IMG/VR virus record: IMGVR_UViG_3300036715_000626
Location: 124,001-188,000 of that record
Length of the DNA stretch: 64,000 bases
Direction: 5' to 3' (one strand)
Part shown: positions 1 through 64,000 of the stretch, piece by piece
How the letters are laid out: every line of letters starts with the position of its first letter
Position numbering within the stretch: position 1 is the first letter of the stretch
Made by a program: the position numbers and the translations under genes
Notes under the pieces: generated by a model
Told to the model about the DNA's origin: nothing
Database searches by the model: none
Seen by the model: only the letters and a program-made list of their open reading frames with translations

Positions 1-1035
1 AGAAGTTGGGCAAGTGAATTTGGTAAACCTAATTTACAATACTGGCATGTACTTGAAAAACTTATTCTAGAGATGAAAGAAAAAGATATAACTTATGAAA
101 TAGTTAAAGTCTTAGGCCATTCAACATCGTTAGGAAATATTCTAGCAGACCGTTTAGCATTATTAGGACGTACTGAATCAACGCGTTTAAACGCAGATAT
201 CTCTATAATGGTTACTCCTGCTAAGAACTACTGGACTGCTAAAGTTGATAGACATCCGTTCCTAAGTTTTAAACAATTGTTCTTTACTAACACATTACGA
301 GAATCTAACACTGAAAACTTGTATGCTGTGATGAACTACAAACGTGATGTAGAACCTGGTAAGAAATCACACGAAGCTTGTTTTGGACTAGTACTCTTAC
401 AAGAACAACAAACCTACATTGAAAGTGTTATTGACGTATATCAAAAGCATCTTAAGACATTATCGATAATTTATACAGCAAATCTAAATGATATTTATTC
501 ACAATATGCTATCTTGTATAATAGTTTGTTTGGAGATAAAATATATAATTATAACCGTAAGAGAGGAATTCTGAGTGTATTGGAAAGACTTGAATTAGTA
601 TATGACGTAAGACCTACTGGATTAGCTAACCAAGCTATCGACAAGATAATGGGGCTCTACACAATTATTCGTGAATATCGATCAACTGATAAGGTTCATG
701 CTAATCGTCTCTTTATAGACGTCACAGATAGCTTCTACGGTGTAGATGAGAAAGGTAAACCAGTTACTGTTATTAAAAACGGTATTAACTCTGTTAACCT
801 TGAAGTAAACGCTTTCGATACAGATTTGTTTATTCCGATTGAATTAGGAAAAGATACTTTAGAACGTAATGTATTTAAACGTATTGAAAAAGAAAATACT
901 AAAGTTACTTTAGTGGTCACTAAGATATCTCCGACATTTATCGATTACTATCTTGTAGTTGAAATGGTTAACACTGGAGATATTTCAGTATGGTGTAATT
1001 TCTATAATAATAACATACTTTTACCAAAAAAATAA
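1..1035 (+). CDS. Hypothetical phage protein, 5'-truncated by the window edge
   Basis: Frame 1 is open from base 1 (RSWASEFGKPNLQYWHVLEKLILE) straight into the listed ATG at 73; no family recognised. Confidence 0.75.
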   Translation, partial: RSWASEFGKPNLQYWHVLEKLILEMKEKDITYEIVKVLGHSTSLGNILADRLALLGRTESTRLNADISIMVTPAKNYWTAKVDRHPFLSFKQLFFTNTLRESNTENLYAVMNYKRDVEPGKKSHEACFGLVLLQEQQTYIESVIDVYQKHLKTLSIIYTANLNDIYSQYAILYNSLFGDKIYNYNRKRGILSVLERLELVYDVRPTGLANQAIDKIMGLYTIIREYRSTDKVHANRLFIDVTDSFYGVDEKGKPVTVIKNGINSVNLEVNAFDTDLFIPIELGKDTLERNVFKRIEKENTKVTLVVTKISPTFIDYYLVVEMVNTGDISVWCNFYNNNILLPKK

Positions 1036-1039
1036 CCGA

Positions 1040-1073
1040 TAACTACTACCTAGGTAATCCTAGGTAGTAGTTA
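1040..1073. terminator. Palindromic hairpin (15-bp stem, 4-nt loop)
   Basis: TAACTACTACCTAGG-TAAT-CCTAGGTAGTAGTTA between convergent genes. Confidence 0.75.
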
Positions 1074-1214
1074 CTTAATGAAACTGTGTATGCTGTGTAT
1101 AAAACTAGCAGCATAGTATGTACCTGTCGCTAAAGTCGCGACTCCTAATACTGTGGCTAGAATTTCTTCTAGAACAGTATTCCAATTCCCGGTAACGATA
1201 TTTTTAACATTCAT
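1071..1214 (-). CDS. 47-aa small hydrophobic protein (not in ORF track)
   Basis: Manual translation MNVKNIVTGNWNTVLEEILATVLGVATLATGTYYAASFIHSIHSFIK; AGGAG SD 7 nt upstream; TATATTAT motif at 1248-1255. Confidence 0.65.
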   Translation of the reverse strand: MNVKNIVTGNWNTVLEEILATVLGVATLATGTYYAASFIHSIHSFIK

Positions 1215-1247
1215 AATAGACTCCTCGGTCTGGTATTAATTAACTAT

Positions 1248-1255
1248 ATAATATA
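1248..1255 (-). promoter_or_regulatory. Putative early (vRNAP) promoter TATATTAT
   Basis: About 34 nt upstream of ATG 1214; recurring motif resembling the phiKZ early consensus TATATTAC. Confidence 0.55.
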
Positions 1256-1311
1256 GCTTTATATTTTAATGGAAATGATGTTACACTATGGACGCATATG
1301 CATCCATAGTG

Positions 1312-2190
1312 TTATTTATCGGCTAACTTCTCTACGAGAGTAATAGAATGTTTAAACGTATCTAAACACTGATTGTATACATAGATCATTGTGATAGCAC
1401 TTGTGATTGCTTTAGCGGAGTTCTCTAGCATACCACCAAGATGTTCTAACACGTTACGAGAAATATTCATATCTTTATTATCATTAAGATACTTGTAAAG
1501 AGTGTTAACTCGTTCTGAAATAACTTTGGAAAGAGTTTTAATCTCTTCCATGCGTTTAAGCGTCGCGGTACCGTTTAGTTTAATAATAGTGTCATAACAC
1601 GTATCATAACTATTGATAGACGGAATAACGTTACCTAAGTTAGCTCTATCCTTAACACCGTTCTCATCGATGATTTCTGCGATAAGACCATATAATTTTG
1701 AAGAGATTTCAAAATCGTTTTTATCGCGGAATGGTTTAGTTTGTGTACGGAAATCTTTATTAGTAAGAACTTTTGAAACAGTATCGTCAGTTTCTTTAAG
1801 TATAGCGATAAGTTCCTTATCGATAATATCAAATCCACGCGATACACGATCAAGACTGTCCGGTAATGAAAGTTTCATACCTAACAAGACAGGTACTTGT
1901 ATTTTTTCAACATCAACAAGTTTAACGTTTTGTTTAATCTTATCAATACTCTGACGCATATCAAAGAGTTCTTTACCGCTGCGAGTAAGTTGTTGATCGT
2001 TCATACCCATAAGACGATTGATGGAGTTTACAAATGTTTCAGAGATAGCTTTGAGTTGTGATGTAAAGAACGAAGCAATCTGTGAAATGAATACTCCAAA
2101 TTCCTCGTTACTAGGGTTATATTTAGCCCGTTCGTACATATTAGGAATACCTAAAAGTGCTTGAGTGTTAACTAATTTTAAATTTTCCAT
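1312..2190 (-). CDS. Probable virion head protein (phiKZ gp153-like position)
   Basis: Helical 292-aa protein divergent from uvsX as in phiKZ; S-N-E motif (PSNEEF) resembles a prohead-protease site. Synteny from memory. Confidence 0.45.
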   Translation of the reverse strand: MENLKLVNTQALLGIPNMYERAKYNPSNEEFGVFISQIASFFTSQLKAISETFVNSINRLMGMNDQQLTRSGKELFDMRQSIDKIKQNVKLVDVEKIQVPVLLGMKLSLPDSLDRVSRGFDIIDKELIAILKETDDTVSKVLTNKDFRTQTKPFRDKNDFEISSKLYGLIAEIIDENGVKDRANLGNVIPSINSYDTCYDTIIKLNGTATLKRMEEIKTLSKVISERVNTLYKYLNDNKDMNISRNVLEHLGGMLENSAKAITSAITMIYVYNQCLDTFKHSITLVEKLADK

Positions 2191-2277
2191 AGAAGTAACC
2201 TTTTTTGGTGTAATATCAATTAAAAAAGAAATTTAATGCCGTATATTTAAATAGGATATAAACGTTAAGGATAAAAT

Positions 2278-3717
2278 ATGTTAGATTTTGGAATATCGAA
2301 TAAAACTATGCCTAAATACCTTCTTAATATAGGAGCTGGTTTAGACATACCAACTGGTGATATTATAATTGGGAATAAAGGCGAAACTATTATTAACGGT
2401 GGTCATAGTCAACTAGTAGCGATAGCTGGTAACGGAAATAACTATAAGAGTAGTATTCTACACTATATGAATCTTTCAGCGGTATCAAGAGTGATGGAAG
2501 CACATGAAACACGCATGACCTCATACGATACTGAAGTTAACGTTTCGCTTACACGTCTGGAACATCTAGCTAAAAACTTTGAAAATCTTCCAGAAAATAT
2601 TATTACAGAAAGTCCTATTTGGAGTGTTACCGATAAAGCGATGATGGATGCTGAAGATTGGGCTAACATGTTTTTCAAATACGCAGAAGACAAACAGAAA
2701 GATAAAGCTAGTATGATACTTTGCGAGCCGTTCTTAGATCCTTATACTAAAGGACCTTTACATATGTTATTACCTACATTCGCCGAAATCGATTCACTAA
2801 GTGAATTTGAATCTTCAGCTACCGGTGATGTCATTACTAAAGATATTGATAGTTCAGATACCAATACGGCTGCTATGAAACAAGGTTTGTTTAAAATGAA
2901 GTTTATGGCTCAGTTACCACGACTTGCTAATGCTGCTAATATATATCTTTCATTCACAGCCCAGAGTGGTGAAAAAGTAAATATTGCTACAGGGCCTGCT
3001 GTTTATAATCAACCAGCTAAGAAACTTCAGTATATGAAACAAACTGATAACCTTAAAGGCGTTAGTAGTAAGTTCTATTTCTTAATTACTAACTTATGGT
3101 TTGCACATCCAGCGACACCTCTTAAGAATCAAACTACAAAACAACCAGAGTATCCACTTGGTAGTGATGTTGAGTCTACAGAGAACGAACTTAACATCGT
3201 TAAGATGACGACGGTTAGAAATAAGACAGGTCAGAGTGGTACAACACTTGAACTTGTTGTTTCACAAACTAACGGTGTACAACCATCATTAACAGAGTTC
3301 CACAATATCAAAGAGAATGGCCGTTACGGTATTTCTGGTTCTAACTTAAGTTATGCTTTGGATTTATTACCAGAAGTCAATCTATCACGAACAACAGTTC
3401 GTAAAAAGATCGATAGCAACCATATTTTAAGACGAGCTATTAATATTACATTAGAACTTATGCAAGCACATATTTATCTTTGGAAACTTGGTGATAGTGG
3501 TTTACTCTGCACTCCTAAAGAACTCTATGACGATATTAAAAAATTAGGATATGATTGGAATATCCTTTTGAATACTCGTGGGTACTGGACGTTCAACCAG
3601 TATACTAACAAGAAACCATTCTTAAGTACTATTGATTTGCTTAAGATGCGTAAAGAAAAATACTTCCCATACTTCTTAAACGAAGATAAAACATTAAAAG
3701 ATTATTATAAGGAATGA
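2278..3717 (+). CDS. uvsX: UvsX/RecA-like recombinase (phiKZ gp152-like)
   Basis: Divergent Walker A AGNGNNYKS, Walker B FAEIDSLS; lies three genes from the gp149-like vRNAP subunit. Confidence 0.8.
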   Translation: MLDFGISNKTMPKYLLNIGAGLDIPTGDIIIGNKGETIINGGHSQLVAIAGNGNNYKSSILHYMNLSAVSRVMEAHETRMTSYDTEVNVSLTRLEHLAKNFENLPENIITESPIWSVTDKAMMDAEDWANMFFKYAEDKQKDKASMILCEPFLDPYTKGPLHMLLPTFAEIDSLSEFESSATGDVITKDIDSSDTNTAAMKQGLFKMKFMAQLPRLANAANIYLSFTAQSGEKVNIATGPAVYNQPAKKLQYMKQTDNLKGVSSKFYFLITNLWFAHPATPLKNQTTKQPEYPLGSDVESTENELNIVKMTTVRNKTGQSGTTLELVVSQTNGVQPSLTEFHNIKENGRYGISGSNLSYALDLLPEVNLSRTTVRKKIDSNHILRRAINITLELMQAHIYLWKLGDSGLLCTPKELYDDIKKLGYDWNILLNTRGYWTFNQYTNKKPFLSTIDLLKMRKEKYFPYFLNEDKTLKDYYKE

Positions 3718-3992
3718 TTATGTCGACCATAACATTGGTGGAACCAGATAAAAAAGATAACGTATTTACAGTACACGCTGTCTCTACCGCAGGTGAGTTG
3801 TTCACACATACATCTGAAGCTAGTACTAAGACAGAAGCTATTGCTGACTTGTTATCAGAAGTTGATAAGAAAGGATGGGGGGATCAAGGCTTTATGGTTA
3901 CAGAAGTCATACCATCGCGTGTAGTGCAAGAATTTACATACAAATACGAACGAGATCCATTACTTGAAAATATGATATCCGGAGACAAATAA
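3714..3992 (+). CDS. Hypothetical protein
   Basis: 92-aa ORF overlapping the uvsX stop (ATGA); operon context. Confidence 0.7.
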   Translation: MIMSTITLVEPDKKDNVFTVHAVSTAGELFTHTSEASTKTEAIADLLSEVDKKGWGDQGFMVTEVIPSRVVQEFTYKYERDPLLENMISGDK

Positions 3993-3993
3993 A

Positions 3994-4377
3994 ATGCAAC
4001 AATCTCAACCTGAACAAACCAAACCATTATTGGATCCTAAAGCAGTAGCTCGTATACGTGCCCCTAAAGAAGAAGATCACATTAACCTGGTAGAACAAAT
4101 CGGACTACTATTACGCTTCGCCATTAGTCCTAGTGCTGAAAAGGCGTTTTTAGAAACACCCATGGTGAAAGATGTGTATAATAATAACAATGCATATCAG
4201 CGTGTTATTCTTAATAGATACTTCGCAACTACAATGTACCGTTTCCGTGCAAATAACCCTGTTAATATTACAGGCGCTATTCCATTATTATTTAACGATG
4301 GGTTTACAGAAGACTGGTTGTCAATAATGAAAGATTACGTTATTCCGTTCATTAAGAATAACAAGATCATGTGTTAA
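3994..4377 (+). CDS. Hypothetical core-region protein
   Basis: 127-aa ORF tightly coupled in the uvsX-vRNAP operon. Confidence 0.7.
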   Translation: MQQSQPEQTKPLLDPKAVARIRAPKEEDHINLVEQIGLLLRFAISPSAEKAFLETPMVKDVYNNNNAYQRVILNRYFATTMYRFRANNPVNITGAIPLLFNDGFTEDWLSIMKDYVIPFIKNNKIMC

Positions 4378-4409
4378 TCGTATTTTCTGATATAAATTAA
4401 GGATTAACC

Positions 4410-5231
4410 ATGATTAGTGATACTCTAGATAAAAGACAAGCTGTGCTTGGTAAGAGCTTATTCGATAAGACAGTCACAAAGATTACTGTCAATATCAATA
4501 TTGTAAGTACATTACCACTGATGATAATGGAAGATGCTTTGTTAGATCGTAATGTTATCGATCTAACACCTATTCCTGCTGTTTCTGATTTACCATCGGT
4601 TAAGAATATTCTTATGGATCCTACCTATACAGAAAACGATATAGCGGTAGATCGTTTTATTCATATTACAACGGTTACTAACCCGCATACCTATTTTAAA
4701 TACGGATTGTGGTACGATAAACAATTTAAAGATATCATTGTGCTTCCAGGTACCGAGACTATCATATTTGACGATGATACGTTATCAAGTAGCGTTCTTG
4801 GAATAACAGGGTATCGCGTTGGTAGCGGTCTCGCAGTACCTGTTATTCCGGATGAAATGGTCATCGGTATGAATCTACAGCATAAATATGATTTACCAGT
4901 CGCTAAACAGAACATTGCTTCCACTATGTGGTTGGGCGATTTCCACGGACTGAACCCTATTCATAATCTTATCAATAACTTTAGCTATAGTGAAGTTTTT
5001 CAAGAAAAAAATGGTAAACAATTCAATATTGGTTTTTTAAGAGCTCGCTCTGAACCAGTTATTATGTTGGATCTTGGTCTAGCCGATAACTTATTCGAGA
5101 ATTTTGATAACGCTGTTAACAAATTACCACTCTATATGGTTTACCAACAAGGCATAACTCGCTATTCGTTTTCATACCTGGGTAATGTTAAACCAAAAAA
5201 TTATCGTGTTTGTATTTGTTTACAATTTTAG
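4410..5231 (+). CDS. Hypothetical protein
   Basis: 273-aa ORF with AAGGA SD; no family recognised. Confidence 0.7.
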   Translation: MISDTLDKRQAVLGKSLFDKTVTKITVNINIVSTLPLMIMEDALLDRNVIDLTPIPAVSDLPSVKNILMDPTYTENDIAVDRFIHITTVTNPHTYFKYGLWYDKQFKDIIVLPGTETIIFDDDTLSSSVLGITGYRVGSGLAVPVIPDEMVIGMNLQHKYDLPVAKQNIASTMWLGDFHGLNPIHNLINNFSYSEVFQEKNGKQFNIGFLRARSEPVIMLDLGLADNLFENFDNAVNKLPLYMVYQQGITRYSFSYLGNVKPKNYRVCICLQF

Positions 5232-5270
5232 TAACGTTGGTTGTACCAACGTTACAGGGAGATTTTGACT

Positions 5271-5939
5271 ATGAAAAATAGAAAAAAAGCAGAAGAGTTT
5301 ATCTTATCATATATCGATAAAATAGATCTTGGTGAAAAACGTAATACTAAACTTTACAAAGATTTGTTTAAAGGTATGTCTGATAATGAATTTGAAAACT
5401 TCATGTCCGGATTGCGTAATAAGACAATCACTTTAAGTATGATAGTACCTAACGGTGGTGATGTTAAAATCACTGTGGAAAATAATTTTAAGATAGCTAA
5501 AGAATTAGGACATGAGTTCTTTCAGAATATTCGCATTACTGGCCAAGTAGATTTACCTGATTTCATAACCCCTATTAAACATCTTACCTACATTCTTCCT
5601 ATTAGAAGAGCAGCGCAGTTACTCAGTAAGAAGATATCTATACCAGAGTCTGATAAATCAATTGATATGTTAACAGGTCAAGTTACTAATAAGTCTAAGT
5701 CTAGCAAGATAACTATGCCCGAGATACAAATGTTGATTGGTATGGGACTTAAAGATAGTGTGCGTGAGTTACTTAAAATTCGCGGCGGTGATATTCAAGC
5801 CAATAACGCTATGAATATGATGTTGTATAAACAAGGCTCGGCCTCACAAGCAGCTATTGAACCATACAGTTCAGGTGTGGAAAGTACGAAAACATTAAAG
5901 GCTTATCTTAACGCAAGCCATATTAAATCAACATTATAA
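5271..5939 (+). CDS. Virion RNA polymerase beta-subunit C-terminal fragment (phiKZ gp149-like)
   Basis: Motifs LPIRRAAQLLSKKISIP, IDMLTGQV, KITMPE and ELLKIRGGD; the likely start is ATG 5271 behind GGGAG rather than TTG 5241. Confidence 0.8.
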   Translation: MKNRKKAEEFILSYIDKIDLGEKRNTKLYKDLFKGMSDNEFENFMSGLRNKTITLSMIVPNGGDVKITVENNFKIAKELGHEFFQNIRITGQVDLPDFITPIKHLTYILPIRRAAQLLSKKISIPESDKSIDMLTGQVTNKSKSSKITMPEIQMLIGMGLKDSVRELLKIRGGDIQANNAMNMMLYKQGSASQAAIEPYSSGVESTKTLKAYLNASHIKSTL

Positions 5940-5974
5940 AGTAACACTACTACCCACTGGGTAGTAGTGTTACT
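5940..5974. terminator. Palindromic hairpin (17-bp arms, 1-nt spacer)
   Basis: AGTAACACTACTACCCA-C-TGGGTAGTAGTGTTACT between convergent genes. Confidence 0.75.
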
Positions 5975-5979
5975 GTTTG

Positions 5980-8205
5980 TTACACTGTATACTTACTAAT
6001 GTAAGGACCTTTCTGATATATAGCTAATGCTTCTTGTGGTGTTGGAAATGATGCATAATATTCAATACTATTTATTCCAACATTAGCAGCGTAATCAGGA
6101 CTAAACGCGACAAAACCGCCTGCTTGTATAGCGTTAGGTGATGCGTATGACGCAGATCCTAATAACAAAGTAACTGTTCCTAATAACACACCGTTAAGGT
6201 AACAAGTCGCGATATTATTAGTTTTATCTATTACGATAATAATGTTTAAAAAATTAGATATTTCGGTATTACCATACCCTGGTAACATATAATCTCTAAG
6301 ATCTAAAGTATTATCAAATTCAGTACTAACGTTAGCTATGGTTACTCGTCCAGTTGCAGTAGTATTTATACTTAAAAACCATGAATACTCACTACTGCCA
6401 GCAGTATTAAGTGCGTAATATTCGCCTACGATAAAATGATATTTTCCGGGAGTTAGATCTGTTAAACAAACCCACGTGCTAAGTGTATAGGTATCACTTT
6501 TATTATGTCCCGTAAAATCCATTCTTGGTAAAAAATATTGATTATACCCATTTATCACACCATATTTAGCATTTTGCAAATATGTATACGTAGGCGCTGT
6601 TGTTGCCAGGGTGGAATAACTACTCTCTAATATATCCTTATAATATGTGTTATCGTTAGTAATATTTTTAAACGTAGAATCCAGTAATAAACCTTGAGAT
6701 GCTTCATTCGGAGCACCGGTCACTGGGTCTATACCGCCAATAATATAACAAAAACCTAAATTACTATGTATTTGGTTAAAACTCCTCACAGCTATACCAG
6801 CATATTTTATTTTATGTACTTTATAACTAATATCGATAGGTGTTTCTCTAGAAGTACCAGTTAACATTCCAGAAGGATCTATTTCAAAAAATTCAATAGG
6901 TAGTAACGTATTGTTAAGCCCGCCTCCTATGATGGCTACCATATCACCAGTAGCAACTAGACCAGCTCCTTCACGGATATGGTTAGTAAACACACCTGAA
7001 TCTACAAAATCACTAGGTATACCATTTACTACGTTTGATACTAGTATTTTAATAGTAGGCGTATCGTTTATAATAGGATTAAACAAATACACATACCCGG
7101 TACCACTATATGCTTCAAGTTTATTGGTGGTAACTAATACCCTACCATCGCGATATGTAGTTTGTGCTGGGTACGCCGAAGTACTATGACTTGTAAAATC
7201 GCCTAGCACACCATTGTTATCAATAGGTGCTTTATACGCTAATCCAATATCCGAAATAACGTATATATGATTACCGACTGTAAAGGTAGTCGGGCGGTTC
7301 GTTAATCCAGATACTAGTTGTGTATCAGACATAGATAACTGCGGAGCTAATACGGTATCTTGTGTCCAACCAATTAAACTAGAATTAGTTACATCGATGT
7401 CGGTAAAATAAAGATTTGTGGTTTGACTTGAAATTCTCCAAGCACTAAGCCCAGAATCGTAAACTATAGTTATTCCTATTATATAGATACGATTCCTTGT
7501 TTCAAATACTGAAATAGGCATAACCATATCCCCACCATCTCTAGGTAAAAGACTATATGGAGTTAATGTAAAACTTTGATAGTCCGAAAGATCAAATATA
7601 CCAGGAGACGCTAATATTTCGGACGGGGTTCCGTCCGCTAGAAATCCACCTATACAATAATAGCGATCTTTAGTTCGTACTATAAAAGGATATTTAATAC
7701 CCATTTCTTGCCCTGTATATTGATACAAATCATTATTAACGGTATCGGGTACCCTAATTAAGTCATCTTTATCTGAAAATGATGGGGTTGATGGGTCAGT
7801 TAAATATTTATTTTGGTTATTAAGTTCAGTTAGATAATCTAAAGTTGGAGGTACTGTTGTGTCAAGTGGTTTATGTAAAGGAAACCCATCATATCCTTTA
7901 TGGACATTAGTTAAATTAGGATTAATGTAATCGTATAGTTCGTTGAAATATTGTCCAGTGTCACCTATGTTTGGATCATATGTATATGTTAAATACCGGA
8001 TCATAAGTTCAAAAGCTGCAGGTATAGTTCCGCCACCACCTGAACCACCACCACCTGAACCACCACCACCTGAACCACCACCACCTGAACCACCACCACC
8101 ACCATTGTTAATAGGGGGTACATAACTCGGGGCCTTCTTACTACATGGTCGATTTTTAGTATCGTAACTGTTAATATTCATGGTATATCCTTTAGAGTTT
8201 ATCAT
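5980..8205 (-). CDS. Tail/baseplate-associated adhesin-like protein: (GGGGS)n linker, kelch-like repeats, C-terminal LamG-like domain
   Basis: Repeated Y/C-I-I-G-G strands; C-terminal TLSTWV...IIIVID...CYLNG...SIEYY pattern is typical of Laminin_G_3 domains. Confidence 0.6.
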   Translation of the reverse strand: MINSKGYTMNINSYDTKNRPCSKKAPSYVPPINNGGGGGSGGGGSGGGGSGGGGSGGGGTIPAAFELMIRYLTYTYDPNIGDTGQYFNELYDYINPNLTNVHKGYDGFPLHKPLDTTVPPTLDYLTELNNQNKYLTDPSTPSFSDKDDLIRVPDTVNNDLYQYTGQEMGIKYPFIVRTKDRYYCIGGFLADGTPSEILASPGIFDLSDYQSFTLTPYSLLPRDGGDMVMPISVFETRNRIYIIGITIVYDSGLSAWRISSQTTNLYFTDIDVTNSSLIGWTQDTVLAPQLSMSDTQLVSGLTNRPTTFTVGNHIYVISDIGLAYKAPIDNNGVLGDFTSHSTSAYPAQTTYRDGRVLVTTNKLEAYSGTGYVYLFNPIINDTPTIKILVSNVVNGIPSDFVDSGVFTNHIREGAGLVATGDMVAIIGGGLNNTLLPIEFFEIDPSGMLTGTSRETPIDISYKVHKIKYAGIAVRSFNQIHSNLGFCYIIGGIDPVTGAPNEASQGLLLDSTFKNITNDNTYYKDILESSYSTLATTAPTYTYLQNAKYGVINGYNQYFLPRMDFTGHNKSDTYTLSTWVCLTDLTPGKYHFIVGEYYALNTAGSSEYSWFLSINTTATGRVTIANVSTEFDNTLDLRDYMLPGYGNTEISNFLNIIIVIDKTNNIATCYLNGVLLGTVTLLLGSASYASPNAIQAGGFVAFSPDYAANVGINSIEYYASFPTPQEALAIYQKGPYISKYTV
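8041..8100 (+). repeat. Four perfect 15-bp tandem repeats TGAACCACCACCACC encoding GGGGS on the minus strand
   Basis: Read directly from the sequence, with partial copies on both sides. Confidence 0.95.
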
Positions 8206-8211
8206 AAAAGA

Positions 8212-8243
8212 TACGACAGTATGGCTCGAGCCATACTGTCGTA
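8212..8243. terminator. Perfect 32-bp palindrome
   Basis: TACGACAGTATGGCTCGAGCCATACTGTCGTA. Confidence 0.7.
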
Positions 8244-8246
8244 GTC

Positions 8247-10397
8247 TTATAACACAATTGTATTTAAATCGCGAAGTACCTCGATAGTAAATACCGGTAA
8301 CATCTCTTCTACTTTTAAATCGGTAGATTGGTTAATTATTTCCATGTATCCAGAAACAGTATTTTCCATAGATGACATGAATGGTAGGTTGTTAGTATAA
8401 TAATTAGCTAGACTAAAGTCATAATTATTAGCTTCTAAATTTATCTTAGTATACTCAGGTTCTAAAGGATCTATTATAGAGGCTCCTGTAGTGGTTACAA
8501 GCCCTTTAGTGTTCTTAATGACAGATATACTTGTATATGGTACAAAAGTTGTTTTAGAGTTCTCTACGGCGTTCACAGCATGTACAGTATATGATGTTAA
8601 CTTCGTTATAATGTCAATATAGTTTTGGTTATTAGTTTCTATAGTATCATATGCATCAATGTTGATACCTGTCACAATTATAAACAAATCTTTAATAGCT
8701 AAAGAGATATCAAAATATTCAGTATCTTTTAATACGATACCATGTTTAGAAAGCACCGCATCTATAGTGGTAGGAGCCCCATTATTCTCAAAATTAATAA
8801 CATGTGTTTCAAATACTCTTGAAGCTGCTATCTTAATATTACTAGAGTTAAGAGCGTTCTCAGAATTTACATCAGTTATCCATACAAACTTATATAAGTT
8901 AGTGATATCATCAATGTGTGTTTTGAAAGTATCTTTATTATATAGCATACTATTATGTCTAACAGGAACCATATCGATAATATCAAAAGCTCTGTCTAGT
9001 ACATCATGTCCGTTAAACAGATTCGATACTAAATCAGGACCCGATAAAACAGTAGGATCTTTTAATATCTTACACGAAATATTAGTCAACATGCTAGATT
9101 CATTATTAGTAAGTTTTAGTAAAAACTTTAATAATAAATAGTATGCTTCTAATGGAGTAATGTTATAGCTAACTTTAGTATTAGGTTCAAGGTAGGTAAC
9201 CTTTTCCGTAAAACTGTTGTTATGTGCTAGGTATATCCAATTATCCATAATAGTTAAAATAATATCATCGCCGTAGAGTTTAAATAACTGCGGTATGTTA
9301 ATATCAATAACTTTAGTTTTTTGTTTAAACAACAAAGATTTATTAAGAGTATTATCAGCATAACGCGCTATGTTACTCAACTCATCAGGTGTTACTGGAA
9401 CATCTATGTTGTGAGCAGCCATCTCTAAATTAACAATAGTATAAATATCTAACTCACTATTAATATCAAATTGATAGGAGTTGTTTTTACCTTGACCGAT
9501 AAACAATGCACCGGTATCACTATACAATGAACTACTAGTATCTAGTATATCAGAATTGAGGCTAGGATCCTTCTTAAAAAGGATATGTTCTCCAACACCA
9601 ATTCCGTTAGCATCAAATACATTTAACAATAATGATTTAAACGCTTCTGTGCTACCGGTATGTTTCATTAAGTAGCGTAAGTTTTTATATAACCAAAACT
9701 TAGTAGATTCTTTAAAGCTAGCAATATTATCCCATAGATCCAAGTGACTTCTAAAGAAGTGTTCCATATGGAATGGGTGTACTTCTGCAGTGTTGATCTT
9801 ATGTAGACGAAGGTTAGCTATCTTATTAGGTATTGCCGCAAACAACACAGCCAATAAACTAGCTGCGTATAGTTCATCTGTTAAAACATAGTCTATGATA
9901 TCCCAACGTTTTAAATAGTTCTTAATATAAAGTTCTAGTTCTCTAATTAACGAGAACTCGTTCTTAAATACTAAATCACTATTATAGTTTAGAATTTTAC
10001 CTTCAGCAGCGTTAATCGCTACAGTCATATCTACCGGTAACATACATCCATTTATATAACTAAAGTCGTTAGGGTATAAACTAATAAGTTCTTTATAGTA
10101 ATTACCATATTTAAGAAGTTCTTTTCTGGTGTATGGATACTGGTCTAGAATCGTTTTAGTTAATAATACTTTAGTAGTATTTTCAATCAGGGTTATGTAT
10201 ATTTCACTACTATTAGTATGATGTTTTTGACCTGAGATATTAAGATAATATTTCCAAGTAGTTTTATCAGAAGAAATAGTTAAATCGTAGAGTCTTTCTA
10301 GACCAAAATTAATAGCTACTGCTGTGGTACTGTTTTTTATAACCAAGCTATTAGTGAGTAAGTGTATGTCATTCTTATATTGATCTACAGTATACAT
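8247..10397 (-). CDS. Virion structural protein (phiKZ gp128-like)
   Basis: 716 aa; TWKYYLNISG and FWLYKNLRYLMKHTG motifs; adjacent to the portal as in phiKZ-like phages. Confidence 0.65.
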   Translation of the reverse strand: MYTVDQYKNDIHLLTNSLVIKNSTTAVAINFGLERLYDLTISSDKTTWKYYLNISGQKHHTNSSEIYITLIENTTKVLLTKTILDQYPYTRKELLKYGNYYKELISLYPNDFSYINGCMLPVDMTVAINAAEGKILNYNSDLVFKNEFSLIRELELYIKNYLKRWDIIDYVLTDELYAASLLAVLFAAIPNKIANLRLHKINTAEVHPFHMEHFFRSHLDLWDNIASFKESTKFWLYKNLRYLMKHTGSTEAFKSLLLNVFDANGIGVGEHILFKKDPSLNSDILDTSSSLYSDTGALFIGQGKNNSYQFDINSELDIYTIVNLEMAAHNIDVPVTPDELSNIARYADNTLNKSLLFKQKTKVIDINIPQLFKLYGDDIILTIMDNWIYLAHNNSFTEKVTYLEPNTKVSYNITPLEAYYLLLKFLLKLTNNESSMLTNISCKILKDPTVLSGPDLVSNLFNGHDVLDRAFDIIDMVPVRHNSMLYNKDTFKTHIDDITNLYKFVWITDVNSENALNSSNIKIAASRVFETHVINFENNGAPTTIDAVLSKHGIVLKDTEYFDISLAIKDLFIIVTGINIDAYDTIETNNQNYIDIITKLTSYTVHAVNAVENSKTTFVPYTSISVIKNTKGLVTTTGASIIDPLEPEYTKINLEANNYDFSLANYYTNNLPFMSSMENTVSGYMEIINQSTDLKVEEMLPVFTIEVLRDLNTIVL

Positions 10398-10420
10398 GAT
10401 AATCCTTTAGGAGTTTTGAA

Positions 10421-13063
10421 ATGAACACAAATAATACCGATGTCACAGCACCAAATATACCGAGAGTCGTTAAAACCCAACCAGGTAATGGTGTAATACT
10501 CAGTAAATTAAACAATGACAGTAGTAAAAAAACAAGTATCAAGCAAGCAATGATCGGCGTCCCGTCTGTAGCAAATGATATACGCGAACGGATTAAGAAT
10601 AATGAAGATATTATTCAACTCTTTCCAGATGTTGAGTTAGCAATTCAAATTCTTACTTCAAGTATCTTAGCGCCTAACGATATGTTAACAACATCATTAG
10701 TATATGTCCCACCAGAAATTAAGTTACCCGTAGATGTTAAAAGCACGATTATGGATATCATTAAGAAGCATATTACTACTAATTATAATATCGAAGATAA
10801 GCTAACTGAAATCTTAAGAGAAGCTCTTTTTACAAAGGGTGCTTATATTGAAGCTATCATCCCTGAAGCATCTGTTGACGACATTATTAATAACAATGAC
10901 GGACAAATATCATTAGAAAGTTTTTTAGATAAGTCTCTTGAAGATAGTGTCTCTAATAATTTTTTACTTAAAGGTGTTGAAACTGATACAGAAATTAGTT
11001 TAGAGAGTTTAGCAAAAAACAGTACGGCTAAAATAAAAGTTAGTTTTGAAGATCTTGGTTTAGATATCACCGATGATATCAATATACTAAGCATTAAACG
11101 CCGGTATGAACATGCATTATCTAAAGTTATTAAAGATAAGTTTAGTCGTAGAAAGTCTAAAGTATCTACAGAAGCTAAAAAAATAAATCTTGATGATTTG
11201 TTTAGAAACAATGCTAACACTAAAATGGTAGAACTTGAATATGTTCCAACTTCTTCAGAAGCTTCTAGACAATCTATCGGTATGCCTTTGGTAATGAAAC
11301 TTCCTGTAGATTCAGTTATCCCGGTACACGTAAAATCAGATGTTAAAAAACATCTAGGATATTTTGTACTACTTGATGAAAACGGAGCACCTATCGATCT
11401 TGATTATGAACTTAATAAAGTAGATACCGCTACAAATTCATTATACGCTTCCGCAGATAACAAAGTAAACCTTATTAACAAAGCTAAAACTGCATTACAA
11501 GGTATTACTAAAAATGATGTTAAGTTAGAAAACTTAGAAACCGTATATAATGAACTTGTTGATAAGGCTATTAAGTCACGTCTTAAGAATGGTATGTACG
11601 GCGACTTGGCTGATATCAGAGACAGCGCTGATGTGTATCGTGTTATGTTTATGAGAGCGCTACGAAGTAAGAAAACACGTGTATTATTCTTACCATCTGA
11701 GTTAGTAGCTTTTTATGCATTTGATTATCGTGACAATGGTACTGGTAAATCTCTCTTAGAGAAAGTAAGTATGTTATTCAGTATTCGTTCTATTCTTTTG
11801 TTTGCTAAGATTATGGCTACTGTTAAGAATTCAACATCCGTTACTAAAGTAACCGCACATCTTGATGATGATGACAATGATCCAGAAGCAACGATGGAAA
11901 AAATCATGTCTGAGGCGCTTAAAACACGACAGACACAAGTTCCATTAGGTGTTATTAAAATTGATGATCTTGTTGACTGGAGTCAGAAGGTAGGGTTTAG
12001 TTTTAACTTTAGTGGCGCTAACTTACCAGATATGACTATTGATGTAGCAGATGAAACATCTCAGAAACAAGTACCAGATCAAGATCTCGATACGATGATT
12101 CAAGATCACATCATAATGTCATTTGGATTAACACCTGAGATTGTCCAGGCCGGTTACAGTGCTGACTTTGCAACTACAGTTATGGCTAAGAACTTGTTAT
12201 TTGCTAAACGAGTTATGCAAACACAACATACTCTATTACCACAGGCATCTAGTCATATTCGTAAGTATATGTCCGCGGATATGTTATTACAGAATAAGAT
12301 TAGAGGGGTTATAGAAGATAATATTACTAGTATCTCTAGTGATCTTAAAAAGTATATAAATTCAAATAACGATAACGATATTGAAGCAGAGTTACTTAAT
12401 AACAAAGAAGCTTTGATAGACTATATCTTAGATGCGGTTATTGATGAGACTTCCGTAGAGATTCCTATGGCTGAGCTTAGTGAAGCTCAATCTATGAAAG
12501 ACTCGTTTGAAGCTTATAAAACAGTTGTAGAAACATACATCGATCTGATCATTAGTGCTGAAGCTATGCCTAGTGATATTTTTGGAGATATGTCCGATCA
12601 ACTTGATAATATTAAAGCTATTGTTAAAACAGTGCTCTATAAGAAATGGATGGCTGATAACAATTATCTACCTGAAATTTCAGAATTCTTAACTCGTAAC
12701 GAAGATGGTAAACCTACCTTTAACTTACTAGAAGAATACAGTGTACATGCTACTAACTTAGCAGAAGCTATATTGCCATTCATTAAGGTTAATAATAAGT
12801 TTAAAGACAAGTATAACGATAAACTTAGTAAGCTTGCTATTCCTCCGGAAGGAGATGATTTTGGTGGGGATGAGACATCTCCTGATGATGCTGATGCACC
12901 TGATGACGGAACAGAACAACCTACAGATGATGATCTAGGTGGTTACGACAATACTGACGATGCTGGTGATGACGCCAATATCCCTACAGGTGATGAAGAA
13001 CTACCTACCGAGGATGATAAAACATCTACGGACGATATATCCGGAGATGATTTATTTAAATAA
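10421..13063 (+). CDS. Portal protein (phiKZ gp129-like)
   Basis: 880 aa; QLFPDVELAIQILTSSILAPND, LFTKGAY and GYFVLLDENG motifs; acidic C-terminal tail; conserved position. Confidence 0.8.
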   Translation: MNTNNTDVTAPNIPRVVKTQPGNGVILSKLNNDSSKKTSIKQAMIGVPSVANDIRERIKNNEDIIQLFPDVELAIQILTSSILAPNDMLTTSLVYVPPEIKLPVDVKSTIMDIIKKHITTNYNIEDKLTEILREALFTKGAYIEAIIPEASVDDIINNNDGQISLESFLDKSLEDSVSNNFLLKGVETDTEISLESLAKNSTAKIKVSFEDLGLDITDDINILSIKRRYEHALSKVIKDKFSRRKSKVSTEAKKINLDDLFRNNANTKMVELEYVPTSSEASRQSIGMPLVMKLPVDSVIPVHVKSDVKKHLGYFVLLDENGAPIDLDYELNKVDTATNSLYASADNKVNLINKAKTALQGITKNDVKLENLETVYNELVDKAIKSRLKNGMYGDLADIRDSADVYRVMFMRALRSKKTRVLFLPSELVAFYAFDYRDNGTGKSLLEKVSMLFSIRSILLFAKIMATVKNSTSVTKVTAHLDDDDNDPEATMEKIMSEALKTRQTQVPLGVIKIDDLVDWSQKVGFSFNFSGANLPDMTIDVADETSQKQVPDQDLDTMIQDHIIMSFGLTPEIVQAGYSADFATTVMAKNLLFAKRVMQTQHTLLPQASSHIRKYMSADMLLQNKIRGVIEDNITSISSDLKKYINSNNDNDIEAELLNNKEALIDYILDAVIDETSVEIPMAELSEAQSMKDSFEAYKTVVETYIDLIISAEAMPSDIFGDMSDQLDNIKAIVKTVLYKKWMADNNYLPEISEFLTRNEDGKPTFNLLEEYSVHATNLAEAILPFIKVNNKFKDKYNDKLSKLAIPPEGDDFGGDETSPDDADAPDDGTEQPTDDDLGGYDNTDDAGDDANIPTGDEELPTEDDKTSTDDISGDDLFK

Positions 13064-13077
13064 CAAAAAAATAAGAT

Positions 13078-13105
13078 ACACTAACTGGGAATTCCCAGTT
13101 AGTGT
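13078..13105. terminator. Perfect 28-bp palindrome
   Basis: ACACTAACTGGGAATTCCCAGTTAGTGT between convergent genes; A-run on the left. Confidence 0.75.
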
Positions 13106-14529
13106 TAATCTTGTTTGATTACAAAATCGGTACCACGTTGTTGTGCGATGTATTCACCGCGAACAAGTTCAGTGTTAACAATGATGTTAATTTTACCTGA
13201 CAAGCTAGCATTCTTAGTCTTGTCATTACAGATATCTGTTAATGCCTTATGTAACGACGTATGTGAATCTTTAGTAACACTTCGAGGTTCGTGACTGCCG
13301 GTACTTAAGAATTCAGTATCGATATTATCGGCGAGTTGGTCATCGCCGATATATAATATAGTTATCTTCTCAAAGATTTTGACAGACTTAAAGTTATCAC
13401 CAGTATAGATTGGTGTTAGTTCAGACATTTCTACATCAACATCTTTACCAAGTGTTCTGTAGAAATCGTTCATGATCTCAGTAACTTTATTACGTGCAGA
13501 AACTTCTTCGATACCAGCAATAAACTCAAATAACGCAGTGATATCTTCAACATATGAATCAATATTCACAACAACACCACTTGTTTCAAGGGCGTCGTTA
13601 ATACGTTTAGTAAGAATCTTGTTAACTGCTTTGATAAACAAAACATTACCAGTACCAATAATATTGTTACTGAGAGTTACTAAATCAGAAGAACGAATAA
13701 CTGCATTTATATAGATATCATTGGGGGTGTCACCCGGTACAATAATATCTTTAAACGATACCGCATCCATTGTGAAAAGTGTTGATTCTTGTTCCATAGA
13801 CTGGAATTCAAAATACGACATTTTTTCATTATTACACATTACGCCGCTGTATAGCGATATATGGATTTCATTGTCAGGGTCGTTCAAATCGATGACATGG
13901 AGTGTATTATTCATGGTACTGGTTCCTTTAATGTTAAACTTGTGATAAATACCGAAAATTTCTTTATCAACGAAAAGGCCTGTTGAACAAAGAGGTCTAA
14001 ATTCCGAACCAGGAAACGGAACCGTTTCTACAGGTTCTTCGTAGACCGGAACCATAACCGGAGCTGGTGCTGACTGTCGATTAGTGTGTTGAGGCTCAGG
14101 ATATTTCTTACGACCGTGACGCCCATGCGGTTCAGGTTGCTGTTGGTGTACTTGTTCGGTATTACCATAACTTTTAAATACATTTCCTACATTAGGAGAT
14201 ATATTGTTAGTATTGTATTGCGGTTGTTGGTAAAACTGTGGTTGAGTCGGTTGTTGGTAAAACTGTTGCGGTTGTTGGACATTACGGAAGTTATCAAACG
14301 GAACCTGTTGCTGTTGTACGAAGTACTGTTGTAGGGTGTTTGTAATGCCGGAGATTTCAGCTTGTACGCGATTGATCTGGTCGCGCACAGCATTCTGCGT
14401 CATAGGGTTGGACTGAGCCATAGCATATTGATTTCGCAACGACGGAAGTTGTTGTTCAAGATATTGCAGTTGGCTCTGAAGTTGTAGTATCTGAGGAGGT
14501 ACCTGTTGTTGATAAGTATTGTAAGACAT
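13105..14529 (-). CDS. Hypothetical protein with Q/Y/P-rich low-complexity N-terminus
   Basis: First ~140 aa dominated by Q, including QQFYQQP-like repeats; globular-looking C-terminal part. Confidence 0.8.
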   Translation of the reverse strand: MSYNTYQQQVPPQILQLQSQLQYLEQQLPSLRNQYAMAQSNPMTQNAVRDQINRVQAEISGITNTLQQYFVQQQQVPFDNFRNVQQPQQFYQQPTQPQFYQQPQYNTNNISPNVGNVFKSYGNTEQVHQQQPEPHGRHGRKKYPEPQHTNRQSAPAPVMVPVYEEPVETVPFPGSEFRPLCSTGLFVDKEIFGIYHKFNIKGTSTMNNTLHVIDLNDPDNEIHISLYSGVMCNNEKMSYFEFQSMEQESTLFTMDAVSFKDIIVPGDTPNDIYINAVIRSSDLVTLSNNIIGTGNVLFIKAVNKILTKRINDALETSGVVVNIDSYVEDITALFEFIAGIEEVSARNKVTEIMNDFYRTLGKDVDVEMSELTPIYTGDNFKSVKIFEKITILYIGDDQLADNIDTEFLSTGSHEPRSVTKDSHTSLHKALTDICNDKTKNASLSGKINIIVNTELVRGEYIAQQRGTDFVIKQD

Positions 14530-14578
14530 TAACTTATCTCCTTGTGTTTATTTGCAAATAGACATGTGGTCTATATAA

Positions 14579-14586
14579 ATAATATG
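14579..14586 (-). promoter_or_regulatory. Putative early promoter CATATTAT variant
   Basis: About 50 nt upstream of ATG 14529, just after a hairpin. Confidence 0.45.
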
Positions 14587-14623
14587 TGGTTAATTTTTAA
14601 TGAAAAAATAGAATGAAATCGAT

Positions 14624-14656
14624 AGTAACACACAGGACTATATCCTGTGTGTTACT
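14624..14656. terminator. Hairpin (14-bp stem, 5-nt loop)
   Basis: AGTAACACACAGGA-CTATA-TCCTGTGTGTTACT. Confidence 0.7.
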
Positions 14657-14666
14657 TAATAACCAA

Positions 14667-15137
14667 TTACCAATCTTCAGGCTCTTCTACAAAGTAGTTT
14701 TCTAATGTTTCTTGCTCCCACCGACCAATCAACATTTCAAGTGCTAATGGGTCTATGTGATAGTTATGCGCATAGGCATACTTTTGGATATCAGTAGGGT
14801 TAAATGTATCATCTTTAAAACGTACTTCATAATCTGATGGAATATGCTCTTCAGATGTTCCGTTAGGATGTATAAGATACATGCGATACCACTTTGTATA
14901 TAATTCAACTGTTAACAATGGTTTATCTACTGGTAGACACCCGGTACATAAAAGAATCTTGGAATTGACAGTGGTATAGATACCAGGAACTGGCATGTGT
15001 CCTAAAGTATCTTTATGTTTTACTATATCTGTAAAAAACTGATGCGCGTCATCAGGCGTTTCTGTGTGAATATAGAAAGTTTTAATGTCGTTAGCCCCTA
15101 ATGTTCCACGAACCATTAAGTTAACTGGTACTATCAT
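14667..15137 (-). CDS. Hypothetical protein
   Basis: 156-aa ORF in the nvRNAP operon. Confidence 0.65.
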   Translation of the reverse strand: MIVPVNLMVRGTLGANDIKTFYIHTETPDDAHQFFTDIVKHKDTLGHMPVPGIYTTVNSKILLCTGCLPVDKPLLTVELYTKWYRMYLIHPNGTSEEHIPSDYEVRFKDDTFNPTDIQKYAYAHNYHIDPLALEMLIGRWEQETLENYFVEEPEDW

Positions 15138-15408
15138 TATTATCTCCTTGAGTGTATTTATATTCTATCGTAATAGGTTCTGTGGCGTCACAACATGTTT
15201 CTTCTTCGATACCAGATATAAAGATTATGGATGGAGTAGGACCTTTCTCGCAGCTAATAATATTTACCCAATCTCGCAGGCATTTACTAACAGAGCTATG
15301 ATCTGTTTCGTAAAAAGTGATGTTTAGACGAAATAGTTTACGCTTACGCCGTTTATTACCTTTGATACGGTAGTAACGTTTTTTATCTTTAATCAAGATC
15401 CGGGACAT
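15121..15408 (-). CDS. Hypothetical basic protein
   Basis: 95-aa ORF overlapping both neighbours; K/R-rich N-terminus. Confidence 0.55.
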   Translation of the reverse strand: MSRILIKDKKRYYRIKGNKRRKRKLFRLNITFYETDHSSVSKCLRDWVNIISCEKGPTPSIIFISGIEEETCCDATEPITIEYKYTQGDNNDSTS

Positions 15409-17140
15409 CTTCTACCTCTATATCGGAGCCATCTTCATCCCCACCAATATAACAAACACTTAAATCATCAAGTAGGTTAACATTGGTATTTTCATCAACC
15501 TTACCTTGTAACAATATATCTAGTTTAGATATTGCTATAGCAATATCATCAGGAATGATTAGTCTTCCCGTAGCGACATTGTATTTAAGAAACATATTAG
15601 ATCTGAATCTAGGAGATGGTGCTGTTTTTGTTAAGAATAACACACTACCAAGGTATAGATCTTGTCCTTTAATTGTTTTAGTAGACTCTGGAAACTGTGA
15701 TTTAGTCCCGCGTTTAACACCATTTCCACGTGACTGGTCTTCGAGTAGCGCTGTTATCTTAGGATACATAATATCTGTTGTGCTATCTGCTAACATCACA
15801 CTTAGGTTCATAGCCTTACTTTTTACAAGTCCAAATATCTTTCTAGGACTTAATTCATTAGCAAAGATTTTAGATACCTCACGATTCTTAACAGCACTCT
15901 TCTGGGAGCGTTTGTTAATAGCAAAGATAACCTTATTGAACCCTACAATGATATCGTAGAACATGTAATACAGAATATCGATATAGCGGTTATTGATATC
16001 TCCATTATACTCCTTACTGTTAAGTAACCAGATATTGAAGTTATTCATAATCACCATAATCAAATCAAAGAAGTTTTCAACATAAACACCGTTCTCACGA
16101 AGTTTACCACGAATCAAATCATCCATGTAACCTTGTAGTGTGTCGAAGTGTTCGTTGATATCAACTACGATACGGTCTACTGAATAACTGTTAGTAAATG
16201 ATATACGTCCTAATAGAATTCTCCAATAGAGTTTCTCTTGTTGCACATTACCCGATTTAAGCACCATAATAAAATCACTGGCTTGATCTGGGAAGATATC
16301 CAATACATAGATTATACCGAAGATAAAGTTTTCCAGCATAGGTGTGATTTCAACACTCTTTGAAACACAAATCTTTACATCATGACCTAAGTAACCAAAT
16401 TCTTTTAATCCTCTTGGTTTTACTTTAGTGGATTCGTAGATATTGTATTTATCTGCTAGATGCGCTACATCTTGATCGCTCACTATTACATCAGTAGTTT
16501 TAATGTAACGTCTAAATGATTCTCTAAACCCATATTCGCACAATGGGTATAACGATATCGCTGACAACGGTTTACCGACGTTATCGGTAATCTGTGTTTC
16601 GTTAACACGTACGATTTTAGCGTTGATAATCTCACCAGGAATCTTTTCACCATTAACAACAAAGTTACGAGTGGTTCCTCTAAACCTAAGTTTATCTTTC
16701 AACAACCTTACGAATACTTCTTTATGGCTAGGAGAGATTACCGTATCTGATAGTACTGGTACAATGTGATACGTTGTGTTAGAGATATGTATTAGGTTAC
16801 CTCTCTCGGTGAATGGTAAGTAAAGATACTTAGAGAACGGTTCGTCGTTAAAAGTAAATAACAACTCTATCATATAGATATCGCTTACAGCGAGATCATA
16901 CATAACACGATTCTCTGCATTAGAGAACATTTTAGAGAATTCTTCTTTAGGGGTTAATCGACGGTACCCTTTGTAAACAAGATTTACATTTTGAGAGAGT
17001 GATAAAATAGAAGACTTGATAATACTATCTAAGAATTCTGGTACGTGTTTAAGTATGCTTGTAGATGTGCCCTCCGTAACATCTTTGTTTATCTGTGGCG
17101 TGTGGTTAAGTACCATAGCGGAAAATATATCGTTCATCAT
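15389..17140 (-). CDS. Non-virion RNA polymerase beta-subunit N-terminal part (phiKZ gp123-like)
   Basis: YLYLPF...GNLIHISNTTYHIVPVLSD.VISP and VRLLKDKL motifs; two genes downstream of the major capsid gene, as in phiKZ. Confidence 0.8.
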   Translation of the reverse strand: MMNDIFSAMVLNHTPQINKDVTEGTSTSILKHVPEFLDSIIKSSILSLSQNVNLVYKGYRRLTPKEEFSKMFSNAENRVMYDLAVSDIYMIELLFTFNDEPFSKYLYLPFTERGNLIHISNTTYHIVPVLSDTVISPSHKEVFVRLLKDKLRFRGTTRNFVVNGEKIPGEIINAKIVRVNETQITDNVGKPLSAISLYPLCEYGFRESFRRYIKTTDVIVSDQDVAHLADKYNIYESTKVKPRGLKEFGYLGHDVKICVSKSVEITPMLENFIFGIIYVLDIFPDQASDFIMVLKSGNVQQEKLYWRILLGRISFTNSYSVDRIVVDINEHFDTLQGYMDDLIRGKLRENGVYVENFFDLIMVIMNNFNIWLLNSKEYNGDINNRYIDILYYMFYDIIVGFNKVIFAINKRSQKSAVKNREVSKIFANELSPRKIFGLVKSKAMNLSVMLADSTTDIMYPKITALLEDQSRGNGVKRGTKSQFPESTKTIKGQDLYLGSVLFLTKTAPSPRFRSNMFLKYNVATGRLIIPDDIAIAISKLDILLQGKVDENTNVNLLDDLSVCYIGGDEDGSDIEVEDVPDLD

Positions 17141-17147
17141 TACCCCT

Positions 17148-18353
17148 TTAGAAGATTTTAATCGCAGTATTTGCGAATGTTATTAACTTAGATCCAACAT
17201 CCAATACCGATTTAGTATTGTCTATCTTATTTTTAAACATTAGTGTAGCCATTTCGATTTTAAACTTACTTAATGTTATATGTAGATCTGTCATTCCCTT
17301 GCCGTACACTAAATTAGTTTCTACACGTTTTTTATGCATTTCGAGTTCGTGCTTCTCTTTATAGTGTTCCATTTCTAAACGTAACTTCTCACGCTCATAC
17401 GACATTTTATCATACTCTAACTTTATTTTAGATAGATCTAATTCAAGTTTACGCACTTCAGCCAATTTAGCAGTATCTCCTTCGGTTATAGCTTGGTCAT
17501 AAGTTCTGTAAATACCCATACCGGATAAATCTGATATACCACAACGGTTATCATCTGTCTGATAAGAACCGTTCTTTTTAATCGACATATACCCACCATT
17601 GATCTTTGTAGGATCTTTATGCGATAGTATCTTATGTACATCGTTACCAATCTTAATAAAATAAGGTATGGTGTTGTCATTGTCGATTATCTCTAAATAG
17701 ATAATATTGTTTCCTTCCATGTTTTGTAGTTTGTTGGTAACTGCTTTATCTGTTACCGAATTTGGATGTATTAAACCTGGATTAATGTTACCATTAATTA
17801 AGACAATATTAGGACCTGGTACAAATACGTTTGTGTGTTCGTGAAGCGCCTTCTCGCCTATAAAATTTACTAACCGTAATTGTATCTCTGGTGGTATCCT
17901 GTTGCCTTTACGTTCACCAAGAGTCTTGATGATGTGTTCGGTTACATTATAATCGATATTGATATTATGGGACTCTAGGTAATAATCTATTGCAGATTCT
18001 CCTATCGTAGTAGCATCGCTTCTAATAGTAAAATACTCTACAATATAAATACCATTAGACACATTGTTTTTACCAAGATGTTTAGCAATCTCAGCATACA
18101 TTCCATAACCATTTAAAGTTGTTTTTAATCGAATAGGAAGTACCATGTTATTAGGGTACATTGCATTTACCCCTTTACCCATAGTACTAAATAAGTATTG
18201 TGTGTAATCAGGTTTGTTATAATCTCTATCATTCACTATCATATTGCTACCAGGATTGTAGCCTACAATAGTATTAAATACCATATCATTCTGCGGTGTT
18301 TGTTTACTGTGGAATACGATGGGTGGTACAGCAGTTATTATAGTAGAATTCAT
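17148..18353 (-). CDS. Conserved-position hypothetical protein (phiKZ gp122-like position), C-terminal coiled coil
   Basis: 401 aa between the capsid and nvRNAP genes; K/E-rich heptad C-terminus. Confidence 0.55.
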   Translation of the reverse strand: MNSTIITAVPPIVFHSKQTPQNDMVFNTIVGYNPGSNMIVNDRDYNKPDYTQYLFSTMGKGVNAMYPNNMVLPIRLKTTLNGYGMYAEIAKHLGKNNVSNGIYIVEYFTIRSDATTIGESAIDYYLESHNINIDYNVTEHIIKTLGERKGNRIPPEIQLRLVNFIGEKALHEHTNVFVPGPNIVLINGNINPGLIHPNSVTDKAVTNKLQNMEGNNIIYLEIIDNDNTIPYFIKIGNDVHKILSHKDPTKINGGYMSIKKNGSYQTDDNRCGISDLSGMGIYRTYDQAITEGDTAKLAEVRKLELDLSKIKLEYDKMSYEREKLRLEMEHYKEKHELEMHKKRVETNLVYGKGMTDLHITLSKFKIEMATLMFKNKIDNTKSVLDVGSKLITFANTAIKIF

Positions 18354-18408
18354 ATCATGCTCCGAAAGGAAGGTTAATTTAGAATTTACATTCTAAACAC
18401 TTATATTA

Positions 18409-18416
18409 ATAATATA
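18409..18416 (-). promoter_or_regulatory. Putative early promoter TATATTAT driving the gp122/nvRNAP operon
   Basis: Between the capsid-gene hairpin and ATG 18353. Confidence 0.55.
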
Positions 18417-18458
18417 TGTTTATAGAATATTGATATTCTGAATAGACGTCAATTACCA

Positions 18459-18489
18459 GATACACTACAGCGGTATGCTGTAGTGTATC
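18459..18489. terminator. Hairpin after the major capsid gene (13-bp stem)
   Basis: GATACACTACAGC-GGTAT-GCTGTAGTGTATC. Confidence 0.7.
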
Positions 18490-18501
18490 GTAGTGGTACT
18501 G

Positions 18502-20658
18502 TTAGACAGTGTGCATGTTGATGGCAAGTTTGCCAAGAGCAAGGTTAAGGTTAGCAACAGTGATCTGTGCAAGGACCGGAAGGTTGATGATGTGCATGTA
18601 ACGAGGGATATTGTGGAATTCACGAATAACCGCTCCACCATTAGAACGAACTACGTCAGTAGTAATCGTTGGCGCCCACAAGAAGTTACCGAAGTTCAAT
18701 GGGTTAATCACTGAATTTTTCTCAGCATCATCGACAACGAATGTGATGAAGATTTTACCAGAAACAAGTTTGTTAGGTGTACTAACAACAGTAACTTCGA
18801 ATTCTTCACCGATGTTCAAACGACTTGAATCAGATGTCAAGTATTGTTTAAGGTGTGGGTCTGTACCGATAACAACACCGATTTTACCGCCAAGGTTACC
18901 ACGCATAACTTCATGAGCAACATTGTAGTTACTAGAAACGTACATGCTAAGTACTTCTTCACGGATTTTGTTTACCAATGCAGCACGGATGTCATTGTAA
19001 CGTTCATTAGATTTGATACTATCAACAGATGTACCAAGGTCTACAGAGAACTCATGGTAGTAAGGGTTAACCAAGTAACCACCAGCACCGACAAGTTTAA
19101 CGTCAGCAGCAGCACCAGAACTAATCACTTGGCTCAATGTACCAGCGTAGTTAGTAAGTGTTTGAACTGCAGAAACGTTTGCACGAATACCAGCTGTTTG
19201 AATTTGGCTTGTCAATTTAGAAGCATCGTTATCGACACCACCAGCATTGTTAACCGGAGAAAGAACAGTGATACCAGAACGGTAGTTAACGTTGTAAACT
19301 TGAACATATTTGTCGTTAGTTACAAGCAATCCACGAGTACGCAAGTTGCTGTTAGTACGCCATGCATCAAGAGTATAACCAAGGAATGAACCAGTGTTGA
19401 ATACCGCAGCGATTGCGATGTAGTCAGCGTTAGTAGACGGAAGAACGTCTCCAGCAGCATTTTTGATTTCAACGATTTCGAACGCAGAACCATATACAGA
19501 AATATCACCAACTTGAACGTTAGCATCACCGTGTAGTTTCATTTTCAAACGTACAGTGTGGTTGTTAGCAAGACTACCAAGAATAGTAGACGCAGCGCCA
19601 TTAGCCATAGTTGTAGTATCTGTGTTAACAATGATTGAATCGCTGTCGAAAGACAATGTCATTGTTTTGAAGTTACCTTGTAGTTGACCAACAAAGTTAG
19701 CACCAGGGAATGCAGAAACAGTCATACGGAAAGTTTCGGTTACAAGTGATTGACCGCTGCCTTCAGTAAGTGTGAAATACACTTTGTCAAGGTTGATGCT
19801 GTGGTCGATTGCATCAGTTGAATCCATTACACCTTTTGCAAGCATAGCCGGAGTTTGTGAAATACCAAGAAGGTTAACAGTTTTACCGATAGCCAAAGGT
19901 GCAGTTGTGAAAGTTTCACCATTTGCAGTAACGCTTGTATCTTGATTCGCGACAAAGAATGCAGAAGAATCTGTAGTTTTTACTGGAATAAGACGGTTTT
20001 TGTCTGTACCGAACAATGTGTTATCATAGATCGCTTTAACAACCGGAGTACGTTGGAACTTAGCTGCATTAGAAGCACCAGAAGCGCTACGCTCGAAGTC
20101 AGTATAGATAGACGTAAATTCAACGTCAACAGAAATACCAGAAACAGTTGGATCGATAACGATAGTTGGGAAGAATGCTTCACCGAATGTATCTTGACGA
20201 GCAGCACCTGCATTGAAAACGATAGAGTAGTAAAGGGCATTGTTAACCGCTTGACCATCAAAAGCTTCGGTAGATAGCATATCAGATTGAACAACATCAC
20301 CATAACCAAGTGATTCAGCGCTTACTTGTGTAGAACCAGCTGGCGCAGTTACTTCACGAAGTGGAGCACTCATGTACGACTTAGGATCAACTGCAAGTTT
20401 AGCGATCATCATAGCCGCTTGACGTTGAGTACCTGAAAGTTTGAAATCTTCATTACCAGCTGAAAGCATAGTGATTGAACGATCAATCGCTTCAGAAAGA
20501 GAATCAGATGCTACTTGAGCATGACTACGAGTCGCTTCATCAAGACCTTCTGCTCCAAGAGCAAGACCTGTAATTTCTTTACGACCATCAAGGCCACTAG
20601 CGGTAATAGTTTGTTTGGTTGATTTAAGCAAATCACCAACGAATGACTTAAGATTCAT
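18502..20658 (-). CDS. Major capsid protein (phiKZ gp120-like)
   Basis: 718 aa; STE/AFDG processing-like site, QDTFGEAFFPTIVIDP, NLRTRGLL and VVIGTDP motifs; high-expression codon bias. Confidence 0.9.
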   Translation of the reverse strand: MNLKSFVGDLLKSTKQTITASGLDGRKEITGLALGAEGLDEATRSHAQVASDSLSEAIDRSITMLSAGNEDFKLSGTQRQAAMMIAKLAVDPKSYMSAPLREVTAPAGSTQVSAESLGYGDVVQSDMLSTEAFDGQAVNNALYYSIVFNAGAARQDTFGEAFFPTIVIDPTVSGISVDVEFTSIYTDFERSASGASNAAKFQRTPVVKAIYDNTLFGTDKNRLIPVKTTDSSAFFVANQDTSVTANGETFTTAPLAIGKTVNLLGISQTPAMLAKGVMDSTDAIDHSINLDKVYFTLTEGSGQSLVTETFRMTVSAFPGANFVGQLQGNFKTMTLSFDSDSIIVNTDTTTMANGAASTILGSLANNHTVRLKMKLHGDANVQVGDISVYGSAFEIVEIKNAAGDVLPSTNADYIAIAAVFNTGSFLGYTLDAWRTNSNLRTRGLLVTNDKYVQVYNVNYRSGITVLSPVNNAGGVDNDASKLTSQIQTAGIRANVSAVQTLTNYAGTLSQVISSGAAADVKLVGAGGYLVNPYYHEFSVDLGTSVDSIKSNERYNDIRAALVNKIREEVLSMYVSSNYNVAHEVMRGNLGGKIGVVIGTDPHLKQYLTSDSSRLNIGEEFEVTVVSTPNKLVSGKIFITFVVDDAEKNSVINPLNFGNFLWAPTITTDVVRSNGGAVIREFHNIPRYMHIINLPVLAQITVANLNLALGKLAINMHTV

Positions 20659-20684
20659 AGGAGTCCTTTTTGTTTTTTATAATT

Positions 20685-21320
20685 TTACGATCGAATAAAA
20701 GATTTAAAAAGATCTGTTTGATAAACAGTCTCTTCCCCGAAGGCATTAAACACACAATCCATTAACTTGTTTAAAAAATAAACTTTAAAGGCATTACTGT
20801 TGTAAACCAAAAAGTTGGTAAACCCGCTATGAAGAATAACAAATACAGTATTATCAGTTACTTGGAACTCAAATACTTTTTTGTAGCTATCATCTTCACT
20901 CAGTATAATAGCATTAATATCAACGTCTCGGTTACTATAGAATGTTATAAAGTCATTAATACTGTAACTTGTATAAAGTTCTGCTGCGTAAGATAACTCA
21001 TCTGTGATATACATACCTAGACCTCTGTCACGCACAGAGTAGTCCGATTTACTAGGAAGGATGTGATCTCGTAACATTATATTAGCGAGTTTGAGATCAA
21101 TAAGATCCGTTTTTGAGACACGCTCTAAAAACATAGCGTTTAGTAATTTAACGTTTTCGCTATTACTAAGAGTGCTAGTTTCAACAGAAGTAATTTTATC
21201 CAGTTGTTCAAATGTGATGCCTACAGCAGGTAGGGTTTTTGCTAAATAATCAGGTATCATCGCAACACTAACTGGTTTAGTGTTTTTATATTGCATACCT
21301 TTAGTAACACTCTCGGTCAT
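20685..21320 (-). CDS. Structural protein (phiKZ gp119-like position)
   Basis: 211 aa between the capsid and helicase genes. Confidence 0.55.
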   Translation of the reverse strand: MTESVTKGMQYKNTKPVSVAMIPDYLAKTLPAVGITFEQLDKITSVETSTLSNSENVKLLNAMFLERVSKTDLIDLKLANIMLRDHILPSKSDYSVRDRGLGMYITDELSYAAELYTSYSINDFITFYSNRDVDINAIILSEDDSYKKVFEFQVTDNTVFVILHSGFTNFLVYNSNAFKVYFLNKLMDCVFNAFGEETVYQTDLFKSFIRS

Positions 21321-21398
21321 ATTGGCTCCTAAAACATAATTTCAATTAAAGTTTCTATTCTATGCTATTATATAGACAAGAACGAGCAAGGATACTTT

Positions 21399-22910
21399 AT
21401 GAATAAACTCGATATACTATTAAAATGTATTATGTTGTTATTCCGAGAACGAGAATTAGAGAACAGCAGTGATGACTCACGTGACCTTGTGAAGACCATT
21501 TTAACAACATTTAAATATGTAAGAGGTAAATCAGTTATTGGCGGAGAGACTACTTTATTAGAAGACTTGAAGCATTTCATCACGGATATGATTAACAATC
21601 CTGATGGACATGATAAAATAACCATTCTTCAATCTTTAGAGATTATACTTAAAGATAAAGAAGCGGTCTTTAAAACATTAGAGAAATCTATATCGCCAGA
21701 TATGTCAGTAGCAAGTATTAAACGTAATGTGGTAACACTCCGTAACACATTAAACAACTACTATACTGAGCACGAGATAACTAATCTTATAACAAGAGCT
21801 AACTATGCGTTAACAACCGGTAAGTTTGACGATGGTGAAAACGTTCGTGACTACACAGCTAAGTTGGTAAGTAACTTAGAAGCTCTTAATGTATTATCAG
21901 TAACTAAAGATCCTGGTATTGTGGATGAATTAGATATTTCTGATCATGAGAATATGTCTAAAGTACTTAAGAAAGCTAAGAACAATGCTTTGGGTGGTGG
22001 TAAGTTAATAACAGGTTGGAAAGAAATCAATGCCATGACACAAGGCGGTTTTAGAAGGGGAGAGTGTGTTGTAATTAACGCACTGCAGCACAAGTATAAG
22101 TCTGGATTTACACAGAGTTTATTTATGCAGCTTGCTTCTAGAAACGTTCCTATTATGGATGACGTTAGTAAGAAGCCACTTATTATTTATATTAGTTTTG
22201 AAGATGATACCGAAGTATATACTTCGTTTATGTATAAGTATCTTTACTATAATGAAAATAAAGTTATGCCTGATATGTCACTGGTTACTGAAGGTGACAT
22301 TGCTAAGTATATATCTGAACGTCTGTGTAAGACTGGTTACCACGTTAAGATTATGCGTGTTAATCCGTCCGAGTGGACTATTAAGCATATGTTTAATAAG
22401 ATTATTAAATACGAAGCAGAGGGTTATGAGATACATGCAGTGTTAGCAGACTATCTTGCTAAATTACCTACTATTGGTTGTACTAATACAGGTCCTGGTG
22501 GAACTGAAGTTAGGGATTTGTTTAACAGATCTCGTAACTTCTTTGGTAGTAGACGTATTTTGTTTATAACACCACACCAAATGAGCACGGAAGCTAAACA
22601 GCTTATTCGTAACGGGGTACCTGATGCTAACTTCGTTAAAGAAGTAGCTGGTAAAGGTTATACGGAGTTATCTAAACAGATCGACCAAGTAGTTGACTTA
22701 GAATTATACATACACATTGCAAGTATTAACCGGAAACCACATCTTACGATATTCCGTGGTAAGCATCGTGTGGATAGTATTCTGGATGAAGATAAGTTCT
22801 ATGCTGTATTACCATTCCCTTACAAAGCTCCTATTCTTGAGAATCTTGACGAACCTGATACGGGAGATATTCTTAGTGAAAAGGGTCTTAGTGATGATAT
22901 GGATTTCTAA
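21399..22910 (+). CDS. dnaB: Replicative DnaB-like helicase (phiKZ gp118-like)
   Basis: TGWKEINAMTQGGFRRGE, Walker A ALQHKYKS, YISFED, Walker B LADYL, TPHQMS and RGKHR. Confidence 0.9.
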   Translation: MNKLDILLKCIMLLFRERELENSSDDSRDLVKTILTTFKYVRGKSVIGGETTLLEDLKHFITDMINNPDGHDKITILQSLEIILKDKEAVFKTLEKSISPDMSVASIKRNVVTLRNTLNNYYTEHEITNLITRANYALTTGKFDDGENVRDYTAKLVSNLEALNVLSVTKDPGIVDELDISDHENMSKVLKKAKNNALGGGKLITGWKEINAMTQGGFRRGECVVINALQHKYKSGFTQSLFMQLASRNVPIMDDVSKKPLIIYISFEDDTEVYTSFMYKYLYYNENKVMPDMSLVTEGDIAKYISERLCKTGYHVKIMRVNPSEWTIKHMFNKIIKYEAEGYEIHAVLADYLAKLPTIGCTNTGPGGTEVRDLFNRSRNFFGSRRILFITPHQMSTEAKQLIRNGVPDANFVKEVAGKGYTELSKQIDQVVDLELYIHIASINRKPHLTIFRGKHRVDSILDEDKFYAVLPFPYKAPILENLDEPDTGDILSEKGLSDDMDF

Positions 22911-22919
22911 AGGAGTTGT

Positions 22920-23093
22920 ATGTTAGTAGAATTGTATAAGATACTTATGGTTATCACTATTGTAAGTTTTCTTGCAGTAGGTCTTGTTAAAGATGAAGGC
23001 GGTATGCTAGGTGGGTTAAATCAGTTTATATGGTTTATCATATGGTTAATCCTTAACCTAGTTATGTGGTTGTTATACTTTGCTTTAAAATAA
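22920..23093 (+). CDS. 57-aa membrane protein with two hydrophobic segments (not in ORF track)
   Basis: Manual translation MLVELYKILMVITIVSFLAVGLVKDEGGMLGGLNQFIWFIIWLILNLVMWLLYFALK; AGGAG SD. Confidence 0.7.
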   Translation: MLVELYKILMVITIVSFLAVGLVKDEGGMLGGLNQFIWFIIWLILNLVMWLLYFALK

Positions 23094-23103
23094 AAAAAAT
23101 AAT

Positions 23104-23132
23104 ACACTAGACAGTCATTGACTGTCTAGTGT
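23104..23132. terminator. Palindrome (14-bp arms, 1-nt spacer)
   Basis: ACACTAGACAGTCA-T-TGACTGTCTAGTGT between convergent genes. Confidence 0.75.
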
Positions 23133-23138
23133 TGTACT

Positions 23139-23954
23139 TTAACTATCGAAGATAGTTTGGCATAATGTTTTTAACAAGATACTACCAACAGTCATAATAT
23201 CATCCTGAAGTTCTTCTGGTACGTTAAACATAAGACGTAGTATACCAAGATCAATATTAACACCATCGTTACCCTGAATTTCATATTTAATAACATTACG
23301 ATTAACCGTGTTTAGCATATTATTGTAAACAGTGGCTGCGTCAATAAGTCGGCCTATCGTTTTATCTTCGATATTAGTGATCAGACATTTAGTCAAAATT
23401 GATTTTTCATAATCAGTACATGATGTAAGTATGCTGTCCGTTAAGTAACTTGATCCGGCAATCAGTATTAAATACTTAGGTGGTTTTTCTCTGTAGGTAA
23501 CGCAGACATCTTCCATCACTTGTTCTGTAGTCTGTTTACCAGCGGACATAAGATATTCTCCGTCGATACTTCGACTAAGTTTGTCAATATACTTTTCAAA
23601 CTCTAGTTTACAACTTAATGGTAACAGAGTTCTTCCAAAACGATTACCCATTCGGTCTAGTGAGGTATCACGCATTACCCCAAGACAATTATACATAACA
23701 CGATAGCCAGAACCAGTACTAAGATTAGCTTCGTGAACTTGGTCTTGGTTAAGCATTGTTGTGAACTCAACAAGAATGTATGTTTCATCTGTTCCTGGAT
23801 AAACCTGATAGGTCCCGTGTGCCACAACCAAACCAACACCGCGTAATATATCGTAAACTTTTGCGTCATGCGCTAACCACAATGGTATTATTTTTTCTTC
23901 ATGCATAGTATTTATTCCTTTTTTAATCTTTATCATCAGTAGGAACTTTGCCAT
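23139..23954 (-). CDS. Hypothetical protein
   Basis: 271-aa ORF; the true start is probably the internal MHEEK at 23903. Confidence 0.65.
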   Translation of the reverse strand: MAKFLLMIKIKKGINTMHEEKIIPLWLAHDAKVYDILRGVGLVVAHGTYQVYPGTDETYILVEFTTMLNQDQVHEANLSTGSGYRVMYNCLGVMRDTSLDRMGNRFGRTLLPLSCKLEFEKYIDKLSRSIDGEYLMSAGKQTTEQVMEDVCVTYREKPPKYLILIAGSSYLTDSILTSCTDYEKSILTKCLITNIEDKTIGRLIDAATVYNNMLNTVNRNVIKYEIQGNDGVNIDLGILRLMFNVPEELQDDIMTVGSILLKTLCQTIFDS

Positions 23955-24252
23955 AAAGTTCTGTACATTTCCATACTTCAGGTTTTATAGTAGATGTACC
24001 GAATACAATGCTACCATCATTCTTAAGACCGATAACGATCTTTTCTTTAAATCCGTTTACTCCTGTAAACAGATTTAGTTTACGGTCGTAAGTTAAATCA
24101 ATATCATCACCGATGATGTGATTTTTGTCTTTAAGGTATATATATACCTCACCTTTGTTATCCGGACTCACACAGCTATAGTGTGAGTGTGTTTTTAAAG
24201 GACTCGCTGTTAACAACGAGAACGTGATCAGCAAGATAGCCGCAACTTTCAT
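23923..24252 (-). CDS. Small exported protein
   Basis: Signal-peptide-like MKVAAILLITFSLLTAS; GAGGAG SD; TATATTAT upstream. Confidence 0.7.
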   Translation of the reverse strand: MKVAAILLITFSLLTASPLKTHSHYSCVSPDNKGEVYIYLKDKNHIIGDDIDLTYDRKLNLFTGVNGFKEKIVIGLKNDGSIVFGTSTIKPEVWKCTELYGKVPTDDKD

Positions 24253-24283
24253 ATGAACTCCTCTCTTATTTGGATCTACTTAT

Positions 24284-24291
24284 ATAATATA
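24284..24291 (-). promoter_or_regulatory. Putative early promoter TATATTAT
   Basis: About 32 nt upstream of ATG 24252. Confidence 0.55.
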
Positions 24292-24351
24292 AGGGTGTAA
24301 AAAAATAAGAATGTCTAATAAACTTTCTTGATAATAATATAAAGGACTACT

Positions 24352-24873
24352 ATGCCATACGTAAACTTACGTTTGTCTACTAATTTTACATTAGACGAAC
24401 TTACTGATTCTGCTAACCATCCCGATCTTGTACCTGGTAACAGAGCAGAAATTGCTTCTAAACCAGAGCTAATTAAAAACATAACTGATCTAGCAGTACA
24501 TGTATTACAACCACTTCATGATGCGTTATCAAAACATTTTGGTAAAACGGTATCGGTGTTCGTATCGTCTGGATACCGTGGAACCGTTTTAAATGTAAAA
24601 GTAGGTGGAAGTCCTACTGGAGCACACCCGCGTGGTCACGGAGCTGATATTAATGTACATGAGTTTAGTGTCGATGATTTGTTTCAGTTTATTAAAGATA
24701 ACTTGAATATCTTTAATGGTTGGTTAGATAAATGTATCATCGAGAAAGTTGGTGATAAAGAATGGATACATATTTCTGCAGATATTCCAGAGAATGCTCG
24801 ATGTGAGTTCTATACCACTAATGATGGTAAGAAATATGACCTAGTGTATAAAGGTCTTGTCGCTAAGAAATAA
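24352..24873 (+). CDS. Peptidase M15 family peptidoglycan peptidase
   Basis: SSGYR..LN..VGGS..GAH...HGADI and WIHIS give the His-Asp-His zinc ligands. Confidence 0.9.
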   Translation: MPYVNLRLSTNFTLDELTDSANHPDLVPGNRAEIASKPELIKNITDLAVHVLQPLHDALSKHFGKTVSVFVSSGYRGTVLNVKVGGSPTGAHPRGHGADINVHEFSVDDLFQFIKDNLNIFNGWLDKCIIEKVGDKEWIHISADIPENARCEFYTTNDGKKYDLVYKGLVAKK

Positions 24874-24904
24874 GATACAGTACTCCATATGGAGTACTGT
24901 ATCT
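24873..24904. terminator. Perfect 32-bp palindrome
   Basis: AGATACAGTACTCCATATGGAGTACTGTATCT between convergent genes. Confidence 0.75.
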
Positions 24905-24905
24905 A

Positions 24906-25352
24906 TTATTTTTCGTTAAATGTGTATTGTAACAATTTCAATAAGTCTTCCGGAGAGAACTTATTGGGAACATAATATCCATGTATTACTTCAGCCTTTA
25001 ATAAGGCAGCTAATACAAACTCACTGCAGAACCATTTAGAAGTACTTTGGTGTCCGGCATTAATAATCTGCGATAAGAAGATACCAGACCAATCATAATC
25101 ACAACCAAGTTCATCCTCACAGTATTCTAGTATGTTCTCTAATTCTTCATCAGTAACTGATATAGGAAATAACTCGTAATCAGTTATTACAATATCAACT
25201 GTCTTACGTGTTCCTTTAAATGGAACCGCACCATACATAATTCCTTCTATCAAGAACTCTACGTGAGAAGTAGTTCCTTTAGTCCAGAATCTAATAAGTG
25301 TATCTAATAGATTACCTTTAGCAGTATAGAATGCTATATGGATAGTTCGCAT
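24906..25352 (-). CDS. Permuted papain-like NlpC/P60 (YiiX/YaeF-like) amidase
   Basis: His (SHVEF) precedes YDW and the catalytic Cys (KWFCSEFV). Confidence 0.8.
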   Translation of the reverse strand: MRTIHIAFYTAKGNLLDTLIRFWTKGTTSHVEFLIEGIMYGAVPFKGTRKTVDIVITDYELFPISVTDEELENILEYCEDELGCDYDWSGIFLSQIINAGHQSTSKWFCSEFVLAALLKAEVIHGYYVPNKFSPEDLLKLLQYTFNEK

Positions 25353-25353
25353 A

Positions 25354-25926
25354 TTAAGCTCTTTGTGCTCTGGTTATCCAGCCATCTAAGAATTCTGCTT
25401 GAGAGGGGTCGTTGATAACTATCTTTTTAACAAAAGATACTCTTGATTTTCTAAGATCGTTAAGGAGACCTACTTGATCAGGATACGCGTTTATTTTCTT
25501 AACTGTGTTAGGACCAATATCACCGTCTACTACAGAGCCTACAAGAATCTGGATAGCTTTAGCTGGATAGCCTTCACCCGAGTTTACTTCCCAATCATAA
25601 AGGGTGTTAGCTATGTCTTGAGATACAATAAGATCGCCACAGATGGTATCCCAGAAGTTAACTTTATAAAAAGCTGTTACTAATTCATCTAGTCTAGGAA
25701 TTTTAGCTAGATAGGTATCAATAATTTTCCAGTTATCTTTGGCATGTAGGTCTTGTGGGAAACCAGGTAAAGTTTTAGCTCCGTCTATGAGTACCCAGCC
25801 AGACCATTTAGGCCAGTTAACTCTAGATATACCATCGTAGGTTTCTTTACCTTTATCATTAGGGTTATTAGAATACCCACCTTCATTACCACCTGTTTTC
25901 TTTTTAGCTATTACAAATTCCGCCAT
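25354..25926 (-). CDS. GH108 lysozyme with C-terminal PG-binding domain
   Basis: EGGYSNNPNDKGKETYDGI catalytic motif; C-terminal FLDGWITRA. Confidence 0.9.
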   Translation of the reverse strand: MAEFVIAKKKTGGNEGGYSNNPNDKGKETYDGISRVNWPKWSGWVLIDGAKTLPGFPQDLHAKDNWKIIDTYLAKIPRLDELVTAFYKVNFWDTICGDLIVSQDIANTLYDWEVNSGEGYPAKAIQILVGSVVDGDIGPNTVKKINAYPDQVGLLNDLRKSRVSFVKKIVINDPSQAEFLDGWITRAQRA

Positions 25927-25945
25927 TTTAGTTCCTTTAAATAAA

Positions 25946-25977
25946 TAAGTAACGTAGTCAAATGACTACGTTACTTA
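25946..25977. terminator. Palindrome (15-bp arms, 2-nt spacer)
   Basis: TAAGTAACGTAGTCA-AA-TGACTACGTTACTTA after the tail-fibre operon. Confidence 0.7.
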
Positions 25978-25983
25978 GAAAAG

Positions 25984-26148
25984 TTATCACGCCATTGCAG
26001 TCGTTGAGAATATAGTTTTAACAGTTACGTCAGGTTTGACATAACCTGCTCCCAATTTAGTAAGTTTGTAAGTTAATACGCTTGTTGTTGTGCTATATCC
26101 AACTAAGAACATATCAATTTGAGCAGGGTCATTAGCCGCAACACTTGT
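25984..26148 (-). pseudogene. In-frame orphan tail-fibre-like C-terminus directly after the TAA of 26149-27744
   Basis: 53 sense codons TSVAANDPAQIDMFLVGYSTTTSVLTYKLTKLGAGYVKPDVTVKTIFSTTAMA, then TGA TAA; no SD-backed start. Confidence 0.55.
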
Positions 26149-27744
26149 TTATAAGCTATAGCCAAAAGCTTTAGTTTCTATATGGCATACCCAAGTAGTA
26201 TATCGGTTAAGATTATTCACCTGAAGATTCCCAGATGAAATTTGAATACTTGGGGTTACCCCATTCATTCCAAAGTCAGAAACTAAAGTAGTCATATCAA
26301 TTGTAGCTAAATCACCACGAACTAAAAATTTTAATTCGGAATAATGTGTAACTGTTGAACTTTCCCGTCCTATAAGAACCAATCTTATAAGTTGCGGAAC
26401 CGCTGAAAAGACATTCATAGGAGTTAGTGTGTTCCACGATGTCGAATAGTCAGATGTCGAATAATCCCCCAATCCTATCCATGTAATGAAATCTTTAGCA
26501 GTAGTATTCGCACCTAGAACGAGACCGCCTTTGGCTGTTATTTTTGCATCAGACGTAATACCCACGTTGGTAGAAAGACCATTTGATCTATCAAATACAC
26601 TATACGATGCGCCAGAAGCAAAGGTTATTCCATTTATATAAGTATTGGTAAATAGTTTCTCACAACTTATAGCTGTGAATGAACTGTTACCAGTCATTGT
26701 GTTATTAAATATTCCAGTAAAATTGGCATCAAAAAATACGCCATTTAAGTTTATGAAACCTTGAGTAAGACTAACACTGCTATTTATTAAACTAGTAGGC
26801 GTTGTCGAATTTCCATAATAAAATCCACCATTAATATTTAGACATAATGTAGGTGATGCGTTCAATATAATAGTTCCGGCATGGTCCTCGCTATAAGCAG
26901 AATTAATATTAATAGCCCCTGCTAAACTCCCAAACTGGTAATCAGCTGTAGTGGATCCTTCTATAATTGATTTGCTTATTGTTACGTTTTTAGAATTTAC
27001 GTAAAGATTTACTACATTACTTTCAATTCTAGAATTAGATATATCTGAAGCTTGAATAGCACCATTAGGGTCATAAATACCATAATTATTTCTACGTATA
27101 TCCAATTTACTTAATCTACAACCAAGAGACTCATATCCACCAATAGCACCATCAAAAGCTATAGGTTTGTCTAGACCATATGCGGAAATATTGAAAAGCT
27201 CTACACCAACTGCTTTCCTGATAAATATTCCTCCAGAACCCGCAACTTTTGAATTTGTTGCATCATTACAATAAAATCCATTAATCTTAGGATTAACGAC
27301 TATGTTAGTGACTAAAGCGCCCCCAGTTGTTTGCCCGATAGTAATGATTGGATAAGTTGTGGGCGTAAATGAACCAACACAAATCACTTCTTGGTAGTTT
27401 AAAGTCATGCATAAAGTTGCAGACGGAACATACAAATCGCCGTCGAGAATTACATATTTATTATAATTTATAGCAGATTGATAAGCGGCGGTCGTTGTTC
27501 CGAACCAGTTAGCATAGATATACTTGTCACATTCACGAACAAAATAAGTCGAACTTATACCCGCAAATGTAATTCCGTTGTCAATGCTTCCGCTTCCAAC
27601 ACGGTTAAATATACCGCCTTGTATAACATCTTTAACATATACAGTTGCTATAGTTAACGGGACTGTTAATAAATCTGTAACTAGAGCTACTGTGTATGTG
27701 TGGTTTCCAACTCCCGAAGGAGTTTTGAATTCTTGTATAGGCAT
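26149..27744 (-). CDS. Tailspike/tail fibre with beta-helix (pectin-lyase-like) region
   Basis: N-terminal module shared with the two upstream tail genes; WFG...AAYQSAIN followed by N/I/S-rich beta-helix repeats. Confidence 0.8.
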   Translation of the reverse strand: MPIQEFKTPSGVGNHTYTVALVTDLLTVPLTIATVYVKDVIQGGIFNRVGSGSIDNGITFAGISSTYFVRECDKYIYANWFGTTTAAYQSAINYNKYVILDGDLYVPSATLCMTLNYQEVICVGSFTPTTYPIITIGQTTGGALVTNIVVNPKINGFYCNDATNSKVAGSGGIFIRKAVGVELFNISAYGLDKPIAFDGAIGGYESLGCRLSKLDIRRNNYGIYDPNGAIQASDISNSRIESNVVNLYVNSKNVTISKSIIEGSTTADYQFGSLAGAININSAYSEDHAGTIILNASPTLCLNINGGFYYGNSTTPTSLINSSVSLTQGFINLNGVFFDANFTGIFNNTMTGNSSFTAISCEKLFTNTYINGITFASGASYSVFDRSNGLSTNVGITSDAKITAKGGLVLGANTTAKDFITWIGLGDYSTSDYSTSWNTLTPMNVFSAVPQLIRLVLIGRESSTVTHYSELKFLVRGDLATIDMTTLVSDFGMNGVTPSIQISSGNLQVNNLNRYTTWVCHIETKAFGYSL

Positions 27745-27758
27745 AAATGTTCCTTTGG

Positions 27759-30700
27759 TTAAACGCGCAACGCGTTCATAGAGTATTTATAATAAGTATT
27801 AGCTGCGCTAGCACTCGTTACACGAAGTCTCATATATCCACCAGATATATCTACGGTATAGGTACATAACGCAGTACCTATCAGTATTTCATTACTAGGA
27901 ACATATGTAACCGTCGCTCCATTATGAATAGCTTTGATATTTATACTGTAATAATTACCAGAATCATCACTAACTTGTAATTCAACAAACATAGTTCTGT
28001 GCGACGTAATCGCTACTTGAACTAAGGTAGTTTGCGTTACAGTCGCTAGCGTCATATCGTACTTAACGTCGCCTAGAATTTCCCAAGGCATCTGTGATGA
28101 AGCCCCAGAATTTAAAGAATTTCCTGCAGCCCATTTGGGCTTAAAAGTAATGCCTTTATTTACAGTACCTTTAGTGCATTGTATCAATGCTGTGAACGGC
28201 GTAGCGTCCACTTGCATTGTAACATCACGAGTTAATACCCACGGAATTTTAGTAGTACCTACTTGAGTCATCATGTATAGACCATTATATAGATCTTTAG
28301 AAGCCATTGCTAACCCACCAAGATTAATTTGGTTCTTAACTATAATACGTTCTTTATAAGCTGGGTTAAACCCATCGACTAGTAACGCAACAACTGATTG
28401 GTTAAACAAAGTTACTTCATTAGTTACTGTAGCTAATGAATTAGCAGACATCGTATACTGAGTAGCACTCTGAATACTTAAAATAGTAGTTCCTGAAGGG
28501 AACGAAGTGGTAGTAGTATTAACGCTAGCACCAACTTTTAAATCAGCAGTAGAAGCTACGGTAACTATAGGTGATCCTGACGACGTAGTTAACTTCTTAG
28601 GAATAGCTTGATCGAAAGAAGTATCAGCTGTTCCAGATGTTCGTACAAAAGAAATAGTTCCTTGTACAGTAGCAGTCGTGGCAATATTGTTACCGCCGTT
28701 CCATGTTACGGTTGTAGTGGTACAACCAGTTACAACAAACGTACCATTCATACTAGCTGGAGTTAATCCCGACACAGTAATAGAAGAATTTACCTTATAA
28801 GGTATGTAAGTTTGTGCTGCAAAAGTAGCTGTTACAACGCCAGTATTAGCAGCTCCCACAACACTTGTTGTGACTATGTCTGGTAATGGTGTCATTACAA
28901 ATGTAGTAGCGTTAGTAATAGACGCAATAGTACTACCAGCAGGTGCAAATAATGTAGCGAGCAATATAGGTGACCCAACTATGAATCCAGAAGTATCAGG
29001 AACCGTGACATTATAGTTACTAGTATTATGAGTACACGATACATAAAGAGAGCCTGAATACCCTTGTAAAGTACTAGCCGCACCAGCTAATCTAGAACTT
29101 GCTCCTAGATCATCAGTTGTTGCAAATACATCTTTAATAGTTTCATAGTTACCATCGAAGAACCTATAATCTGACCCATCGAACCATACTGGTTTATTAG
29201 GAACAGTCTTAGACATAAATTGATAACCGGCAAAAGGGCTAATTGAACGTCGATCATTGTTAGTAAACGAAAGATCATTAGCACCATAGCCTTCTGAAGT
29301 TCTCCAAAAGTCGTAAGGTATTTCAGTATCAGCATAAGTCCCACCCATTACCGATGATGACATTGAAGAATCACAGGCTGCGATTAAGTATGTTGGATTT
29401 CCTTTTGGTACACCCGCAGTTCCTGAATAACCAAAACTTCTACCAGTTACCTCAAAAAATCTTCTACCCTGAGCACCAGTCCTAACCGTTAGTAAACCAC
29501 CCGAATAGGAATCCCCATATATTGAAGATAAACGCATAGCTGTTCTAATTGTGCCATCGATGACGTATTCCCCTTCTAAAAGGTTATAAAAATCTCGATA
29601 CGTCATTATGCCATTTGTACCTGATGGTTTAATGTAATAATGTAAACCATCAAAAGCAACAATGCCTGTGGAATCAAGGGTTAGGATTAAATTTCTATTA
29701 TGTAAATCTTGTACACTAGATTTTTCTGCAGAAGTGTAATCTAAGTTAACTTTCTCAATCTCATAACTAGCCTGAGGATTGCCAATATCAATAGAAGGAA
29801 TTCCTAAACTATTACTTTGAAGACAATAGGCGTAGTTTTTATTTGAAACTGGCCCATTCCAATCCCAAGGTAAGCAGGACTCTAAATCTAAGGCTGAAGT
29901 ACCTACAACTTTAGCAAAGTACATAGTATACGTAGAAGATTGGTGAGAACAGTTCTGGACAATACCATTACACCCTTGTGGAATATTAGTCACAGCCCCA
30001 CCCGGATTTGTACATTCAGAAACGAATCCGAATAACACATCTTCCATCTGCCAATCATTCATAATAGAGGTTGTAATCCAAGGAGCAATCGTCAACCCAA
30101 TATAAATCCATTTTAAGCCATCGAAGTAGATATAGTAATTTTGTGTCCAAAAAGTATTTCCATCGATAGAGGAGTGACCAGCTGTTGTGATAAGATAGTA
30201 GTCTCCCATTGTACCAACACCAGACGTAATTGCAGGTGTATTGGTTTGAGCGTTCCAAGTTCCCTTATTAGTTCCATTTGCGATGCGAGAATCAATATCA
30301 GCATACAGCTGTTCAACTTTAAGATGACCACCTATGTACCATTCACCGTTTACACGGATATTATCAAAGCTGAATCCCCACGGGTCGAAACCTTTACCTG
30401 TAGAGTGTACTCTGACTGCAGAACCACCTGAAACACAGTTGTTAGTAAAGTTACTAAATATAGAAGTTGAAATACCAATATCCTCTGCATGTTGGTCACG
30501 ACCTCCAAACCAATGACTCCAAGGTAACCATAACGGTCTCCCATCATAATCCCCCCCAGCCAATGTGCTACCATCACCACGAGTGAATTCATTCCACTCA
30601 CTATTTATATACAATCCTGAACCGAAGAAGCGATCAACGTTTGAAATAGTTCTACCCATAATTGTAGCAGTGTATGCTGTCATAATGTTGGTTTGAACGG

Positions 30701-31523
30701 TCATTGTTGTTGCTGTTACAGATAATACTGTGTAAGTCCCATCTAAGACGTGTCTAGGGATGTTTGCAACTGCTACGACAGAACCTAGTAACTCTATTTT
30801 AGACCCTATTGGGAAATTTGTGGGGACGGTTGCATCGGAATCATAAGTGATAGTTGCAACACCTGAAGAAGAATTAGATACGGCAGTGTTAACTTTGTAT
30901 TTGCCATTACCGGCCGCTACATGTAAGTCAAACCCAGCTGCTCTCGTTTTAGCTCCTAACCAAATACAGTTATTAGTTTGATTTGCGACAATGCTACAAT
31001 CTTGTTTAAATACAAGACGTGAGTTCTTAGGCCCGAGTATACCAACACCTTCAATAAGTTTTAACTCAGTGTTGTTTAGTAAGTACATTCGGTTAGTTCG
31101 CAATAACCAAGTTACATGCGGTATTGCCATACACGCAAGGAATACTGCTGTATCATCAGTACCTGTTCTTAGATCCCAGTTATAGTCACCTTGAGCTCCA
31201 AACCATTCAAACTCATAGTGAGCTACTTCAGTTCTTACCCAATAACCACTAGTACCAGCAAACACAATACCATTGTCAACAGTATATCCTGTTGCATACC
31301 AGTTGAATACACCCCCACGAAGAGGGTCTGATACTCTTACCGTTCTAACTGCTGCTGGTACGTTAGTAAAGTTACTAACAGTGGCAATAGTAAAATAAGT
31401 ATTAGCATCAGCAGAACCGGCTATCCCGGTTATACCTGCACCGTTTCCTACTAAATAACCAGCGGTGATAGTACCAGATACTAACATATCGCCGATATAT
31501 CGTATAGCTTTCTTAAGTCCCAT
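27759..31523 (-). CDS. Large tail fibre/tailspike (1254 aa)
   Basis: VSDPLRGG module, EWFGAQGD...TDDTAVF, beta-helix body, T/V-rich inserted domains and a phage-fibre-type C-terminal domain. Confidence 0.85.
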   Translation of the reverse strand: MGLKKAIRYIGDMLVSGTITAGYLVGNGAGITGIAGSADANTYFTIATVSNFTNVPAAVRTVRVSDPLRGGVFNWYATGYTVDNGIVFAGTSGYWVRTEVAHYEFEWFGAQGDYNWDLRTGTDDTAVFLACMAIPHVTWLLRTNRMYLLNNTELKLIEGVGILGPKNSRLVFKQDCSIVANQTNNCIWLGAKTRAAGFDLHVAAGNGKYKVNTAVSNSSSGVATITYDSDATVPTNFPIGSKIELLGSVVAVANIPRHVLDGTYTVLSVTATTMTVQTNIMTAYTATIMGRTISNVDRFFGSGLYINSEWNEFTRGDGSTLAGGDYDGRPLWLPWSHWFGGRDQHAEDIGISTSIFSNFTNNCVSGGSAVRVHSTGKGFDPWGFSFDNIRVNGEWYIGGHLKVEQLYADIDSRIANGTNKGTWNAQTNTPAITSGVGTMGDYYLITTAGHSSIDGNTFWTQNYYIYFDGLKWIYIGLTIAPWITTSIMNDWQMEDVLFGFVSECTNPGGAVTNIPQGCNGIVQNCSHQSSTYTMYFAKVVGTSALDLESCLPWDWNGPVSNKNYAYCLQSNSLGIPSIDIGNPQASYEIEKVNLDYTSAEKSSVQDLHNRNLILTLDSTGIVAFDGLHYYIKPSGTNGIMTYRDFYNLLEGEYVIDGTIRTAMRLSSIYGDSYSGGLLTVRTGAQGRRFFEVTGRSFGYSGTAGVPKGNPTYLIAACDSSMSSSVMGGTYADTEIPYDFWRTSEGYGANDLSFTNNDRRSISPFAGYQFMSKTVPNKPVWFDGSDYRFFDGNYETIKDVFATTDDLGASSRLAGAASTLQGYSGSLYVSCTHNTSNYNVTVPDTSGFIVGSPILLATLFAPAGSTIASITNATTFVMTPLPDIVTTSVVGAANTGVVTATFAAQTYIPYKVNSSITVSGLTPASMNGTFVVTGCTTTTVTWNGGNNIATTATVQGTISFVRTSGTADTSFDQAIPKKLTTSSGSPIVTVASTADLKVGASVNTTTTSFPSGTTILSIQSATQYTMSANSLATVTNEVTLFNQSVVALLVDGFNPAYKERIIVKNQINLGGLAMASKDLYNGLYMMTQVGTTKIPWVLTRDVTMQVDATPFTALIQCTKGTVNKGITFKPKWAAGNSLNSGASSQMPWEILGDVKYDMTLATVTQTTLVQVAITSHRTMFVELQVSDDSGNYYSINIKAIHNGATVTYVPSNEILIGTALCTYTVDISGGYMRLRVTSASAANTYYKYSMNALRV

Positions 31524-31536
31524 AATAATTCCTTTC

Positions 31537-34500
31537 TTATACTTCTATAAGTGTTGCAGTGTATTTAAACACTGTGCTGTTAGCTGTTGCTGGTGTAAGA
31601 AGTATTCTTACATTACCACTACTTATATCAGTAGATACGGTAAATTGATCTGTGCCAATTACCAATGAAGCTAATTCAATATGATTAGGAGTCGTGCCAT
31701 CATGATTAACCAATATTTCGGTATCATGATAGTTAGTACCCTGTGTTGCTTGAATTGTCATACGAACAGACCGATAGGTTGCAATAGGAAAAGTAGCCAA
31801 CACCTGGTTAGCTGTAACCGAAGTAGTTGTTAATGATCCTTTACAAGTACCGATATCCCAAGTTGCACCATTCCATGTTATACTGCAACCTAGTGTGGTA
31901 TCGTAATAACGTTGGTTAATTTTAAGATTAGTAGCTGGTCGTTGAGCGGTAGTTCCAGAGGTTAACGCATCTGCTGGAGTTCCCAATTCATCACTATTAA
32001 TCCATATACTACCATTCCAGATAATATTTCTTCCAAGTGTTGTGTCGAAATAAGGTTGACCAACTACCATAAAGGTGTGTGCTGGGCGTTGCGCTGTGGT
32101 TCCTGAAAATAACTGTTCTACTAATGATTCGTTAATAACTAAATAACCATTTTCATCGACGTATCCAGCACCCACTCTTCTATATACTTCTCTAGGTGTC
32201 GATAAATCAGATATCCATATATCATCACCATTCTGGTATACATCTTTTCCATAAGTTAGGTTTGCTTTAGTAGATAATCTACTAGCTAATGCATATCTAC
32301 CAGAACTATCTTTCCAGAATGTTCTAGATATCTCTTTATCGGCAAATACTGATGATTCAATATTAGCTAATGAATAACCTAAACAAGCAAATAATACACC
32401 AGTTCTCGCACCACCAGCATATCGGTCAAGTACTAATCTAGTAGGTGTTCCGGATGTAACAGTTACTGACGTACTAGATACATATGTATATGTATTAGCA
32501 TCAACTACTGTGATATATTTATCCATTTCTTCAACTACGTTGTCTAGATTAGTATCAAAACTTAATATTTTACCAGTGCTGTAACCATGAGCAGTATGTG
32601 TAACTGTGGCTGTTGTTCCTGATTGTGCATAAGTAGCACTATTAATAACAGTAGGAATAGATTGTGTTACAGGGGTATATCGTAAAAATTTAATACCATC
32701 ATAACCTTCCCAGACATCTAAATAACCAGGTTCTGCTGGTGTATTAGGATTCCGCATTTGTAAACTGGTAGTAACATTACTATCATTAGCGATATAATAA
32801 CGTCCGTTAACCAAACGAGCAATATCTCTATAGGTCCATTTACCAACACTGTTAGCAAGTTTAGAAGAACCTTTTGTAGGTAATGTATTTTGAATTAGTG
32901 TAGTCTCTTGTCCAAATACAGATGGGTTAACAGCACCTAAAGTAATCTGTTTACGTATTTCAGAATTTGCTTTAATCAACATTCTAACAGTACCATTAGT
33001 GGTAGATGATGATGCTGCTACATATGTAAAGTTATTAGCATCAACAACACTAGCTATAGTATATTGACCATCGTAACCTGAACCAGTATTATATTTAAGC
33101 CATACATAATCGCCTACAGATTTACCATGATTAGGTATATTTACATTAACTGTTGTAGTACCAGTCATAGTATAAGTACCAGAAACATACTCACCACGAA
33201 TATCAATGTTACCATCAATAGAGTCTAGGTCTGTAAATTGAGCACCACTAAAGTTAGTAGTTTGGTTAATAGCATAACCTTCATTCCCGATAGAATAAGG
33301 TTTATAGGTAGTTCCGGTAGCAGGATTACAGTTAGCTGTGTTCGCCCAGTCCCAAGGAGTACAGTTAATAAGTCTTGGATTGTGAGAACTCATGCCATAG
33401 AAGAATACTTCTGATCTCCAGCGAGTCATAGTTGTATTGACACCTGAAGCCGTAACTAACGCAGGTTGATCAAAAGTTACTGTGGTACCATTTATATTAG
33501 TAATTTTACTACCAAATATAAATTGTGTCGTAGTAGTAGCTACCATATGACCGATAGCTAACCCACTAACCGATGCAAATGTAGCATCGTATGAACCAGC
33601 AGTAGTTGTAACAGAATATGTAGTACCAATAGTATCATTAACTGCTTGCGCCCATATATTAGTATACGTTGTTTTAGCGATCTCACCACCGAGTTGTGAC
33701 GTGATAGTTTTACCACCTGTATTTCTGTGGATTTCTCTAATAATATTTTTAGAAGATGCTACTGTGAAATCTTCAAAGTTACCAGAGTTAATCCAAGAAT
33801 AATGCGATGTAGTGTCACTATCTGGATACATCTGATCAGCGATAGTAGAAATAGTCCAGTCCCATTTACCAGAAACATGGATTTCTCTAAATAAGTGTCC
33901 CCACGGGGAAGTACCTTTACCAGTAGCGATACAAGTAATAGCCGAGGCACCATTAGAGACTCCGTTATTATTCCACGATGAACCAAGAGATATTCCATTA
34001 TCTGCTAAGATAATAGATACTTTACTTACTTTAGGTCTACGTGTCATGTCACCATAAGCATAGCCATTCGAATCAATTCCACCAGAAGATAATACATAGG
34101 ATTCATATTGAGCATAGGTATTATATTCACTATTGTACATAATACCAGAACCTGCAAAGGTAGTATTGTGTATTCCTAAACGGATACCATCTATGATACA
34201 AGGACCTGCTACCCATAAACCAGATTTAGTAGAACCAGCTGTTGAGTAAGTAATATCCATTACAGCACTACCGTCACTTTGTAGTTTACAGGTAGACGGA
34301 ACTTTAAATTCGATATCTGTAAATTTATAAGTTGTATTATGTGTTAAAATCAAAGATTTCAAAGTACCGCGCCAACGCATATATGCATTGTTATAATCAG
34401 TAGTTTCCGTAGAGTGTCTAAACCACTCTAACTTACAGTATGTATCACCATAATCACGTTTAAGATATGTGTTAGATAAACCGGCAAATATAGTACCATC

Positions 34501-35400
34501 GTCAGTATAGAATTTAACATAACCACATTCAGTAGATGATACATCAGAAGTAACTATCAAATCATAGGTACCTGCTACAACACTACCAGAAGAAGTATAC
34601 GTTACAGAGTTAACATCACACGCGGTAACGGTAACAGTACCGTTGTATCCAGTTTTAGCAGTAACTGTGATAGATTGCCCGACGGTAAATGGTGCTTCTG
34701 CTTGGGTAATACCAAATGTTGCCACAACAGGTTTTGCGCTTCCAGAAGTAGCTACATAAACACGACTAAAACGAATATAACGACACACTTCAGCAGTTGA
34801 AGTACGTTTAAACGTACCACCACGTAATGGGTCTGAAACAATTATGTTATTATATGTTACAGGTACAGTTGCGAGATCATCTACGGTAGCAACGATATAT
34901 GGAGCTGGTAATGTGATATCTGCAGTATCGTCAAATAGAGTACCGTGAATATGAAAAGCGGCAAAAGCACTCCCGCTACCGCCACTGATAACTATATTAC
35001 CAGGACCAATAATAGAGTTATTATTAATAGTTTTTAAGTTACTAAATAATGTATCTATTTGACTTGTCGAATAAGCACCAATTTGCGCTGGCGTATGTGT
35101 ATGATCGCTAGCAGCTTTATTAGCTAAAGCAGTAGCTAATCCTGCGATATTGCTAATAGATAATGTATCTAAAGTAGTTTTATTTAAAACGATATAATCT
35201 ACTATCTCTTGAAGTGTGTCAAGATTAACATTATTACTACCTACGAGTGTGATTAAGTTATCAATGTACCCTTTAAGTAACTTACCTTGATTAGCGCTAA
35301 GTGCTTTACTAGTAGCAGTAGATGTTAAGTTATCTATAATATCACTTATGGTCATTCCACCAGAAAGCGTTCCTGGTACTCTTAGTGAACCGAATGGCAT
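31537..35400 (-). CDS. Large tail fibre/tailspike (1287 aa), paralog of 27759-31523
   Basis: IIDNLTST...ALSANQGKLL, VSDPLRGG and GTTAQRP repeats; C-terminal YRSVRMTIQ...ISSGNVRILLTP domain. Confidence 0.85.
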   Translation of the reverse strand: MPFGSLRVPGTLSGGMTISDIIDNLTSTATSKALSANQGKLLKGYIDNLITLVGSNNVNLDTLQEIVDYIVLNKTTLDTLSISNIAGLATALANKAASDHTHTPAQIGAYSTSQIDTLFSNLKTINNNSIIGPGNIVISGGSGSAFAAFHIHGTLFDDTADITLPAPYIVATVDDLATVPVTYNNIIVSDPLRGGTFKRTSTAEVCRYIRFSRVYVATSGSAKPVVATFGITQAEAPFTVGQSITVTAKTGYNGTVTVTACDVNSVTYTSSGSVVAGTYDLIVTSDVSSTECGYVKFYTDDGTIFAGLSNTYLKRDYGDTYCKLEWFRHSTETTDYNNAYMRWRGTLKSLILTHNTTYKFTDIEFKVPSTCKLQSDGSAVMDITYSTAGSTKSGLWVAGPCIIDGIRLGIHNTTFAGSGIMYNSEYNTYAQYESYVLSSGGIDSNGYAYGDMTRRPKVSKVSIILADNGISLGSSWNNNGVSNGASAITCIATGKGTSPWGHLFREIHVSGKWDWTISTIADQMYPDSDTTSHYSWINSGNFEDFTVASSKNIIREIHRNTGGKTITSQLGGEIAKTTYTNIWAQAVNDTIGTTYSVTTTAGSYDATFASVSGLAIGHMVATTTTQFIFGSKITNINGTTVTFDQPALVTASGVNTTMTRWRSEVFFYGMSSHNPRLINCTPWDWANTANCNPATGTTYKPYSIGNEGYAINQTTNFSGAQFTDLDSIDGNIDIRGEYVSGTYTMTGTTTVNVNIPNHGKSVGDYVWLKYNTGSGYDGQYTIASVVDANNFTYVAASSSTTNGTVRMLIKANSEIRKQITLGAVNPSVFGQETTLIQNTLPTKGSSKLANSVGKWTYRDIARLVNGRYYIANDSNVTTSLQMRNPNTPAEPGYLDVWEGYDGIKFLRYTPVTQSIPTVINSATYAQSGTTATVTHTAHGYSTGKILSFDTNLDNVVEEMDKYITVVDANTYTYVSSTSVTVTSGTPTRLVLDRYAGGARTGVLFACLGYSLANIESSVFADKEISRTFWKDSSGRYALASRLSTKANLTYGKDVYQNGDDIWISDLSTPREVYRRVGAGYVDENGYLVINESLVEQLFSGTTAQRPAHTFMVVGQPYFDTTLGRNIIWNGSIWINSDELGTPADALTSGTTAQRPATNLKINQRYYDTTLGCSITWNGATWDIGTCKGSLTTTSVTANQVLATFPIATYRSVRMTIQATQGTNYHDTEILVNHDGTTPNHIELASLVIGTDQFTVSTDISSGNVRILLTPATANSTVFKYTATLIEV

Positions 35401-35401
35401 A

Positions 35402-35668
35402 TCATACCTCCTCGCACCAGATCACATCAATAACATAATCACTATCAGACCAAACCCATGTTGGTAGGTGTCCTCCGTACTCAATATAGGTACTGTTACT
35501 TAGCGGAAACCCAAAAGTAGGTTGCGTCGTGCTATGTGCATACCGTGCACCTTGAAAAAATTCTACTCCTTTAACAGACTGACCTTCCACACCAAACTTA
35601 ACTTCTACTGATCCATCTGATATTTGGAATGGTACATTCCCGACATCTAATTCACGTTTCATACCCAT
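35402..35668 (-). CDS. Small tail-associated hypothetical protein
   Basis: 88-aa first gene of the tail-fibre operon. Confidence 0.65.
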   Translation of the reverse strand: MGMKRELDVGNVPFQISDGSVEVKFGVEGQSVKGVEFFQGARYAHSTTQPTFGFPLSNSTYIEYGGHLPTWVWSDSDYVIDVIWCEEV

Positions 35669-35777
35669 AATATATCCTTTGCATAAGTTAACATTTATCG
35701 CTAAATGTTACTATAAATTTAAACGATTAACTTCATGTAAATATCGAAAATCCCTGATAGGAAGAAAAAAATAACTT

Positions 35778-35806
35778 AGACTACAGAGCTTATAGCTCTG
35801 TAGTCT
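35778..35806. terminator. Hairpin (13-bp stem, 3-nt loop)
   Basis: AGACTACAGAGCT-TAT-AGCTCTGTAGTCT. Confidence 0.7.
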
Positions 35807-35816
35807 TAAGGTATAA

Positions 35817-36389
35817 TTAACAATCGATTTGTTCAACAACAACACCTAACCTACGAAGTTTATCAATACCTTTAGTATTAGTATAATCATGCTTGTAAAC
35901 CACTCTACTTATTTTAGATTGAATAAGTGCGTTAGCGCATTTTATACAAGGTGCTAACGTTACATAGATAGTTCCTCCTCTAGCAGCTATACCGTTAGCA
36001 GCACAATCTGATAGTAAATTAATTTCAGCATGTATAATGGCATCATCATCACCATGTTTTTCTATAACGATAACTGGAATAGGCACATCATCCGGATATA
36101 CAGTTTTGGTGCCACATATGTATTTATTATGCTCGTTTGCGTCATCAAAGGCTTCAAATTCCATACCGCAATGACTGCATACATAGTAATCTTTTTCACA
36201 ACAGTTATTATCACCAGCAACAGTTCCATTTCGTGAGCTGGCTCTCTCACGCTCATCTACCACTAATACACAACCAACTTTAGCGTTAACACAAGTTGAT
36301 TCTTCAGCCCATTTCACAGCTGATCTCATAAAGATATAATCATCTTTAGTAAAGTCAACATCATTCATTCTTTCCTCAAACACACCCAT
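35817..36389 (-). CDS. dCMP deaminase (ComEB/T4 cd-like) with an inserted zinc finger
   Basis: KVGCVLV, NGT, HAEINLL and TLAPCIKCANALIQSKI motifs. Confidence 0.9.
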   Translation of the reverse strand: MGVFEERMNDVDFTKDDYIFMRSAVKWAEESTCVNAKVGCVLVVDERERASSRNGTVAGDNNCCEKDYYVCSHCGMEFEAFDDANEHNKYICGTKTVYPDDVPIPVIVIEKHGDDDAIIHAEINLLSDCAANGIAARGGTIYVTLAPCIKCANALIQSKISRVVYKHDYTNTKGIDKLRRLGVVVEQIDC

Positions 36390-36398
36390 AGTATTTCC

Positions 36399-36764
36399 TT
36401 AATTAGATACAAATTGTGTATATTTAAGACTAACATCACAGTCAAAACGTTTTTTAGCTGTGATTATATTATCAACATCCATAGGATATAACCCAAACAC
36501 ATAAGGTATACACTCACCCGGTCTGAAAACGTACGGTGTGTCTTTATTATCATCAGTATGCCCGATAATACGTAACCGGCTTGGTTCGGTATTAAAATTA
36601 AGATTCTTCATCACCAACTTATCGATAATTGGTAAGTATTCTGATGGGATTTGTTCTCTTAAACGAATCATATCATTGGTATCGTTAATTACGATATCAA
36701 TATCCTCTTTTACCAGTAACACAATTGTTATTCCAGAAACATTACGAAAAGTATTTTTTGTCAT
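36399..36764 (-). CDS. Hypothetical protein
   Basis: 121-aa ORF with AAAGG SD. Confidence 0.65.
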   Translation of the reverse strand: MTKNTFRNVSGITIVLLVKEDIDIVINDTNDMIRLREQIPSEYLPIIDKLVMKNLNFNTEPSRLRIIGHTDDNKDTPYVFRPGECIPYVFGLYPMDVDNIITAKKRFDCDVSLKYTQFVSN

Positions 36765-36799
36765 GAGAGACCTTTCTTTATTATTAGATATTTAACGTA

Positions 36800-36833
36800 C
36801 TAACACACATATCATACATGATATGTGTGTTAG
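36800..36833. terminator. Palindrome (16-bp arms, 2-nt spacer)
   Basis: CTAACACACATATCAT-AC-ATGATATGTGTGTTAG. Confidence 0.7.
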
Positions 36834-37060
36834 ATTATTCGTGCTTTACCAGCATCGACAAGATTGTTCACAGGTATAAAAATAGTACCCGACATAGTTT
36901 TACTAATTCCGAAACACGGAAACGAATCTTTATCATTTCCGATGTCAAAAGAGTCACCTTTTTTAAGGGCAACTTTAAATCCATCTTCAGCAGTACTGTC
37001 AAGGGGGTACATATCAATATCCTGAGTTAACACTACTTTAGGTGGTGCTTTTTCAGTCAT
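36830..37060 (-). CDS. Hypothetical protein
   Basis: 76-aa ORF, ATGA-coupled to the upstream gene. Confidence 0.65.
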   Translation of the reverse strand: MTEKAPPKVVLTQDIDMYPLDSTAEDGFKVALKKGDSFDIGNDKDSFPCFGISKTMSGTIFIPVNNLVDAGKARII

Positions 37061-38211
37061 CGCAGTTCCTTATATTTAGTCTCAAGGTCATGTAATAGGG
37101 CTTTGTCACCTTTTCTACGTTTGAGCTGTTTAATTTGTCGTTTAAGATCCGCTCTTTCGAGCATACGTCTTTTATCTTCTTCTGACTGAGTTGGTGGTTC
37201 GTTACGAAGTGATGATTTTAAACCATCAAATGGGTTAGGCAACACAGGACAATCCGTACTACCCGTCATGGCTATTAAACTAGCCAACATCATATTAGCC
37301 GCTCTACCTCGTCCGGTATTAAGCTGATTAGTAGCAGAAAAATATTCCGAAGTTTCAGGTATATCATCCATAAAACCAGTGGTGTCGTATCGAATTGCCT
37401 CGCCGCCACAGCTATCAAAGTCAGTACCTAACCCTCTTAAAGCTTGAAGCATTTGCTCTGGTTCATACTGAGCTTGTTCGCCTCTCACTATGTGAGTTCC
37501 GGAAGAATGATGACCTACCATATTACCACCTGCGTCGTGATGCTCGATCGCAACCGCAGACATATCTAGAGTCGGTCTGTTCGCCATAATTCTTTTAAAT
37601 AAAATATTCATGGAGAGTTTCATCTCATCTGCTAGTTCAGGTGTATCGAACAATCCGTCAGCATCAAGACCAAATACATCTAGTGTATTTAACCAATTAG
37701 GATTTTCATCTTTATATGCTTGTATTTTTTCTTCTACCAAACCTATGGTAAACTCTTCATTTACTGGAGGTATATTGTCAGAATTAAAAGAAATAACTCC
37801 GGTATCACTAGGTAGTTCAAAATAAGGATTATAACCATAGCCATGTGGCTTGGTATCATCTTTAAAAAGAACATCCATTGGTTTGTGGTCGTATGGTGTT
37901 ATAGCGTTGTACCTACTGTAAGAGGCTATTTTATGTTCATCCACCGCGGCGTAAGTTTTATCAAATTCATTATGAAACTGACCTGTATTACATTCTGAAC
38001 AAAGCATAAGAATATCCGTAGGGGGTTTAATACCGTTAGGAAAATTACGCAAAGTCTCTTTTGTTAAATGTGTACCAAGGTTAACTTCATCACCATATCC
38101 TTGCATTTCCATCATATGCATGTTAGGATAACTTGGATCGGTACCAGCACCTATATCAGCACAAGCGGTATTCTCAATACACCGACAATTTTCACATACG
38201 AATAAACTCAC
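37057..38211 (-). CDS. Hypothetical protein with Cys-rich N-terminal domain
   Basis: CENCRC..C and CSEC..G.FH motifs; basic helical C-terminus. Confidence 0.7.
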   Translation of the reverse strand: MSLFVCENCRCIENTACADIGAGTDPSYPNMHMMEMQGYGDEVNLGTHLTKETLRNFPNGIKPPTDILMLCSECNTGQFHNEFDKTYAAVDEHKIASYSRYNAITPYDHKPMDVLFKDDTKPHGYGYNPYFELPSDTGVISFNSDNIPPVNEEFTIGLVEEKIQAYKDENPNWLNTLDVFGLDADGLFDTPELADEMKLSMNILFKRIMANRPTLDMSAVAIEHHDAGGNMVGHHSSGTHIVRGEQAQYEPEQMLQALRGLGTDFDSCGGEAIRYDTTGFMDDIPETSEYFSATNQLNTGRGRAANMMLASLIAMTGSTDCPVLPNPFDGLKSSLRNEPPTQSEEDKRRMLERADLKRQIKQLKRRKGDKALLHDLETKYKELR

Positions 38212-38573
38212 TATTGCTCCTCTTTCATCTTTAGAATATTTATGTTTTCTCTGCCATATCTAAAGAAAGATTCACCAAGCATATTAAAAGCTAAATATAG
38301 CCTAGCCTGATTTTGATCATCGGCCTTGTAAAATAAGTCCAATACGGCGGTATCAAAACTATTTAAGTTACGTTCTTTATAAGCAATCATTAACTCTTTC
38401 AGTTTAACAACGTCGTAGTTACTAAAATTAGCTCTGCGGTGAAAAATTGCGGTAACAACAATTATATCAATATCAGAGGGAGTTTTATCAAAACCATCAT
38501 GATCTATAGCATCCTGAATCAAGGCTAGGCCAGCTTTGCTAAATATACTTTCTACATTTACTGTATTGTTCAC
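38211..38573 (-). CDS. Hypothetical protein
   Basis: 120-aa translationally coupled ORF. Confidence 0.65.
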   Translation of the reverse strand: MNNTVNVESIFSKAGLALIQDAIDHDGFDKTPSDIDIIVVTAIFHRRANFSNYDVVKLKELMIAYKERNLNSFDTAVLDLFYKADDQNQARLYLAFNMLGESFFRYGRENINILKMKEEQ

Positions 38574-38995
38574 TATTCCTCCTTTTTATAGTTTTTGTCA
38601 AACGCGTACCAACCATCATCACCAGGTATTTTTATACCCATAATACTGCAATCCGGATAAGTAAAGTCGGTTAAATACGCGCCATCTTTATCAACGTATA
38701 TGAATACAGGCATGTTATCGATAATGCGTATATCTACATACGCCACAGTTGATTTGTTAAGTAACAGTACATGATTGCTAAAAATAGGGTTTCCGCCCAT
38801 ATCAACACAGTTTGTAGGGAAACCAACATCTTGTAATAGAGATGTCTCTATAAATATATGATTCTGTGTACAGAATGTTATGTTTGGAACAAAAATATAT
38901 GCTGGGTCCGAATACCCGGCCTTAATTTTTACATGACCTTCTAACGCAGATTGGTTAGCTTTATTATTATGCTGCGACATTGTTTTCCTTAACAC
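38573..38995 (-). CDS. Hypothetical protein
   Basis: 140-aa coupled ORF; the start may be the internal MSQ. Confidence 0.65.
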   Translation of the reverse strand: MLRKTMSQHNNKANQSALEGHVKIKAGYSDPAYIFVPNITFCTQNHIFIETSLLQDVGFPTNCVDMGGNPIFSNHVLLLNKSTVAYVDIRIIDNMPVFIYVDKDGAYLTDFTYPDCSIMGIKIPGDDGWYAFDKNYKKEE

Positions 38996-39308
38996 TAAGA
39001 TATTTAGCCAACTGATTGAATTCTTCGTAACTAATAGCTAACTTTACAGTAGCTTTACCCAAGTGAGTTATTTTTATTAACTCGTTATCAAGTAGATATT
39101 TCATAACTAACTCACACTCAGTAACACTACTTGTGAGTACTTGAGCTCGTTTAGTTACATACACAGTAAGTTCTTCTGGTAACACCATAGACTTGTTAGT
39201 AGCCAGTATTTTACCAAATGCATCCAAACGGCGTTTATCTAACTTGGAAAGTCCAGTAGCAAACTGAACAACTAATTTACCGATAATCTTTTCAATGTTA
39301 GAATTCAT
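38967..39308 (-). CDS. Hypothetical protein
   Basis: 113-aa ORF with AAGGG SD. Confidence 0.65.
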   Translation of the reverse strand: MNSNIEKIIGKLVVQFATGLSKLDKRRLDAFGKILATNKSMVLPEELTVYVTKRAQVLTSSVTECELVMKYLLDNELIKITHLGKATVKLAISYEEFNQLAKYLSVKENNVAA

Positions 39309-39360
39309 TATTTCCCTTTAACTATTTTATACCGTCTTATGACGTTATTGATATCGTTAG

Positions 39361-40620
39361 CTAACTTTCAGCCTCAACCGAATCGTCAAGAGTAGCATTG
39401 TTACTATTATAGTACACAGTGTCTACAATATTACGAATAGCTTTAACCGCAGTAGAAGTTTGCTCCTGGGTCCAGTTCTTCCAAACATCTTGGTTAGCGT
39501 TACGTTCGGTGAATAGGTGCTTCCATACCTTAGGGTCGTTAAACCAACCGGTCATGATCATTTCTTTATAACGGAACTCAAGCATAGCTCGTTGGTAGAT
39601 CTCTTTAGGATAACCAATATACTTAAGAAACTGCATAATGGTGTGTTGTGAGTACTTGTGAATAAAGTCATACACAACGCCATCAATCGATGTTTTAGTT
39701 AGAACACTGTGAAAGATATCCTGAAGTTCATTAGGAATCATATGTGGATCTTGATAATTAACATTGTAAGTTCGTTTACGAAGATCTTCCGGCAACCAAT
39801 AATCGACATCTGAGATATCAACCATGCGCTCACTACGAGACTCTTTTGAAATAGCTGTGTGTGTAATCAAATGGTTAAACACGAACATAGGAATTTTGGC
39901 TTTAACCGCTTTGAAGTCTTTAAGTTCTTCAACAGTGTTATAAGGAATATCCTCATAATCGATACCGGCATTAAGACACGCGCGCATGTTAGTAAACAAT
40001 TTGAAAGAACTTTGATCGTGAGGGAGTTCGTTATATTCAACATAACCGAATTTAGATAAGTTATTTAAGAAGTCATCTCCCCACATAGTTACCCAGTTAC
40101 CACTTTTAGTTACTATAGAAAGTCTTAGAGGGTTGTCAGACATAATTTGACAATCCAACATTACTGGGCAAAATTCCAAAGGACGGCTAGGGCTTCCCTC
40201 TAATTTAGACTTCCAGTTAGGAAGTAACCCATTTACAGAATACTCTGTGTATCCACATTTTGAGCACTTAATTTCCATTCCGATAGATTTAGTCTCAAGA
40301 ACACCTGTAGCTACCTCTACCTTTTCGGTATCGTTATGCATTTCAACAGTACCACTTTTGCATTTAGGACACATAATAACGCCATTATCGCTAAGCGTGT
40401 TATACGTATCAATGGTATCTTGTGTCGGAGCAGCTTCTTTAAGAAGTGCTTGATAACGTTTAGGAGGGTTAGCACTCTCCGATTTACCTCTTGAAATCGC
40501 CGCAAGATCTGTTACGAACTTGATACGATTTTCTTCGTTAAGGTTAGCTTCACAAGCTTTGACTGTTGATACCTCATCTGTTGCGTATCCTAACGCATAT
40601 CCGTAAAAATGTTCTACCAT
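39361..40620 (-). CDS. thyX: Divergent FAD-dependent thymidylate synthase with Zn-ribbon insertion
   Basis: SRPLEFCPV, FTNMRA, KIPMFVFNHLITHTAISKESRSER (ThyX motif variant), EFRYKEM and W.HLFTER. Confidence 0.75.
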   Translation of the reverse strand: MVEHFYGYALGYATDEVSTVKACEANLNEENRIKFVTDLAAISRGKSESANPPKRYQALLKEAAPTQDTIDTYNTLSDNGVIMCPKCKSGTVEMHNDTEKVEVATGVLETKSIGMEIKCSKCGYTEYSVNGLLPNWKSKLEGSPSRPLEFCPVMLDCQIMSDNPLRLSIVTKSGNWVTMWGDDFLNNLSKFGYVEYNELPHDQSSFKLFTNMRACLNAGIDYEDIPYNTVEELKDFKAVKAKIPMFVFNHLITHTAISKESRSERMVDISDVDYWLPEDLRKRTYNVNYQDPHMIPNELQDIFHSVLTKTSIDGVVYDFIHKYSQHTIMQFLKYIGYPKEIYQRAMLEFRYKEMIMTGWFNDPKVWKHLFTERNANQDVWKNWTQEQTSTAVKAIRNIVDTVYYNSNNATLDDSVEAES

Positions 40621-40961
40621 TGTATTTCCTTATTACATATTTTTTGTAGAGTTTCTAAATATATTTTAAAATCCAATTTCATATCTATAATAGAAACAAA
40701 CTCTAATATAGGTTTATAGTATGAATTGTATTCTTTATTAGATAAAGAACTAAACTTATCTTTAGTTAATTCCATTATTAACAACTCTGTTAACGCACGC
40801 GGACCTTCGCCTGAATAACCCCAACTTATTCCGCTATTAACAGCTTCCATAGGGTCAATTTCTTTTAAAATAGCTATTCCGCCAATAGCACCTTCAGCAC
40901 AATATTGTAAAACATTTGCATAAGGTTCTTTTTCTACAACTCTGTAAAAGTATTTAAGCAT
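40614..40961 (-). CDS. DUF6166-like protein
   Basis: SWGYSGEGPRALTELL resembles the family's WGY.G.GP..LA..LL signature. Confidence 0.55.
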   Translation of the reverse strand: MLKYFYRVVEKEPYANVLQYCAEGAIGGIAILKEIDPMEAVNSGISWGYSGEGPRALTELLIMELTKDKFSSLSNKEYNSYYKPILEFVSIIDMKLDFKIYLETLQKICNKEIQW

Positions 40962-40986
40962 TTTAGCTCCTTCGTTAGTTACTTAA

Positions 40987-40994
40987 ATAATATA
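40987..40994 (-). promoter_or_regulatory. Putative early promoter TATATTAT
   Basis: About 26 nt upstream of ATG 40961 (thyX operon). Confidence 0.55.
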
Positions 40995-41043
40995 TGGTTA
41001 AACTATATTGATTATGGAAAACTCAACACCGAGTCTTTACCGC

Positions 41044-41466
41044 TTATCTATAACTGGATAATGTTTCTAGTATCTTTAAAGCTTCGATACTATCTTTAAA
41101 GATTACTAATTCCCACATCCGTCTTTCCGTAATTAAACATTCGTCTAGATGAGAAGTTACAGTACCAGAACCCTTATCAGTATGATAGTTATATATAGGA
41201 AAATAACTACCTATAGTAACATTAGACCTACTGAAGGTGTCAAACTTTTGAATAATCGGTTCGTTAGCAACTCTTTTCTTATCTTTACGACATAACACAC
41301 TGGCTAAGTTAGTAACCACTTCTTCTAAGGGATACTTTATTATGTTTATCTCATGTGGAACTTCACCAAGATATACACCTATCTTAACTTTACCATTTTT
41401 TGTATATACCCAAATACCATCTATATTAAATGTTGAATGTGTGACGCAGTCGTTAATTTCTAACAT
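41044..41466 (-). CDS. Hypothetical protein
   Basis: 140-aa ORF with AAAGGA SD. Confidence 0.65.
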   Translation of the reverse strand: MLEINDCVTHSTFNIDGIWVYTKNGKVKIGVYLGEVPHEINIIKYPLEEVVTNLASVLCRKDKKRVANEPIIQKFDTFSRSNVTIGSYFPIYNYHTDKGSGTVTSHLDECLITERRMWELVIFKDSIEALKILETLSSYR

Positions 41467-41607
41467 AATAATTCCTTTAGTTAGTTGTCAGTTATAAATT
41501 CTAATTGAAATTTTTATCTGTCCGATTACTGTATATAATAGCTATGTTTTAAATAGTAATTTTAACTACCTATTATTATGAATATCACAATATAAAAAAG
41601 GTTAATT

Positions 41608-43920
41608 ATGGACACTAAACAGCTGTTATCTGACTCGAAATACTTTGAGTCATACGCTAGATATTTGGACGACAAAGGTCGTTATGAAACATGGGATGAA
41701 GCTGTAGAGCGTGTAATGGGGATGCATAAGACATACTATGCTGACAAACTGACTCCTGAACTTATTGGACTACTGGATGAAGTAGAAGAAGCGTATAAAG
41801 ATAAACTGTTTTTAGGCTCACAAAGAGCTCTACAATTCGGCGGAGAACAACTTCTAAAAAATCACTCTAAACTTTATAACTGTACCGCCTCTTATTGCGA
41901 TCGTGTTGAAGTATTCGGCGAAATTTTCCATCTCATGCTTTCTGGTTGTGGAGTAGGGTTTAGTGTGCAACAGCAACACATATCTAAACTTCCAAACTTA
42001 CTACCGCGTGGTGAAAAGACTGTTACTTATATAGTAGAAGATTCTATTGAAGGTTGGGCTTCTAGTGTTGATGTACTATTAAGTTCATTTTTCGACAATG
42101 GTGGTAAACACCCTGAGTATCACGGGTATCAAATTCATTTTGATTTAAGCAATATACGACCTAAAGGTTCCTTTATTTCAGGTGGATTTAAAGCTCCTGG
42201 TCCAGATGGTTTACGTATGGCTCTCGCTAAAATTGAATTGTTGCTAATTAAACTATTAGAAACAAGTAACGTTATTAATAGTATAACCGTTTATGATATT
42301 ATTATGCACATAGCAGATGCCGTTATTTCGGGTGGTGTTCGTAGAGCAGCAACTATTTGTCTGTTCTCTAAAGAAGATACCGATATGATAACTGCTAAAA
42401 CTGGCGATTGGTATACCACTAATCCTCAAAGAGGAAGATCTAATAATTCATGTTTGTTATTACGTAACGATACAACTAGAGAAGAATTTGAAACTATCAT
42501 GGCAAGTGTTAAAGAATACGGTGAACCCGGATTTATTTGGACTGATAGCTTAGAGCTGCTTTTTAACCCATGCGTTGAAATTGGTTTATACGCTAAAACT
42601 GCTAGCGGTGTTTCTGGTTTTTCTATGTGTAACTTAACAGAGATTAATGGCGGTAAAAGTGACAATGCTGATACGTTTTACTTACAATGTAAAGTAGCCT
42701 CTATTATGGGAACTTTACAAGCTGGATACACAGACTTCAAGTTTTTATCACCGGCTACTAAAGAAATTGTTGATCGCGAAGCACTTCTTGGTGTATCTAT
42801 CACTGGGTGGATGAACAATCCTACAGTATTGTTCGATCCGGATATTTTAAAAACTGGAGCTGAAATTGCTAAACAGTGGAACAAGATTACTGCTAAACTT
42901 ATCGGCATTAATGCAGCTGCCCGGGTGACTACAGTTAAACCTAGTGGTAATGCGTCAGTGTTGCTAGGAACAGCTTCTGGTATACACGGAGAACATTCTA
43001 AACGGTATTTACGGCATGTACAATTTAATAAAGAAACAGAGATTGCTAAAGCATTTCTTAAACATAATCCTAAAATGTGTGAGCAAAGTGTATGGGGAAC
43101 TACTGATATTGTTGTAGCGTTCCCTATTACTCCTAAAGAAGGGTCTATTTATAAGAAAGATCTATTAGGGGTTAAGCAACTTGAATATGTTGTTAAAGCA
43201 CAGCGAGATTGGGTTAATAACGGACGTAATGATGATCTTTGTGTTATGCCATTTCTTAAACATAATGTTAGTAATACTATCACCGTAGATGATTGGGACA
43301 ATGTATCTGATTTTATTTATGATAACCGTAACTTCTTAGGCGGTGTGTCATTGTTAGCTGCTGGTGGTGATAAGTCGTATCCACAAGCTCCATTTACAGA
43401 AGTATTTACTTATGACGAGATCGTTTCTAAATACGGTGAAAATACTTTATTCACATCAGCACTTATTGAAGCTGGATTAACAGCATTTAATAATGATTTA
43501 TGGGCAGCTATCAATACAGCACTTGGTTATGGCGAGCAGCTTAAAGATAGTCGTCTTGACGAACTTCGTACTAAATTGAACTCAGTTATTGGTAATGAAG
43601 TATTGCTCGAAGAAGGTGAAAAAAATAGTCTTTATGAATCTATTAATAACGCTATTCAATATAGCGGGGTTCTCGGTGAAAGTAGTATTGATTTACTTAA
43701 GCGCGACTTTGTACGTCGTTTCAATAAGTTTGCTAAACGGTTTGAATCCGCACATGTATGTGCTGACTGTCTTAAGGATGTATATAATCTGCATAAGTGG
43801 TCTAATATACAACTTAACTTCACAGATGTAGATTGGTTAGTGCATTTAACAGAAAAAAAATACGTTGACGTTAATACCTTAGCGGCACAAGCATGTTCTG
43901 GCGGTAAATGCGAGATTTAA
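41608..43920 (+). CDS. nrdJ: Ribonucleotide reductase large subunit, monomeric class II (RTPR)-like
   Basis: LYNC, GCGVGFS, SGGVRR, NPCVEI, CNLTEIN, TTVKPSG and C-terminal ACSGGKCEI; no nrdB nearby. RNR identity is secure, class less so. Confidence 0.8.
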   Translation: MDTKQLLSDSKYFESYARYLDDKGRYETWDEAVERVMGMHKTYYADKLTPELIGLLDEVEEAYKDKLFLGSQRALQFGGEQLLKNHSKLYNCTASYCDRVEVFGEIFHLMLSGCGVGFSVQQQHISKLPNLLPRGEKTVTYIVEDSIEGWASSVDVLLSSFFDNGGKHPEYHGYQIHFDLSNIRPKGSFISGGFKAPGPDGLRMALAKIELLLIKLLETSNVINSITVYDIIMHIADAVISGGVRRAATICLFSKEDTDMITAKTGDWYTTNPQRGRSNNSCLLLRNDTTREEFETIMASVKEYGEPGFIWTDSLELLFNPCVEIGLYAKTASGVSGFSMCNLTEINGGKSDNADTFYLQCKVASIMGTLQAGYTDFKFLSPATKEIVDREALLGVSITGWMNNPTVLFDPDILKTGAEIAKQWNKITAKLIGINAAARVTTVKPSGNASVLLGTASGIHGEHSKRYLRHVQFNKETEIAKAFLKHNPKMCEQSVWGTTDIVVAFPITPKEGSIYKKDLLGVKQLEYVVKAQRDWVNNGRNDDLCVMPFLKHNVSNTITVDDWDNVSDFIYDNRNFLGGVSLLAAGGDKSYPQAPFTEVFTYDEIVSKYGENTLFTSALIEAGLTAFNNDLWAAINTALGYGEQLKDSRLDELRTKLNSVIGNEVLLEEGEKNSLYESINNAIQYSGVLGESSIDLLKRDFVRRFNKFAKRFESAHVCADCLKDVYNLHKWSNIQLNFTDVDWLVHLTEKKYVDVNTLAAQACSGGKCEI

Positions 43921-43929
43921 AAAAATATT

Positions 43930-43959
43930 GTACATAGCTAACAACTGTTAGCTATGTAC
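43930..43959. terminator. Palindrome (14-bp arms, 2-nt spacer)
   Basis: GTACATAGCTAACA-AC-TGTTAGCTATGTAC between convergent genes. Confidence 0.75.
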
Positions 43960-44485
43960 TTTCTTTGGTTAATTGTTTATTTAAAAAAGCCTGAGCTTCT
44001 TTAAATTTGTCGACAGTATGTTTATTTTCTTCAAGCATACGAACCGCCGCTATTATTTTTGCTTTAACACTATCCGGTTTATCAATAGCGTTATATTTTT
44101 TCAGAATAGCATGTTCTTTAGTTATAGAACTTATCATAGCTTTTTTATCTTTTAATACCGAATATACTCGACTTTTATTAATAAGAAGCTCGCTTTTAGT
44201 ATACTCTAAAAGCTTTACATATTTAAAAGCATTCTTAATTTTCTTAAGTGCGGAATCATGAGAAGCTTCATAAGATAAATATGCTTTATGAAGTTTCTCC
44301 AACTCTTCTATAGTAAAATTCGACATAGATGCTTTTTGGGTTATCCCGATCATAGGACACATATCATACACATTATACATAACATTTGAGTTAAGGTTGC
44401 CGTTAGTTGCTAAATTAATAACTTCTAATTCTTCCTTATTCATAATAACATCAGTATACTTATTCTTCGGCTTTAACTCAGTCAT
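43952..44485 (-). CDS. Hypothetical helical protein
   Basis: 177 aa; AAGGAG SD; TATATTAT upstream. Confidence 0.7.
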   Translation of the reverse strand: MTELKPKNKYTDVIMNKEELEVINLATNGNLNSNVMYNVYDMCPMIGITQKASMSNFTIEELEKLHKAYLSYEASHDSALKKIKNAFKYVKLLEYTKSELLINKSRVYSVLKDKKAMISSITKEHAILKKYNAIDKPDSVKAKIIAAVRMLEENKHTVDKFKEAQAFLNKQLTKEST

Positions 44486-44517
44486 ATTGACTCCTTGGTC
44501 TTTTAGATTCTACTATT

Positions 44518-44525
44518 ATAATATA
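44518..44525 (-). promoter_or_regulatory. Putative early promoter TATATTAT
   Basis: About 33 nt upstream of ATG 44485. Confidence 0.55.
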
Positions 44526-44613
44526 TGGTTAATTGATACTAGGAATATAAAAAATGATTCTGAATATGAAGATCTATTATTAACATTAAACAGCTTATAG
44601 ATATTAAAAAAGG

Positions 44614-45108
44614 ATGAATATGACATACCAAGAATGGGTAACAGATCACAATGAAAAGGTGTCTAAAATATTAAATAAATTATCTTTACAAGGAATATCT
44701 ACTATTGAAGAAATAGTAGATTACTTTGATTTTGATAGTATGGCTAAAAATGAACCTGAGTTTTGTCCACTTTATAAGGATAATATCAAATGCCACAGTA
44801 TAGAAAAACTTAATTGTTATCACTGTGCGTGTCCTCACTTTGTTATTAACAAGAATCCTGCTACTAAAGGTAAGACTACCATAGCCAGTGTATGTAGTAT
44901 TGATTCTCGCTTTAAAGATGAGTTCTACGAAAATCCAGATGAGAATAATGTAGTTAAAATACATTGTGATTGTACTAACTGCTACTTACCGCATAAGCAG
45001 TCTTATGTTTTAAAATCATTACATAACCAACAAAAAGACTATATTAAATTAAAAGAGTGTGATTCATTATTAGATTACTTACGTGTAAATCAAATGAAGA
45101 AAAAATAA
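44614..45108 (+). CDS. Cysteine-rich small-domain (zf-like) protein
   Basis: FCPLY...CH....LNCYHCACPHF...CS...HCDCTNCYLPH pattern. Confidence 0.75.
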   Translation: MNMTYQEWVTDHNEKVSKILNKLSLQGISTIEEIVDYFDFDSMAKNEPEFCPLYKDNIKCHSIEKLNCYHCACPHFVINKNPATKGKTTIASVCSIDSRFKDEFYENPDENNVVKIHCDCTNCYLPHKQSYVLKSLHNQQKDYIKLKECDSLLDYLRVNQMKKK

Positions 45109-45139
45109 GACTACATACCGCATCTGCGGTATGTAGTCT
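45108..45139. terminator. Palindrome (15-bp arms, 2-nt spacer)
   Basis: AGACTACATACCGCA-TC-TGCGGTATGTAGTCT between convergent genes. Confidence 0.75.
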
Positions 45140-45767
45140 AGTATTTAAACACGTAACCTGATGCATTTGACAAACTATCAATATCCGTAACGTTAATGTC
45201 TTGAGTACCGTCATTATTAATGATGTATACTTTAAGATAGTCACCGCTCTTAATAATTTTAAAAACATATTTAGGTATATCAGAAGTTTTTAAACTACCA
45301 TTAGAACCAAAAGTACCAGACACCACAGTTGTCTTACCGAGGTCTAATGTTAAAGCACGTTCTTTTTCTTCTAATGATTTCCAGTTACCACGGTTATTAG
45401 AATAGTATTGTGGTATCATGTTCGCCATAGAAAAACTCTCATATTGCGAGCTAGTAGTCGGCATATTCCCACACGGAGCTAAATGACCCTTATCGTACTC
45501 ACTATTTACGAAGTTATGTAATATATGTGTGTTAAGTTTAGGGTCCTCGTGAAATGCGTCCACTCTTGGTACATTATCTGCTTTACGTAAGTTAGCTGCT
45601 GTTAAGTCCTCAACGCTATAAACTGATCTATTTAGATCATTCGAGTAACAAGTTGTAAAATGTGTATATTTAACGCATTTAACTGTGTAAGGTGAAGTTA
45701 TTGAGATAAACTCGCTAGCCAACATGTTACTATATATCAATAGTAAAAGAAAAAAGATCTTAATCAT
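45138..45767 (-). CDS. Secreted DNA/RNA non-specific endonuclease (NucA/EndA-like)
   Basis: Signal peptide MIKIFFLLLLIYSNMLAS; YDKGHLAP, SFSMANMIPQ...NRGNWKSLEE and IPKYVFK. Confidence 0.9.
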   Translation of the reverse strand: MIKIFFLLLLIYSNMLASEFISITSPYTVKCVKYTHFTTCYSNDLNRSVYSVEDLTAANLRKADNVPRVDAFHEDPKLNTHILHNFVNSEYDKGHLAPCGNMPTTSSQYESFSMANMIPQYYSNNRGNWKSLEEKERALTLDLGKTTVVSGTFGSNGSLKTSDIPKYVFKIIKSGDYLKVYIINNDGTQDINVTDIDSLSNASGYVFKY

Positions 45768-45805
45768 CGGTACTCCTTAGTATTCAAGTAATAAAAAAAG
45801 ATTCT

Positions 45806-45833
45806 CTGTATATAGGGATATCCCTATATACAG
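45806..45833. terminator. Perfect 28-bp palindrome
   Basis: CTGTATATAGGGATATCCCTATATACAG. Confidence 0.7.
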
Positions 45834-45965
45834 TATATGATTTACTCCACCTTTAGATTAGGCTCGGTTATTTTAACAATGTAACGAGTAGGGTCATTCA
45901 TCCCATCACTATCAATAACCCAATGAGCTAATCTTACAACATCAATCGGTTTCATTCGCGATGGG

Positions 45966-46217
45966 TTATGATAATGTAGTGATACGGATATTACTGTCCG
46001 TATTGACTTCGATAATTGTCAAAGTCCAAACAGCTGTATTAAACTCTGGAAAGACACTACAAAATTTTTCTTTTTTAGCAACAGCCCAGTTATCAATACG
46101 ATCAGTCATGACTTCGATTGAATCGAAGTCACAGCTATTAAACTCATTCGCAGAAGTTACGAAACTAGTATCTGTAAGTTTTCTAGTAAGTACTCCTATA
46201 AAAACAATATTTGCCGA
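45966..46217 (-). CDS. Hypothetical protein
   Basis: The likely start is MSANIVF behind AAGGAG (ORF track begins at 46226). Confidence 0.6.
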   Translation of the reverse strand, partial: SANIVFIGVLTRKLTDTSFVTSANEFNSCDFDSIEVMTDRIDNWAVAKKEKFCSVFPEFNTAVWTLTIIEVNTDSNIRITTLS

Positions 46218-46219
46218 CA

Positions 46220-47128
46220 TCACCACTCCTTATTTTGTTGTATTTTAATATAGCCATTCTCTAGCTCATCTTCACTATATAATTCCTTCACGCACACTAT
46301 GCCTTTCACAGCATCAGTTATAACCATTTCGGAATATAACCTATGGCACATGTCTATCTCACTTTGCTTTAATGCATCACCTTTTTCAAGTTTATTAATA
46401 GCTTGTAAGTAAGCACCAAACGCACACAACTTTGCTTTATGGTTAACCACTAGCTTGAATATTACCGTATTAGACTCTAGAACACACGCTTTAGACATGT
46501 ATAGTGTATCTATAGGTATGTGCTTAAGCATAATATAAGAGCGTGAGTTATGTATAAACAAATTACGAATATGTCCTAACATTCTTAACAAATTGTATTG
46601 TTGTTTAGTTACCAATTTATTTTCATAGCACAAATCTAACGCTTCGCTATAAGAATAAATAATATCTGTGCTTAATAACAATATATTAAGTAACGCCTCA
46701 GCTGTGTCAAACATAGCTCTAAGACTCAATTCGAATCTATCGCTAAAGATTTTACAATTACCCCAGAGTAATTCCACCTTTTTAAAATTGGATGGTTTCT
46801 TACTCCCGCCGTCTTTAATTTTGATATCTTCGATTTCTTCTTTAAGCTTAATTATCGTTGTCAAGTTTTTAGAAACCATTGGTGTACCAGACTTTATAGA
46901 TTCTAAATTGTCTTCACCAGCATATGCTATGCCGTTTATTAACTCTAAAGCCACATCAGTCATTGTTACCCGTCTCATTTTTTTACTGTACATTAGTAAC
47001 TCTTTCGATTTACTATACACATCAGAACTCTCAGAACTTAAAAAGTTTCTTAAATCTGATAACTTCTTTTCTTTACCTAACCGCTCTTGTTTATCTTTAA
47101 CGGTTTCTACAACTCGAATACTTTTCAT
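46220..47128 (-). CDS. Protein with a central HEPN (HepT/DUF86-like) domain
   Basis: SYSEALDLCYENKLV...LLRMLGHIRNLFIH contains an R-x4-H motif (R188-H193) in HepT-like context. Confidence 0.6.
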   Translation of the reverse strand: MKSIRVVETVKDKQERLGKEKKLSDLRNFLSSESSDVYSKSKELLMYSKKMRRVTMTDVALELINGIAYAGEDNLESIKSGTPMVSKNLTTIIKLKEEIEDIKIKDGGSKKPSNFKKVELLWGNCKIFSDRFELSLRAMFDTAEALLNILLLSTDIIYSYSEALDLCYENKLVTKQQYNLLRMLGHIRNLFIHNSRSYIMLKHIPIDTLYMSKACVLESNTVIFKLVVNHKAKLCAFGAYLQAINKLEKGDALKQSEIDMCHRLYSEMVITDAVKGIVCVKELYSEDELENGYIKIQQNKEW

Positions 47129-47158
47129 TTAGACTCCTCAATCTTTATGTATAAAGCT

Positions 47159-47166
47159 ATAATATA
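47159..47166 (-). promoter_or_regulatory. Putative early promoter TATATTAT
   Basis: About 31 nt upstream of the HEPN-like gene, 4 nt from the topA hairpin. Confidence 0.55.
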
Positions 47167-47170
47167 ATGT

Positions 47171-47199
47171 GTAAGTAGGAAGCAATGCTTCCTACTTAC
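47171..47199. terminator. Palindrome (14-bp arms, 1-nt spacer) overlapping the topA stop
   Basis: GTAAGTAGGAAGCA-A-TGCTTCCTACTTAC. Confidence 0.7.
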
Positions 47200-49549
47200 G
47201 ATTAAACTTTTTGAAGGGTTTCTTTTTAACAGGATCGTTTTCCTGTTTCGCTATAATAGCAACGACCTCATCGACGGTTAAGTTTCTTATAGCACTTTCT
47301 AACATATCTTTAGGTAATTTAAAGTTACCTTTTGGATATCCACCACCCACCCCATGTCTGAGTATATATGGTCCAAACCGACCATTTATAATACTAATTT
47401 CTCCATAGGGATTAATCGTTTTATTCCAAAGTAATGCAGTTGCTTTCTTCTCATCAATCTCTTTGATAATATCTAATGCTCTAGATATTTCTATAGTATA
47501 GACATTATCTTGCTCTGAGTTAAGAGGATAGTATTTATTTCCAGATTTTAGATATGGACCAAACTTACCGATACCGACAATTACATTTTCCCCTTTATTA
47601 TTTTTACCCAGTATCTTAGGAATAGTTAAGTACACCAAAGCTTGTTCTAATGTTACTTCGTTAAATTTCACATCCCTAGGTACTGTCGCTACTTTAGGTT
47701 TTATCTTTTTCTCTTTATCAGGATCGCCTACCTGAATGTAGTTTCCGTAATTACCAGATTTAACTTTAATAGCTAACCCAGTTTCAGCATCTACCCCAAG
47801 CACTCGTTCTTCCGTGTATTGAACACGCTCACCATCTTCTTTAGCTACCAAATCTTTACTAAAGTTGGTATAGAAGTTACGGATAACCTCTTGCCACTCA
47901 ATTTCACCTGCGGCTATCTTATCAAACTCTGCTTCAATATTCGCAGTGAAAGCTATATCCACGATATAAGGAAAGTTCATCGTTAAGTAATCAGTAACAG
48001 CCATAGCAATAACAGTAGGTACCAGTTTCTTATCGCCATCAATCTCAACATAACCTCTGGTTGTTATGGTAGATAAAGTAGAAGCATAGGTTGATGGTCT
48101 ACCGATCCCTTCTTGCTCCATCTTCTTAACTAGAGAAGCTTCCGTGTATCTAGGAGGTGGTGATGTAAAATTTTGCTCGGCTGAAAGAACTGTATTATTA
48201 AACATGGTATTCAAAGGAACGTTAGGAAGAAACTTTTCTTTCTTACCTATACTCTCATCACCATCGTCATTACCTTCGGTATAGGCTTTCATAAACCCAG
48301 GAAATAATATCTTGGTTCCTTTAGCTACGAATTCGTATTCTCTATTAGAACCTCCATATATTTTATAGGTAGTAGTAGCAACTTTAGCTGCTGTCATTTG
48401 TGTTGCTAATGTTCTTTGCCAAATCAACGTATAGAGCTTTAACTCTTTGCTGTCAACATACCGAGCAATATCACTTGGCTTAATAGACATATCAACAGGC
48501 CGTATAGCTTCATGTGCTTCTTGGGCAGCTACTTTAGCATTACCTTTGGCGCTATAAGTTCTAGGTGAACTAAGAGCATACTCTGTTCCGTAGTCAGAGA
48601 GTATAACCCGTTTACAAGCATCAAGAACCAGCTGTGAAAGATTGAGACTATCTGTTCTCATATACGTTATAAGACCACCAGGTTGATTGGGTATACTAAA
48701 CCCACCTTCATACAGCTTCTGTGCAACAGACATAGTTTGTTTAGGAGACATACCTGCTTTGGTACTTGCTTCTTGTTGTAATGATGATGTTGTAAACGGA
48801 GCAGGAGGAGTTCTAAAACTATCCTTCTCATCAACACTACTCAGAACATAATTACTCTTATCACACTCAGCTTTTATAGTGGATGCTTGTAACTCGTTTT
48901 CTACTTTAATAACCTTACCGTTGTGTTTAGAAAATTCAGCCTTAAATGCCAGGTCAGTAAGTATGTCAAGTTTTAGCTTCCAAAATTCATCTGGTATAAA
49001 ACTTTTTATTTCACGTTCTCTGTCAACAACAATTTTAAGAGTAGAGCTTTGAACCCTACCAGCACTCAGGCCACCTTTAACTTTCTTCCATAATAGAGGA
49101 GAGAGCTTGTAACCAACGATACGATCAAGTATGCGTCTAGCCTGCTGAGCATTAACCATATTGATATCTAACTCTCTAGGGTGCTCTAACGCGTGCAGGA
49201 TAGCAGACTTGGTTATCTCGTGAAATACAATCCGTTTAGGATTGTAATTCTCAATACCTAGCGTAGGAATAAGATGCCATGATATAGCTTCACCTTCACG
49301 GTCTTCATCACTGGCTAGGTAAATAGTAGTGTCTTTACCTATATATCGTTTTAGTTCAGATATAACTCTTTTCTTATCGACAGAAACTTCGTACTGAGGA
49401 TTGAAGTTATTTTCAGTATCTACTCCTAAAGTAGATTTAGGAAGATCTCGTATATGACCATATGACGCCAGTACTTTGTATTCACTTCCTAAAAACCCAG
49501 TAAGTGTTTTGGCCTTAGCAGGAGATTCTACAATAATCAGATTTTTCAT
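47192..49549 (-). CDS. topA: Type IA DNA topoisomerase with C-terminal Toprim_C repeats
   Basis: LIIVESPAKAK, GHIRDLP, DEDREGEAI, SAGRVQS, ITYMRTDS, AHEAIRP, GIGRPSTYA, G.FGPY repeats. Confidence 0.95.
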   Translation of the reverse strand: MKNLIIVESPAKAKTLTGFLGSEYKVLASYGHIRDLPKSTLGVDTENNFNPQYEVSVDKKRVISELKRYIGKDTTIYLASDEDREGEAISWHLIPTLGIENYNPKRIVFHEITKSAILHALEHPRELDINMVNAQQARRILDRIVGYKLSPLLWKKVKGGLSAGRVQSSTLKIVVDREREIKSFIPDEFWKLKLDILTDLAFKAEFSKHNGKVIKVENELQASTIKAECDKSNYVLSSVDEKDSFRTPPAPFTTSSLQQEASTKAGMSPKQTMSVAQKLYEGGFSIPNQPGGLITYMRTDSLNLSQLVLDACKRVILSDYGTEYALSSPRTYSAKGNAKVAAQEAHEAIRPVDMSIKPSDIARYVDSKELKLYTLIWQRTLATQMTAAKVATTTYKIYGGSNREYEFVAKGTKILFPGFMKAYTEGNDDGDESIGKKEKFLPNVPLNTMFNNTVLSAEQNFTSPPPRYTEASLVKKMEQEGIGRPSTYASTLSTITTRGYVEIDGDKKLVPTVIAMAVTDYLTMNFPYIVDIAFTANIEAEFDKIAAGEIEWQEVIRNFYTNFSKDLVAKEDGERVQYTEERVLGVDAETGLAIKVKSGNYGNYIQVGDPDKEKKIKPKVATVPRDVKFNEVTLEQALVYLTIPKILGKNNKGENVIVGIGKFGPYLKSGNKYYPLNSEQDNVYTIEISRALDIIKEIDEKKATALLWNKTINPYGEISIINGRFGPYILRHGVGGGYPKGNFKLPKDMLESAIRNLTVDEVVAIIAKQENDPVKKKPFKKFNRK

Positions 49550-49670
49550 CGGACCTCTTTTGTTTATTATTATTTACTAGAACGTAACTCAAATATACGT
49601 ATGTAATTATCATATTGTTCTAATAGTGAATTGCCTGGTACACATTCTTGTTGATTGTGTAAGAGTATAG

Positions 49671-49868
49671 TTAATACATCGTTAATTCTTCAAGTCCCTT
49701 TAAAGCTTCTTTGGTTTCTTCTATACTAGGAATCTCAGGAATACCTGTTTCTTCACCTTTTTTAGGAAACTTATCATTACCACGATATTGAATATCGCGC
49801 ACATTACCATTTTTCGCTATTTCTTTACTACCACCTACAAGGTTTAACATAGGTTGGGCTATTAGCAT
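49671..49868 (-). CDS. Small hypothetical protein
   Basis: The likely start is MLIAQPM at 49868 behind GAGGAG; the track start at 49931 overlaps the promoter and hairpin. Confidence 0.6.
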   Translation of the reverse strand: MLIAQPMLNLVGGSKEIAKNGNVRDIQYRGNDKFPKKGEETGIPEIPSIEETKEALKGLEELTMY

Positions 49869-49898
49869 TGTAACTCCTCTTAATATATTGCTACTTAA

Positions 49899-49906
49899 AT
49901 AATATG
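49899..49906 (-). promoter_or_regulatory. Putative early promoter CATATTAT variant
   Basis: About 31 nt upstream of ATG 49868. Confidence 0.5.
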
Positions 49907-49928
49907 TGTTTGTAAAAAAATAAGAGGA

Positions 49929-49952
49929 CACACTAGCTTAAAAGCTAGTGTG
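49929..49952. terminator. Palindrome (11-bp arms, 2-nt spacer)
   Basis: CACACTAGCTT-AA-AAGCTAGTGTG. Confidence 0.65.
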
Positions 49953-49968
49953 CGTATCACTTTTTATT

Positions 49969-51186
49969 CTACTTACTGTACAGATCTACTTTAAGTTTGA
50001 AGTTGTCAACAACTTCATTATAGGTATCCCCGACAGCATCGATTAAATCGATACCTGTGTTAACATAACAATACCATGTATTGGTATGACGATTATACGA
50101 GATCTCTCCTATACAACCTTCATATTCGACAGTATTGTTACTAAAATTATTAAACTCGATATGTTTATCGTTATTAAAAATATCGTAATTAAAAATATCG
50201 TAATAATCACGAATATCAATACTTTGGTTATCAATTTCTCCAAAGGTTCTCAATAAGAACATACCCATATCAAAAACTACACCTGGTGCGGTGATGCAGT
50301 TAAAGAATTCTGCCATATCTAAGTTAGCGCTATCTAGCGGTATACTTCTACCCGCAGCATGTTTATGTCCCTTAGGAACTAATAACTTAGTTAAATCGAT
50401 ACTTGGATCAGATGATCGAAATGAAAACACTAACTCAGTAGCTGTAAAGAAATACATCATAACAAATGGATATTGTTTAGACAACTCATTACCGATTTCA
50501 GATATTAACGTAGTTGTATTTAAACAAGGTATTTCATATTTACCCCATTTAACTAACGCAGGTTGTTTAGAAGCTACTTTAGTAATAATACTTGCTTGGT
50601 ATTCTAAAATACCCTTACCGCCAGTCGTAGCTCCTAATAAAAATTCACTATCAGACACATCATACATTGTTTTAAGTGTTGATATATCATTAATGTAAAG
50701 TGATAAATAAGCATTAACTTCTTTAGAAAACGACTGTTCCCATTTCCAAATATCACGATCCTCTATATATTTAAGCATGAGAGGAACTTCTCTAAATGGA
50801 AATAAGAATTGAAATGTCAACACAGCGCCTGAATGGGTCTTATCAAAGATACAGAAATCTAAACCTGTAAGTTCTTTTTCAGCTGATTCATGATGGTCGA
50901 TTAAGACTAATGAGTTTGCCTCTTTTTCCATCGCTAATAAAGTTTCTCTATCGAATGAGAAATCTGCTATTAAAACATTTTTACCTTTAACATCCGGTTT
51001 TACCGGATTTTGCCCGTACTGAGCTGAGTATACTTCGGGTCTTTCGATACCCGCCTCGTCAGCCGCTTGGTTACAGGCGAGAATACACCCGTTACCATCC
51101 ATGCAACCCTTATGGGTAATTAAAACCCATGGTCGATCATTTTCTAAAATCGCATTTATGAATGCATCTTTTTTTTCTTGTGTCAT
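49969..51186 (-). CDS. DHH/DHHA1 phosphoesterase with a C-terminal HicB-like extension
   Basis: THKGCMDG, ADFSF, LIDHHES, DRDIW and GHKHAAG motifs; last ~53 aa resemble a HicB N-terminal domain. Confidence 0.8.
   Translation of the reverse strand: MTQEKKDAFINAILENDRPWVLITHKGCMDGNGCILACNQAADEAGIERPEVYSAQYGQNPVKPDVKGKNVLIADFSFDRETLLAMEKEANSLVLIDHHESAEKELTGLDFCIFDKTHSGAVLTFQFLFPFREVPLMLKYIEDRDIWKWEQSFSKEVNAYLSLYINDISTLKTMYDVSDSEFLLGATTGGKGILEYQASIITKVASKQPALVKWGKYEIPCLNTTTLISEIGNELSKQYPFVMMYFFTATELVFSFRSSDPSIDLTKLLVPKGHKHAAGRSIPLDSANLDMAEFFNCITAPGVVFDMGMFLLRTFGEIDNQSIDIRDYYDIFNYDIFNNDKHIEFNNFSNNTVEYEGCIGEISYNRHTNTWYCYVNTGIDLIDAVGDTYNEVVDNFKLKVDLYSK
50173..50202 (+). repeat. Perfect 15-bp in-frame tandem duplication (YDIFN x2)
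   Basis: ATTAAAAATATCGTA x2 in the DHH gene linker. Confidence 0.9.
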
Positions 51187-51214
51187 TTTACTTCCTTTTA
51201 TTTTATCTGTTATT

Positions 51215-51222
51215 ATAATATA
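51215..51222 (-). promoter_or_regulatory. Putative early promoter TATATTAT
   Basis: About 29 nt upstream of the DHH gene. Confidence 0.55.
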
Positions 51223-51261
51223 GAACTATAAAATATTGGAACTAACATAAAAAAAGAACTA

Positions 51262-51289
51262 CTACACTAACCCAATTGGGTTAGTGTAG
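51262..51289. terminator. Perfect 28-bp palindrome
   Basis: CTACACTAACCCAATTGGGTTAGTGTAG. Confidence 0.7.
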
Positions 51290-51433
51290 GTAATTACAAT
51301 GTGCGAGTGAATCTATAAGCTGCTCTTGTATGTCTTGGTCTACTAGAGACCGATACTTATCAGAAGCATACTTTTTATATAACTCGAGATCTGTAGATAC
51401 GTATTGATTTGGTACTTTTACATTGTTATCCAT
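51281..51433 (-). CDS. 50-aa hypothetical protein (not in ORF track)
   Basis: Manual translation MDNNVKVPNQYVSTDLELYKKYASDKYRSLVDQDIQEQLIDSLAHCNYLH; starts 2 nt after the upstream stop. Confidence 0.55.
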   Translation of the reverse strand: MDNNVKVPNQYVSTDLELYKKYASDKYRSLVDQDIQEQLIDSLAHCNYLH

Positions 51434-51434
51434 A

Positions 51435-51779
51435 TTACAAAGAGCCTCCTATAACTCGCGCTGCAACAGATTCAATCTGGTTACTAAGGTCGTCTATGAA
51501 CGCACGCATACACGTTATAAACATCATAACGAATGCTGTTTCACTAGATAAACCACCTAGTTGAAAATGGTTTAAGATGACATCTGGAAGATAGTCACTA
51601 AGAGTAACTCCCAATGACTCCATACTTTCTTTCACTTCATCTACCATTTGATTAACACGAGTAATGTTTATTTCATTACTATTTAACTTTTGCATACTGC
51701 AAAGTTCGGTGTAACTAGGCATTATAATGTTATCAAGTTTATCAATAGCCTCTGCTACTAATTCTTTAGGTGTTTTCAT
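51435..51779 (-). CDS. Hypothetical protein
   Basis: 114-aa ORF with AAGGA SD. Confidence 0.65.
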   Translation of the reverse strand: MKTPKELVAEAIDKLDNIIMPSYTELCSMQKLNSNEINITRVNQMVDEVKESMESLGVTLSDYLPDVILNHFQLGGLSSETAFVMMFITCMRAFIDDLSNQIESVAARVIGGSL

Positions 51780-52119
51780 TTGCCATCCTTAGAAACAAGT
51801 AAGATAGGTTCGACATCAATTTTATTTTCATTAGTATATTGTGGTGTTTCGAAGTCGATCACCGCTCGTGCCGCGACATCATTATTACGAGTATCAACTA
51901 TAGTTTCAAGACCACAGATAATATAGTTTCAAGACCACAGATAATTCCTTTTTCTAAACTTAATGGAGTTAAGATTTCTAACCACTTAGCTTGAATGTCA
52001 GGTTCCCCGTAATTTTCATAGTCTTGAAAAGTGTTACGACCATCAGGTATTTTGATAGCTACTTTTTGTAAAGTATTATCTATAAAAATAGACAATAAAA
52101 CATATAAATCTGAATTCAT
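51776..52119 (-). pseudogene. 106-aa hypothetical gene frameshifted by a 23-bp tandem duplication
   Basis: TATAGTTTCAAGACCACAGATAA occurs twice (51899-51921, 51922-51944). Removing one copy restores a frame that ends in TGA overlapping the next ATG. Confidence 0.7.
51899..51944 (+). repeat. Perfect 23-bp tandem duplication
   Basis: TATAGTTTCAAGACCACAGATAA x2, read directly. Confidence 0.95.
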
Positions 52120-52177
52120 TTACACTCCCTCTATTTTTGTTATATATTCAAAACTATGACCAGTTTTACCACACCAC

Positions 52178-52948
52178 TCACGTAGATCGTCTAATAACTC
52201 TTCTGTGATAATTTTGGTTTTCTATAAACTCTTTTCTAGCAGTTAGTCGTGATTCTTGGTTATCTAATAACCCCGTTCCATAATGTGAGTTATCGTTAAA
52301 CCTTTTAGCGGATTTTGATAAAGCCTCTTGTATCAACTCAGGCGCAATCTCGGCTATAATATCATGAACAACATACGACATAACCTGACCACCATCAATA
52401 ATCTTGAAACAATGCTTATCAAAAGTTTCACACCCACTATAAAATAACATAATACTAGAGTATAATTCAGATTGTTTTTTAGCTTTATCAATAGTAGTAA
52501 ATACATCTCCAACGCTATTATCTCCTCTGAGGTGTAAACGTTTTATTGCTACATCAGGTTTGACATCAATATAAAATGTCAAGTCAGGTTTGATGTCGAA
52601 CTTAGCCATTCCTACAATGTCTGAAAATAATGAGTCATCGAGATACGCGATAGTGGAATAAAACCAGCGGTCACATAGAACAATAATACCTTGATCTAGA
52701 TATACCTTAATCTCTTCTACAACATTATGTAGTTCTGCTAAGAATAAATTAGCAATATATCTATCATTAACATAAGGTTCCTTATGATTAATAATATCTC
52801 TAAGCAATACTCCTAAAGGTCCTTTAGTAATATTCTTAACAGCGACTGCAGGAACAGCGTTGCTGTTAAGTATGTTTGCTACAGACTCTACAGCAGATGA
52901 TTTACCCGCGCCATCAATTCCTTCAAATACGTATAATTTACCGTACAT
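52178..52948 (-). CDS. tmk: Thymidylate kinase
   Basis: FEGIDGAGKSS P-loop, VLCDRWFYSTIAY and KPDLTFYIDV. Confidence 0.92.
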   Translation of the reverse strand: MYGKLYVFEGIDGAGKSSAVESVANILNSNAVPAVAVKNITKGPLGVLLRDIINHKEPYVNDRYIANLFLAELHNVVEEIKVYLDQGIIVLCDRWFYSTIAYLDDSLFSDIVGMAKFDIKPDLTFYIDVKPDVAIKRLHLRGDNSVGDVFTTIDKAKKQSELYSSIMLFYSGCETFDKHCFKIIDGGQVMSYVVHDIIAEIAPELIQEALSKSAKRFNDNSHYGTGLLDNQESRLTARKEFIENQNYHRRVIRRST

Positions 52949-52957
52949 AGTCTTTCC

Positions 52958-53425
52958 TTATTTAATTTTAGCCAGAAGTTGTTTTACTACTTTGCCTATC
53001 TCTTTAGGTATAGCATCGTATACCATTTCTATTGGTAACATATCATATTGTTGTTCCAATCCTGATATATCTACCATACCAATAACACCGTCTCTTACCG
53101 TGTCGATAGCAGTGTAATAATCATTTTGCGATAGATTATACATAAACGCAGAACATATTACATAACCACCGGCTTGAACCATATTAAAAATTCCTTCCAT
53201 CAGTTCTTTAAATATTACAGATGAAAATATCTGACCTATCTTAATCGATGTTTGTTCGGGGTCTGTACCTACATCACTTAGTAATAACGCAACATCTTTC
53301 TCCATATTGTTATCTATAATGATAACTGTGTATCCTCGTTTAACAAGAACACGTTTAATATAGATAGAAACTATTGCACTAATAACTGGGTCATTTTCAA
53401 CAACCGCTACTATATTACCTACCAT
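52958..53425 (-). CDS. Degenerate, P-loop-less Tmk-like paralog
   Basis: Aligns by eye to the adjacent Tmk (MVGNIVAVVENDP vs MYGKLYVFEGIDG; VQAGGYVICSAFMY vs LDQGIIVLCDRWFY). Confidence 0.45.
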   Translation of the reverse strand: MVGNIVAVVENDPVISAIVSIYIKRVLVKRGYTVIIIDNNMEKDVALLLSDVGTDPEQTSIKIGQIFSSVIFKELMEGIFNMVQAGGYVICSAFMYNLSQNDYYTAIDTVRDGVIGMVDISGLEQQYDMLPIEMVYDAIPKEIGKVVKQLLAKIK

Positions 53426-53437
53426 TTTATTCCTTTG

Positions 53438-54436
53438 TTATGTGCTATAAAATAGATCTTCTATTTGTGGTCCTGAAGTACCGGCTTCGCCTGTAAAACT
53501 ACCATCATCACTTACTAATAGCACCATTAATCCGTTACCAGATCTACAGGTAACTTTATCGTTATCAATGCTAATAACATCTTTACCAGAAATACTAATA
53601 GTCGTATAATCTTTAAGACTAATATACTCCCTACCGTTCTTATCAAAACGATCCTTAGGGAAACTGTACGGATTAAACTCTACTGGTTCGTTATCCGTGT
53701 TTCTTATTTCCTTAACAATATACATAATGTCTTTAGTAAGTATATCAAGATTAAGTATTGTAAGTAGATACTCTAGACTATCATTAGGATGAGCCAAGTG
53801 TTCTTTGACTAAGGCTTGTAAATGATCGAAGCTAAATACAATTGACTTCTTATAGATATTTTTCAAATCATTATGAAATTTGGGATCTACATTATAGTCA
53901 GCGCAGTATTCAGTAATAATGCTTTCTTCAATACGACTATAGTCAATTCGATAGAGTGCCCTGCCGGGTCTACTACGAATAAAACTAGAGATAGTATGTT
54001 TGTTATTCTCTGTTATAAAAAACAGTTTCTTAGTACGGTTAATACCGGATAACATGGTTAACATTTTCTCTTGAAGTTGCATATTGAAATTCTTACTGAA
54101 CTCGTCAAACAGTATGACTGCGTCAGTTACACCATTGATATATTTAACCGTATCAATATCAGCATTTATATCCGTTACAACGATAACCGGTAGCCCACAA
54201 TCTATAGCGATATTGGCAGTTACTTGCGCTTGCTCAGTTTTACCAGATCCTGAATTACCTGTAAGTATTACTCCGATAGATTTTTCAGATACAGCAAAGG
54301 TATTCCAAAAACGAAGAGCTAATTGTTCTACATTACCATACAGTTTCTTAGGTAAAGTGAATCTTTCGATATCAGGTTCGATGTAATGAACATTATCTTG
54401 TTTTCTTAAATAATATACTCCAGCTGGGTATTGCAT
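53438..54436 (-). CDS. AAA+ ATPase
   Basis: GNSGSGKT Walker A, ILFDEFSK Walker B, FITEN and RPGR arginine finger. Confidence 0.88.
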   Translation of the reverse strand: MQYPAGVYYLRKQDNVHYIEPDIERFTLPKKLYGNVEQLALRFWNTFAVSEKSIGVILTGNSGSGKTEQAQVTANIAIDCGLPVIVVTDINADIDTVKYINGVTDAVILFDEFSKNFNMQLQEKMLTMLSGINRTKKLFFITENNKHTISSFIRSRPGRALYRIDYSRIEESIITEYCADYNVDPKFHNDLKNIYKKSIVFSFDHLQALVKEHLAHPNDSLEYLLTILNLDILTKDIMYIVKEIRNTDNEPVEFNPYSFPKDRFDKNGREYISLKDYTTISISGKDVISIDNDKVTCRSGNGLMVLLVSDDGSFTGEAGTSGPQIEDLFYST

Positions 54437-54476
54437 GTTATCTCCTAGTGCTTCTATTTAATAGAGGTCTCTATAA

Positions 54477-54484
54477 ATAATATA
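54477..54484 (-). promoter_or_regulatory. Putative early promoter TATATTAT
   Basis: About 41 nt upstream of the AAA ATPase gene. Confidence 0.55.
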
Positions 54485-54519
54485 TGGTTGTCTCTTTTTA
54501 AATATATGTTTGAAATAAA

Positions 54520-54723
54520 ATGATTACAGGAACTACTATGCCACAGACCACTACACAAAAACAATTTAACCAAGCTATACAAGAAATATTAAGAAATATT
54601 GATTTAAATCAAGGAGATATGGGAGAGGATGGCTGTTTAACAGACCAGTTCTATGACAGAGATGACATTTCTGCTGAAAAGAAAAAGATTCTTAAAAATC
54701 TAACTACTATGCTGAAAGGTTGA
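54520..54723 (+). CDS. Small hypothetical protein
   Basis: Probable start MPQTT behind AGGA; overlaps the next gene. Confidence 0.55.
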   Translation: MITGTTMPQTTTQKQFNQAIQEILRNIDLNQGDMGEDGCLTDQFYDRDDISAEKKKILKNLTTMLKG

Positions 54724-55787
54724 ACATGCTTATTATAGAAGATTTAAATACTGGGGCTATACATAAATTAGAGAATACCTGTATTACTAAAAGCTTACGA
54801 GCTATTCGTGAATATGAAAACATTATCTTGTTTCTGGATAAAGTGTCGTTTAAACAACTAACTGAGCAACAGAAAAGTGTGTTATTAGATTATACGATAA
54901 CTAACTATAATTATGATGTTTTTAAACTACCGGCTTTAGAGATAGTGGTATTTATGTATAATAAACCTTCAGATATTAACCGCATAAAAGATGGCTTTGT
55001 AGATTATAAGAATGCGCATGGAATTACCATAACTCATAATTATTTTTTAATACGACCATTTATACATGATAATAATCTTAAAGGAGCATGGGAAATGGCT
55101 ACGTTACCAAATCTACCAATCGAGCATATTGTTGCCAGTGTTAATGTAAATGAGACTGGTATATGGACACGTTTAAAGAAACGTTTAGGAATATACAGTA
55201 CAAAAGATCTTGTTGACGCTTCTAACTATACTTTGAGTATAGCTAATGACCAGATATCTCGTATGAATAGTGCAAATACTATCTTGGGTACAAACTATAG
55301 AGAAATGCAGGATAGTCGCGATGCTATGAGTAAAGATCTTAAAGAAGCTCTTATTGCAGTTGAAGTAGGTAAAAATAGTTCTGCTGCCATAGTTACTAAA
55401 CTAAACGAAGAAAAATTAACTGCTCTCGATGACCAGTCTCGTAGATATGAAGAACGTCTACGTGACAATAATGCGGCACACGAAAATATTCGCGTTAAAC
55501 TTGAAGGTTCTGTTAATGAGCTAACACGTATTAATAAAGATCTTGAATCTAAACTTACTGACACATTAATACAACAAGCTTCAGCGAGTTTACCGATTCC
55601 AATTCCGGAAAATTTTACTAAAGTTAAACCAACTATTAGACTGTTTAGCTGTGAAGAAGTAACCGCTATTCGAGAAATGGCTGATAAGCATTCAGTTCCT
55701 CTTAAACTTCTTAAAATCGTAACTGGGTCATCAAGTTCAACACTTTCTCGTATGATTCGTAAACTTACGTATGCGGAATGCAAATAA
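54720..55787 (+). CDS. Coiled-coil protein with a putative C-terminal HTH
   Basis: Heptad region at roughly aa 170-280; FSCEEVTAIRE...VTGSSSSTLSRMIRKLTY resembles an HTH. Confidence 0.6.
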   Translation: MNMLIIEDLNTGAIHKLENTCITKSLRAIREYENIILFLDKVSFKQLTEQQKSVLLDYTITNYNYDVFKLPALEIVVFMYNKPSDINRIKDGFVDYKNAHGITITHNYFLIRPFIHDNNLKGAWEMATLPNLPIEHIVASVNVNETGIWTRLKKRLGIYSTKDLVDASNYTLSIANDQISRMNSANTILGTNYREMQDSRDAMSKDLKEALIAVEVGKNSSAAIVTKLNEEKLTALDDQSRRYEERLRDNNAAHENIRVKLEGSVNELTRINKDLESKLTDTLIQQASASLPIPIPENFTKVKPTIRLFSCEEVTAIREMADKHSVPLKLLKIVTGSSSSTLSRMIRKLTYAECK

Positions 55788-55797
55788 AAAAAGACTG

Positions 55798-55823
55798 CTA
55801 CATACCGGATATCCGGTATGTAG
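55798..55823. terminator. Perfect 26-bp palindrome
   Basis: CTACATACCGGATATCCGGTATGTAG between convergent genes. Confidence 0.75.
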
Positions 55824-55827
55824 TTAG

Positions 55828-56271
55828 TTAATATTTTTCATCAAAGTTTTGACCTTTAATGGTAATGCGTTCCGCTTTATCCATATTAGCCAAAGCTAAT
55901 GATATCTTAGCATTAGAACGTACTAAGCGGACTTCTTGCTCAAGAGACTTAACCGTGTCTCTTAGTGAACTAATACTATCTTCAAGACCCCATACCTCTT
56001 TAAAGAACATTTTAAGTTCACGTGCTTCTACTAAAACATCTCCGGTTAAACCGGAGTTAATTAACTCTACTGGAGTAATGTATTTATTATTACCCCTAGA
56101 ATTTCTATTACCGAGTTCACTCACAACAATAGTAGCTTTAGTAGCTACTTTATTGTTAGCATCTTCGATCATCTTTATGAGCATTTGTACCTCGCCTGCT
56201 GTGATGTCAATCCGTTTATCCGGGTTCATCAACTTAATCTCACCTAGTGACACTGGTCTGCTTTTAAACAT
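55828..56271 (-). CDS. Hypothetical protein
   Basis: 147 aa; GAGG SD; TATATTAT upstream. Confidence 0.65.
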   Translation of the reverse strand: MFKSRPVSLGEIKLMNPDKRIDITAGEVQMLIKMIEDANNKVATKATIVVSELGNRNSRGNNKYITPVELINSGLTGDVLVEARELKMFFKEVWGLEDSISSLRDTVKSLEQEVRLVRSNAKISLALANMDKAERITIKGQNFDEKY

Positions 56272-56303
56272 GATAATACCTCTTTAGTATGTTATACTAT
56301 ATT

Positions 56304-56311
56304 ATAATATA
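56304..56311 (-). promoter_or_regulatory. Putative early promoter TATATTAT
   Basis: About 33 nt upstream of ATG 56271. Confidence 0.55.
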
Positions 56312-56330
56312 GTCCTATAAAAAAATAGAA

Positions 56331-56356
56331 CTACATACCACATATGTGGTATATAG
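56331..56356. terminator. 26-bp palindrome with one mismatch
   Basis: CTACATACCACATATGTGGTATATAG. Confidence 0.65.
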
Positions 56357-56358
56357 GG

Positions 56359-57252
56359 CTAATAGGTACTAAATTGAATTGCTTTAAATACATTGTCTAA
56401 ATTTGTTTTAACTAACATAATATAGATCATGTTACTAGCAAATATATTTGCCGTAACTATAGGCTTAATACGGCGGGATACTGTATCAAAATCAGTATCG
56501 TATACATCAATATAAAATATCTGTGTAGCAGAATCGTTATGTATTTGATATATAATAACAGATAAACTACTTACGCCTATATTATACATAAAATCAAGTG
56601 TGTAGTTTTTATTAACCACGATATCATTCAACGGTGACACAATACTCGCGTTGATATCTCCGGAAGTAATAAATGTCATAGTGGCGACTTGAGAACTATC
56701 ATTACTACTACTATTAAAAATAGCTCTAGCGCGATATGCATTGTTTTCTTTAAGAATAACATCACAAATCAGCATATTGTTTAAATTAATACTATCTGCG
56801 ATATGTTCCCATACGACTACACCAAAGATATCTTCAATAATCCATGTAGTAGATTCGTGTGTTCCAGTGCCGTACGAGCTATACCCATGCACACTTAAAG
56901 TGAACATCGTTGTAAGGTGATTAGTGGCGTCTGATGAAGATGTCAATATAGGTGTAGAAAGCACGCTAGGCATCTCAGAACGTAGATCAAGATCTCCTAG
57001 ATAGTTTGGAGTGGTAACATCAATATTACCCCACACCGTGTATCCTGTAGTAAGTAAAGACCGTGCTCTCGCGTAATAGCGTGATGTCGGATCAAGAGCA
57101 TCGTTAAACATAATACTAGATAGGTTAACATTATCCCCCATAGAACTAATAATAACATTAGTAAATTGTAAGTCGGTAGCTACCTGCCAATCTGTAGCAA
57201 GATGAGTTACTCCTGGTGGTAACAATAGTTCTGTAATTTTTAAAACAACCAT
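56359..57252 (-). CDS. Virion structural protein with two FN3/Ig-like repeats
   Basis: HLATDWQV...YYARAR and HESTTWII...YRARA duplicated modules. Confidence 0.6.
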   Translation of the reverse strand: MVVLKITELLLPPGVTHLATDWQVATDLQFTNVIISSMGDNVNLSSIMFNDALDPTSRYYARARSLLTTGYTVWGNIDVTTPNYLGDLDLRSEMPSVLSTPILTSSSDATNHLTTMFTLSVHGYSSYGTGTHESTTWIIEDIFGVVVWEHIADSINLNNMLICDVILKENNAYRARAIFNSSSNDSSQVATMTFITSGDINASIVSPLNDIVVNKNYTLDFMYNIGVSSLSVIIYQIHNDSATQIFYIDVYDTDFDTVSRRIKPIVTANIFASNMIYIMLVKTNLDNVFKAIQFSTY

Positions 57253-57264
57253 ATTTTTCCTTCC

Positions 57265-57576
57265 TTAGTTCAATGCAATGATGGTATCTAATTTCTCTAC
57301 ATACCCACCATAGATAAATTTACCATAATATACTTTATCATCGTCAGAGCGCATCTCGTAAAGCATATTAACATATGTATCAAGATATTCTTTAGAATTT
57401 ATAATGTTACTAGTGCTCCAAATATATACACCAGGTATCTTAGTACTCTCATGACATACATTAGTAGTAATATCCACTAATGTATCTGTGATTATGTTAA
57501 GTAGTTTAATCGTAACGGTTTTACCTGTAGCAAATATACCTATTAACCCATTCTCTTCATCTACACTATAACGCAT
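57265..57576 (-). CDS. Hypothetical structural-module protein
   Basis: 103 aa, coupled within the operon. Confidence 0.6.
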   Translation of the reverse strand: MRYSVDEENGLIGIFATGKTVTIKLLNIITDTLVDITTNVCHESTKIPGVYIWSTSNIINSKEYLDTYVNMLYEMRSDDDKVYYGKFIYGGYVEKLDTIIALN

Positions 57577-57579
57577 TTA

Positions 57580-60039
57580 TTACTCCCATTCTACATATCT
57601 AAACATACTACAATCATTAATTATATTGTTACAGGATAAACTTAACCCTGTTTGTATCGTAGGTATTTCCACAATTATCCCACATCTTATGTCAGGCGTA
57701 TTTATAACATACTCTGTGTGTATGCTAGATAGTTTAGTGTTAGCTACACCTGATGCTGTTATACCAGCAAATGAAGTACCGGTAGTTATGTTGTTTATAG
57801 AGGTAACTGTACTAACATTTATATTCATAGCTGGATATTGTGTAACTGTGTTTATGTTATTTACTTTAGTATTAGAATATCCATGTGCATTTACGGCATT
57901 AAACACCGTACTGGTTGTTATAGGTACTACGGTAGCAATTGTGTTACTTCTACAAGTAACATTATTAAATACCGTTCCTGTTATTATAGGCGCTAACGCG
58001 ATTAAATTGTTACCAGTAACAACTTCTAGAGGGAATAATGTTGTCGTAGATATCGGTATTATCTCGGCAGTAGCTTTGCCTATTACACTCGTAGAATTAA
58101 ACGAAGTAGTGGTGTCTATAACACTAACCAAACTTCTGCTTGATCCATTAGCTGTCAAACTAGGAAATGTAGTACTAGTATTAATAGATGCGATATTAAT
58201 ATTTTGGTCTAGTTTAATCTTTATTTCATTATAAGTGGTATTAGTTTCTATAGTTAAAATAGCTATATTGTTACTACCATTAGCATTTACTGTTACTAAA
58301 TTTGTAGAGGTATCAATTGATGTGGCGTGACCTGTAGCACCGGCTCTTCCTGTTACATCTAGACTATTAGTGGATACTATAGTTCCAATCTGCGTAACTG
58401 CGCTACCGTAAACATTAACATCTGTAAAAGAAGTATTAGTAACTAGGCTGGTTAACGTGACATCAGCGCTGTTTCTAACATATAAGTTACTAAATACCGT
58501 CTCGGTGTTTATGCTGTTTACAATAGCTTTAGCGTCACCTGTAGTATGCACTGTATCTATATAACCAAAACTATCGATACTGGTAATAGAAGTTATCGAG
58601 CTACCGTGTGCTAAAATAATACCATTTATAATTGTATGTGTTTCTATTCCAGAAACACTAGTATACGCTAAACCAGTAATAGCTATATTATTTATAACAG
58701 TGGTAGTTGTTATCATAGGCGTTGTAGATACACTACTACCGCTGCTGGTATTATTATTTATTATCGTGCTAGAAGGAATTGATAATAGATTTGTTTTACT
58801 ATCACCAGTAACATTGTTATTATTAAAATTACTATTTGAATTTATAGCGGACACAACAGTGGTACTGTCACCGGTGCAATTTATATTATTAAATATAGTA
58901 TTGGTTACTATAGTAGGTACAAGTGTATTTATAGGAATTCTTGCGATGATTCCGGTGACGGTAGTTGTCGTCTCTATACCGCTTATGCTAGTAACACTAT
59001 CACCTTTTATAACACCTGAATTTATATCTGTATATGTTTGTAAGGCAGATACCGGTGTTACTGAATACCCCATAGACTGTATTGATGTGAAATTAGTACT
59101 TGTCGTTATATTATCAATAGTAGTGTGTGAGTTACCGATTACGCTCATACTATTAAAAATAGTGTTAGCAATTATTTGGTCAATCGGAATAACTGCATTA
59201 TTACGGATAGATATACTAGGGAACGTAGTACTTGTATTAATAACAGTGGTATTAGTTATGCAGTTACCCTGAACACTTAATGTGTTAAATGTTGTATTGG
59301 TAACTATAGTATTAATGGTGCTATTAGAAGAACCTTTAACAGTGGGAGTACCTATAGTGGTGCTCGTAATGTTAGCTATAACACTAGTTATTGCATCGCC
59401 ACTAACAAGTATTTCGTTAAATACTGTATTCACACTTATATAACTTAACGCAGTATTAGATATCCCGTTCGTAGTGGATACGTTAAATAGTGTACTAGAA
59501 GGTATTGTTAACAAATTAGTCTTGGATTCCCCAATTACTGTTATGTTATTAACTGTACTTGTTGTCAAAATAGGCGAAATTACCGCACTCGCACTAGCTT
59601 GAACTGTTATTGGTGTAAAATCCGTAACTGTATTTATCACCGGTACCACAACAGTCTCAGGTAAAGATATTGTTATAGGATTGAATGTAGTAGTAGTGCT
59701 AATACCATTAATACTAGTAGAAGCGCTACCGTAAACATTAATCGTGTTAACATTAGTACTGCTATTTATAGTGTTAGAAACAGTATGCGCATTTCCATTA
59801 ATACTTATGCTTTGAAAATCACTAGTTGTTGATAACTCTGTAAATCCTGCTGTGGCGTTACCATTTACAGATATGTTATTAATAGATGTATTTGTACCTA
59901 TAACACCACTAGCTGCGTTAGCATCTCCCGTAACAATTATATCGTTAAAAGAAGTTGTCGTGGCTACTACCGCCATGTTGACGGTAGTGCTTACACTAGT
60001 TGCACCGGCAGTATATAGGGGGTATAATGTAAGTAACAT
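57580..60039 (-). CDS. Fibre-like protein built of ~36 tandem 22-aa T/S/N/I-rich repeats
   Basis: Manual parsing gives consensus I-x-T-x-T-x-F-N-x-I-x-V-x-G-x-S/A-x5-6 over nearly the whole length. Confidence 0.8.
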   Translation of the reverse strand: MLLTLYPLYTAGATSVSTTVNMAVVATTTSFNDIIVTGDANAASGVIGTNTSINNISVNGNATAGFTELSTTSDFQSISINGNAHTVSNTINSSTNVNTINVYGSASTSINGISTTTTFNPITISLPETVVVPVINTVTDFTPITVQASASAVISPILTTSTVNNITVIGESKTNLLTIPSSTLFNVSTTNGISNTALSYISVNTVFNEILVSGDAITSVIANITSTTIGTPTVKGSSNSTINTIVTNTTFNTLSVQGNCITNTTVINTSTTFPSISIRNNAVIPIDQIIANTIFNSMSVIGNSHTTIDNITTSTNFTSIQSMGYSVTPVSALQTYTDINSGVIKGDSVTSISGIETTTTVTGIIARIPINTLVPTIVTNTIFNNINCTGDSTTVVSAINSNSNFNNNNVTGDSKTNLLSIPSSTIINNNTSSGSSVSTTPMITTTTVINNIAITGLAYTSVSGIETHTIINGIILAHGSSITSITSIDSFGYIDTVHTTGDAKAIVNSINTETVFSNLYVRNSADVTLTSLVTNTSFTDVNVYGSAVTQIGTIVSTNSLDVTGRAGATGHATSIDTSTNLVTVNANGSNNIAILTIETNTTYNEIKIKLDQNINIASINTSTTFPSLTANGSSRSLVSVIDTTTSFNSTSVIGKATAEIIPISTTTLFPLEVVTGNNLIALAPIITGTVFNNVTCRSNTIATVVPITTSTVFNAVNAHGYSNTKVNNINTVTQYPAMNINVSTVTSINNITTGTSFAGITASGVANTKLSSIHTEYVINTPDIRCGIIVEIPTIQTGLSLSCNNIINDCSMFRYVEWE

Positions 60040-60042
60040 ACT

Positions 60043-62886
60043 TTAGAACCAGAGCATAGTACGGTATAACTCGGCTCCGCTATTACGCATGTGATAAAGG
60101 TAATTTATACCAGAATCACTTTTTACAATTTCCATACGGTTACCAATAGCCGGAGCTAACTGTGTATTAGGTACAGCACCCGCTCCAAATATTCTACCAA
60201 GTGTTATATCATAATAGTATACATACTGCACAACTCCAGAAGCAACAGCTGGTGAAAAATATATACGGTTAACTCCGTCATATGCATAATAAGTACCAGC
60301 CCCCATAGTATCTGTTTGAGGAGTAAAGAATAACGAATACTCAAATAGTTCCGTTGTAATGTCATAACGATCAGCTGTATTAGATCCTCCGCCGCGCGGT
60401 AAAAACATATATTTACCATTAGATACTCCACCAAACATCCATAGTAATTCAATACCCACACCTCTATTAGGTACACTTAGTATAGTATAGGTCGTAGTTG
60501 CATCAGGAGCAAAACCTGTAATCGCTGTGAATGTCAATGTATTCGAAGTGTTCGAAACAATTGTTATTTCATTAAGCGCCGCTGCTAAACCGAACCCACT
60601 ACCACCAGTGATACGGACTTTCTTACCTGCCCATTGATTAACAACCCAGTTTTGGGTGGTATCTACTAGTGTAGATGCAGAACCAGCCCCAGTGCAAACA
60701 CCAAAACTATCCTGAATAATATATCTAGTAGTCGAATCTGGCGTAAACGACTGTGTTGCATACGTTAATGTATTGTTAGTATTACTAGTAATAGTTATAT
60801 AGGTATCTCTACCGGTACCTGCTAATATTCTAAACCGATAACCAGCCCACTGATTAGTGTTCCAATTTTTAGTAGTATCTACTAATGTGGTCGTAGAACC
60901 ACCTGTAGCTAACCCATATGAACTTTTTGTAAGATCCTTATATTGCTCATCTCTACCAAACATACTATTATTAACAATAACATATCGACCGGTACCGTTT
61001 ACAAGTGCGGTTGTGATAGTAGCTACCGTTAAGGTAGTCGCTGTGTTAGAAGTAATTATACGTGGTTGAACTGCTCCAGATGTACCTACTAAATGGGTCT
61101 GAACTATTTTACCAACATGTTCGTTAACGGTCCAGTTTTTAGTAGAATCTACTATAACGGTAGCTGATAATGCATTAGCCGCGGTCATGTTACCAGATGC
61201 TGCCGTAGCAAAATCGAAACCAGTTAATGAATCACACCCTATAATGGTAACAGTACCTGCGTACGAGGAATCTCCCGAAAGAACTACTGAATCGCCTATT
61301 TTAAAGTTATGGTTAATAGCGGTCACTACGTTACACACAACACCTACTACAGTTACGTTAGCTACAAATCCAGTTCCGACACCAGTTGTCGCAGATTGCG
61401 CGAAAGTAGTTACAGAATAACCACTACCTGGACGGTACAGCGATATACCAGTTACTACACCACCAGCACTAACTGAAGTTACTTGCACCTTACCACTAGT
61501 TCCGGTCACAAGAGTGATTATTTCACCGACGACATACCCAGTACCCGCTGCAGATATAGTTACTGTTTTAATACCAGATGTTGTTCTTGTACCTGAAGTT
61601 AGAGCTATTGTAGGGGTATCCAAACCAGGAAAGTTAGCGCCTAAAATACACGCCACCCCGTCATCATATTTACTACCTTCTATCACTAAGTCTGAATCTA
61701 CATCATATTGTAACATAGCCGCTTGAGCATTACCTGTAATATAAAATTTATCTTTATCTGCTATAATTTCATATACTGATGTATTATCAGGTGTAATAGT
61801 CCATTTTCTAGCAACTTCTACGTAATTTGTTCCGGTACTAATTATTCGTCTTTGTTGCCCCACACCAGTACCAGAAGTAATACGTACTCTATAATTATTA
61901 TATTGATTTACTGTATATGCTTTAGCCGTGTTGACTAATGTATAGACGGTACCGGAAGTAGCTGTTCCGGTATCATATATTCCCCCAATCTCACTAGTAC
62001 GTTCAAGTGTTCCGTCCGTACCAAATGCAGCCAGTGTTATATTGGTAGGTACTGTTTTATATTGCCATGTATCCATAGCAGTATCATAATACTGTAATGA
62101 AAAAAACGGAGCTGCTACAGAAGATGTTAACAACCAACAACCACCCGACTCTACTTTATAGGTAGATGTGTAATCTGGTTGTACAGTCCATGGTGTATCG
62201 ACAGTTACGTCTGAAGCTTCAATAACAAAGTGGGATTGTGAACCGGCTGTTGTAGACGGAGTAGTAACAAAACTGACATTATTAAACGGATATAGCGGTT
62301 GGTAGTTAGCATCTGCAACATACAATGTTGTATTATCATTATACAAAATCTTACGTATTTGTGTCATACCAGTACTAAAGGTAATTCGTACTTGATAACC
62401 GCACCATTGATTCATTTTCCATTTTTTAGTAGAATCACCGATACTTGTAGCTGATGCAACAGTAGCTACTCCTTGATCATACTTTGTAGGAATCCCTGTC
62501 GTAGTTATTGTTCTAGTTTGTCCGCTACCAGTACCAGAAGTAATACGTATTTTAAATCCATCTAAAATATTTGCATTAAATCCAGCTATTCGTATTTGAT
62601 TAGCGGCAGGAGTACTGATAACACGCCCGTATGTTCCACTGAACGCAGAATATCTTAAAGATGCAAATACTGTAGGGGAAAGCAAAAGAGGAGCAAGTTT
62701 ATGCGGGACATTACCATAGGTATCGTATTTATAAAATGACGCTCCGGACACATAATAAATTCCCCTTCCCTTCCCGTCTTCTTGTGTAGTTAATGCGGAC
62801 AACGCACTTGAAGCTACTGGTAGCGGTTCCATAGATTGCCAAAGTTGTTTATTGTCGATTGTGTGGTTATTATTCGTAGTGGCCAT
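60043..62886 (-). CDS. Large tail-associated repeat protein
   Basis: About six copies of a D.TKNW..NQW.G..VRI..GTG.G..R.I.SN...TL module between propeller-like terminal segments. Confidence 0.7.
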   Translation of the reverse strand: MATTNNNHTIDNKQLWQSMEPLPVASSALSALTTQEDGKGRGIYYVSGASFYKYDTYGNVPHKLAPLLLSPTVFASLRYSAFSGTYGRVISTPAANQIRIAGFNANILDGFKIRITSGTGSGQTRTITTTGIPTKYDQGVATVASATSIGDSTKKWKMNQWCGYQVRITFSTGMTQIRKILYNDNTTLYVADANYQPLYPFNNVSFVTTPSTTAGSQSHFVIEASDVTVDTPWTVQPDYTSTYKVESGGCWLLTSSVAAPFFSLQYYDTAMDTWQYKTVPTNITLAAFGTDGTLERTSEIGGIYDTGTATSGTVYTLVNTAKAYTVNQYNNYRVRITSGTGVGQQRRIISTGTNYVEVARKWTITPDNTSVYEIIADKDKFYITGNAQAAMLQYDVDSDLVIEGSKYDDGVACILGANFPGLDTPTIALTSGTRTTSGIKTVTISAAGTGYVVGEIITLVTGTSGKVQVTSVSAGGVVTGISLYRPGSGYSVTTFAQSATTGVGTGFVANVTVVGVVCNVVTAINHNFKIGDSVVLSGDSSYAGTVTIIGCDSLTGFDFATAASGNMTAANALSATVIVDSTKNWTVNEHVGKIVQTHLVGTSGAVQPRIITSNTATTLTVATITTALVNGTGRYVIVNNSMFGRDEQYKDLTKSSYGLATGGSTTTLVDTTKNWNTNQWAGYRFRILAGTGRDTYITITSNTNNTLTYATQSFTPDSTTRYIIQDSFGVCTGAGSASTLVDTTQNWVVNQWAGKKVRITGGSGFGLAAALNEITIVSNTSNTLTFTAITGFAPDATTTYTILSVPNRGVGIELLWMFGGVSNGKYMFLPRGGGSNTADRYDITTELFEYSLFFTPQTDTMGAGTYYAYDGVNRIYFSPAVASGVVQYVYYYDITLGRIFGAGAVPNTQLAPAIGNRMEIVKSDSGINYLYHMRNSGAELYRTMLWF

Positions 62887-62895
62887 ATTGATCCT

Positions 62896-63345
62896 TTATA
62901 CGTATTGTATGTTATTTAATATTCCAGTATTAAAAGCTGTATCCATCTGAGCTTCTACCACACGTTGCGCTTGTACATCCCCTATTCGAGCTTGATTGGA
63001 TAAAGTACCTACAGTTGTAGTAGTAGCAACTGTTGTTACTGTTGTTACGGTCCCAACTGTTCCTAGTCCTCCGGATTTAGCTAAATTTACATATAACTGT
63101 TTAGCTGGATCGGTAATCATGCCAAATTCTAATCGATCTAGAAAATATGCCATAATGTTGTATATGTCAGTCATAGTTTTATCGTTGGTAGGCATCGGGT
63201 TATCAGTAGAAACTAATCCACCATCTACAGAACTTCCACCTAATTGCAATTTAACTATTTGTGTTTCAGTATTGTCAGTTAGCTTATCCGTGTTAACACT
63301 ATGTAGTGTACTATTAGTGTCGCTAAGCACTACTTCAGTTTGCAT
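62896..63345 (-). CDS. Tail-associated protein with TVT repeats
   Basis: GTVGTVTTVTTVATTTTVGT segment; AAGGAG SD. Confidence 0.6.
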   Translation of the reverse strand: MQTEVVLSDTNSTLHSVNTDKLTDNTETQIVKLQLGGSSVDGGLVSTDNPMPTNDKTMTDIYNIMAYFLDRLEFGMITDPAKQLYVNLAKSGGLGTVGTVTTVTTVATTTTVGTLSNQARIGDVQAQRVVEAQMDTAFNTGILNNIQYV

Positions 63346-63378
63346 GTTGTCTCCTTGTATGTGATAAAAAAATACTAC

Positions 63379-63405
63379 GTTCTAGAGGATATAATCCTCT
63401 AGAAC
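63379..63405. terminator. Hairpin (12-bp stem, 3-nt loop)
   Basis: GTTCTAGAGGAT-ATA-ATCCTCTAGAAC. Confidence 0.7.
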
Positions 63406-63428
63406 TATTGTACCGAATATGTGTTAAA

Positions 63429-63836
63429 TTAATTCCATACAAAAATACCAGCGGCATTGTTGATATCAGCCACGAACGCGCCATCTGTAGATGTACGATC
63501 GCTTCCGAAGTCAATGACGCAAACACATTTGTTACCGTTGGTAGCGTTGTAGATCATCGCGCCACGTGCTGTGATACTAGCTGCCGGCCAAGTGATGTCA
63601 TCACAAGTAAACCCTACAGCTGGGGCAGCTGTAGCTAAGGCGACATTGACTAACGATTGTCCGCCTGCAGTATATCCTGTTCCGGATACTTCACCTGTTG
63701 TTGTGTACACTGTAGTAGTAGAACTTAAAGTCGCTGCTGATGTGTATAGTGCAATTTTATAGGTATCCGCTAAATGATGTTCCCCGTTAAAAACCTGTTG
63801 TTTGTACGATGTGGCTAGGCCAGCACTGATTGCCAT
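63429..63836 (-). CDS. Conserved aquatic-phage structural protein (MAIT..TSFK-type family)
   Basis: MAISAGLATSYKQQ...YKIALYTSAATL..TTT.YTTTGEVSGTGYTAGG...CVIDFGSDRTST pattern. Confidence 0.65.
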   Translation of the reverse strand: MAISAGLATSYKQQVFNGEHHLADTYKIALYTSAATLSSTTTVYTTTGEVSGTGYTAGGQSLVNVALATAAPAVGFTCDDITWPAASITARGAMIYNATNGNKCVCVIDFGSDRTSTDGAFVADINNAAGIFVWN

Positions 63837-63895
63837 GGTAATCCTTTTCTGTTATGAGGTATGTATTTTTAGTACTAATCATTAAATAAACAATC

Positions 63896-64000
63896 TTACA
63901 CACCAAAGGTATAAGTAGTATTTATAATGTTCGCACCATCTAATAGGATTGTTTTAATAAGTGGTTTAGGATAACCAGTTTTACCTGTTAGTGTTATTAC
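63896..64000 (-). CDS. 3' end of a gene entering from beyond the window
   Basis: Open frame VITLTGKTGYPKPLIKTILLDGANIINTTYTFGV*. Confidence 0.55.
   Translation of the reverse strand, partial: VITLTGKTGYPKPLIKTILLDGANIINTTYTFGV

What the first reader, a model, noticed from the sequence alone, without database searches (positions are those of the whole stretch)
1..64000. phiKZ-like jumbo phage with a possible Campylobacterota host
Seen: split vRNAP and nvRNAP subunits, a phiKZ-type capsid, portal, DnaB and UvsX in phiKZ-like order. Established: this gene set marks Chimalliviridae/phiKZ-like phages, many of which build a protein nucleus. Inference: the ThyX N-terminus (S..LEF.PV type), the Cys-rich small-domain protein and the MKNLIIVESPAK TopA start resemble my recollection of Sulfurimonas/Arcobacter-type homologs. 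I know of no characterised phiKZ-like phage of that phylum.
Basis: partly seen in the sequence, partly recalled or inferred. Interest (0 to 1): 0.65.

Follow-up and report, generated by a model that had tools for sequence, protein, structure and literature searches.

The report
Nucleus-type jumbo phage, likely Arcobacteraceae host
The window is about a third of a complete 205-kb uncultivated phiKZ-like (chimallin-encoding) jumbo phage, and several of its bacteria-derived genes point to Arcobacteraceae (Campylobacterota), a phylum for which I found no such phage described.

Summary
The window is bases 124001-188000 of a 205,015-bp IMG/VR virus record with a 127-bp end overlap. It carries a phiKZ-type capsid gene (Pfam PhiKZ_MCP, E 1.6e-148), a gp129-like portal, DnaB, a UvsX-like recombinase, one virion-RNAP piece (gp149-like) and one non-virion-RNAP piece (gp123-like).

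- chimallin (Pfam PF25677 above its cut-off, plus matches to solved chimallins);
- PhuZ;
- a PicA (gp69) homolog;
- all nine split RNAP subunits.

In total 61 proteins have phiKZ homologs. Membership of the Chimalliviridae-type group is well supported. The lineage is deep: the capsid is at most 37% and chimallin at most 26% identical to any isolate.

The host inference is supported but not proven. TopA is 52-59% identical over its full length to Arcobacteraceae TopA. It is 44-50% identical (N-terminal 608 residues only) to other Campylobacterota and at most 46% to other phyla sampled. Phage TopAs form one clade beside Arcobacteraceae. The Cys-rich protein also points to Campylobacterota. No CRISPR spacer was found in 151 sampled Arcobacteraceae genomes.

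Verdict: a new member of a known kind, of moderate interest.

The parts
1..1035 (+). 3' part of a gp155-like (RNase H-type ribonuclease) gene; the whole gene is contig 123569-125035
   Evidence: blastp to phiKZ gp155 E 1e-16; phmmer 5e-13
1312..2190 (-). gp153-like protein (weak)
   Evidence: phrog_4682 E 3.5e-14; phmmer to phiKZ gp153 E 7e-4
2278..3717 (+). UvsX/RecA-like recombinase (phiKZ gp152 homolog)
   Evidence: 37% identity, E 1e-85; phrog_97
5241..5939 (+). virion RNA polymerase beta-type fragment (phiKZ gp149 homolog)
   Evidence: 40% identity, E 2.5e-46; phrog_3233 E 4.9e-72
8247..10397 (-). head structural protein (phiKZ gp128 homolog)
   Evidence: E 2e-35; phrog_3222 E 1.6e-85
10421..13063 (+). 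portal-type virion protein (phiKZ gp129 homolog)
   Evidence: E 7.7e-82; phrog_3004 E 9.6e-166. That gp129 is the portal is from established knowledge of phiKZ, not tested here.
15389..17140 (-). non-virion RNA polymerase subunit (phiKZ gp123 homolog)
   Evidence: E 4e-28; phrog_2943 E 1.4e-83
18502..20658 (-). major capsid protein, phiKZ type
   Evidence: PF25620 E 1.6e-148. Best isolate is AgentSmith at 37%. Tree.
21399..22910 (+). DnaB-like replicative helicase (phiKZ gp118 homolog)
   Evidence: 31% identity, E 5.7e-79; phrog_3213
24352..24873 (+). peptidase M15 cell-wall hydrolase
   Evidence: PF08291 E 1.8e-9
25354..25926 (-). GH108 lysozyme with peptidoglycan-binding domain (endolysin)
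   Evidence: PF05838 E 3.5e-16, PF09374 E 2.5e-7
27759..31523 (-). large tail-fibre-like protein
   Evidence: weak K1-lyase N-terminal match; it sits next to the fibre gene
31537..35400 (-). tail fibre protein. Its N-terminal repeats resemble a 756-aa protein in an Arcobacteraceae-family genome.
   Evidence: PF22337, PF12195, fibre PHROGs; 52% over 131 aa to G355
35817..36389 (-). dCMP deaminase
   Evidence: PF00383 E 1.1e-18
39361..40620 (-). divergent ThyX-fold protein with a zinc-ribbon insert. The RHR motif reads THT.
   Evidence: AF2 pLDDT 89. Foldseek and VIA-align top 47 PDB entries are all ThyX/FDTS or the ThyX-like methylase PolB, Z 8-12.6, next Z 3.1. No Pfam Thy1 hit.
41608..43920 (+). 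ribonucleotide reductase, class II-like
   Evidence: phrog_367 E 2e-88; weak RNR-II insertion domain
44614..45108 (+). Cys-rich small-domain protein; its cellular relatives are in Campylobacterota
   Evidence: Atlas clusters score 0.92-0.95 and TM 0.72-0.74, all with Campylobacterota commonest. 40% to a Sulfurimonas sp. protein. 41-45% to Arcobacteraceae-family genes.
45138..45767 (-). secreted DNA/RNA non-specific endonuclease
   Evidence: PF01223 E 4.9e-32; the signal-peptide-like N-terminus is read from the sequence
47192..49549 (-). type IA DNA topoisomerase (TopA), Arcobacteraceae-like
   Evidence: Pfam
49969..51186 (-). DHH phosphoesterase
   Evidence: phrog_4771 E 2.3e-52
52178..52948 (-). 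thymidylate kinase
   Evidence: PF02223 E 2.7e-26
53438..54436 (-). AAA-type ATPase
   Evidence: phrog_2376 E 7e-60
57580..62886 (-). two large proteins (819 and 947 aa) without any family match; function unknown (virion component is only a guess)
   Evidence: no Pfam or PHROG hit

Best explanation
The window is part of a complete, circularly assembled genome of about 204.9 kb. It belongs to an uncultivated lytic jumbo phage of the chimallin-encoding (Chimalliviridae-type, phiKZ-like) group.

By homology it should replicate as its studied relatives do (inferred, not shown):
- a virion-packed four-piece RNA polymerase starts early transcription;
- a chimallin shell encloses the phage DNA;
- a PicA-type importer and a PhuZ tubulin serve that compartment;
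- a five-piece non-virion polymerase transcribes later genes.

The phage belongs to a metagenomic clade, nearest to Bacillus phage AgentSmith among the isolates compared. An ancestor of that clade captured a bacterial TopA gene from an Arcobacteraceae-like bacterium. The most likely host is therefore a member of Arcobacteraceae (Campylobacterota) living in microbial mats or sediment.

Split of confidence: chimallivirus-type membership about 0.95; Campylobacterota host about 0.7; Arcobacteraceae specifically about 0.55.
For: Genome:
- One 205,015-bp contig whose first 127 nt equal its last 127 nt; IMG/VR classes it as having direct terminal repeats.

Family markers:
- PhiKZ_MCP E 1.6e-148.
- Chimallin at contig 69924-71786: PF25677 at 38.6 bits against a cut-off of 27. 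tblastn to FLC9 gives 9e-21, and it matches the annotated nuclear shell proteins of Goslar and RP12. It matches solved chimallins 7sqq and 8igg at E 1e-6. It sits in the phiKZ position between the gp52 and gp55 homologs.
- PhuZ at contig 108841-109935: matches solved PhuZ at E 1e-11 to 7e-21.
- Homologs of gp69 (PicA), of vRNAP gp178, gp180, gp149 and gp80, and of nvRNAP gp55, gp68, gp71-73, gp74 and gp123.
- 61 proteins with phiKZ homologs.
- In the capsid tree, window + two metagenomic phages has support 99/96; adding AgentSmith gives 97/95; all lie among chimalliviruses.

Host:
- The best 120 word-search TopA hits are all 54% identical or more. Every organism-named hit among them is Campylobacterota, Arcobacteraceae or Halarcobacter.
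- The 61-83% hits that were checked lie on phiKZ-like phage contigs.
- In the tree, a 21-row phage clade (support 98) sits inside a 75-row clade (support 100). That clade also holds the named Arcobacteraceae and Campylobacterota rows and is separate from 37 outgroup rows from more than ten other phyla and candidate phyla.
- In 301 Campylobacterota species genomes the scores are bimodal. Fifteen genomes give 52-57% over the full length; the rest give 44-50% over residues 1-608 only.
- Fourteen of those 15 appear in the listed part of the family-of-G269 sample. The 12 that were fetched have TopA 73-99% identical to other hits of the search, and six of them are 81-88% identical to named Halarcobacter or Arcobacteraceae proteins.
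- The phage TopA gene aligns at 64-67% nucleotide identity in 149 of 151 genomes of that family. The best protein match is 59%, in a bacterial context.
- Cys-rich protein.
- Other genes with homologs in Arcobacteraceae-family genomes are a CDF transporter (56% aa), a dimeric dUTPase (33-34% aa), a 172-aa protein (54% aa) and the tail-fibre N-terminus. These were not compared with other phyla.
- The DNA is held by microbial-mat and sediment metagenomes.
Against: - No CRISPR spacer match. The whole phage genome bar about 1 kb was searched against 151 sampled genomes of the family. Every short near-exact hit that was checked lay inside an ORF, with no repeats nearby.
- The TopA capture is old: phage TopAs differ by 17-39% among themselves, so a later host switch is possible.
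- The nearest isolate by capsid infects Bacillus, so hosts do change across phyla in this part of the tree.
- The 'Arcobacter sp.' label on a related phage's proteins comes from a phage contig binned into a MAG. It may not be independent evidence.
- GC is 34.8% against 27-31% in the sampled bacterial loci. This is uninformative, because phiKZ itself differs widely from its host.
- Nucleus formation is inferred from homology only. Chimallin is at most 26% identical to any studied one.
Confidence: 0.68

Rival explanations
1. It is the same chimallin-type jumbo phage, but the present host lies outside Campylobacterota, for instance another mat bacterium. On this reading the Campylobacterota-like genes are relics of an old transfer or of an earlier host.
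For: - The TopA capture predates the diversification of a 21-cluster phage clade.
- The cellular homologs are only 33-59% identical.
- The sister isolate infects Bacillus.
- No spacer was found.
Against: - Two genes that were compared across taxa (TopA and the Cys-rich protein) point to the same phylum.
- Several further genes have homologs in Arcobacteraceae-family genomes.
- A related phage of the clade is repeatedly binned with Arcobacter sp. MAGs.
- No rival phylum gave any signal in the searches made.
Confidence: 0.22
2. The host is in Campylobacterota but not in Arcobacteraceae, for example Sulfurimonadaceae or Sulfurovaceae, which are common in sulfidic mats.
For: - A named homolog of the Cys-rich protein is from a Sulfurimonas sp. 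MAG, in a chromosomal context.
- The habitat is mats and sediment.
Against: - TopA of the Sulfurimonas genome G001 is only 49% identical and aligns over residues 3-608 only. The Arcobacteraceae-type proteins are 52-59% identical over the full length.
- The Cys-rich protein is 41-45% identical to Arcobacteraceae-family genes against 40% to Sulfurimonas.
Confidence: 0.15
3. The phage is phiKZ-like in its virion and polymerases but does not build a protein nucleus. On this reading the weak chimallin homolog has another role, as in PBS1/AR9-type phages that lack chimallin.
For: Chimallin similarity is low: 24-26% identity and a Pfam score of 38.6 bits.
Against: - The match passes Pfam's curated cut-off and hits solved chimallins over about 380 residues.
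- The length is 620 aa against 626 aa in phiKZ, and the phiKZ synteny is kept.
- PicA and PhuZ homologs are present.
- The capsid lies inside the chimallivirus radiation.
Confidence: 0.05

Closest known systems
Pseudomonas phage phiKZ and other Chimalliviridae (Goslar, RAY, 201phi2-1, PhiPA3)
   Same: - Chimallin, PhuZ and PicA (gp69) homologs.
- Four vRNAP and five nvRNAP subunits.
- PhiKZ-type capsid, portal, sheath, terminase and inner-body proteins.
- Conserved local gene blocks.
- 61 proteins shared with phiKZ.
   Different: - Low identity: capsid 25% and chimallin not found by blastp against phiKZ.
- The gp71 and gp73 pieces are fused in one 727-aa ORF with no HNH gene between them.
- The blocks are rearranged.
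- The genome is smaller (205 kb against 280 kb).
- It carries TopA, a ThyX-fold protein (phiKZ gp235 is unrelated), a class II-like RNR, a dimeric dUTPase and a CDF transporter.
- The inferred host phylum differs.
Bacillus phage vB_BspM_AgentSmith and Burkholderia phage FLC9
   Same: - These are the nearest isolates. Capsid identity is 37% and 35%; chimallin identity is 25% and 24%.
- AgentSmith is sister to the window's clade in the capsid tree with support 97/95.
- AgentSmith has a similar genome size of about 200 kb.
   Different: - Hosts are Bacillus and Burkholderia.
- No DNA-level similarity: blastn of 7.6 kb of the window found nothing in the phage collection.
- Whether either carries TopA was not tested.
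Uncultivated relatives: JGI 3300077571 Ga0643589_000051 (103 kb), ENA ERZ23495856 RUSA22-1 scaffold_10 (187 kb), GenBank JBINOJ010001094.1 (165 kb, filed under an 'Arcobacter sp.' MAG)
   Same: - All carry a TopA of the same phage clade, 83%, 64% and 61% identical.
- The ENA and GenBank contigs carry PhiKZ_MCP and a divergent DnaB. All three carry an RNR, and the JGI and GenBank contigs also a Tmk and an AAA ATPase in a similar neighbourhood.
- The capsids of the ENA and GenBank contigs form a clade with the window's, support 99/96.
   Different: - They are different species or genera: capsid identity is 52% at best.
- The JGI relative has an intein in its RNR.
- The ENA relative carries DapD, thioredoxin and an NAD-dependent ligase near TopA.

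Membership tests
Chimalliviridae (as proposed by Prichard et al. 2023, PMC10299810) | Encodes a chimallin (ChmA) homolog | tested here: met
   PF25677 at 38.6 bits against a cut-off of 27; tblastn to FLC9 9e-21 and to the Goslar nuclear shell protein 8e-7; PDB chimallin 7sqq E 1e-6; phmmer to phiKZ gp54 1e-5
Chimalliviridae (as proposed by Prichard et al. 2023, PMC10299810) | Shares the conserved core genome (72 genes in seven blocks) | tested here: inconclusive
   61 proteins have phiKZ homologs, and syntenic blocks are visible. These were not mapped one by one onto the published list of 72.
Chimalliviridae (as proposed by Prichard et al. 2023, PMC10299810) | Two multisubunit RNA polymerases with split beta/beta' subunits (virion and non-virion) | tested here: met
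   Homologs of gp178, gp180, gp149, gp80 and of gp55, gp68, gp71-73, gp74, gp123, with E from 1e-18 to 1e-133
Chimalliviridae (as proposed by Prichard et al. 2023, PMC10299810) | Falls in the monophyletic clade of chimallin-encoding phages | tested here: inconclusive
   The capsid tree nests it among 12 chimallivirus isolates, but it is rooted at the midpoint without a chimallin-less outgroup. tblastn with the capsid found only phiKZ-like phages.
Chimalliviridae (as proposed by Prichard et al. 2023, PMC10299810) | Forms a protein nucleus during infection | not testable with these tools
   Needs a cultured host and microscopy
Phages of Arcobacteraceae / Campylobacterota (host assignment) | CRISPR spacers of the host match the phage | tested here: not met
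   Not found in the 151 sampled genomes of the family, for the whole genome bar about 1 kb. The candidate hits that were checked lay inside ORFs. Other families and metagenomes were not searched.
Phages of Arcobacteraceae / Campylobacterota (host assignment) | Host-derived genes are closest to that taxon | tested here: met
   TopA and the Cys-rich protein. For the CDF transporter and dUTPase, only presence of homologs in the family was tested, not that they are the closest.
Phages of Arcobacteraceae / Campylobacterota (host assignment) | Co-occurrence with the host in the same samples | tested here: inconclusive
   The runs are microbial-mat and sediment metagenomes. Laying their contigs on an Arcobacteraceae 16S gene gave only short pieces from conserved regions.
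Flavin-dependent thymidylate synthase ThyX (for window 39361-40620) | ThyX fold | tested here: met
   VIA-align Z 8-12.6 to 47 ThyX/FDTS (and ThyX-like PolB) entries, with the next match at Z 3.1; Foldseek probability 1.0
Flavin-dependent thymidylate synthase ThyX (for window 39361-40620) | ThyX motif RHRxxSxxxxSxR and a match to Pfam Thy1 | tested here: not met
   The motif reads THT..S....S.R, with T253 and H254 invariant in 48 relatives. There is no PF02511 match. It is therefore not filed as a ThyX enzyme.

The most novel reading that the evidence does not exclude
This phage and its metagenomic relatives are the first recognised lineage of nucleus-forming (chimallin) phages that infect Campylobacterota, specifically Arcobacteraceae. 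On this reading their ancestor took the host's own TopA so that DNA relaxation can go on inside a compartment that shuts out host enzymes. They also run an unusual nucleotide pathway around a ThyX-fold enzyme whose RHR motif has changed.
Probability: 0.5. Interest if true: 0.6.

Novelty: new member of a known kind. Interest (0 to 1): 0.5.

Why it matters
Studied nucleus-forming phages infect Gammaproteobacteria and Betaproteobacteria and one Bacillus. A 2025 survey of 1103 chimallin-encoding genomes lists predicted hosts in six orders, none of them in Campylobacterota (PMC12625630). My literature searches found no paper that links phiKZ-like or jumbo phages to Arcobacter or Campylobacterota hosts.

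A lineage on Arcobacteraceae would widen the known host range of this infection strategy to another phylum. It would give a candidate phage type for emerging food- and water-borne Arcobacter. It would also offer a natural case of a captured host topoisomerase in a phage that excludes host proteins from its DNA.

It remains an incremental extension of a well-known family. It is not a new kind of system.

Tried and rejected
- blastn of 7.6 kb of the window against 50,697 phage records found no match.
- The pattern-based genome-contig scan with TopA returned 43 loci from many phyla. The hits were chosen by peptide words, not by similarity, so they serve only as outgroups and not as a ranking.
- A second cluster look-up returned no organism names.
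- The Atlas search for the ThyX-like protein gave nothing usable.
- phiKZ gp235, a thymidylate synthase, is unrelated to the ThyX-like protein.
- Spacer hunt: short near-exact matches of 26-37 nt to Arcobacteraceae-family genomes were checked. All lay inside ORFs with no repeats nearby. The matches to window 8030-8098 fall in the Gly-rich repeat at the start of the 5980-8205 gene, and those to contig about 79.4 kb fall in an AT-rich spacer.
- Rfam found nothing in that AT-rich spacer.
- Laying mat and sediment contigs on an Arcobacteraceae 16S gene gave only fragments of conserved regions, so it gives no verdict on co-occurrence.
- GC content was rejected as host evidence, because chimalliviruses can differ widely from their hosts.
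- The 'Arcobacter sp.' names on proteins of a related phage were traced to a phage contig inside a MAG. I treat them as weak evidence that may not be independent.

Full report
**What the window is**

The window is bases 124001-188000 of a single 205,015-bp contig. The search tool calls it a virus record with direct terminal repeats. Its first 127 nt equal its last 127 nt, the usual sign of a circularly closed assembly, so the unique length is about 204.9 kb. GC is 34.8%. About 196 ORFs of 60 codons or more cover 94% of it. ARAGORN found no tRNA in the window. It found a 91-nt tRNA-Met and one odd tRNA-like call elsewhere on the contig.

**Checking the observation**

| Gene | Window coordinates | Evidence |
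|---|---|---|
| Major capsid protein | 18502-20658(-) | PF25620 PhiKZ_MCP, E 1.6e-148 |
| gp129-like portal-type protein | 10421-13063(+) | |
| DnaB-like helicase | 21399-22910(+) | |
| UvsX-like recombinase | 2278-3717(+) | |
| vRNAP fragment | 5241-5939(+) | 40% identical to phiKZ gp149 |
| nvRNAP subunit | 15389-17140(-) | gp123 homolog, E 4e-28 |

- **Gene order.** Order is phiKZ-like only within blocks. The window reads 155-153-152-149, then 128-129, then 123-120-118. Two of these blocks are inverted relative to phiKZ.
- **Rest of the window.** The region from 23 to 64 kb is not phiKZ core. It holds two cell-wall hydrolases, two very large fibre-like proteins, a nucleotide-metabolism cluster and TopA. 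The cluster comprises dCMP deaminase, a ThyX-fold protein, a class II-like RNR and thymidylate kinase. The region also holds a secreted nuclease, a DHH phosphoesterase, an AAA ATPase and two large proteins without any family match.

**Is it a chimallin-type phage?**

I fetched phiKZ and compared all its ORFs with all ORFs of the contig.

- **Polymerases.** blastp found homologs of every split polymerase subunit. The vRNAP pieces are gp178, gp180, gp149 and gp80. The nvRNAP pieces are gp55, gp68, gp71 and gp73 (fused here in one 727-aa ORF), gp74 and gp123.
- **Other core genes.** It also found terminase (41% identity), sheath, tube, prohead protease, both DNA polymerase pieces, PicA/gp69 and PhuZ/gp39. 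phmmer raised the total to 61 proteins with phiKZ homologs.
- **Inner body.** Three phiKZ-type internal head proteins were seen by Pfam.
- **Chimallin.** A 620-aa ORF at contig 69924-71786 lies between the gp52 and gp55 homologs, where phiKZ has gp54. Four results support it:
  - It passes Pfam's curated cut-off for PF25677 Chimallin_Phikzvirus (38.6 bits against 27).
  - It matches FLC9 (9e-21), AgentSmith, and the annotated nuclear shell proteins of Goslar and RP12.
  - It matches solved chimallin structures over about 380 residues at E 1e-6.
  - It matches phiKZ gp54 by phmmer at 1e-5.
- **PhuZ.** The candidate matches solved PhuZ structures at E 1e-11 to 7e-21.
- **Capsid search.** tblastn with the capsid found 242 phage records. 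All the listed hits are phiKZ-like jumbo phages, and none is more than 37% identical.
- **Capsid tree.** The tree uses LG+C20 with midpoint rooting. The window groups with two metagenomic phages (support 99/96), then with Bacillus phage AgentSmith (97/95), inside a clade with FLC9, RP12 and RSF1 (95/98).

Prichard et al. define the family by chimallin plus a shared core genome. They report 66 members on Gram-negative hosts and one Bacillus (PMC10299810). By those criteria this phage belongs, as a deep new lineage. That it actually builds a nucleus is inferred, not shown.

**Host evidence from TopA**

- **Word search.** The 120 best hits were all 54% identical or more. Every hit that carried an organism name was Campylobacterota, Arcobacteraceae or Halarcobacter.
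- **Phage copies.** The hits above 60% that I inspected lie on other phiKZ-like phage contigs. These are a JGI 103-kb contig, an ENA 187-kb contig and a GenBank 165-kb contig.
- **A caveat on names.** The GenBank contig is filed under an 'Arcobacter sp.' MAG. Such names are not safe evidence on their own.
- **A true bacterial context.** The Halarcobacter TopA sits in a bacterial context of MurB, futalosine-pathway and biotin synthase genes.
- **Tree.** A 112-row tree puts all phage TopAs in one clade of 21 rows (support 98). That clade lies inside a 75-row clade (support 100) with the Arcobacteraceae and Campylobacterota rows. It is well separated from 37 sequences of more than ten other phyla and candidate phyla. 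Those sequences are 32-46% identical to the phage TopA where the alignment is long.
- **Phylum sample.** Through a Sulfurimonas MAG I obtained a genome handle and searched 301 Campylobacterota species genomes. The result is bimodal. Fifteen genomes give 52-57% identity over the whole protein. All others give 44-50% over the first 608 residues only.
- **Naming the family.** Fourteen of the 15 appear in the listed part of the GTDB family-of-G269 sample. The 12 that were fetched have TopA 73-99% identical to other hits of the search, and six of them are 81-88% identical to the named Halarcobacter and Arcobacteraceae proteins. I therefore read that family as Arcobacteraceae.
- **DNA level.** The phage gene aligns with 149 of 151 genomes of that family at 64-67% identity. 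The best protein match is 59%, on a contig that is otherwise bacterial, with GC 27%.

**Other host-linked genes**

- **Cys-rich protein (44614-45108).** Its nearest Atlas clusters, by features and by structure, all have Campylobacterota as the commonest phylum. It is 52-95% identical to copies on related phage contigs. It is 38-48% identical to shorter proteins, one of which carries a cellular name, a Sulfurimonas sp. protein in a chromosomal context. It is 41-45% identical to genes of three Arcobacteraceae-family genomes.
- **Genes found by whole-genome DNA searches against that family**:
  - a CDF cation transporter, 56% aa identity;
  - a dimeric dUTPase (PF08761), 33-34% aa identity, with conserved stretches matching 42 of 151 genomes;
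  - a 172-aa protein, 54% aa identity;
  - the N-terminal repeats of the tail fibre, 52% over 131 aa.

  For these four I did not test whether other phyla are closer.
- **Habitat.** The phage DNA is held by two microbial-mat and two sediment metagenome runs from four studies.

**What speaks against the host call**

- **No spacer.** I searched the whole genome bar about 1 kb against 151 sampled genomes of the family. Every short near-exact hit that I checked lay inside an ORF with no repeats around it. A published survey found spacer matches for only 9% of such phages (PMC12625630), so this is weak negative evidence. Other families and the source metagenomes were not searched.
- **Old capture.** The TopA capture predates the split of a diverse phage clade.
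- **Host jumps.** The sister isolate infects a Gram-positive host, so a host change since the capture cannot be excluded.
- **Co-occurrence untested.** Laying the runs' contigs on an Arcobacteraceae 16S gene gave only short conserved fragments and decides nothing.

- **No family match.** The protein with the S..LEF.PV motif is at 39361-40620(-). Pfam and PHROGs give nothing, and PF02511 is not found anywhere in the genome.
- **ThyX fold.** An AlphaFold model built on 48 relatives has pLDDT 89. It matches only ThyX/FDTS-type structures: Foldseek gives probability 1.0, and VIA-align gives Z 8-12.6 for 47 entries, then 3.1.
- **Changed motif.** RHRxxSxxxxSxR reads THT..S....S.R, and the T and H are invariant across the relatives. 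A zinc-ribbon insert is present.
- **No host signal.** All 281 relatives are unnamed metagenomic proteins, several on contigs of 130-265 kb that include the related phage contigs of this clade. The protein carries no Sulfurimonas or Arcobacter signal and should not be called a thymidylate synthase without a test.

**Literature**

Full-text searches found no paper that joins Chimalliviridae, phiKZ or jumbo phages with an Arcobacter or Campylobacterota host. The only co-occurrences were in reference lists or unrelated host tallies.

**Verdict**

- **Observation.** Confirmed.
- **Family.** The family assignment is well supported.
- **Host.** The proposal is supported by two genes that were compared across taxa, plus several weaker leads. 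It sharpens to Arcobacteraceae but is unproven.
- **Standing.** This is a new, deep member of a known phage family, with a probable new host phylum. It is moderately interesting.

Noticed in passing
window 39361-40620 (-): ThyX-fold protein family (281 relatives, all unannotated) with the catalytic-site motif RHR changed to an invariant THT, plus a CPKC...CSKC zinc-ribbon insert. It sits with dCMP deaminase, RNR and Tmk, which may point to an unusual pyrimidine pathway or base modification.
   Followed up: partly
window 41608-45108: The Cys-rich small protein lies directly after the class II-like (B12-type) RNR. Its Sulfurimonas homolog lies in a cluster that looks like cobalamin uptake or remodelling (FecCD/ABC transporter, nitroreductase, APH-type kinase, aminotransferase). 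A B12-related role is possible.
   Followed up: partly
contig 5808-6755 (+), outside the window (L006:5808-6755): The phage carries a cation diffusion facilitator transporter (PF01545, E 1e-51). It is 56% identical to a chromosomal gene of an Arcobacteraceae-family genome. This is an unusual auxiliary gene for a jumbo phage.
   Followed up: partly
contig 76332-77156 (-), outside the window (L009:18233-19057): Dimeric all-alpha dUTPase (PF08761). Conserved stretches match 42 of 151 Arcobacteraceae-family genomes at 68-78% nucleotide identity; protein identity is 33-34%.
   Followed up: partly
contig 2832-5015 (-), outside the window: The nvRNAP pieces that are separate in phiKZ (gp71 and gp73, with gp72 between them) are one 727-aa ORF here.
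   Followed up: no
L060 / L061 (GenBank JBINOJ010001094.1 and JBINOI010001010.1): A 165-kb phiKZ-like phage contig (PhiKZ_MCP, divergent DnaB, TopA) is filed inside MAGs labelled Arcobacter sp., so its proteins carry a bacterial name. This is either phage contamination of a MAG or a co-binning hint at the host.
   Followed up: partly
L014:14881-18141: The closest relative (JGI contig, TopA 83% identical) has an intein with a LAGLIDADG domain inside its 1086-aa RNR. The window's RNR (770 aa) has none.
   Followed up: no
window 5980-8205 (-), N-terminus (about 8030-8100): A Gly-rich GGGGS-type repeat at the start of a 741-aa protein without family matches. It causes spurious DNA hits to repeats in several bacterial genomes.
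   Followed up: yes
L009:11125-11215 (-) and L009:15009-15081 (-): An unusually long (91 nt) tRNA-Met call, and a tRNA-like call with a two-base anticodon, lie either side of the chimallin gene.
   Followed up: no
window 31537-35400 (-), residues about 21-150: The N-terminal repeats of the tail fibre are 52% identical to part of a 756-aa protein in an Arcobacteraceae-family genome (G355:C5, about 446 kb). That protein may be a prophage fibre.
   Followed up: partly

What the first reader, a model, noticed from the sequence alone, without database searches (positions are those of the whole stretch)
1040..63405. Family of 20 near-perfect intergenic palindromes with shared arm motifs and consistent polarity
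Seen: 20 inverted repeats with 11-17 bp arms and 0-5 nt spacers; seven have no spacer. Arms share (A)CTAC/ACACTA starts, and three share CTACATACC. About half have an A6-8 run 5-12 nt to the left, giving minus-strand hairpin-TCTTAT-like spacer-T-run. Minus-strand stop codons often lie inside the arm (1071, 36830, 43952, 47192, 51281). This departs from canonical intrinsic terminators, which have a short GC stem, a real loop and an abutting U-tract. Inference: phage-RNAP-specific terminators, or protein-bound cruciform or RNA-processing sites.
Basis: partly seen in the sequence, partly recalled or inferred. Interest (0 to 1): 0.6.

Follow-up and report, generated by a model that had tools for sequence, protein, structure and literature searches.

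The report
Palindromic transcription terminators of a jumbo phage
The palindromes are real and are most likely the hairpin transcription terminators, many working in both directions, of an uncultivated phiKZ-like giant phage; this is an ordinary function, but the hairpin loops flip orientation between near-identical strains.

Summary
Observation confirmed. The window has 21 perfect inverted repeats (arms 11 bp or more, spacer 8 nt or less) against 0.4 expected. The whole 205-kb genome has 66, of which 64 are intergenic. The genome is a phiKZ-like jumbo phage from a microbial mat, with phiKZ-type capsid and split RNA polymerase genes.

The palindromes start -13 to +25 nt from stop codons. They occupy 23 of 29 convergent gene junctions but only 2 of 28 divergent ones. 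A T6-8 run follows on the transcribed side (17/39 against 1/39 on the other side). With the flanks folded in, a lower stem usually brings the U-run next to the hairpin.

Relatives with 44-55% capsid identity carry perfect palindromes at the same junctions with unrelated sequence. Between 94-99% identical strains the arms are about ten times more conserved than the background.

Best reading: intrinsic-type, often bidirectional terminators. They are the low-GC, long-stem counterpart of the mapped hairpin+TTAT terminators of phiKZ and 201phi2-1. No RNA data exist, so 3' ends are inferred.

Extra finding: 7 of 12 asymmetric loops are exactly reverse-complemented between strains. This is a template-switch signature and would explain why the arms stay perfect.

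The parts
1040..1073 (.). Palindrome with 15-bp arms and a 4-nt spacer at a convergent junction; T7 run on the minus side; the minus-strand stop codon at 1071 lies in the arm.
   Evidence: z -5.5. Identical in strain contig L016.
1283..1312 (-). 14-pair palindrome with no spacer and one U.G wobble on the sense (minus) strand, directly after gene 1312-2190(-).
5231..5255 (+). Weak member: 11-bp arms and a 3-nt spacer between + genes 4410-5231 and 5241-5939; no T-run.
   Evidence: Spacer reverse-complemented in L016.
5940..5974 (.). 17-bp arms, 1-nt spacer, convergent junction 5241-5939(+) / 5980-8205(-); no T-run on either side.
   Evidence: Central base is complemented in L016.
8212..8243 (-). 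16-bp arms, no spacer, 4 nt after the stop of 8247-10397(-); no T-run.
   Evidence: The orthologous junction in L007 has an unrelated perfect palindrome.
13078..13105 (.). 14-bp arms, no spacer (AAUU loop), convergent junction 10421-13063(+) / 13105-14529(-); lower stem, then T7 on the minus side.
   Evidence: z -6.4. The orthologous junction in L007 has an unrelated palindrome.
14624..14656 (-). 14-bp arms, 5-nt spacer, 11 nt after the stop of 14667-15137(-); T6 run 15 nt downstream; early-promoter-like motif at about 14587.
   Evidence: Identical in L017.
18459..18489 (-). 13-bp arms, 5-nt spacer, 13 nt after the stop of the major capsid gene 18502-20658(-); no T-run; early-promoter-like motif at about 18417.
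   Evidence: z -5.8. Spacer exactly reverse-complemented in strain contig L005. A hairpin is present after the capsid gene in L007, L008, L010, L011 and phiKZ.
23104..23132 (.). 14-bp arms, 1-nt spacer, convergent junction; T8 on the minus side.
   Evidence: z -6.4. Unchanged in L005.
24873..24904 (.). 16-bp arms, no spacer (AUAU loop), convergent junction 24352-24873(+) / 24906-25352(-); T5 on the plus side.
   Evidence: Identical in L018.
25946..25977 (-). 15-bp arms, 2-nt spacer, 20 nt upstream of the start of 25354-25926(-); follows a small ORF called in strain L018; no T-run.
   Evidence: Spacer reverse-complemented in L018.
35778..35806 (-). 13-bp arms, 3-nt spacer, 11 nt after the stop of 35817-36389(-); followed by TTA and T7.
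   Evidence: z -7.0.
36800..36833 (-). 16-bp arms, 2-nt spacer, overlapping the stop of 36830-37060(-); no T-run.
43930..43959 (.). 14-bp arms, 2-nt spacer, convergent junction between ribonucleotide reductase 41608-43920(+) and 43952-44485(-); T7 on the minus side.
   Evidence: z -6.9. Spacer reverse-complemented in run X1 and in L015.
45108..45139 (.). 15-bp arms, 2-nt spacer, convergent junction 44614-45108(+) / 45138-45767(-); T6 on the minus side, encoded within the final Lys codons of the + gene.
   Evidence: z -7.1. Spacer reverse-complemented in L015.
45806..45833 (-). 14-bp arms, no spacer (AUAU loop), T7 on the minus side; lies 132 nt below 45966-46226(-) here, but directly after an extra gene in strain L015.
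47171..47199 (-). 14-bp arms, 1-nt spacer, overlapping the stop of the topoisomerase gene 47192-49549(-).
   Evidence: Central base is complemented in L015.
49929..49952 (-). 11-bp arms, 2-nt spacer, 17 nt after the stop of 49969-51186(-); followed by TTA and T7 on the minus side.
   Evidence: Identical in L015.
51262..51289 (-). 14-bp arms, no spacer (AAUU loop), T7 on the minus side; part of a 111-nt terminator-promoter cassette duplicated at G000 53325-53434.
   Evidence: z -4.9.
55798..55823 (.). 13-bp arms, no spacer (AUAU loop), convergent junction 54720-55787(+) / 55828-56271(-); T7 on the minus side and T5 on the plus side.
   Evidence: z -4.8.
56331..56356 (-). 12-pair palindrome with no spacer and one U.G wobble on the sense (minus) strand, 2 nt after the stop of 56359-57252(-); T7 downstream.
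63379..63405 (-). 12-bp arms, 3-nt spacer, 24 nt after the stop of 63429-63836(-); T7 downstream.
   Evidence: z -6.0. In strain L020 it carries the only arm substitution seen, which makes a U.G pair on the sense strand.

Best explanation
The palindromes are the phage's factor-independent (intrinsic-type) transcription terminators, that is, hairpins that form transcript 3' ends. Transcribed from either strand, each gives the same RNA hairpin. It has a perfect stem of 11-20 bp (mostly 13-16) closed by a 3-4-nt AU-rich loop, and is often lengthened at its base by a short lower stem. Where a single direction dominates, a U6-8 tract follows on that side, often preceded by TTA or TC. At convergent gene pairs one palindrome serves both genes. 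The hairpin plus U-rich tract would destabilise the elongation complex of the phage's phiKZ-type multisubunit RNA polymerases, and probably of any bacterial-type RNAP. The hairpin that remains would also protect the 3' end. The near-perfect symmetry has two causes. One is a preferred AUAU or AAUU loop, which is self-complementary. The other is replication template switching inside the palindrome, which copies one arm from the other and inverts the spacer. Shown here: anatomy, placement, strand polarity, conservation, arm constraint and loop flips. Inferred: that RNA 3' ends form there, and which polymerase responds.
For: Excess over chance: 21 loci in the window against 0.4 in shuffles; 66 genome-wide, 64 of them intergenic. 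RNA folds have z-scores of -4.8 to -7.1. Placement: the hairpins start -13 to +25 nt from the upstream stop codon. They are present at 23/29 convergent, 28/111 minus-minus, 11/36 plus-plus and 2/28 divergent junctions. Co-directional junctions with a hairpin have a median gap of 83 nt and a promoter-like motif in 31%; those without have 9 nt and 10%. Polarity: a run of T6 or more within 16 nt occurs on the sense side in 17/39 and on the antisense side in 1/39. In MFE folds that include the flanks, the stem reaches to within 3 nt of the T-run, or into it, in most cases. A generic terminator scan returns eight of them among its top hits, 21 found against 7.9 +/- 2.6 in shuffles. Conservation: five relatives with 44-55% capsid identity have 3-10 perfect palindromes per 22 kb against 0.3 or fewer expected. 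These sit at the same junctions (after the capsid gene, and at the convergent pair corresponding to 13078), with unrelated sequences. Strain level: arms show 1/474 changes against 2.3% in coding and other intergenic DNA, P about 2e-4. The one arm change and the rare imperfect pairs are G.U on the sense strand, 5 against 1 A.C. Phage context: phiKZ capsid and homologues of nvRNAP gp55/68/71-73/74/123 and vRNAP gp80. Precedent: phiKZ has 133 mapped termination sites, and most of its predicted intrinsic terminators share a hairpin+TTAT motif with a W-rich loop (PMC10914365). 201phi2-1 has the same motif, with elongated stems giving stronger termination (PMC11512511). AR9 RNA-seq shows strong termination at predicted terminators (PMC5312081). 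TTAT occurs within 16 nt on the sense side in 23/39 cases against 11/39 on the antisense side. Template switching: 7 of 12 asymmetric spacers are exact reverse complements in strains 94-99% identical. This mechanism is known to homogenise arms and invert spacers (PMC8604942, PMC8794818).
Against: No RNA data exist: no public run on record as RNA holds this phage, so no 3' end has been mapped. About a third of the palindromes (21/64), including the one after the capsid gene, have no run of 5 or more T on either side. Canonical U-tract-dependent release therefore cannot be the whole story. Perfect Watson-Crick pairing through the loop, and the strong word bias of the arms (ACTAC and similar; AA and TT avoided), go beyond what an RNA hairpin needs. 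They leave room for a sequence-reading factor or a DNA-level role. Gene calls are my own crude ORF calls, so the junction counts are approximate.
Confidence: 0.75

Rival explanations
1. The hairpins are RNA 3'-end protection or processing structures rather than terminators. Polymerase stops elsewhere or reads through, nucleases trim back to the stable stem, and the stem sets mRNA half-life. Long dsRNA stems could also be RNase III-type cleavage sites.
For: A third of the hairpins lack any T-run. The stems are very long and stable, -16 to -30 kcal/mol, more than termination needs. The placement data fit this reading as well as they fit termination.
Against: The strand-specific T6-8 run next to the structure (17/39 against 1/39) is a termination feature and is not needed for protection. 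Homologous slots in phiKZ and 201phi2-1 behave as terminators, and 201phi2-1 terminators also terminated in reporter assays (PMC10914365, PMC11512511). The two roles are not exclusive.
Confidence: 0.12
2. The palindromes are DNA-level elements: cruciforms or symmetric binding sites for a phage protein (topoisomerase, resolvase, nucleoid or boundary protein). The RNA hairpin would be incidental.
For: Pairing is perfect Watson-Crick with almost no G.T. Twenty-two of 64 have no spacer, and AT-rich centres favour extrusion. Spacer flips show that the arms do interact at the DNA level during replication. Arm words are biased. A type IA topoisomerase gene lies in the window.
Against: A sequence-specific binder needs a conserved sequence, yet orthologous sites in relatives share none. 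The flanking T-run is asymmetric and tracks the direction of transcription. The rare imperfect pairs are G.U on the sense strand rather than random. The elements are nearly absent from divergent junctions. Loop flips are a passive by-product expected of any perfect palindrome.
Confidence: 0.06
3. The palindromes are a family of selfish or mobile palindromic elements (REP- or MITE-like) that spread through intergenic DNA.
For: There are many copies with shared short words. One terminator-promoter cassette of 111 nt is duplicated at 98% identity.
Against: Apart from that one pair, the copies are not alignable to each other; self-BLAST finds no family. They sit at conserved junctions in distant relatives. 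No target-site duplications or longer shared ends were seen.
Confidence: 0.03
4. The palindromes are a by-product of base composition or of chance.
For: None beyond the AT-rich genome (35% G+C).
Against: 21 observed against 0.4 expected in shuffles. The same excess is seen in five relatives. The arms are ten times more conserved than the background.
Confidence: 0.01

Closest known systems
Conserved-motif intrinsic terminators of phiKZ and 201phi2-1, mapped by ONT-cappable-seq (PMC10914365, PMC11512511)
   Same: The phage type is the same, with a phiKZ capsid and split multisubunit RNAPs. The slots are the same: after the capsid gene and between convergent genes. Both are symmetric hairpins with a W-rich 4-nt loop and a G-poor 5' arm, followed by a TTAT or U-rich tail. 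Bidirectional cases occur in both. Elongated two-tier stems are reported in 201phi2-1.
   Different: phiKZ stems are 7-9 bp and G+C-rich (CCYCCCC / GGGRRGG), often with a UUCG-like loop and a TTTATG tail. Here the stems are 13-18 bp of mixed composition built from ACTAC, ACAC and ATAC words. The loops are mostly AUAU or AAUU, so the DNA is a zero-spacer palindrome, and the tail is TTA plus T7. Arms of 11 bp or more: 18 per 50 kb here against 4 per 50 kb in phiKZ.
Canonical bacterial Rho-independent terminators, including bidirectional ones at convergent genes
   Same: A hairpin directly followed by a U-tract on the transcribed strand, with an A-tract upstream that pairs with it. They sit just after stop codons, and one palindrome serves both strands at convergent junctions. 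A generic scan detects them.
   Different: The stems here are unusually long, perfect and only moderately G+C-rich, with the G.C pairs concentrated next to the loop rather than at the base. A third have no U-tract. The responding polymerase is probably the phage's own.
Extraordinarily long-stem intrinsic terminators that resist antitermination (Miguel-Arribas et al. 2023, as cited in PMC11512511)
   Same: Long perfect stems in an otherwise intrinsic-terminator design.
   Different: Those were described on Gram-positive conjugative plasmids. No antitermination system is known or was tested here.
Template-switch mutation at inverted repeats: arm homogenisation and spacer inversion (PMC8794818, PMC8604942, PMC5941160)
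   Same: Exact reverse-complementing of the spacer with the arms untouched, and maintenance of perfect arms.
   Different: Here it is seen at high frequency (7 of 12 informative hairpins) between phage strains only 1-6% apart. To my knowledge it has not been reported for phage terminators; I did not find such a report in the two searches I ran.
Bacterial REP/BIME elements and N4 virion-RNAP hairpin promoters
   Same: Intergenic hairpin-forming repeats. N4 shows that a phage RNAP can read a DNA hairpin.
   Different: REP elements share a conserved sequence and are imperfect. N4 hairpins are 5-7 bp with 3-nt loops and lie upstream of early genes. The palindromes here share no alignable sequence and lie at gene 3' ends.

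Membership tests
Intrinsic (Rho-independent) terminator | Stable RNA hairpin | tested here: met
   MFE of -16 to -30 kcal/mol and z-scores of -4.8 to -7.1 against dinucleotide shuffles.
Intrinsic (Rho-independent) terminator | U-tract immediately 3' of the stem on the transcribed strand | tested here: inconclusive
   A run of T6 or more within 16 nt occurs on the sense side in 17/39 and on the antisense side in 1/39. It abuts the MFE stem (gap of 3 nt or less) in most of those. However, 21/64 hairpins have no run of 5 or more T on either side.
Intrinsic (Rho-independent) terminator | Located at the ends of genes or operons, not at divergent promoters | tested here: met
   Hairpins start -13 to +25 nt from stop codons. 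They occupy 23/29 convergent and 2/28 divergent junctions.
Intrinsic (Rho-independent) terminator | RNA 3' ends form there without a factor | not testable with these tools
   No public run on record as RNA holds this phage.
phiKZ-type terminator motif | Genome encodes phiKZ-type multisubunit vRNAP and nvRNAP | tested here: met
   tblastn finds homologues of gp55, gp68, gp71/73, gp74, gp123 and gp80. Pfam Rpb2_6 and Rpb1_2 hits. PhiKZ_MCP hit.
phiKZ-type terminator motif | Sequence motif BCCYCCCC-HWWD-GGGRRGG | tested here: not met
   The arms here are ACTAC/ACAC/ATAC-type and 13-18 bp long. The phiKZ hairpins seen are 8-bp and G+C-rich.
phiKZ-type terminator motif | W-rich 4-nt loop and TTAT just after the stem | tested here: inconclusive
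   Of the 42 even-length palindromes, 25 have a central tetramer made only of A and T, and ATAT accounts for 11 of the 42. TTAT occurs within 16 nt on the sense side in 23/39 and on the antisense side in 11/39.
REP/BIME-like repeated palindromes | Copies share an alignable conserved sequence | tested here: not met
   Self-BLAST finds only one duplicated 111-nt cassette. The arms share only 4-5-nt words.
N4-type DNA hairpin promoter | Short hairpin upstream of the genes it drives | tested here: not met
   The hairpins lie at 3' ends. A separate AR9-like early promoter motif lies downstream of several of them.

The most novel reading that the evidence does not exclude
The palindromes may be more than passive hairpins. 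Their arms carry a lineage-specific word code (ACTAC-type here, AACAC- or AGTAC-type in relatives). That code could be read by the phage's own non-canonical RNAP or by a dedicated termination or hairpin-binding factor, giving U-tract-independent, phage-specific termination. The same sites may also be hot spots of very frequent flip-flop inversion in replicating phage DNA, so that each population carries both loop orientations.
Probability: 0.2. Interest if true: 0.6.

Novelty: new member of a known kind. Interest (0 to 1): 0.33.

Why it matters
The palindromes give a ready-made map of transcription-unit ends for an uncultivated clade of phiKZ-like jumbo phages. They also extend the experimentally mapped phiKZ and 201phi2-1 terminator design to a long-stem, low-GC form that keeps the same genomic slots. 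The U-tract-less third of the sites is a concrete test set for how jumbo-phage multisubunit RNAPs terminate, which is still poorly understood. The loop flips, together with arms ten times more conserved than their surroundings, are a clean natural example of template switching maintaining RNA hairpins. Long perfect bidirectional terminators are also useful parts for synthetic biology.

Tried and rejected
- Megablast of 9 kb against the phage collection found no match.
- A capsid-based search of IMG/VR found no relative. Relatives came instead from the word-index protein search and exact-protein contig look-ups.
- The search for sequencing runs found four DNA runs (two microbial-mat, two sediment metagenomes) and none on record as RNA. 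Expression and 3' ends could therefore not be tested. Laying the contigs gave only strain variants.
- Rfam at gathering threshold gave 0 matches and ARAGORN gave 0 tRNAs in the window.
- I considered the T7 run as part of the next gene's promoter and rejected this. It keeps a near-fixed distance to the hairpin but a variable distance to the promoter-like motif and start codon. It also occurs where only an RBS fits before the next ATG.
- Sigma-70-like promoters are not enriched: 91 found against 95.5 in shuffles.
- tblastn with phiKZ gp54 (chimallin) found no hit at E 1e-3, so I make no claim about a phage nucleus.
- The palindrome at 46109-46131 lies inside an ORF, lacks the family's words and was left out.
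- Restriction-site avoidance or use as the cause of central GATATC, GAATTC and CATATG was considered. It was not pursued, because the centres vary and are explained by AU-rich self-complementary loops.

Full report
**What the window is**

The window is bases 124001-188000 of a 205,015-bp virus record with a 127-bp terminal overlap. It is about 35% G+C. Near-identical DNA is held only in microbial-mat and sediment metagenomes.

It is a phiKZ-like jumbo phage.
- ORF 18502-20658(-) matches Pfam PhiKZ_MCP at E 1.6e-148.
- Other ORFs match jumbo-phage virion protein families.
- The closest cultured relative of one virion protein is Bacillus phage AgentSmith, at 34% identity.
- The genome encodes homologues of the phiKZ non-virion RNAP subunits gp55, gp68, gp71/73, gp74 and gp123. 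The gp123 homologue is window ORF 15389-17140.
- It also encodes a homologue of the virion RNAP subunit gp80.

Yes. An exact scan finds 21 loci in the window with perfect arms of 11-17 bp and spacers of 0-5 nt, against a mean of 0.4 in 30 second-order Markov shuffles. Two further palindromes have a single wobble.

Genome-wide there are 66 such loci, and 64 of them are outside ORFs. RNA folds of ten examples have z-scores of -4.8 to -7.1.

The shared arm words are real.
- In the 64 arms ACTAC occurs 20 times against 1.6 expected from shuffled arms.
- AA and TT steps are strongly avoided (z -9 and -5).
- The 5' arm is A-rich and, in its outer part, G-poor.

**Where the palindromes sit**

- They begin -13 to +25 nt from the stop codon of the upstream gene, and the stop is often inside the 5' arm.
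- They occupy 23 of 29 convergent junctions, 28 of 111 minus-minus junctions, 11 of 36 plus-plus junctions and 2 of 28 divergent junctions.
- At least one 'divergent' case, 45806, is an artefact of my ORF choice. In a sister strain that hairpin directly follows an extra gene.
- Co-directional junctions without a hairpin are tight, with a median gap of 9 nt. Those with one have a median gap of 83 nt and more often carry a promoter-like motif (31% against 10%).

**Polarity**

The A-run 'to the left' is a T-run on the transcribed strand.
- At co-directional junctions a run of T6 or more lies within 16 nt on the sense side in 17/39 cases and on the antisense side in 1/39.
- Where genes are on the + strand, elsewhere in the genome, the run lies to the right.
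- The run is tied to the hairpin and not to the next promoter. Its distance to the hairpin is 2-8 nt, while its distance to the promoter motif or start codon varies widely.
- When the flanks are folded in, the few bases between the perfect stem and the T-run usually pair with the upstream flank as a lower stem. The U-run then abuts the structure or is partly drawn into it.
- A generic intrinsic-terminator scan returns eight of the palindromes between 40 and 60 kb among its top hits, 21 found against 7.9 +/- 2.6 in shuffles. Sigma-70-like promoters are not enriched.

One real exception remains: 21 of 64 have no run of 5 or more T on either side, including the hairpin after the capsid gene.

**Conservation**

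Five metagenomic relatives with 44-55% capsid identity have 3-10 perfect palindromes per 22 kb, against 0.3 or fewer expected. Many of these have no spacer.

In the closest relative (L007) palindromes sit at the junctions corresponding to window 8212, 13078, 14624, 18459 and 23104, with wholly unrelated sequences. A hairpin follows the capsid gene in L007, L008, L010 and L011, and also in phiKZ itself. So place and perfect pairing are conserved, and sequence is not.

Among strain contigs 94-99% identical to the genome:
- The arms show 1 change in 474 nt (0.21%), against 2.3% in both coding and other intergenic DNA (P about 2e-4).
- That one change, and the rare imperfect pairs elsewhere, are G.U on the sense strand (5) rather than A.C (1).

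This is the direction expected for selection on the RNA, but the sample is small.

**An unplanned finding: loop flips**

In the same strain comparison the spacers differ at 14 of 35 positions, and every difference is an exact reverse complement of the spacer.
- Flipped (7 hairpins): 5231, 5940, 18459, 25946, 43930, 45108 and 47171.
- Not flipped (5 hairpins): 1040, 14624, 23104, 49929 and one outside the window.

The arms (11-17 bp) are far shorter than typical assembly k-mers (my own reasoning, not a tool result), so assembly is an unlikely cause. The flipped contigs appear to come from one sample, so the flips are independent per hairpin but not per strain.

Spacer inversion together with arm homogenisation is the known signature of replication template switching at inverted repeats (PMC8604942, PMC8794818, PMC5941160). 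It offers a simple reason why the arms stay perfectly Watson-Crick.

The flips also show that loop sequence and orientation are functionally neutral, which argues against loop-specific recognition. The zero-spacer look has a second cause. The preferred loop is ATAT (11 of the 42 even-length palindromes, against about 3% expected) or AATT, and both are self-complementary.

**Comparison with what is known**

- ONT-cappable-seq mapped 133 termination sites in phiKZ. Most of its predicted intrinsic terminators share a hairpin with a W-rich loop followed by TTAT, and six are bidirectional (PMC10914365).
- 201phi2-1 has the same motif. Stems elongated by a second motif terminate more strongly, and eight tested terminators also work with the host polymerase in vivo (PMC11512511).
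- In AR9, RNA-seq shows strong termination at predicted terminators (PMC5312081).
- In phiKZ DNA I see the published form: 8-bp G+C-rich stems, 4-nt loops and a TTTATG tail, including one after the capsid gene. There are only 4 palindromes with arms of 11 bp or more per 50 kb, against 18 here.

The present family is therefore the same functional element in the same slots, in a long-stem, mixed-composition style. TTAT is enriched on the sense side (23/39 against 11/39). Membership in the phiKZ sequence motif itself fails, because the arms differ.

**Verdict**

These are most likely intrinsic-type, frequently bidirectional terminators or 3'-end hairpins (confidence about 0.75). The mechanism is inferred from anatomy and homologous systems, because no RNA data exist.

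- Rivals are 3'-end protection or processing without termination (about 0.12), DNA-level cruciform or binding sites (about 0.06) and mobile palindromic elements (about 0.03).
- 'Phage-RNAP-specific' remains untested.
- Open points are how the U-less third of the sites terminate, why the arm words are so biased, and how fast the loops flip.

Noticed in passing
window 5231, 5940, 18459, 25946, 43930, 45108, 47171 (compared with L005, L015, L016, L018 and run X1): The central spacer of these palindromes is exactly reverse-complemented in 94-99% identical strain contigs while the arms are unchanged. Spacers differ at 14 of 35 positions, arms at 1 of 474. This is the signature of template-switch inversion.
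   Followed up: yes
window about 14587, 18417, 40995, 44526, 54485; G000 11637, 62818, 66825, 88812, 110632, 204752: A recurring motif AACCATATATTATTWATRTAG lies 35-115 nt upstream of start codons, often just after a hairpin. Its core matches the AR9 early (virion RNAP) promoter consensus AAATATATATTAT-N6-G (PMC5312081). A second motif, CTATATTATAA, recurs at window 1256, 51223 and 56312.
   Followed up: partly
window 51193-51303 and G000 53325-53434: A 111-nt cassette (hairpin, T-run, promoter-like motif, RBS) is duplicated at 98% identity in front of two different genes.
   Followed up: partly
window 44500-47200, compared with L015 and run X1: This is a strain-variable island. L015 has two extra genes where the window has 132 nt (near 45834-45965). 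L015 lacks most of gene 46220-47128, with a breakpoint 7 nt from the base of hairpin 47171. One low-depth X1 contig joins 45021 to 46824.
   Followed up: partly
window 45088-45108; also G000 7061-7071: At convergent junctions the A-run that templates the minus-strand U-tract can lie inside the last Lys codons of the + strand gene (C-termini ...MKKK* and ...QKK*). The terminator tail is thus written into coding sequence.
   Followed up: partly
G000 54350-55004 (outside the window): A roughly 650-bp array of about 30-nt tandem repeats lies inside a gene (self-BLAST).
   Followed up: no
window 47192-49549: A full-length bacterial-type type IA DNA topoisomerase gene (Toprim, Topoisom_bac and C-terminal repeats) is encoded by the phage, and its stop codon lies inside a palindrome.
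   Followed up: no
L011 12169-12504: In one relative, three hairpins stand in tandem after the capsid gene: one imperfect, and two perfect with 18-bp arms.
   Followed up: no

What the first reader, a model, noticed from the sequence alone, without database searches (positions are those of the whole stretch)
27759..35400. Two paralogous RBPs share one scaffold but carry different plug-in domains in different loops
Seen: collinear matches, 1254-aa protein first: FFGSGLYINSEWN/FAGSGIMYNSEYN, STGKGFDPWGFSF/ATGKGTSPWGHLF, CLPWDWN/CTPWDWA, TYRDFYNLLEGEY/TYRDIARLVNGRY, YADTEIPYDFWRTSEG/FADKEISRTFWKDSSG. Between these anchors each protein has 60-100 aa T/V-rich inserts the other lacks. The 1254-aa protein has one before FFGSG and a GTWNAQTNTP...DYYLI module. 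The 1287-aa protein has one inside the SDPLRGG module, one before WRSEVFF, and two H-G-Y/K-S..G..V barrels. Inference: RBP diversification by loop-level domain insertion rather than C-terminal swapping.
Basis: partly seen in the sequence, partly recalled or inferred. Interest (0 to 1): 0.6.

Follow-up and report, generated by a model that had tools for sequence, protein, structure and literature searches.

The report
Tailspike pair with plug-in loop domains
Two neighbouring tail-spike genes of a phiKZ-like jumbo phage share one rare beta-helix core, into which six small extra domains are inserted at six different sites; this is a clear but not unprecedented case of phages varying host-recognition proteins by loop insertion as well as end swapping.

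Summary
The 1254-aa protein (window 27759-31523, minus strand) and the 1287-aa protein (31537-35400, minus strand) share a collinear core at about 23% identity. A collinear alignment scores z = 15.8 against shuffles.

A profile built only from three short, insert-free podovirus homologues hits both proteins in collinear pieces (E 5.5e-41 and 1e-25).

All six reported inserts are clean insertions relative to those homologues:
- 1254-aa protein: residues 212-292 and 412-478.
- 1287-aa protein: residues 203-292, 587-658, 733-812 and 912-995.

The core is most likely a pectate-lyase-type right-handed beta-helix tailspike. The two "H-G" barrels belong to the endosialidase beta-barrel family (Pfam PF12195). 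The GTWNAQ unit is a widespread module of phage tail proteins with no Pfam family.

The two genes are not sister copies: the 1287-aa protein groups with a T7-like podovirus tailspike. Their N- and C-terminal parts differ as well, so loop insertion acts alongside end swapping rather than instead of it.

Insertion domains in beta-helix depolymerases are already described, with up to two per protein. Both AlphaFold models were poor, so whether the inserts protrude from helix turns remains untested.

The parts
27759..31523 (-). Gene for the 1254-aa tailspike-like protein (P0001)
   Evidence: ORF, translation. Its orthologue P0004 is 76% identical over 1216 aa with only 5 gaps. The insert-free core HMM hits it at E 5.5e-41.
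31224..31403 (-). P0001 residues 41-100: N-terminal module (SDPLRGG...) that precedes the beta-helix. It is shared by all three tandem genes.
   Evidence: Pfam K1-lyase_N scores 22.9 bits, below the cut-off of 27. It matches P0003 at E 5e-9 and P0002 at E 8e-5. Many library hits match profile positions 1-130 only. Profile A13 hits tail fibre 5w5p (E 3e-4) and K1 lyase 7w1c (E 0.004).
30891..31223 (-). P0001 residues 101-211: first rungs of the beta-helix, with the WFGAQGD...TDDTAVF motif
   Evidence: Profile A13 positions 61-88 match the first rung of many solved beta-helix enzymes and tailspikes.
30648..30890 (-). P0001 residues 212-292: inserted small T/V-rich domain (type B)
   Evidence: Absent from P0002, P0008, P0009, P0066 and P0014 at this site. 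Resembles P0001 884-962 (shuffle z 6.9). DNA identity to the orthologue drops from 0.92 to 0.52-0.68 here.
30291..30647 (-). P0001 residues 293-411: core segment carrying the FFGSG..SEW and STGKG..PWG anchors
   Evidence: HMM positions 160-252, E 2.9e-11. BLASTP against P0002 gives E 3e-10.
30090..30290 (-). P0001 residues 412-478: inserted GTWNAQ module, a widespread module of about 57 aa in phage tail proteins
   Evidence: Lies between HMM positions 252 and 255. Dozens of library proteins match only this module. Alignment A10 has 15 invariant columns. All 15 members hit phrog_31460 'tail protein'. No Pfam or PDB match; CBM_5_12 appears only weakly.
29286..30089 (-). P0001 residues 479-746: core segment without inserts, carrying the C.PWDW, TYRD and FW anchors
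   Evidence: HMM positions 255-511, E 1.1e-33.
28392..29048 (-). P0001 residues 826-1044: three small T/V-rich domains in tandem (types C, B, C)
   Evidence: Pairwise shuffle z is about 7 within each type. The region is 86-95% identical to P0004. Type C plus the following domain also occurs in the unrelated fibre protein P0005 (E 5e-16).
27762..28085 (-). P0001 residues 1147-1254: C-terminal domain shared with P0002 and P0014
   Evidence: BLASTP E 2e-9. hhalign probability 94%.
31537..35400 (-). Gene for the 1287-aa tailspike-like protein (P0002)
   Evidence: ORF, translation. P0006 is about 93% identical (MAFFT; the search table gives 88%) and is cut by the contig end. The core HMM hits it at E 1e-25.
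34912..35400 (-). P0002 residues 1-163: fibre-type N-terminus, absent from P0001
   Evidence: Pfam Phage_fiber_rpt E 2.6e-11 and PTR. PHROG tail-fibre families. Matches Campylobacter phage tail-fibre proteins.
34525..34794 (-). P0002 residues 203-292: small domain inserted inside the N-terminal module (tentatively type B)
   Evidence: The module halves 168-197 and 294-327 align with the contiguous P0001 residues 44-108. Twelve homologous modules have no insert at this point.
33427..33642 (-). P0002 residues 587-658: small domain inserted before the WRSEVFF anchor (tentatively type C)
   Evidence: Falls within the break between HMM positions 288 and 290, which are separated by P0002 residues 567-641. 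Absent from all other family members.
32965..33204 (-). P0002 residues 733-812: inserted endosialidase-type beta-barrel (type A)
   Evidence: Pfam PF12195 scores 35.6 bits against a cut-off of 35 when the segment is scanned alone, and 28.1 bits in the whole protein. PDB endosialidases match at E 4e-4. It is the only insert part of the model with pLDDT 65-85, showing six strands. P0014 carries an insert at the same site.
32416..32667 (-). P0002 residues 912-995: second inserted type A barrel
   Evidence: 37% identical to 733-812 (E 5e-10; z 10.8). The two share a 30-nt stretch at 87% identity (family D1). Absent from P0014, P0001 and the short homologues.
31858..32106 (-). P0002 residues 1099-1181: two copies of a C-terminal motif of about 35 aa (RP..G..yfDtTLg..IWnG..W)
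   Evidence: HMM positions 592-627 are hit twice. phrog_20787. P0006 has one copy only. The motif is widespread and occurs at the C-terminus of solved chains 9d83_D and CBA120 TSP3.
26149..27744 (-). Third tandem gene (P0003, 531 aa). It shares only the N-terminal module.
   Evidence: BLASTP against P0001 gives E 5e-9 over residues 10-82. The core HMM does not hit it (E 0.05). No Pfam or PHROG family.

Best explanation
These are two of three tandem tail-spike or receptor-binding genes of a phiKZ-like jumbo phage. Both proteins are built on the same rare core. That core is most likely a pectate-lyase-type right-handed beta-helix, preceded by a small N-terminal module and followed by a conserved C-terminal motif.

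Small, independently folding domains have been inserted into this core at lineage-specific points. The 1254-aa protein has one T/V-rich domain and one GTWNAQ tail-protein module. The 1287-aa protein has four T/V-rich domains, two of which are endosialidase-type beta-barrels. One of its four sits inside the N-terminal module rather than the helix.

By analogy with the endosialidase barrel, which binds polysialic acid, the inserts most likely act as auxiliary glycan-binding or active-site-shaping units that tune host specificity. This functional step is inferred.

The genes diversify by a mix of three processes:
- loop insertion;
- exchange of the N- and C-terminal parts;
- horizontal transfer of whole genes between unrelated phages.
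For: Shared core:
- Collinear HSPs and shuffle z = 15.8.
- An independent insert-free HMM hits both proteins in collinear order.
- 16 invariant columns across 8 family members fall on the anchors.

Inserts are additions:
- P0008, P0009 and P0066 (599-647 aa) lack all of them; P0014 has one.
- Each insert site is occupied in a single lineage of the tree.

Beta-helix tailspike identity:
- P0066 passes Pfam PF12708 (36.6 bits against a cut-off of 27).
- Language-model features of P0008 point to PF12708 clusters (score 0.94).
- All 50 best structural matches of the (poor) model are right-handed beta-helices. K1 capsule lyase 7w1c is first (Z 14.4, rmsd 4.2 over 192 residues).
- The N-module and first-rung profile hits solved tailspikes and depolymerases.
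- The C-terminal part of the family profile hits CBA120 tailspike 3 (E 6.7e-5).
- P0014 and P0008 lie in T7-like podovirus genomes. P0014 sits among tail and lysis genes: nozzle, holin, CHAP domain, T7_gp14.

Identity of the inserts:
- PF12195 and endosialidase PDB hits.
- The GTWNAQ module matches PHROG tail families.

Function of the endosialidase barrel: it carries a polysialic-acid binding site and is a host-discrimination hotspot (PMC12632334).

Gene mobility:
- Only this one gene is shared with contig L001.
- Identity to the orthologue is a mosaic.

Phage type: phiKZ major capsid protein, E 1.6e-148.
Against: - No confident 3-D model exists (mean pLDDT 40 and 42.5). That the inserts protrude from helix turns, and that the T/V-rich types B and C are beta-barrels, are therefore inferred.
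- P0001 and P0002 themselves have no above-threshold Pfam beta-helix hit.
- The family is tiny: about seven distinct members were found, so the presence/absence survey is thin.
- HMMs built from one protein's small domains do not detect the other protein's. The cross-protein typing of B and C rests only on BLASTP E 1e-3 to 3e-3 and shuffle z of about 7.
- No enzymatic or binding activity, host or virion location is known.
Confidence: 0.75

Rival explanations
1. The extra segments are ancestral parts of the fold that were precisely deleted in the short podovirus homologues. On this view there was loss rather than insertion.
For: Podovirus genomes are compact, and only about seven family members are known, so the polarity rests on few taxa. 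The tree is unrooted.
Against: Each of the six sites is occupied in only one lineage and empty in all others, including the other jumbo-phage protein. Loss would therefore need three or more independent precise deletions per site. Type A and the GTWNAQ module are independent, mobile domains found in unrelated proteins.
Confidence: 0.08
2. The two genes are recent tandem duplicates within this genome that then diverged by gaining different inserts.
For: The genes are adjacent, on the same strand and 13 bp apart. They share the N-terminal module and the last ~105-aa domain. A third gene with the same N-terminal module follows.
Against: Core identity is only 23%. P0002 groups with podovirus P0014 at 100% bootstrap, and P0001 sits on a separate long branch. 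No DNA repeat longer than 32 nt links the genes. The P0001 orthologue lies in an unrelated phage without a P0002-like neighbour.
Confidence: 0.15
3. The resemblance between the two proteins comes only from shared mobile end modules and low-complexity T/V-rich composition, not from a common core.
For: The strongest single HSPs include the C-terminal domain and the N-terminal module. hhalign reported only the C-terminal domain. T/V-rich segments inflate uncorrected scores.
Against: The best HSP (E 3e-10) lies in the core and is not T/V-rich. A profile from unrelated podovirus proteins that lack those end modules and inserts hits both cores (domain E 1.1e-33 and 3.4e-12) in the same order. Invariant columns fall on the core anchors.
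Confidence: 0.02

Closest known systems
Beta-helix phage depolymerases with 'insertion domains' (LKA1 gp49, KP34 gp57; DepoCatalog Class 2A-2D)
   Same: A central right-handed beta-helix from which an extra beta-rich domain protrudes. The position of the insertion varies between enzymes: near cap 1, in the middle, or near cap 2. One class has two insertions (PMC5701251, PMC10653864, PMC13385381).
   Different: Here the core is a separate, very rare sequence family with no Pfam hit in most members. One protein carries four inserts of at least two sequence types, one of them inside the N-terminal module rather than the helix. The inserts include recognisable mobile domains (PF12195, the GTWNAQ module). 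No structure or activity is known here.
Endosialidases of phages K1F and phi92 (PDB 1v0e, 3gvk, 4hiz)
   Same: They carry the same small beta-barrel (Pfam PF12195) inserted into the catalytic domain of a tailspike. In K1F that barrel binds polysialic acid and affects host discrimination.
   Different: In endosialidases the barrel is inserted in a six-bladed beta-propeller. Here it is inserted, twice, in a protein whose core matches beta-helix enzymes. No endosialidase propeller, N-terminal extension or chaperone domain was found in P0002.
Klebsiella K1 capsule-specific lyase (PDB 7w1c) and other pectate-lyase-fold tailspikes (phiAB6, Pam1, CBA120 TSP2/3)
   Same: Best structural matches of the core (Z 11-14). 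They share a similar N-terminal module and a first-rung GAxGDG..DDT motif. The CBA120 TSP3 C-terminal region matches the family profile.
   Different: Sequence identity is about 10%. The Pfam K1-lyase_N hit is below threshold. Catalytic residues cannot be mapped.

Membership tests
Right-handed parallel beta-helix (pectate-lyase-fold) phage tailspike / depolymerase | Sequence membership in a pectate-lyase-like family (Pfam PF12708 / PF13229) | tested here: inconclusive
   P0001 and P0002 have no hit. Their homologue P0066 passes PF12708 (36.6 bits against a cut-off of 27). Features of P0008 point to PF12708 clusters (0.94). The first-rung motif profile hits many solved beta-helix enzymes.
Right-handed parallel beta-helix (pectate-lyase-fold) phage tailspike / depolymerase | Beta-helix three-dimensional fold | tested here: inconclusive
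   All top 50 VIA-align matches are beta-helices (best is 7w1c: Z 14.4, rmsd 4.2, 192 residues aligned). However, the model has mean pLDDT 42.5.
Right-handed parallel beta-helix (pectate-lyase-fold) phage tailspike / depolymerase | Homotrimer attached to the virion tail; polysaccharide-degrading activity | not testable with these tools
   Only context is available. P0014 lies among tail and lysis genes of a T7-like phage. The N-terminus of P0002 has tail-fibre repeats.
Pfam PF12195 End_beta_barrel (endosialidase beta-barrel) | Score at or above the curated cut-off of 35 bits | tested here: met
   P0002 733-812 scanned alone scores 35.6 bits, E 9.4e-9; two of nine segments match. In the whole protein the score is 28.1 bits, below the cut-off. 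PDB endosialidases match at E 4e-4. This is a borderline pass.
Pfam PF24145 K1-lyase_N | Score at or above the curated cut-off of 27 bits | tested here: not met
   P0001 69-98 scores 22.9 bits. The module profile against 7w1c gives E 0.004 over 42 positions. It resembles the family but is not filed as a member.
Insertion-domain depolymerases (DepoCatalog Class 2) | An extra domain interrupts the central domain relative to insert-free relatives | tested here: met
   Insert-free HMM positions that are adjacent in the profile are separated by 67-75 residues in the two proteins. Alignment A4 shows one-lineage-only blocks.
Insertion-domain depolymerases (DepoCatalog Class 2) | The insert forms an antiparallel beta structure protruding from the helix | tested here: inconclusive
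   Only residues 733-812 of P0002 were modelled with fair confidence (pLDDT 65-85, six strands). Their position relative to the core is unreliable.

The most novel reading that the evidence does not exclude
The same small domain types alternate between loop-inserted and tandem 'beads-on-a-string' positions, both within a gene and between the two adjacent genes. Type B is in a helix loop and the C-terminal array of the 1254-aa protein, and in the N-module loop of the 1287-aa protein. Type C is in the C-terminal array of one protein and a helix loop of the other. Type A is duplicated from one loop to another. This would point to a copy-and-paste domain shuttle as a routine way for jumbo phages to build new receptor-binding proteins, allowing up to four inserts on one beta-helix.
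Probability: 0.3. Interest if true: 0.6.

Novelty: new variant of a known kind. Interest (0 to 1): 0.45.

Why it matters
Host-range prediction and tailspike engineering usually treat receptor-binding proteins as N-anchor, central domain and C-terminal tip, with swapping at the ends.

This pair comes with insert-free relatives for comparison. It gives a natural series on one core with zero, one, two and four inserted domains. That series shows which surface positions of a beta-helix tolerate a whole extra domain, and it shows that a known glycan-binding barrel (PF12195) can be moved from a propeller to a helix context.

It also defines a rare tailspike family and a widespread tail-protein module (GTWNAQ) that has no Pfam family. 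The principle of insertion domains in depolymerases is already published, so the gain is one of degree and of a clean comparative example, not a new mechanism.

Tried and rejected
1. AlphaFold2 on P0001:40-800 and P0002:164-1100 with 8-row alignments gave mean pLDDT 40.2 and 42.5. These models cannot place the inserts. Only the fold-level search and one barrel were used, with caveats.
2. Word-based homologue searches found only close orthologues (P0004, P0006) and two partial hits. The search with the profile of the three insert-free homologues plus P0014 (A5) found only its own first member.
3. Scans of viral contigs with single proteins found nothing. Scans with alignments recovered only the contigs of P0008 and P0014.
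4. Metagenome scans:
   - One found nothing.
   - One returned 149 hits, almost all matching only the ~40-aa C-terminal motif.
   - L024 is a frameshifted extra homologue and was not used.
   - Some of these loci are phage or bacterial contigs from human-gut metagenomes. None was taken for human DNA, and none was studied further.
5. A 31-row alignment mixing module fragments (A6) misaligned the N-module with the GTWNAQ module and was discarded.
6. My first reading, that all eight T/V-rich segments form one family, was withdrawn. With composition-preserving shuffles they split into three types, with cross-type z below 4. Leave-one-protein-out and type-specific HMMs do not cross-detect.
7. Junction microhomology could not be tested. 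No DNA repeat longer than 32 nt exists in 26149-35400, and the copies are too diverged.
8. Neighbours of P0004 in L001 are unrelated to P0002 and P0003.
9. hhalign of the two 2-row profiles reported only the C-terminal domain.
10. Not used because not needed: reads tools, complex prediction and alternative genetic codes.


Full report
**Setting**

The window is bases 124001-188000 of a single 205,015-bp contig with 35% G+C. The contig encodes a phiKZ-type major capsid protein (window 18502-20658, Pfam PF25620, E 1.6e-148). It is therefore a phiKZ-like jumbo phage genome.

Three minus-strand genes lie head to tail:
- P0002: 31537-35400, 1287 aa.
- P0001: 27759-31523, 1254 aa.
- P0003: 26149-27744, 531 aa.

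BLASTP finds these collinear HSPs, given as P0001 / P0002:
- 44-73 / 168-197 (E 8e-5)
- 299-412 / 415-530 (E 3e-10)
- 632-693 / 847-909 (E 0.04)
- 708-745 / 997-1034 (E 0.04)
- 1147-1254 / 1181-1287 (E 2e-9)

A local alignment with cheap gap extension scores 662, against 358 +/- 19 for 100 shuffles (z = 15.8).

The strongest test is independent of both proteins. An exhaustive profile search found four further core homologues: P0008 (605 aa), P0009 (599 aa), P0066 (647 aa) and P0014 (817 aa). An HMM built only from the first three hits P0001 at E 5.5e-41 and P0002 at E 1e-25, in collinear pieces. Profile positions that are adjacent are pulled apart by P0001 residues 412-478 and by P0002 residues 567-641.

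**The inserts are additions**

Alignment A4 and the HMM alignments show six blocks, each present in one lineage only.

In P0001:
- 212-292, before the FFGSG anchor.
- 412-478, the GTWNAQ module.

In P0002:
- 203-292, inside the SDPLRGG module. The two halves of that module align with the contiguous P0001 residues 44-108 and with twelve uninterrupted homologous modules.
- 587-658, before the WRSEVFF anchor.
- 733-812.
- 912-995.

P0008, P0009 and P0066 have none of these. P0014 has only the equivalent of 733-812, at the same site and with matching flanks. Because every site is occupied in a single lineage of the core tree, gain is far more parsimonious than repeated precise loss.

**What the core is**

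- P0066 passes Pfam PF12708, the pectate-lyase-like family (36.6 bits against a cut-off of 27).
- Language-model features of P0008 point to PF12708 clusters (0.94).
- A profile of the N-terminal module plus the first rung hits tail fibre 5w5p and K1 lyase 7w1c. It also matches the GAxGDG..DDT first rung of many solved beta-helix enzymes and tailspikes.
- The C-terminal part of the family profile hits CBA120 tailspike 3 (E 6.7e-5).
- The AlphaFold model of P0002:164-1100 is poor (pLDDT 42.5). Even so, all 50 best structural matches are right-handed beta-helices, led by the K1 capsule lyase (Z 14.4, rmsd 4.2, 192 residues).
- P0014 sits among nozzle, holin, CHAP and T7_gp14 genes of a T7-like phage. 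P0008 sits in another T7-like contig.

Together these make a beta-helix tailspike the best reading. Neither P0001 nor P0002 has an above-threshold Pfam beta-helix hit of its own.

**What the inserts are**

*Type A.* P0002 733-812 scanned alone passes Pfam PF12195, the endosialidase beta-barrel (35.6 bits against a cut-off of 35). It matches solved endosialidases (E 4e-4; Foldseek top hits). It is also the only insert modelled with fair confidence (pLDDT 65-85, six strands). P0002 912-995 is 37% identical to it (z 10.8), and the two share a 30-nt stretch at 87% identity. This is consistent with an intragenic copy.

In phage K1F this barrel binds polysialic acid and is a host-discrimination hotspot (PMC12632334).

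*GTWNAQ module.* This is a sharply conserved unit of about 57 aa. It occurs, often repeated, in dozens of otherwise unrelated proteins. All fifteen sampled copies hit PHROG tail-protein families. It has no Pfam family and no solved structure, and CBM_5_12 appears only weakly.

*Types B and C.* With composition-preserving shuffles, the remaining T/V-rich segments fall into two groups:
- Type B: P0001 212-292, P0001 884-962, P0002 203-292 (z about 7).
- Type C: P0001 826-884, P0001 972-1044, P0002 588-662 (z about 7).

The cross-protein links are tentative. BLASTP gives only E 1e-3 and 3e-3, and HMMs built from one protein's copies do not find the other's. Their fold is unknown. A language-model lead to E1_FCCH-type barrels (0.89) is only a lead.

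**Where the interpretation needs correction**

First, the two genes are not sister copies. On 471 shared core columns P0002 is 32% identical to podovirus P0014 and 23% identical to P0001. P0002 groups with P0014 at 100% bootstrap. The orthologue of P0001 (P0004, 76% identical, all inserts kept) lies on an 18-kb contig that shares no other gene with this 205-kb genome. Whole tailspike genes therefore move between unrelated phages.

Second, the ends differ as much as the loops:
- P0002 has a 163-aa fibre-type N-terminus and two copies of a widespread C-terminal motif. Its variant P0006 has one copy.
- P0001 has three tandem small domains and a further domain shared with the unrelated fibre protein P0005.

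DNA identity between P0001 and P0004 is a mosaic along the gene:

| P0001 residues | DNA identity to P0004 |
|---|---|
| 101-200 | about 0.92 |
| 201-300 (covers insert 212-292) | 0.52-0.68 |
| 301-780 | 0.43-0.88 |
| 781-1180 | 0.85-1.00 |
| 1181-1254 | 0.62-0.73 |

Loop insertion therefore works together with end exchange and recombination, not instead of them.

**Comparison with what is known**

Insertion domains protruding from the beta-helix of phage depolymerases are described for LKA1 gp49 and KP34 gp57. DepoCatalog classifies them by position, with a 'double insertion' class. The endosialidase barrel is itself a domain inserted into a catalytic propeller.

Four things are new here:
- a rare, unnamed core family;
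- up to four inserts on one protein, one of them inside the N-terminal module;
- PF12195 in a beta-helix context;
- a natural series with zero, one, two and four inserts.

I rate it a new variant of a known kind.

**Limits**

- There is no confident 3-D model, so protrusion from helix turns is untested.
- Only about seven distinct family members are known.
- The host, the activity and the virion location are unknown.
- All translations used table 11.

Noticed in passing
window 26149-27744 (minus strand): A third tandem gene (P0003, 531 aa) shares only the N-terminal SDPLRGG-type module with the two large proteins. It has no Pfam, PHROG or PDB match otherwise. It may be a third receptor-binding protein on a different core.
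   Followed up: partly
window 30090-30290 (P0001 residues 412-478): The GTWNAQ unit is a highly conserved module of about 57 aa with 15 invariant columns. It is present, often in several copies, in dozens of unrelated phage tail proteins. It has no Pfam family and no solved structure, only a weak CBM_5_12 resemblance.
   Followed up: partly
L001:10001-13687 compared with window 27759-31523: The 76%-identical orthologue is the only gene shared between an 18-kb phage contig and this 205-kb genome. DNA identity along the gene is a sharp mosaic, from 0.43 to 1.00 in 20-codon windows. This indicates transfer of the whole gene plus later internal recombination.
   Followed up: yes
window 31858-32106 (P0002 residues 1099-1181): The C-terminal motif of about 35 aa (RP..G..yfDtTLg..IWnG..W) is duplicated here, single in the 93%-identical variant P0006, and degenerate in P0001 (758-790). 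It is very widespread in metagenomic tail proteins and occurs at the C-terminus of solved chains 9d83_D and CBA120 TSP3.
   Followed up: partly
window 18502-20658 (minus strand): A phiKZ-type major capsid protein (PF25620, E 1.6e-148) identifies the contig as a phiKZ-like jumbo phage.
   Followed up: no
window 35817-36389 and 47192-49549 (minus strand): A dCMP deaminase (E 1.1e-18) and a full-length type IA DNA topoisomerase (E 4e-120) are encoded close to the tailspike genes. Most other large ORFs in the window have no family match.
   Followed up: no
window 35402-35668 (minus strand): An 88-aa ORF ends one base before the start of the 1287-aa gene. It has no family match. It could be a small tail-assembly or chaperone gene.
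   Followed up: no
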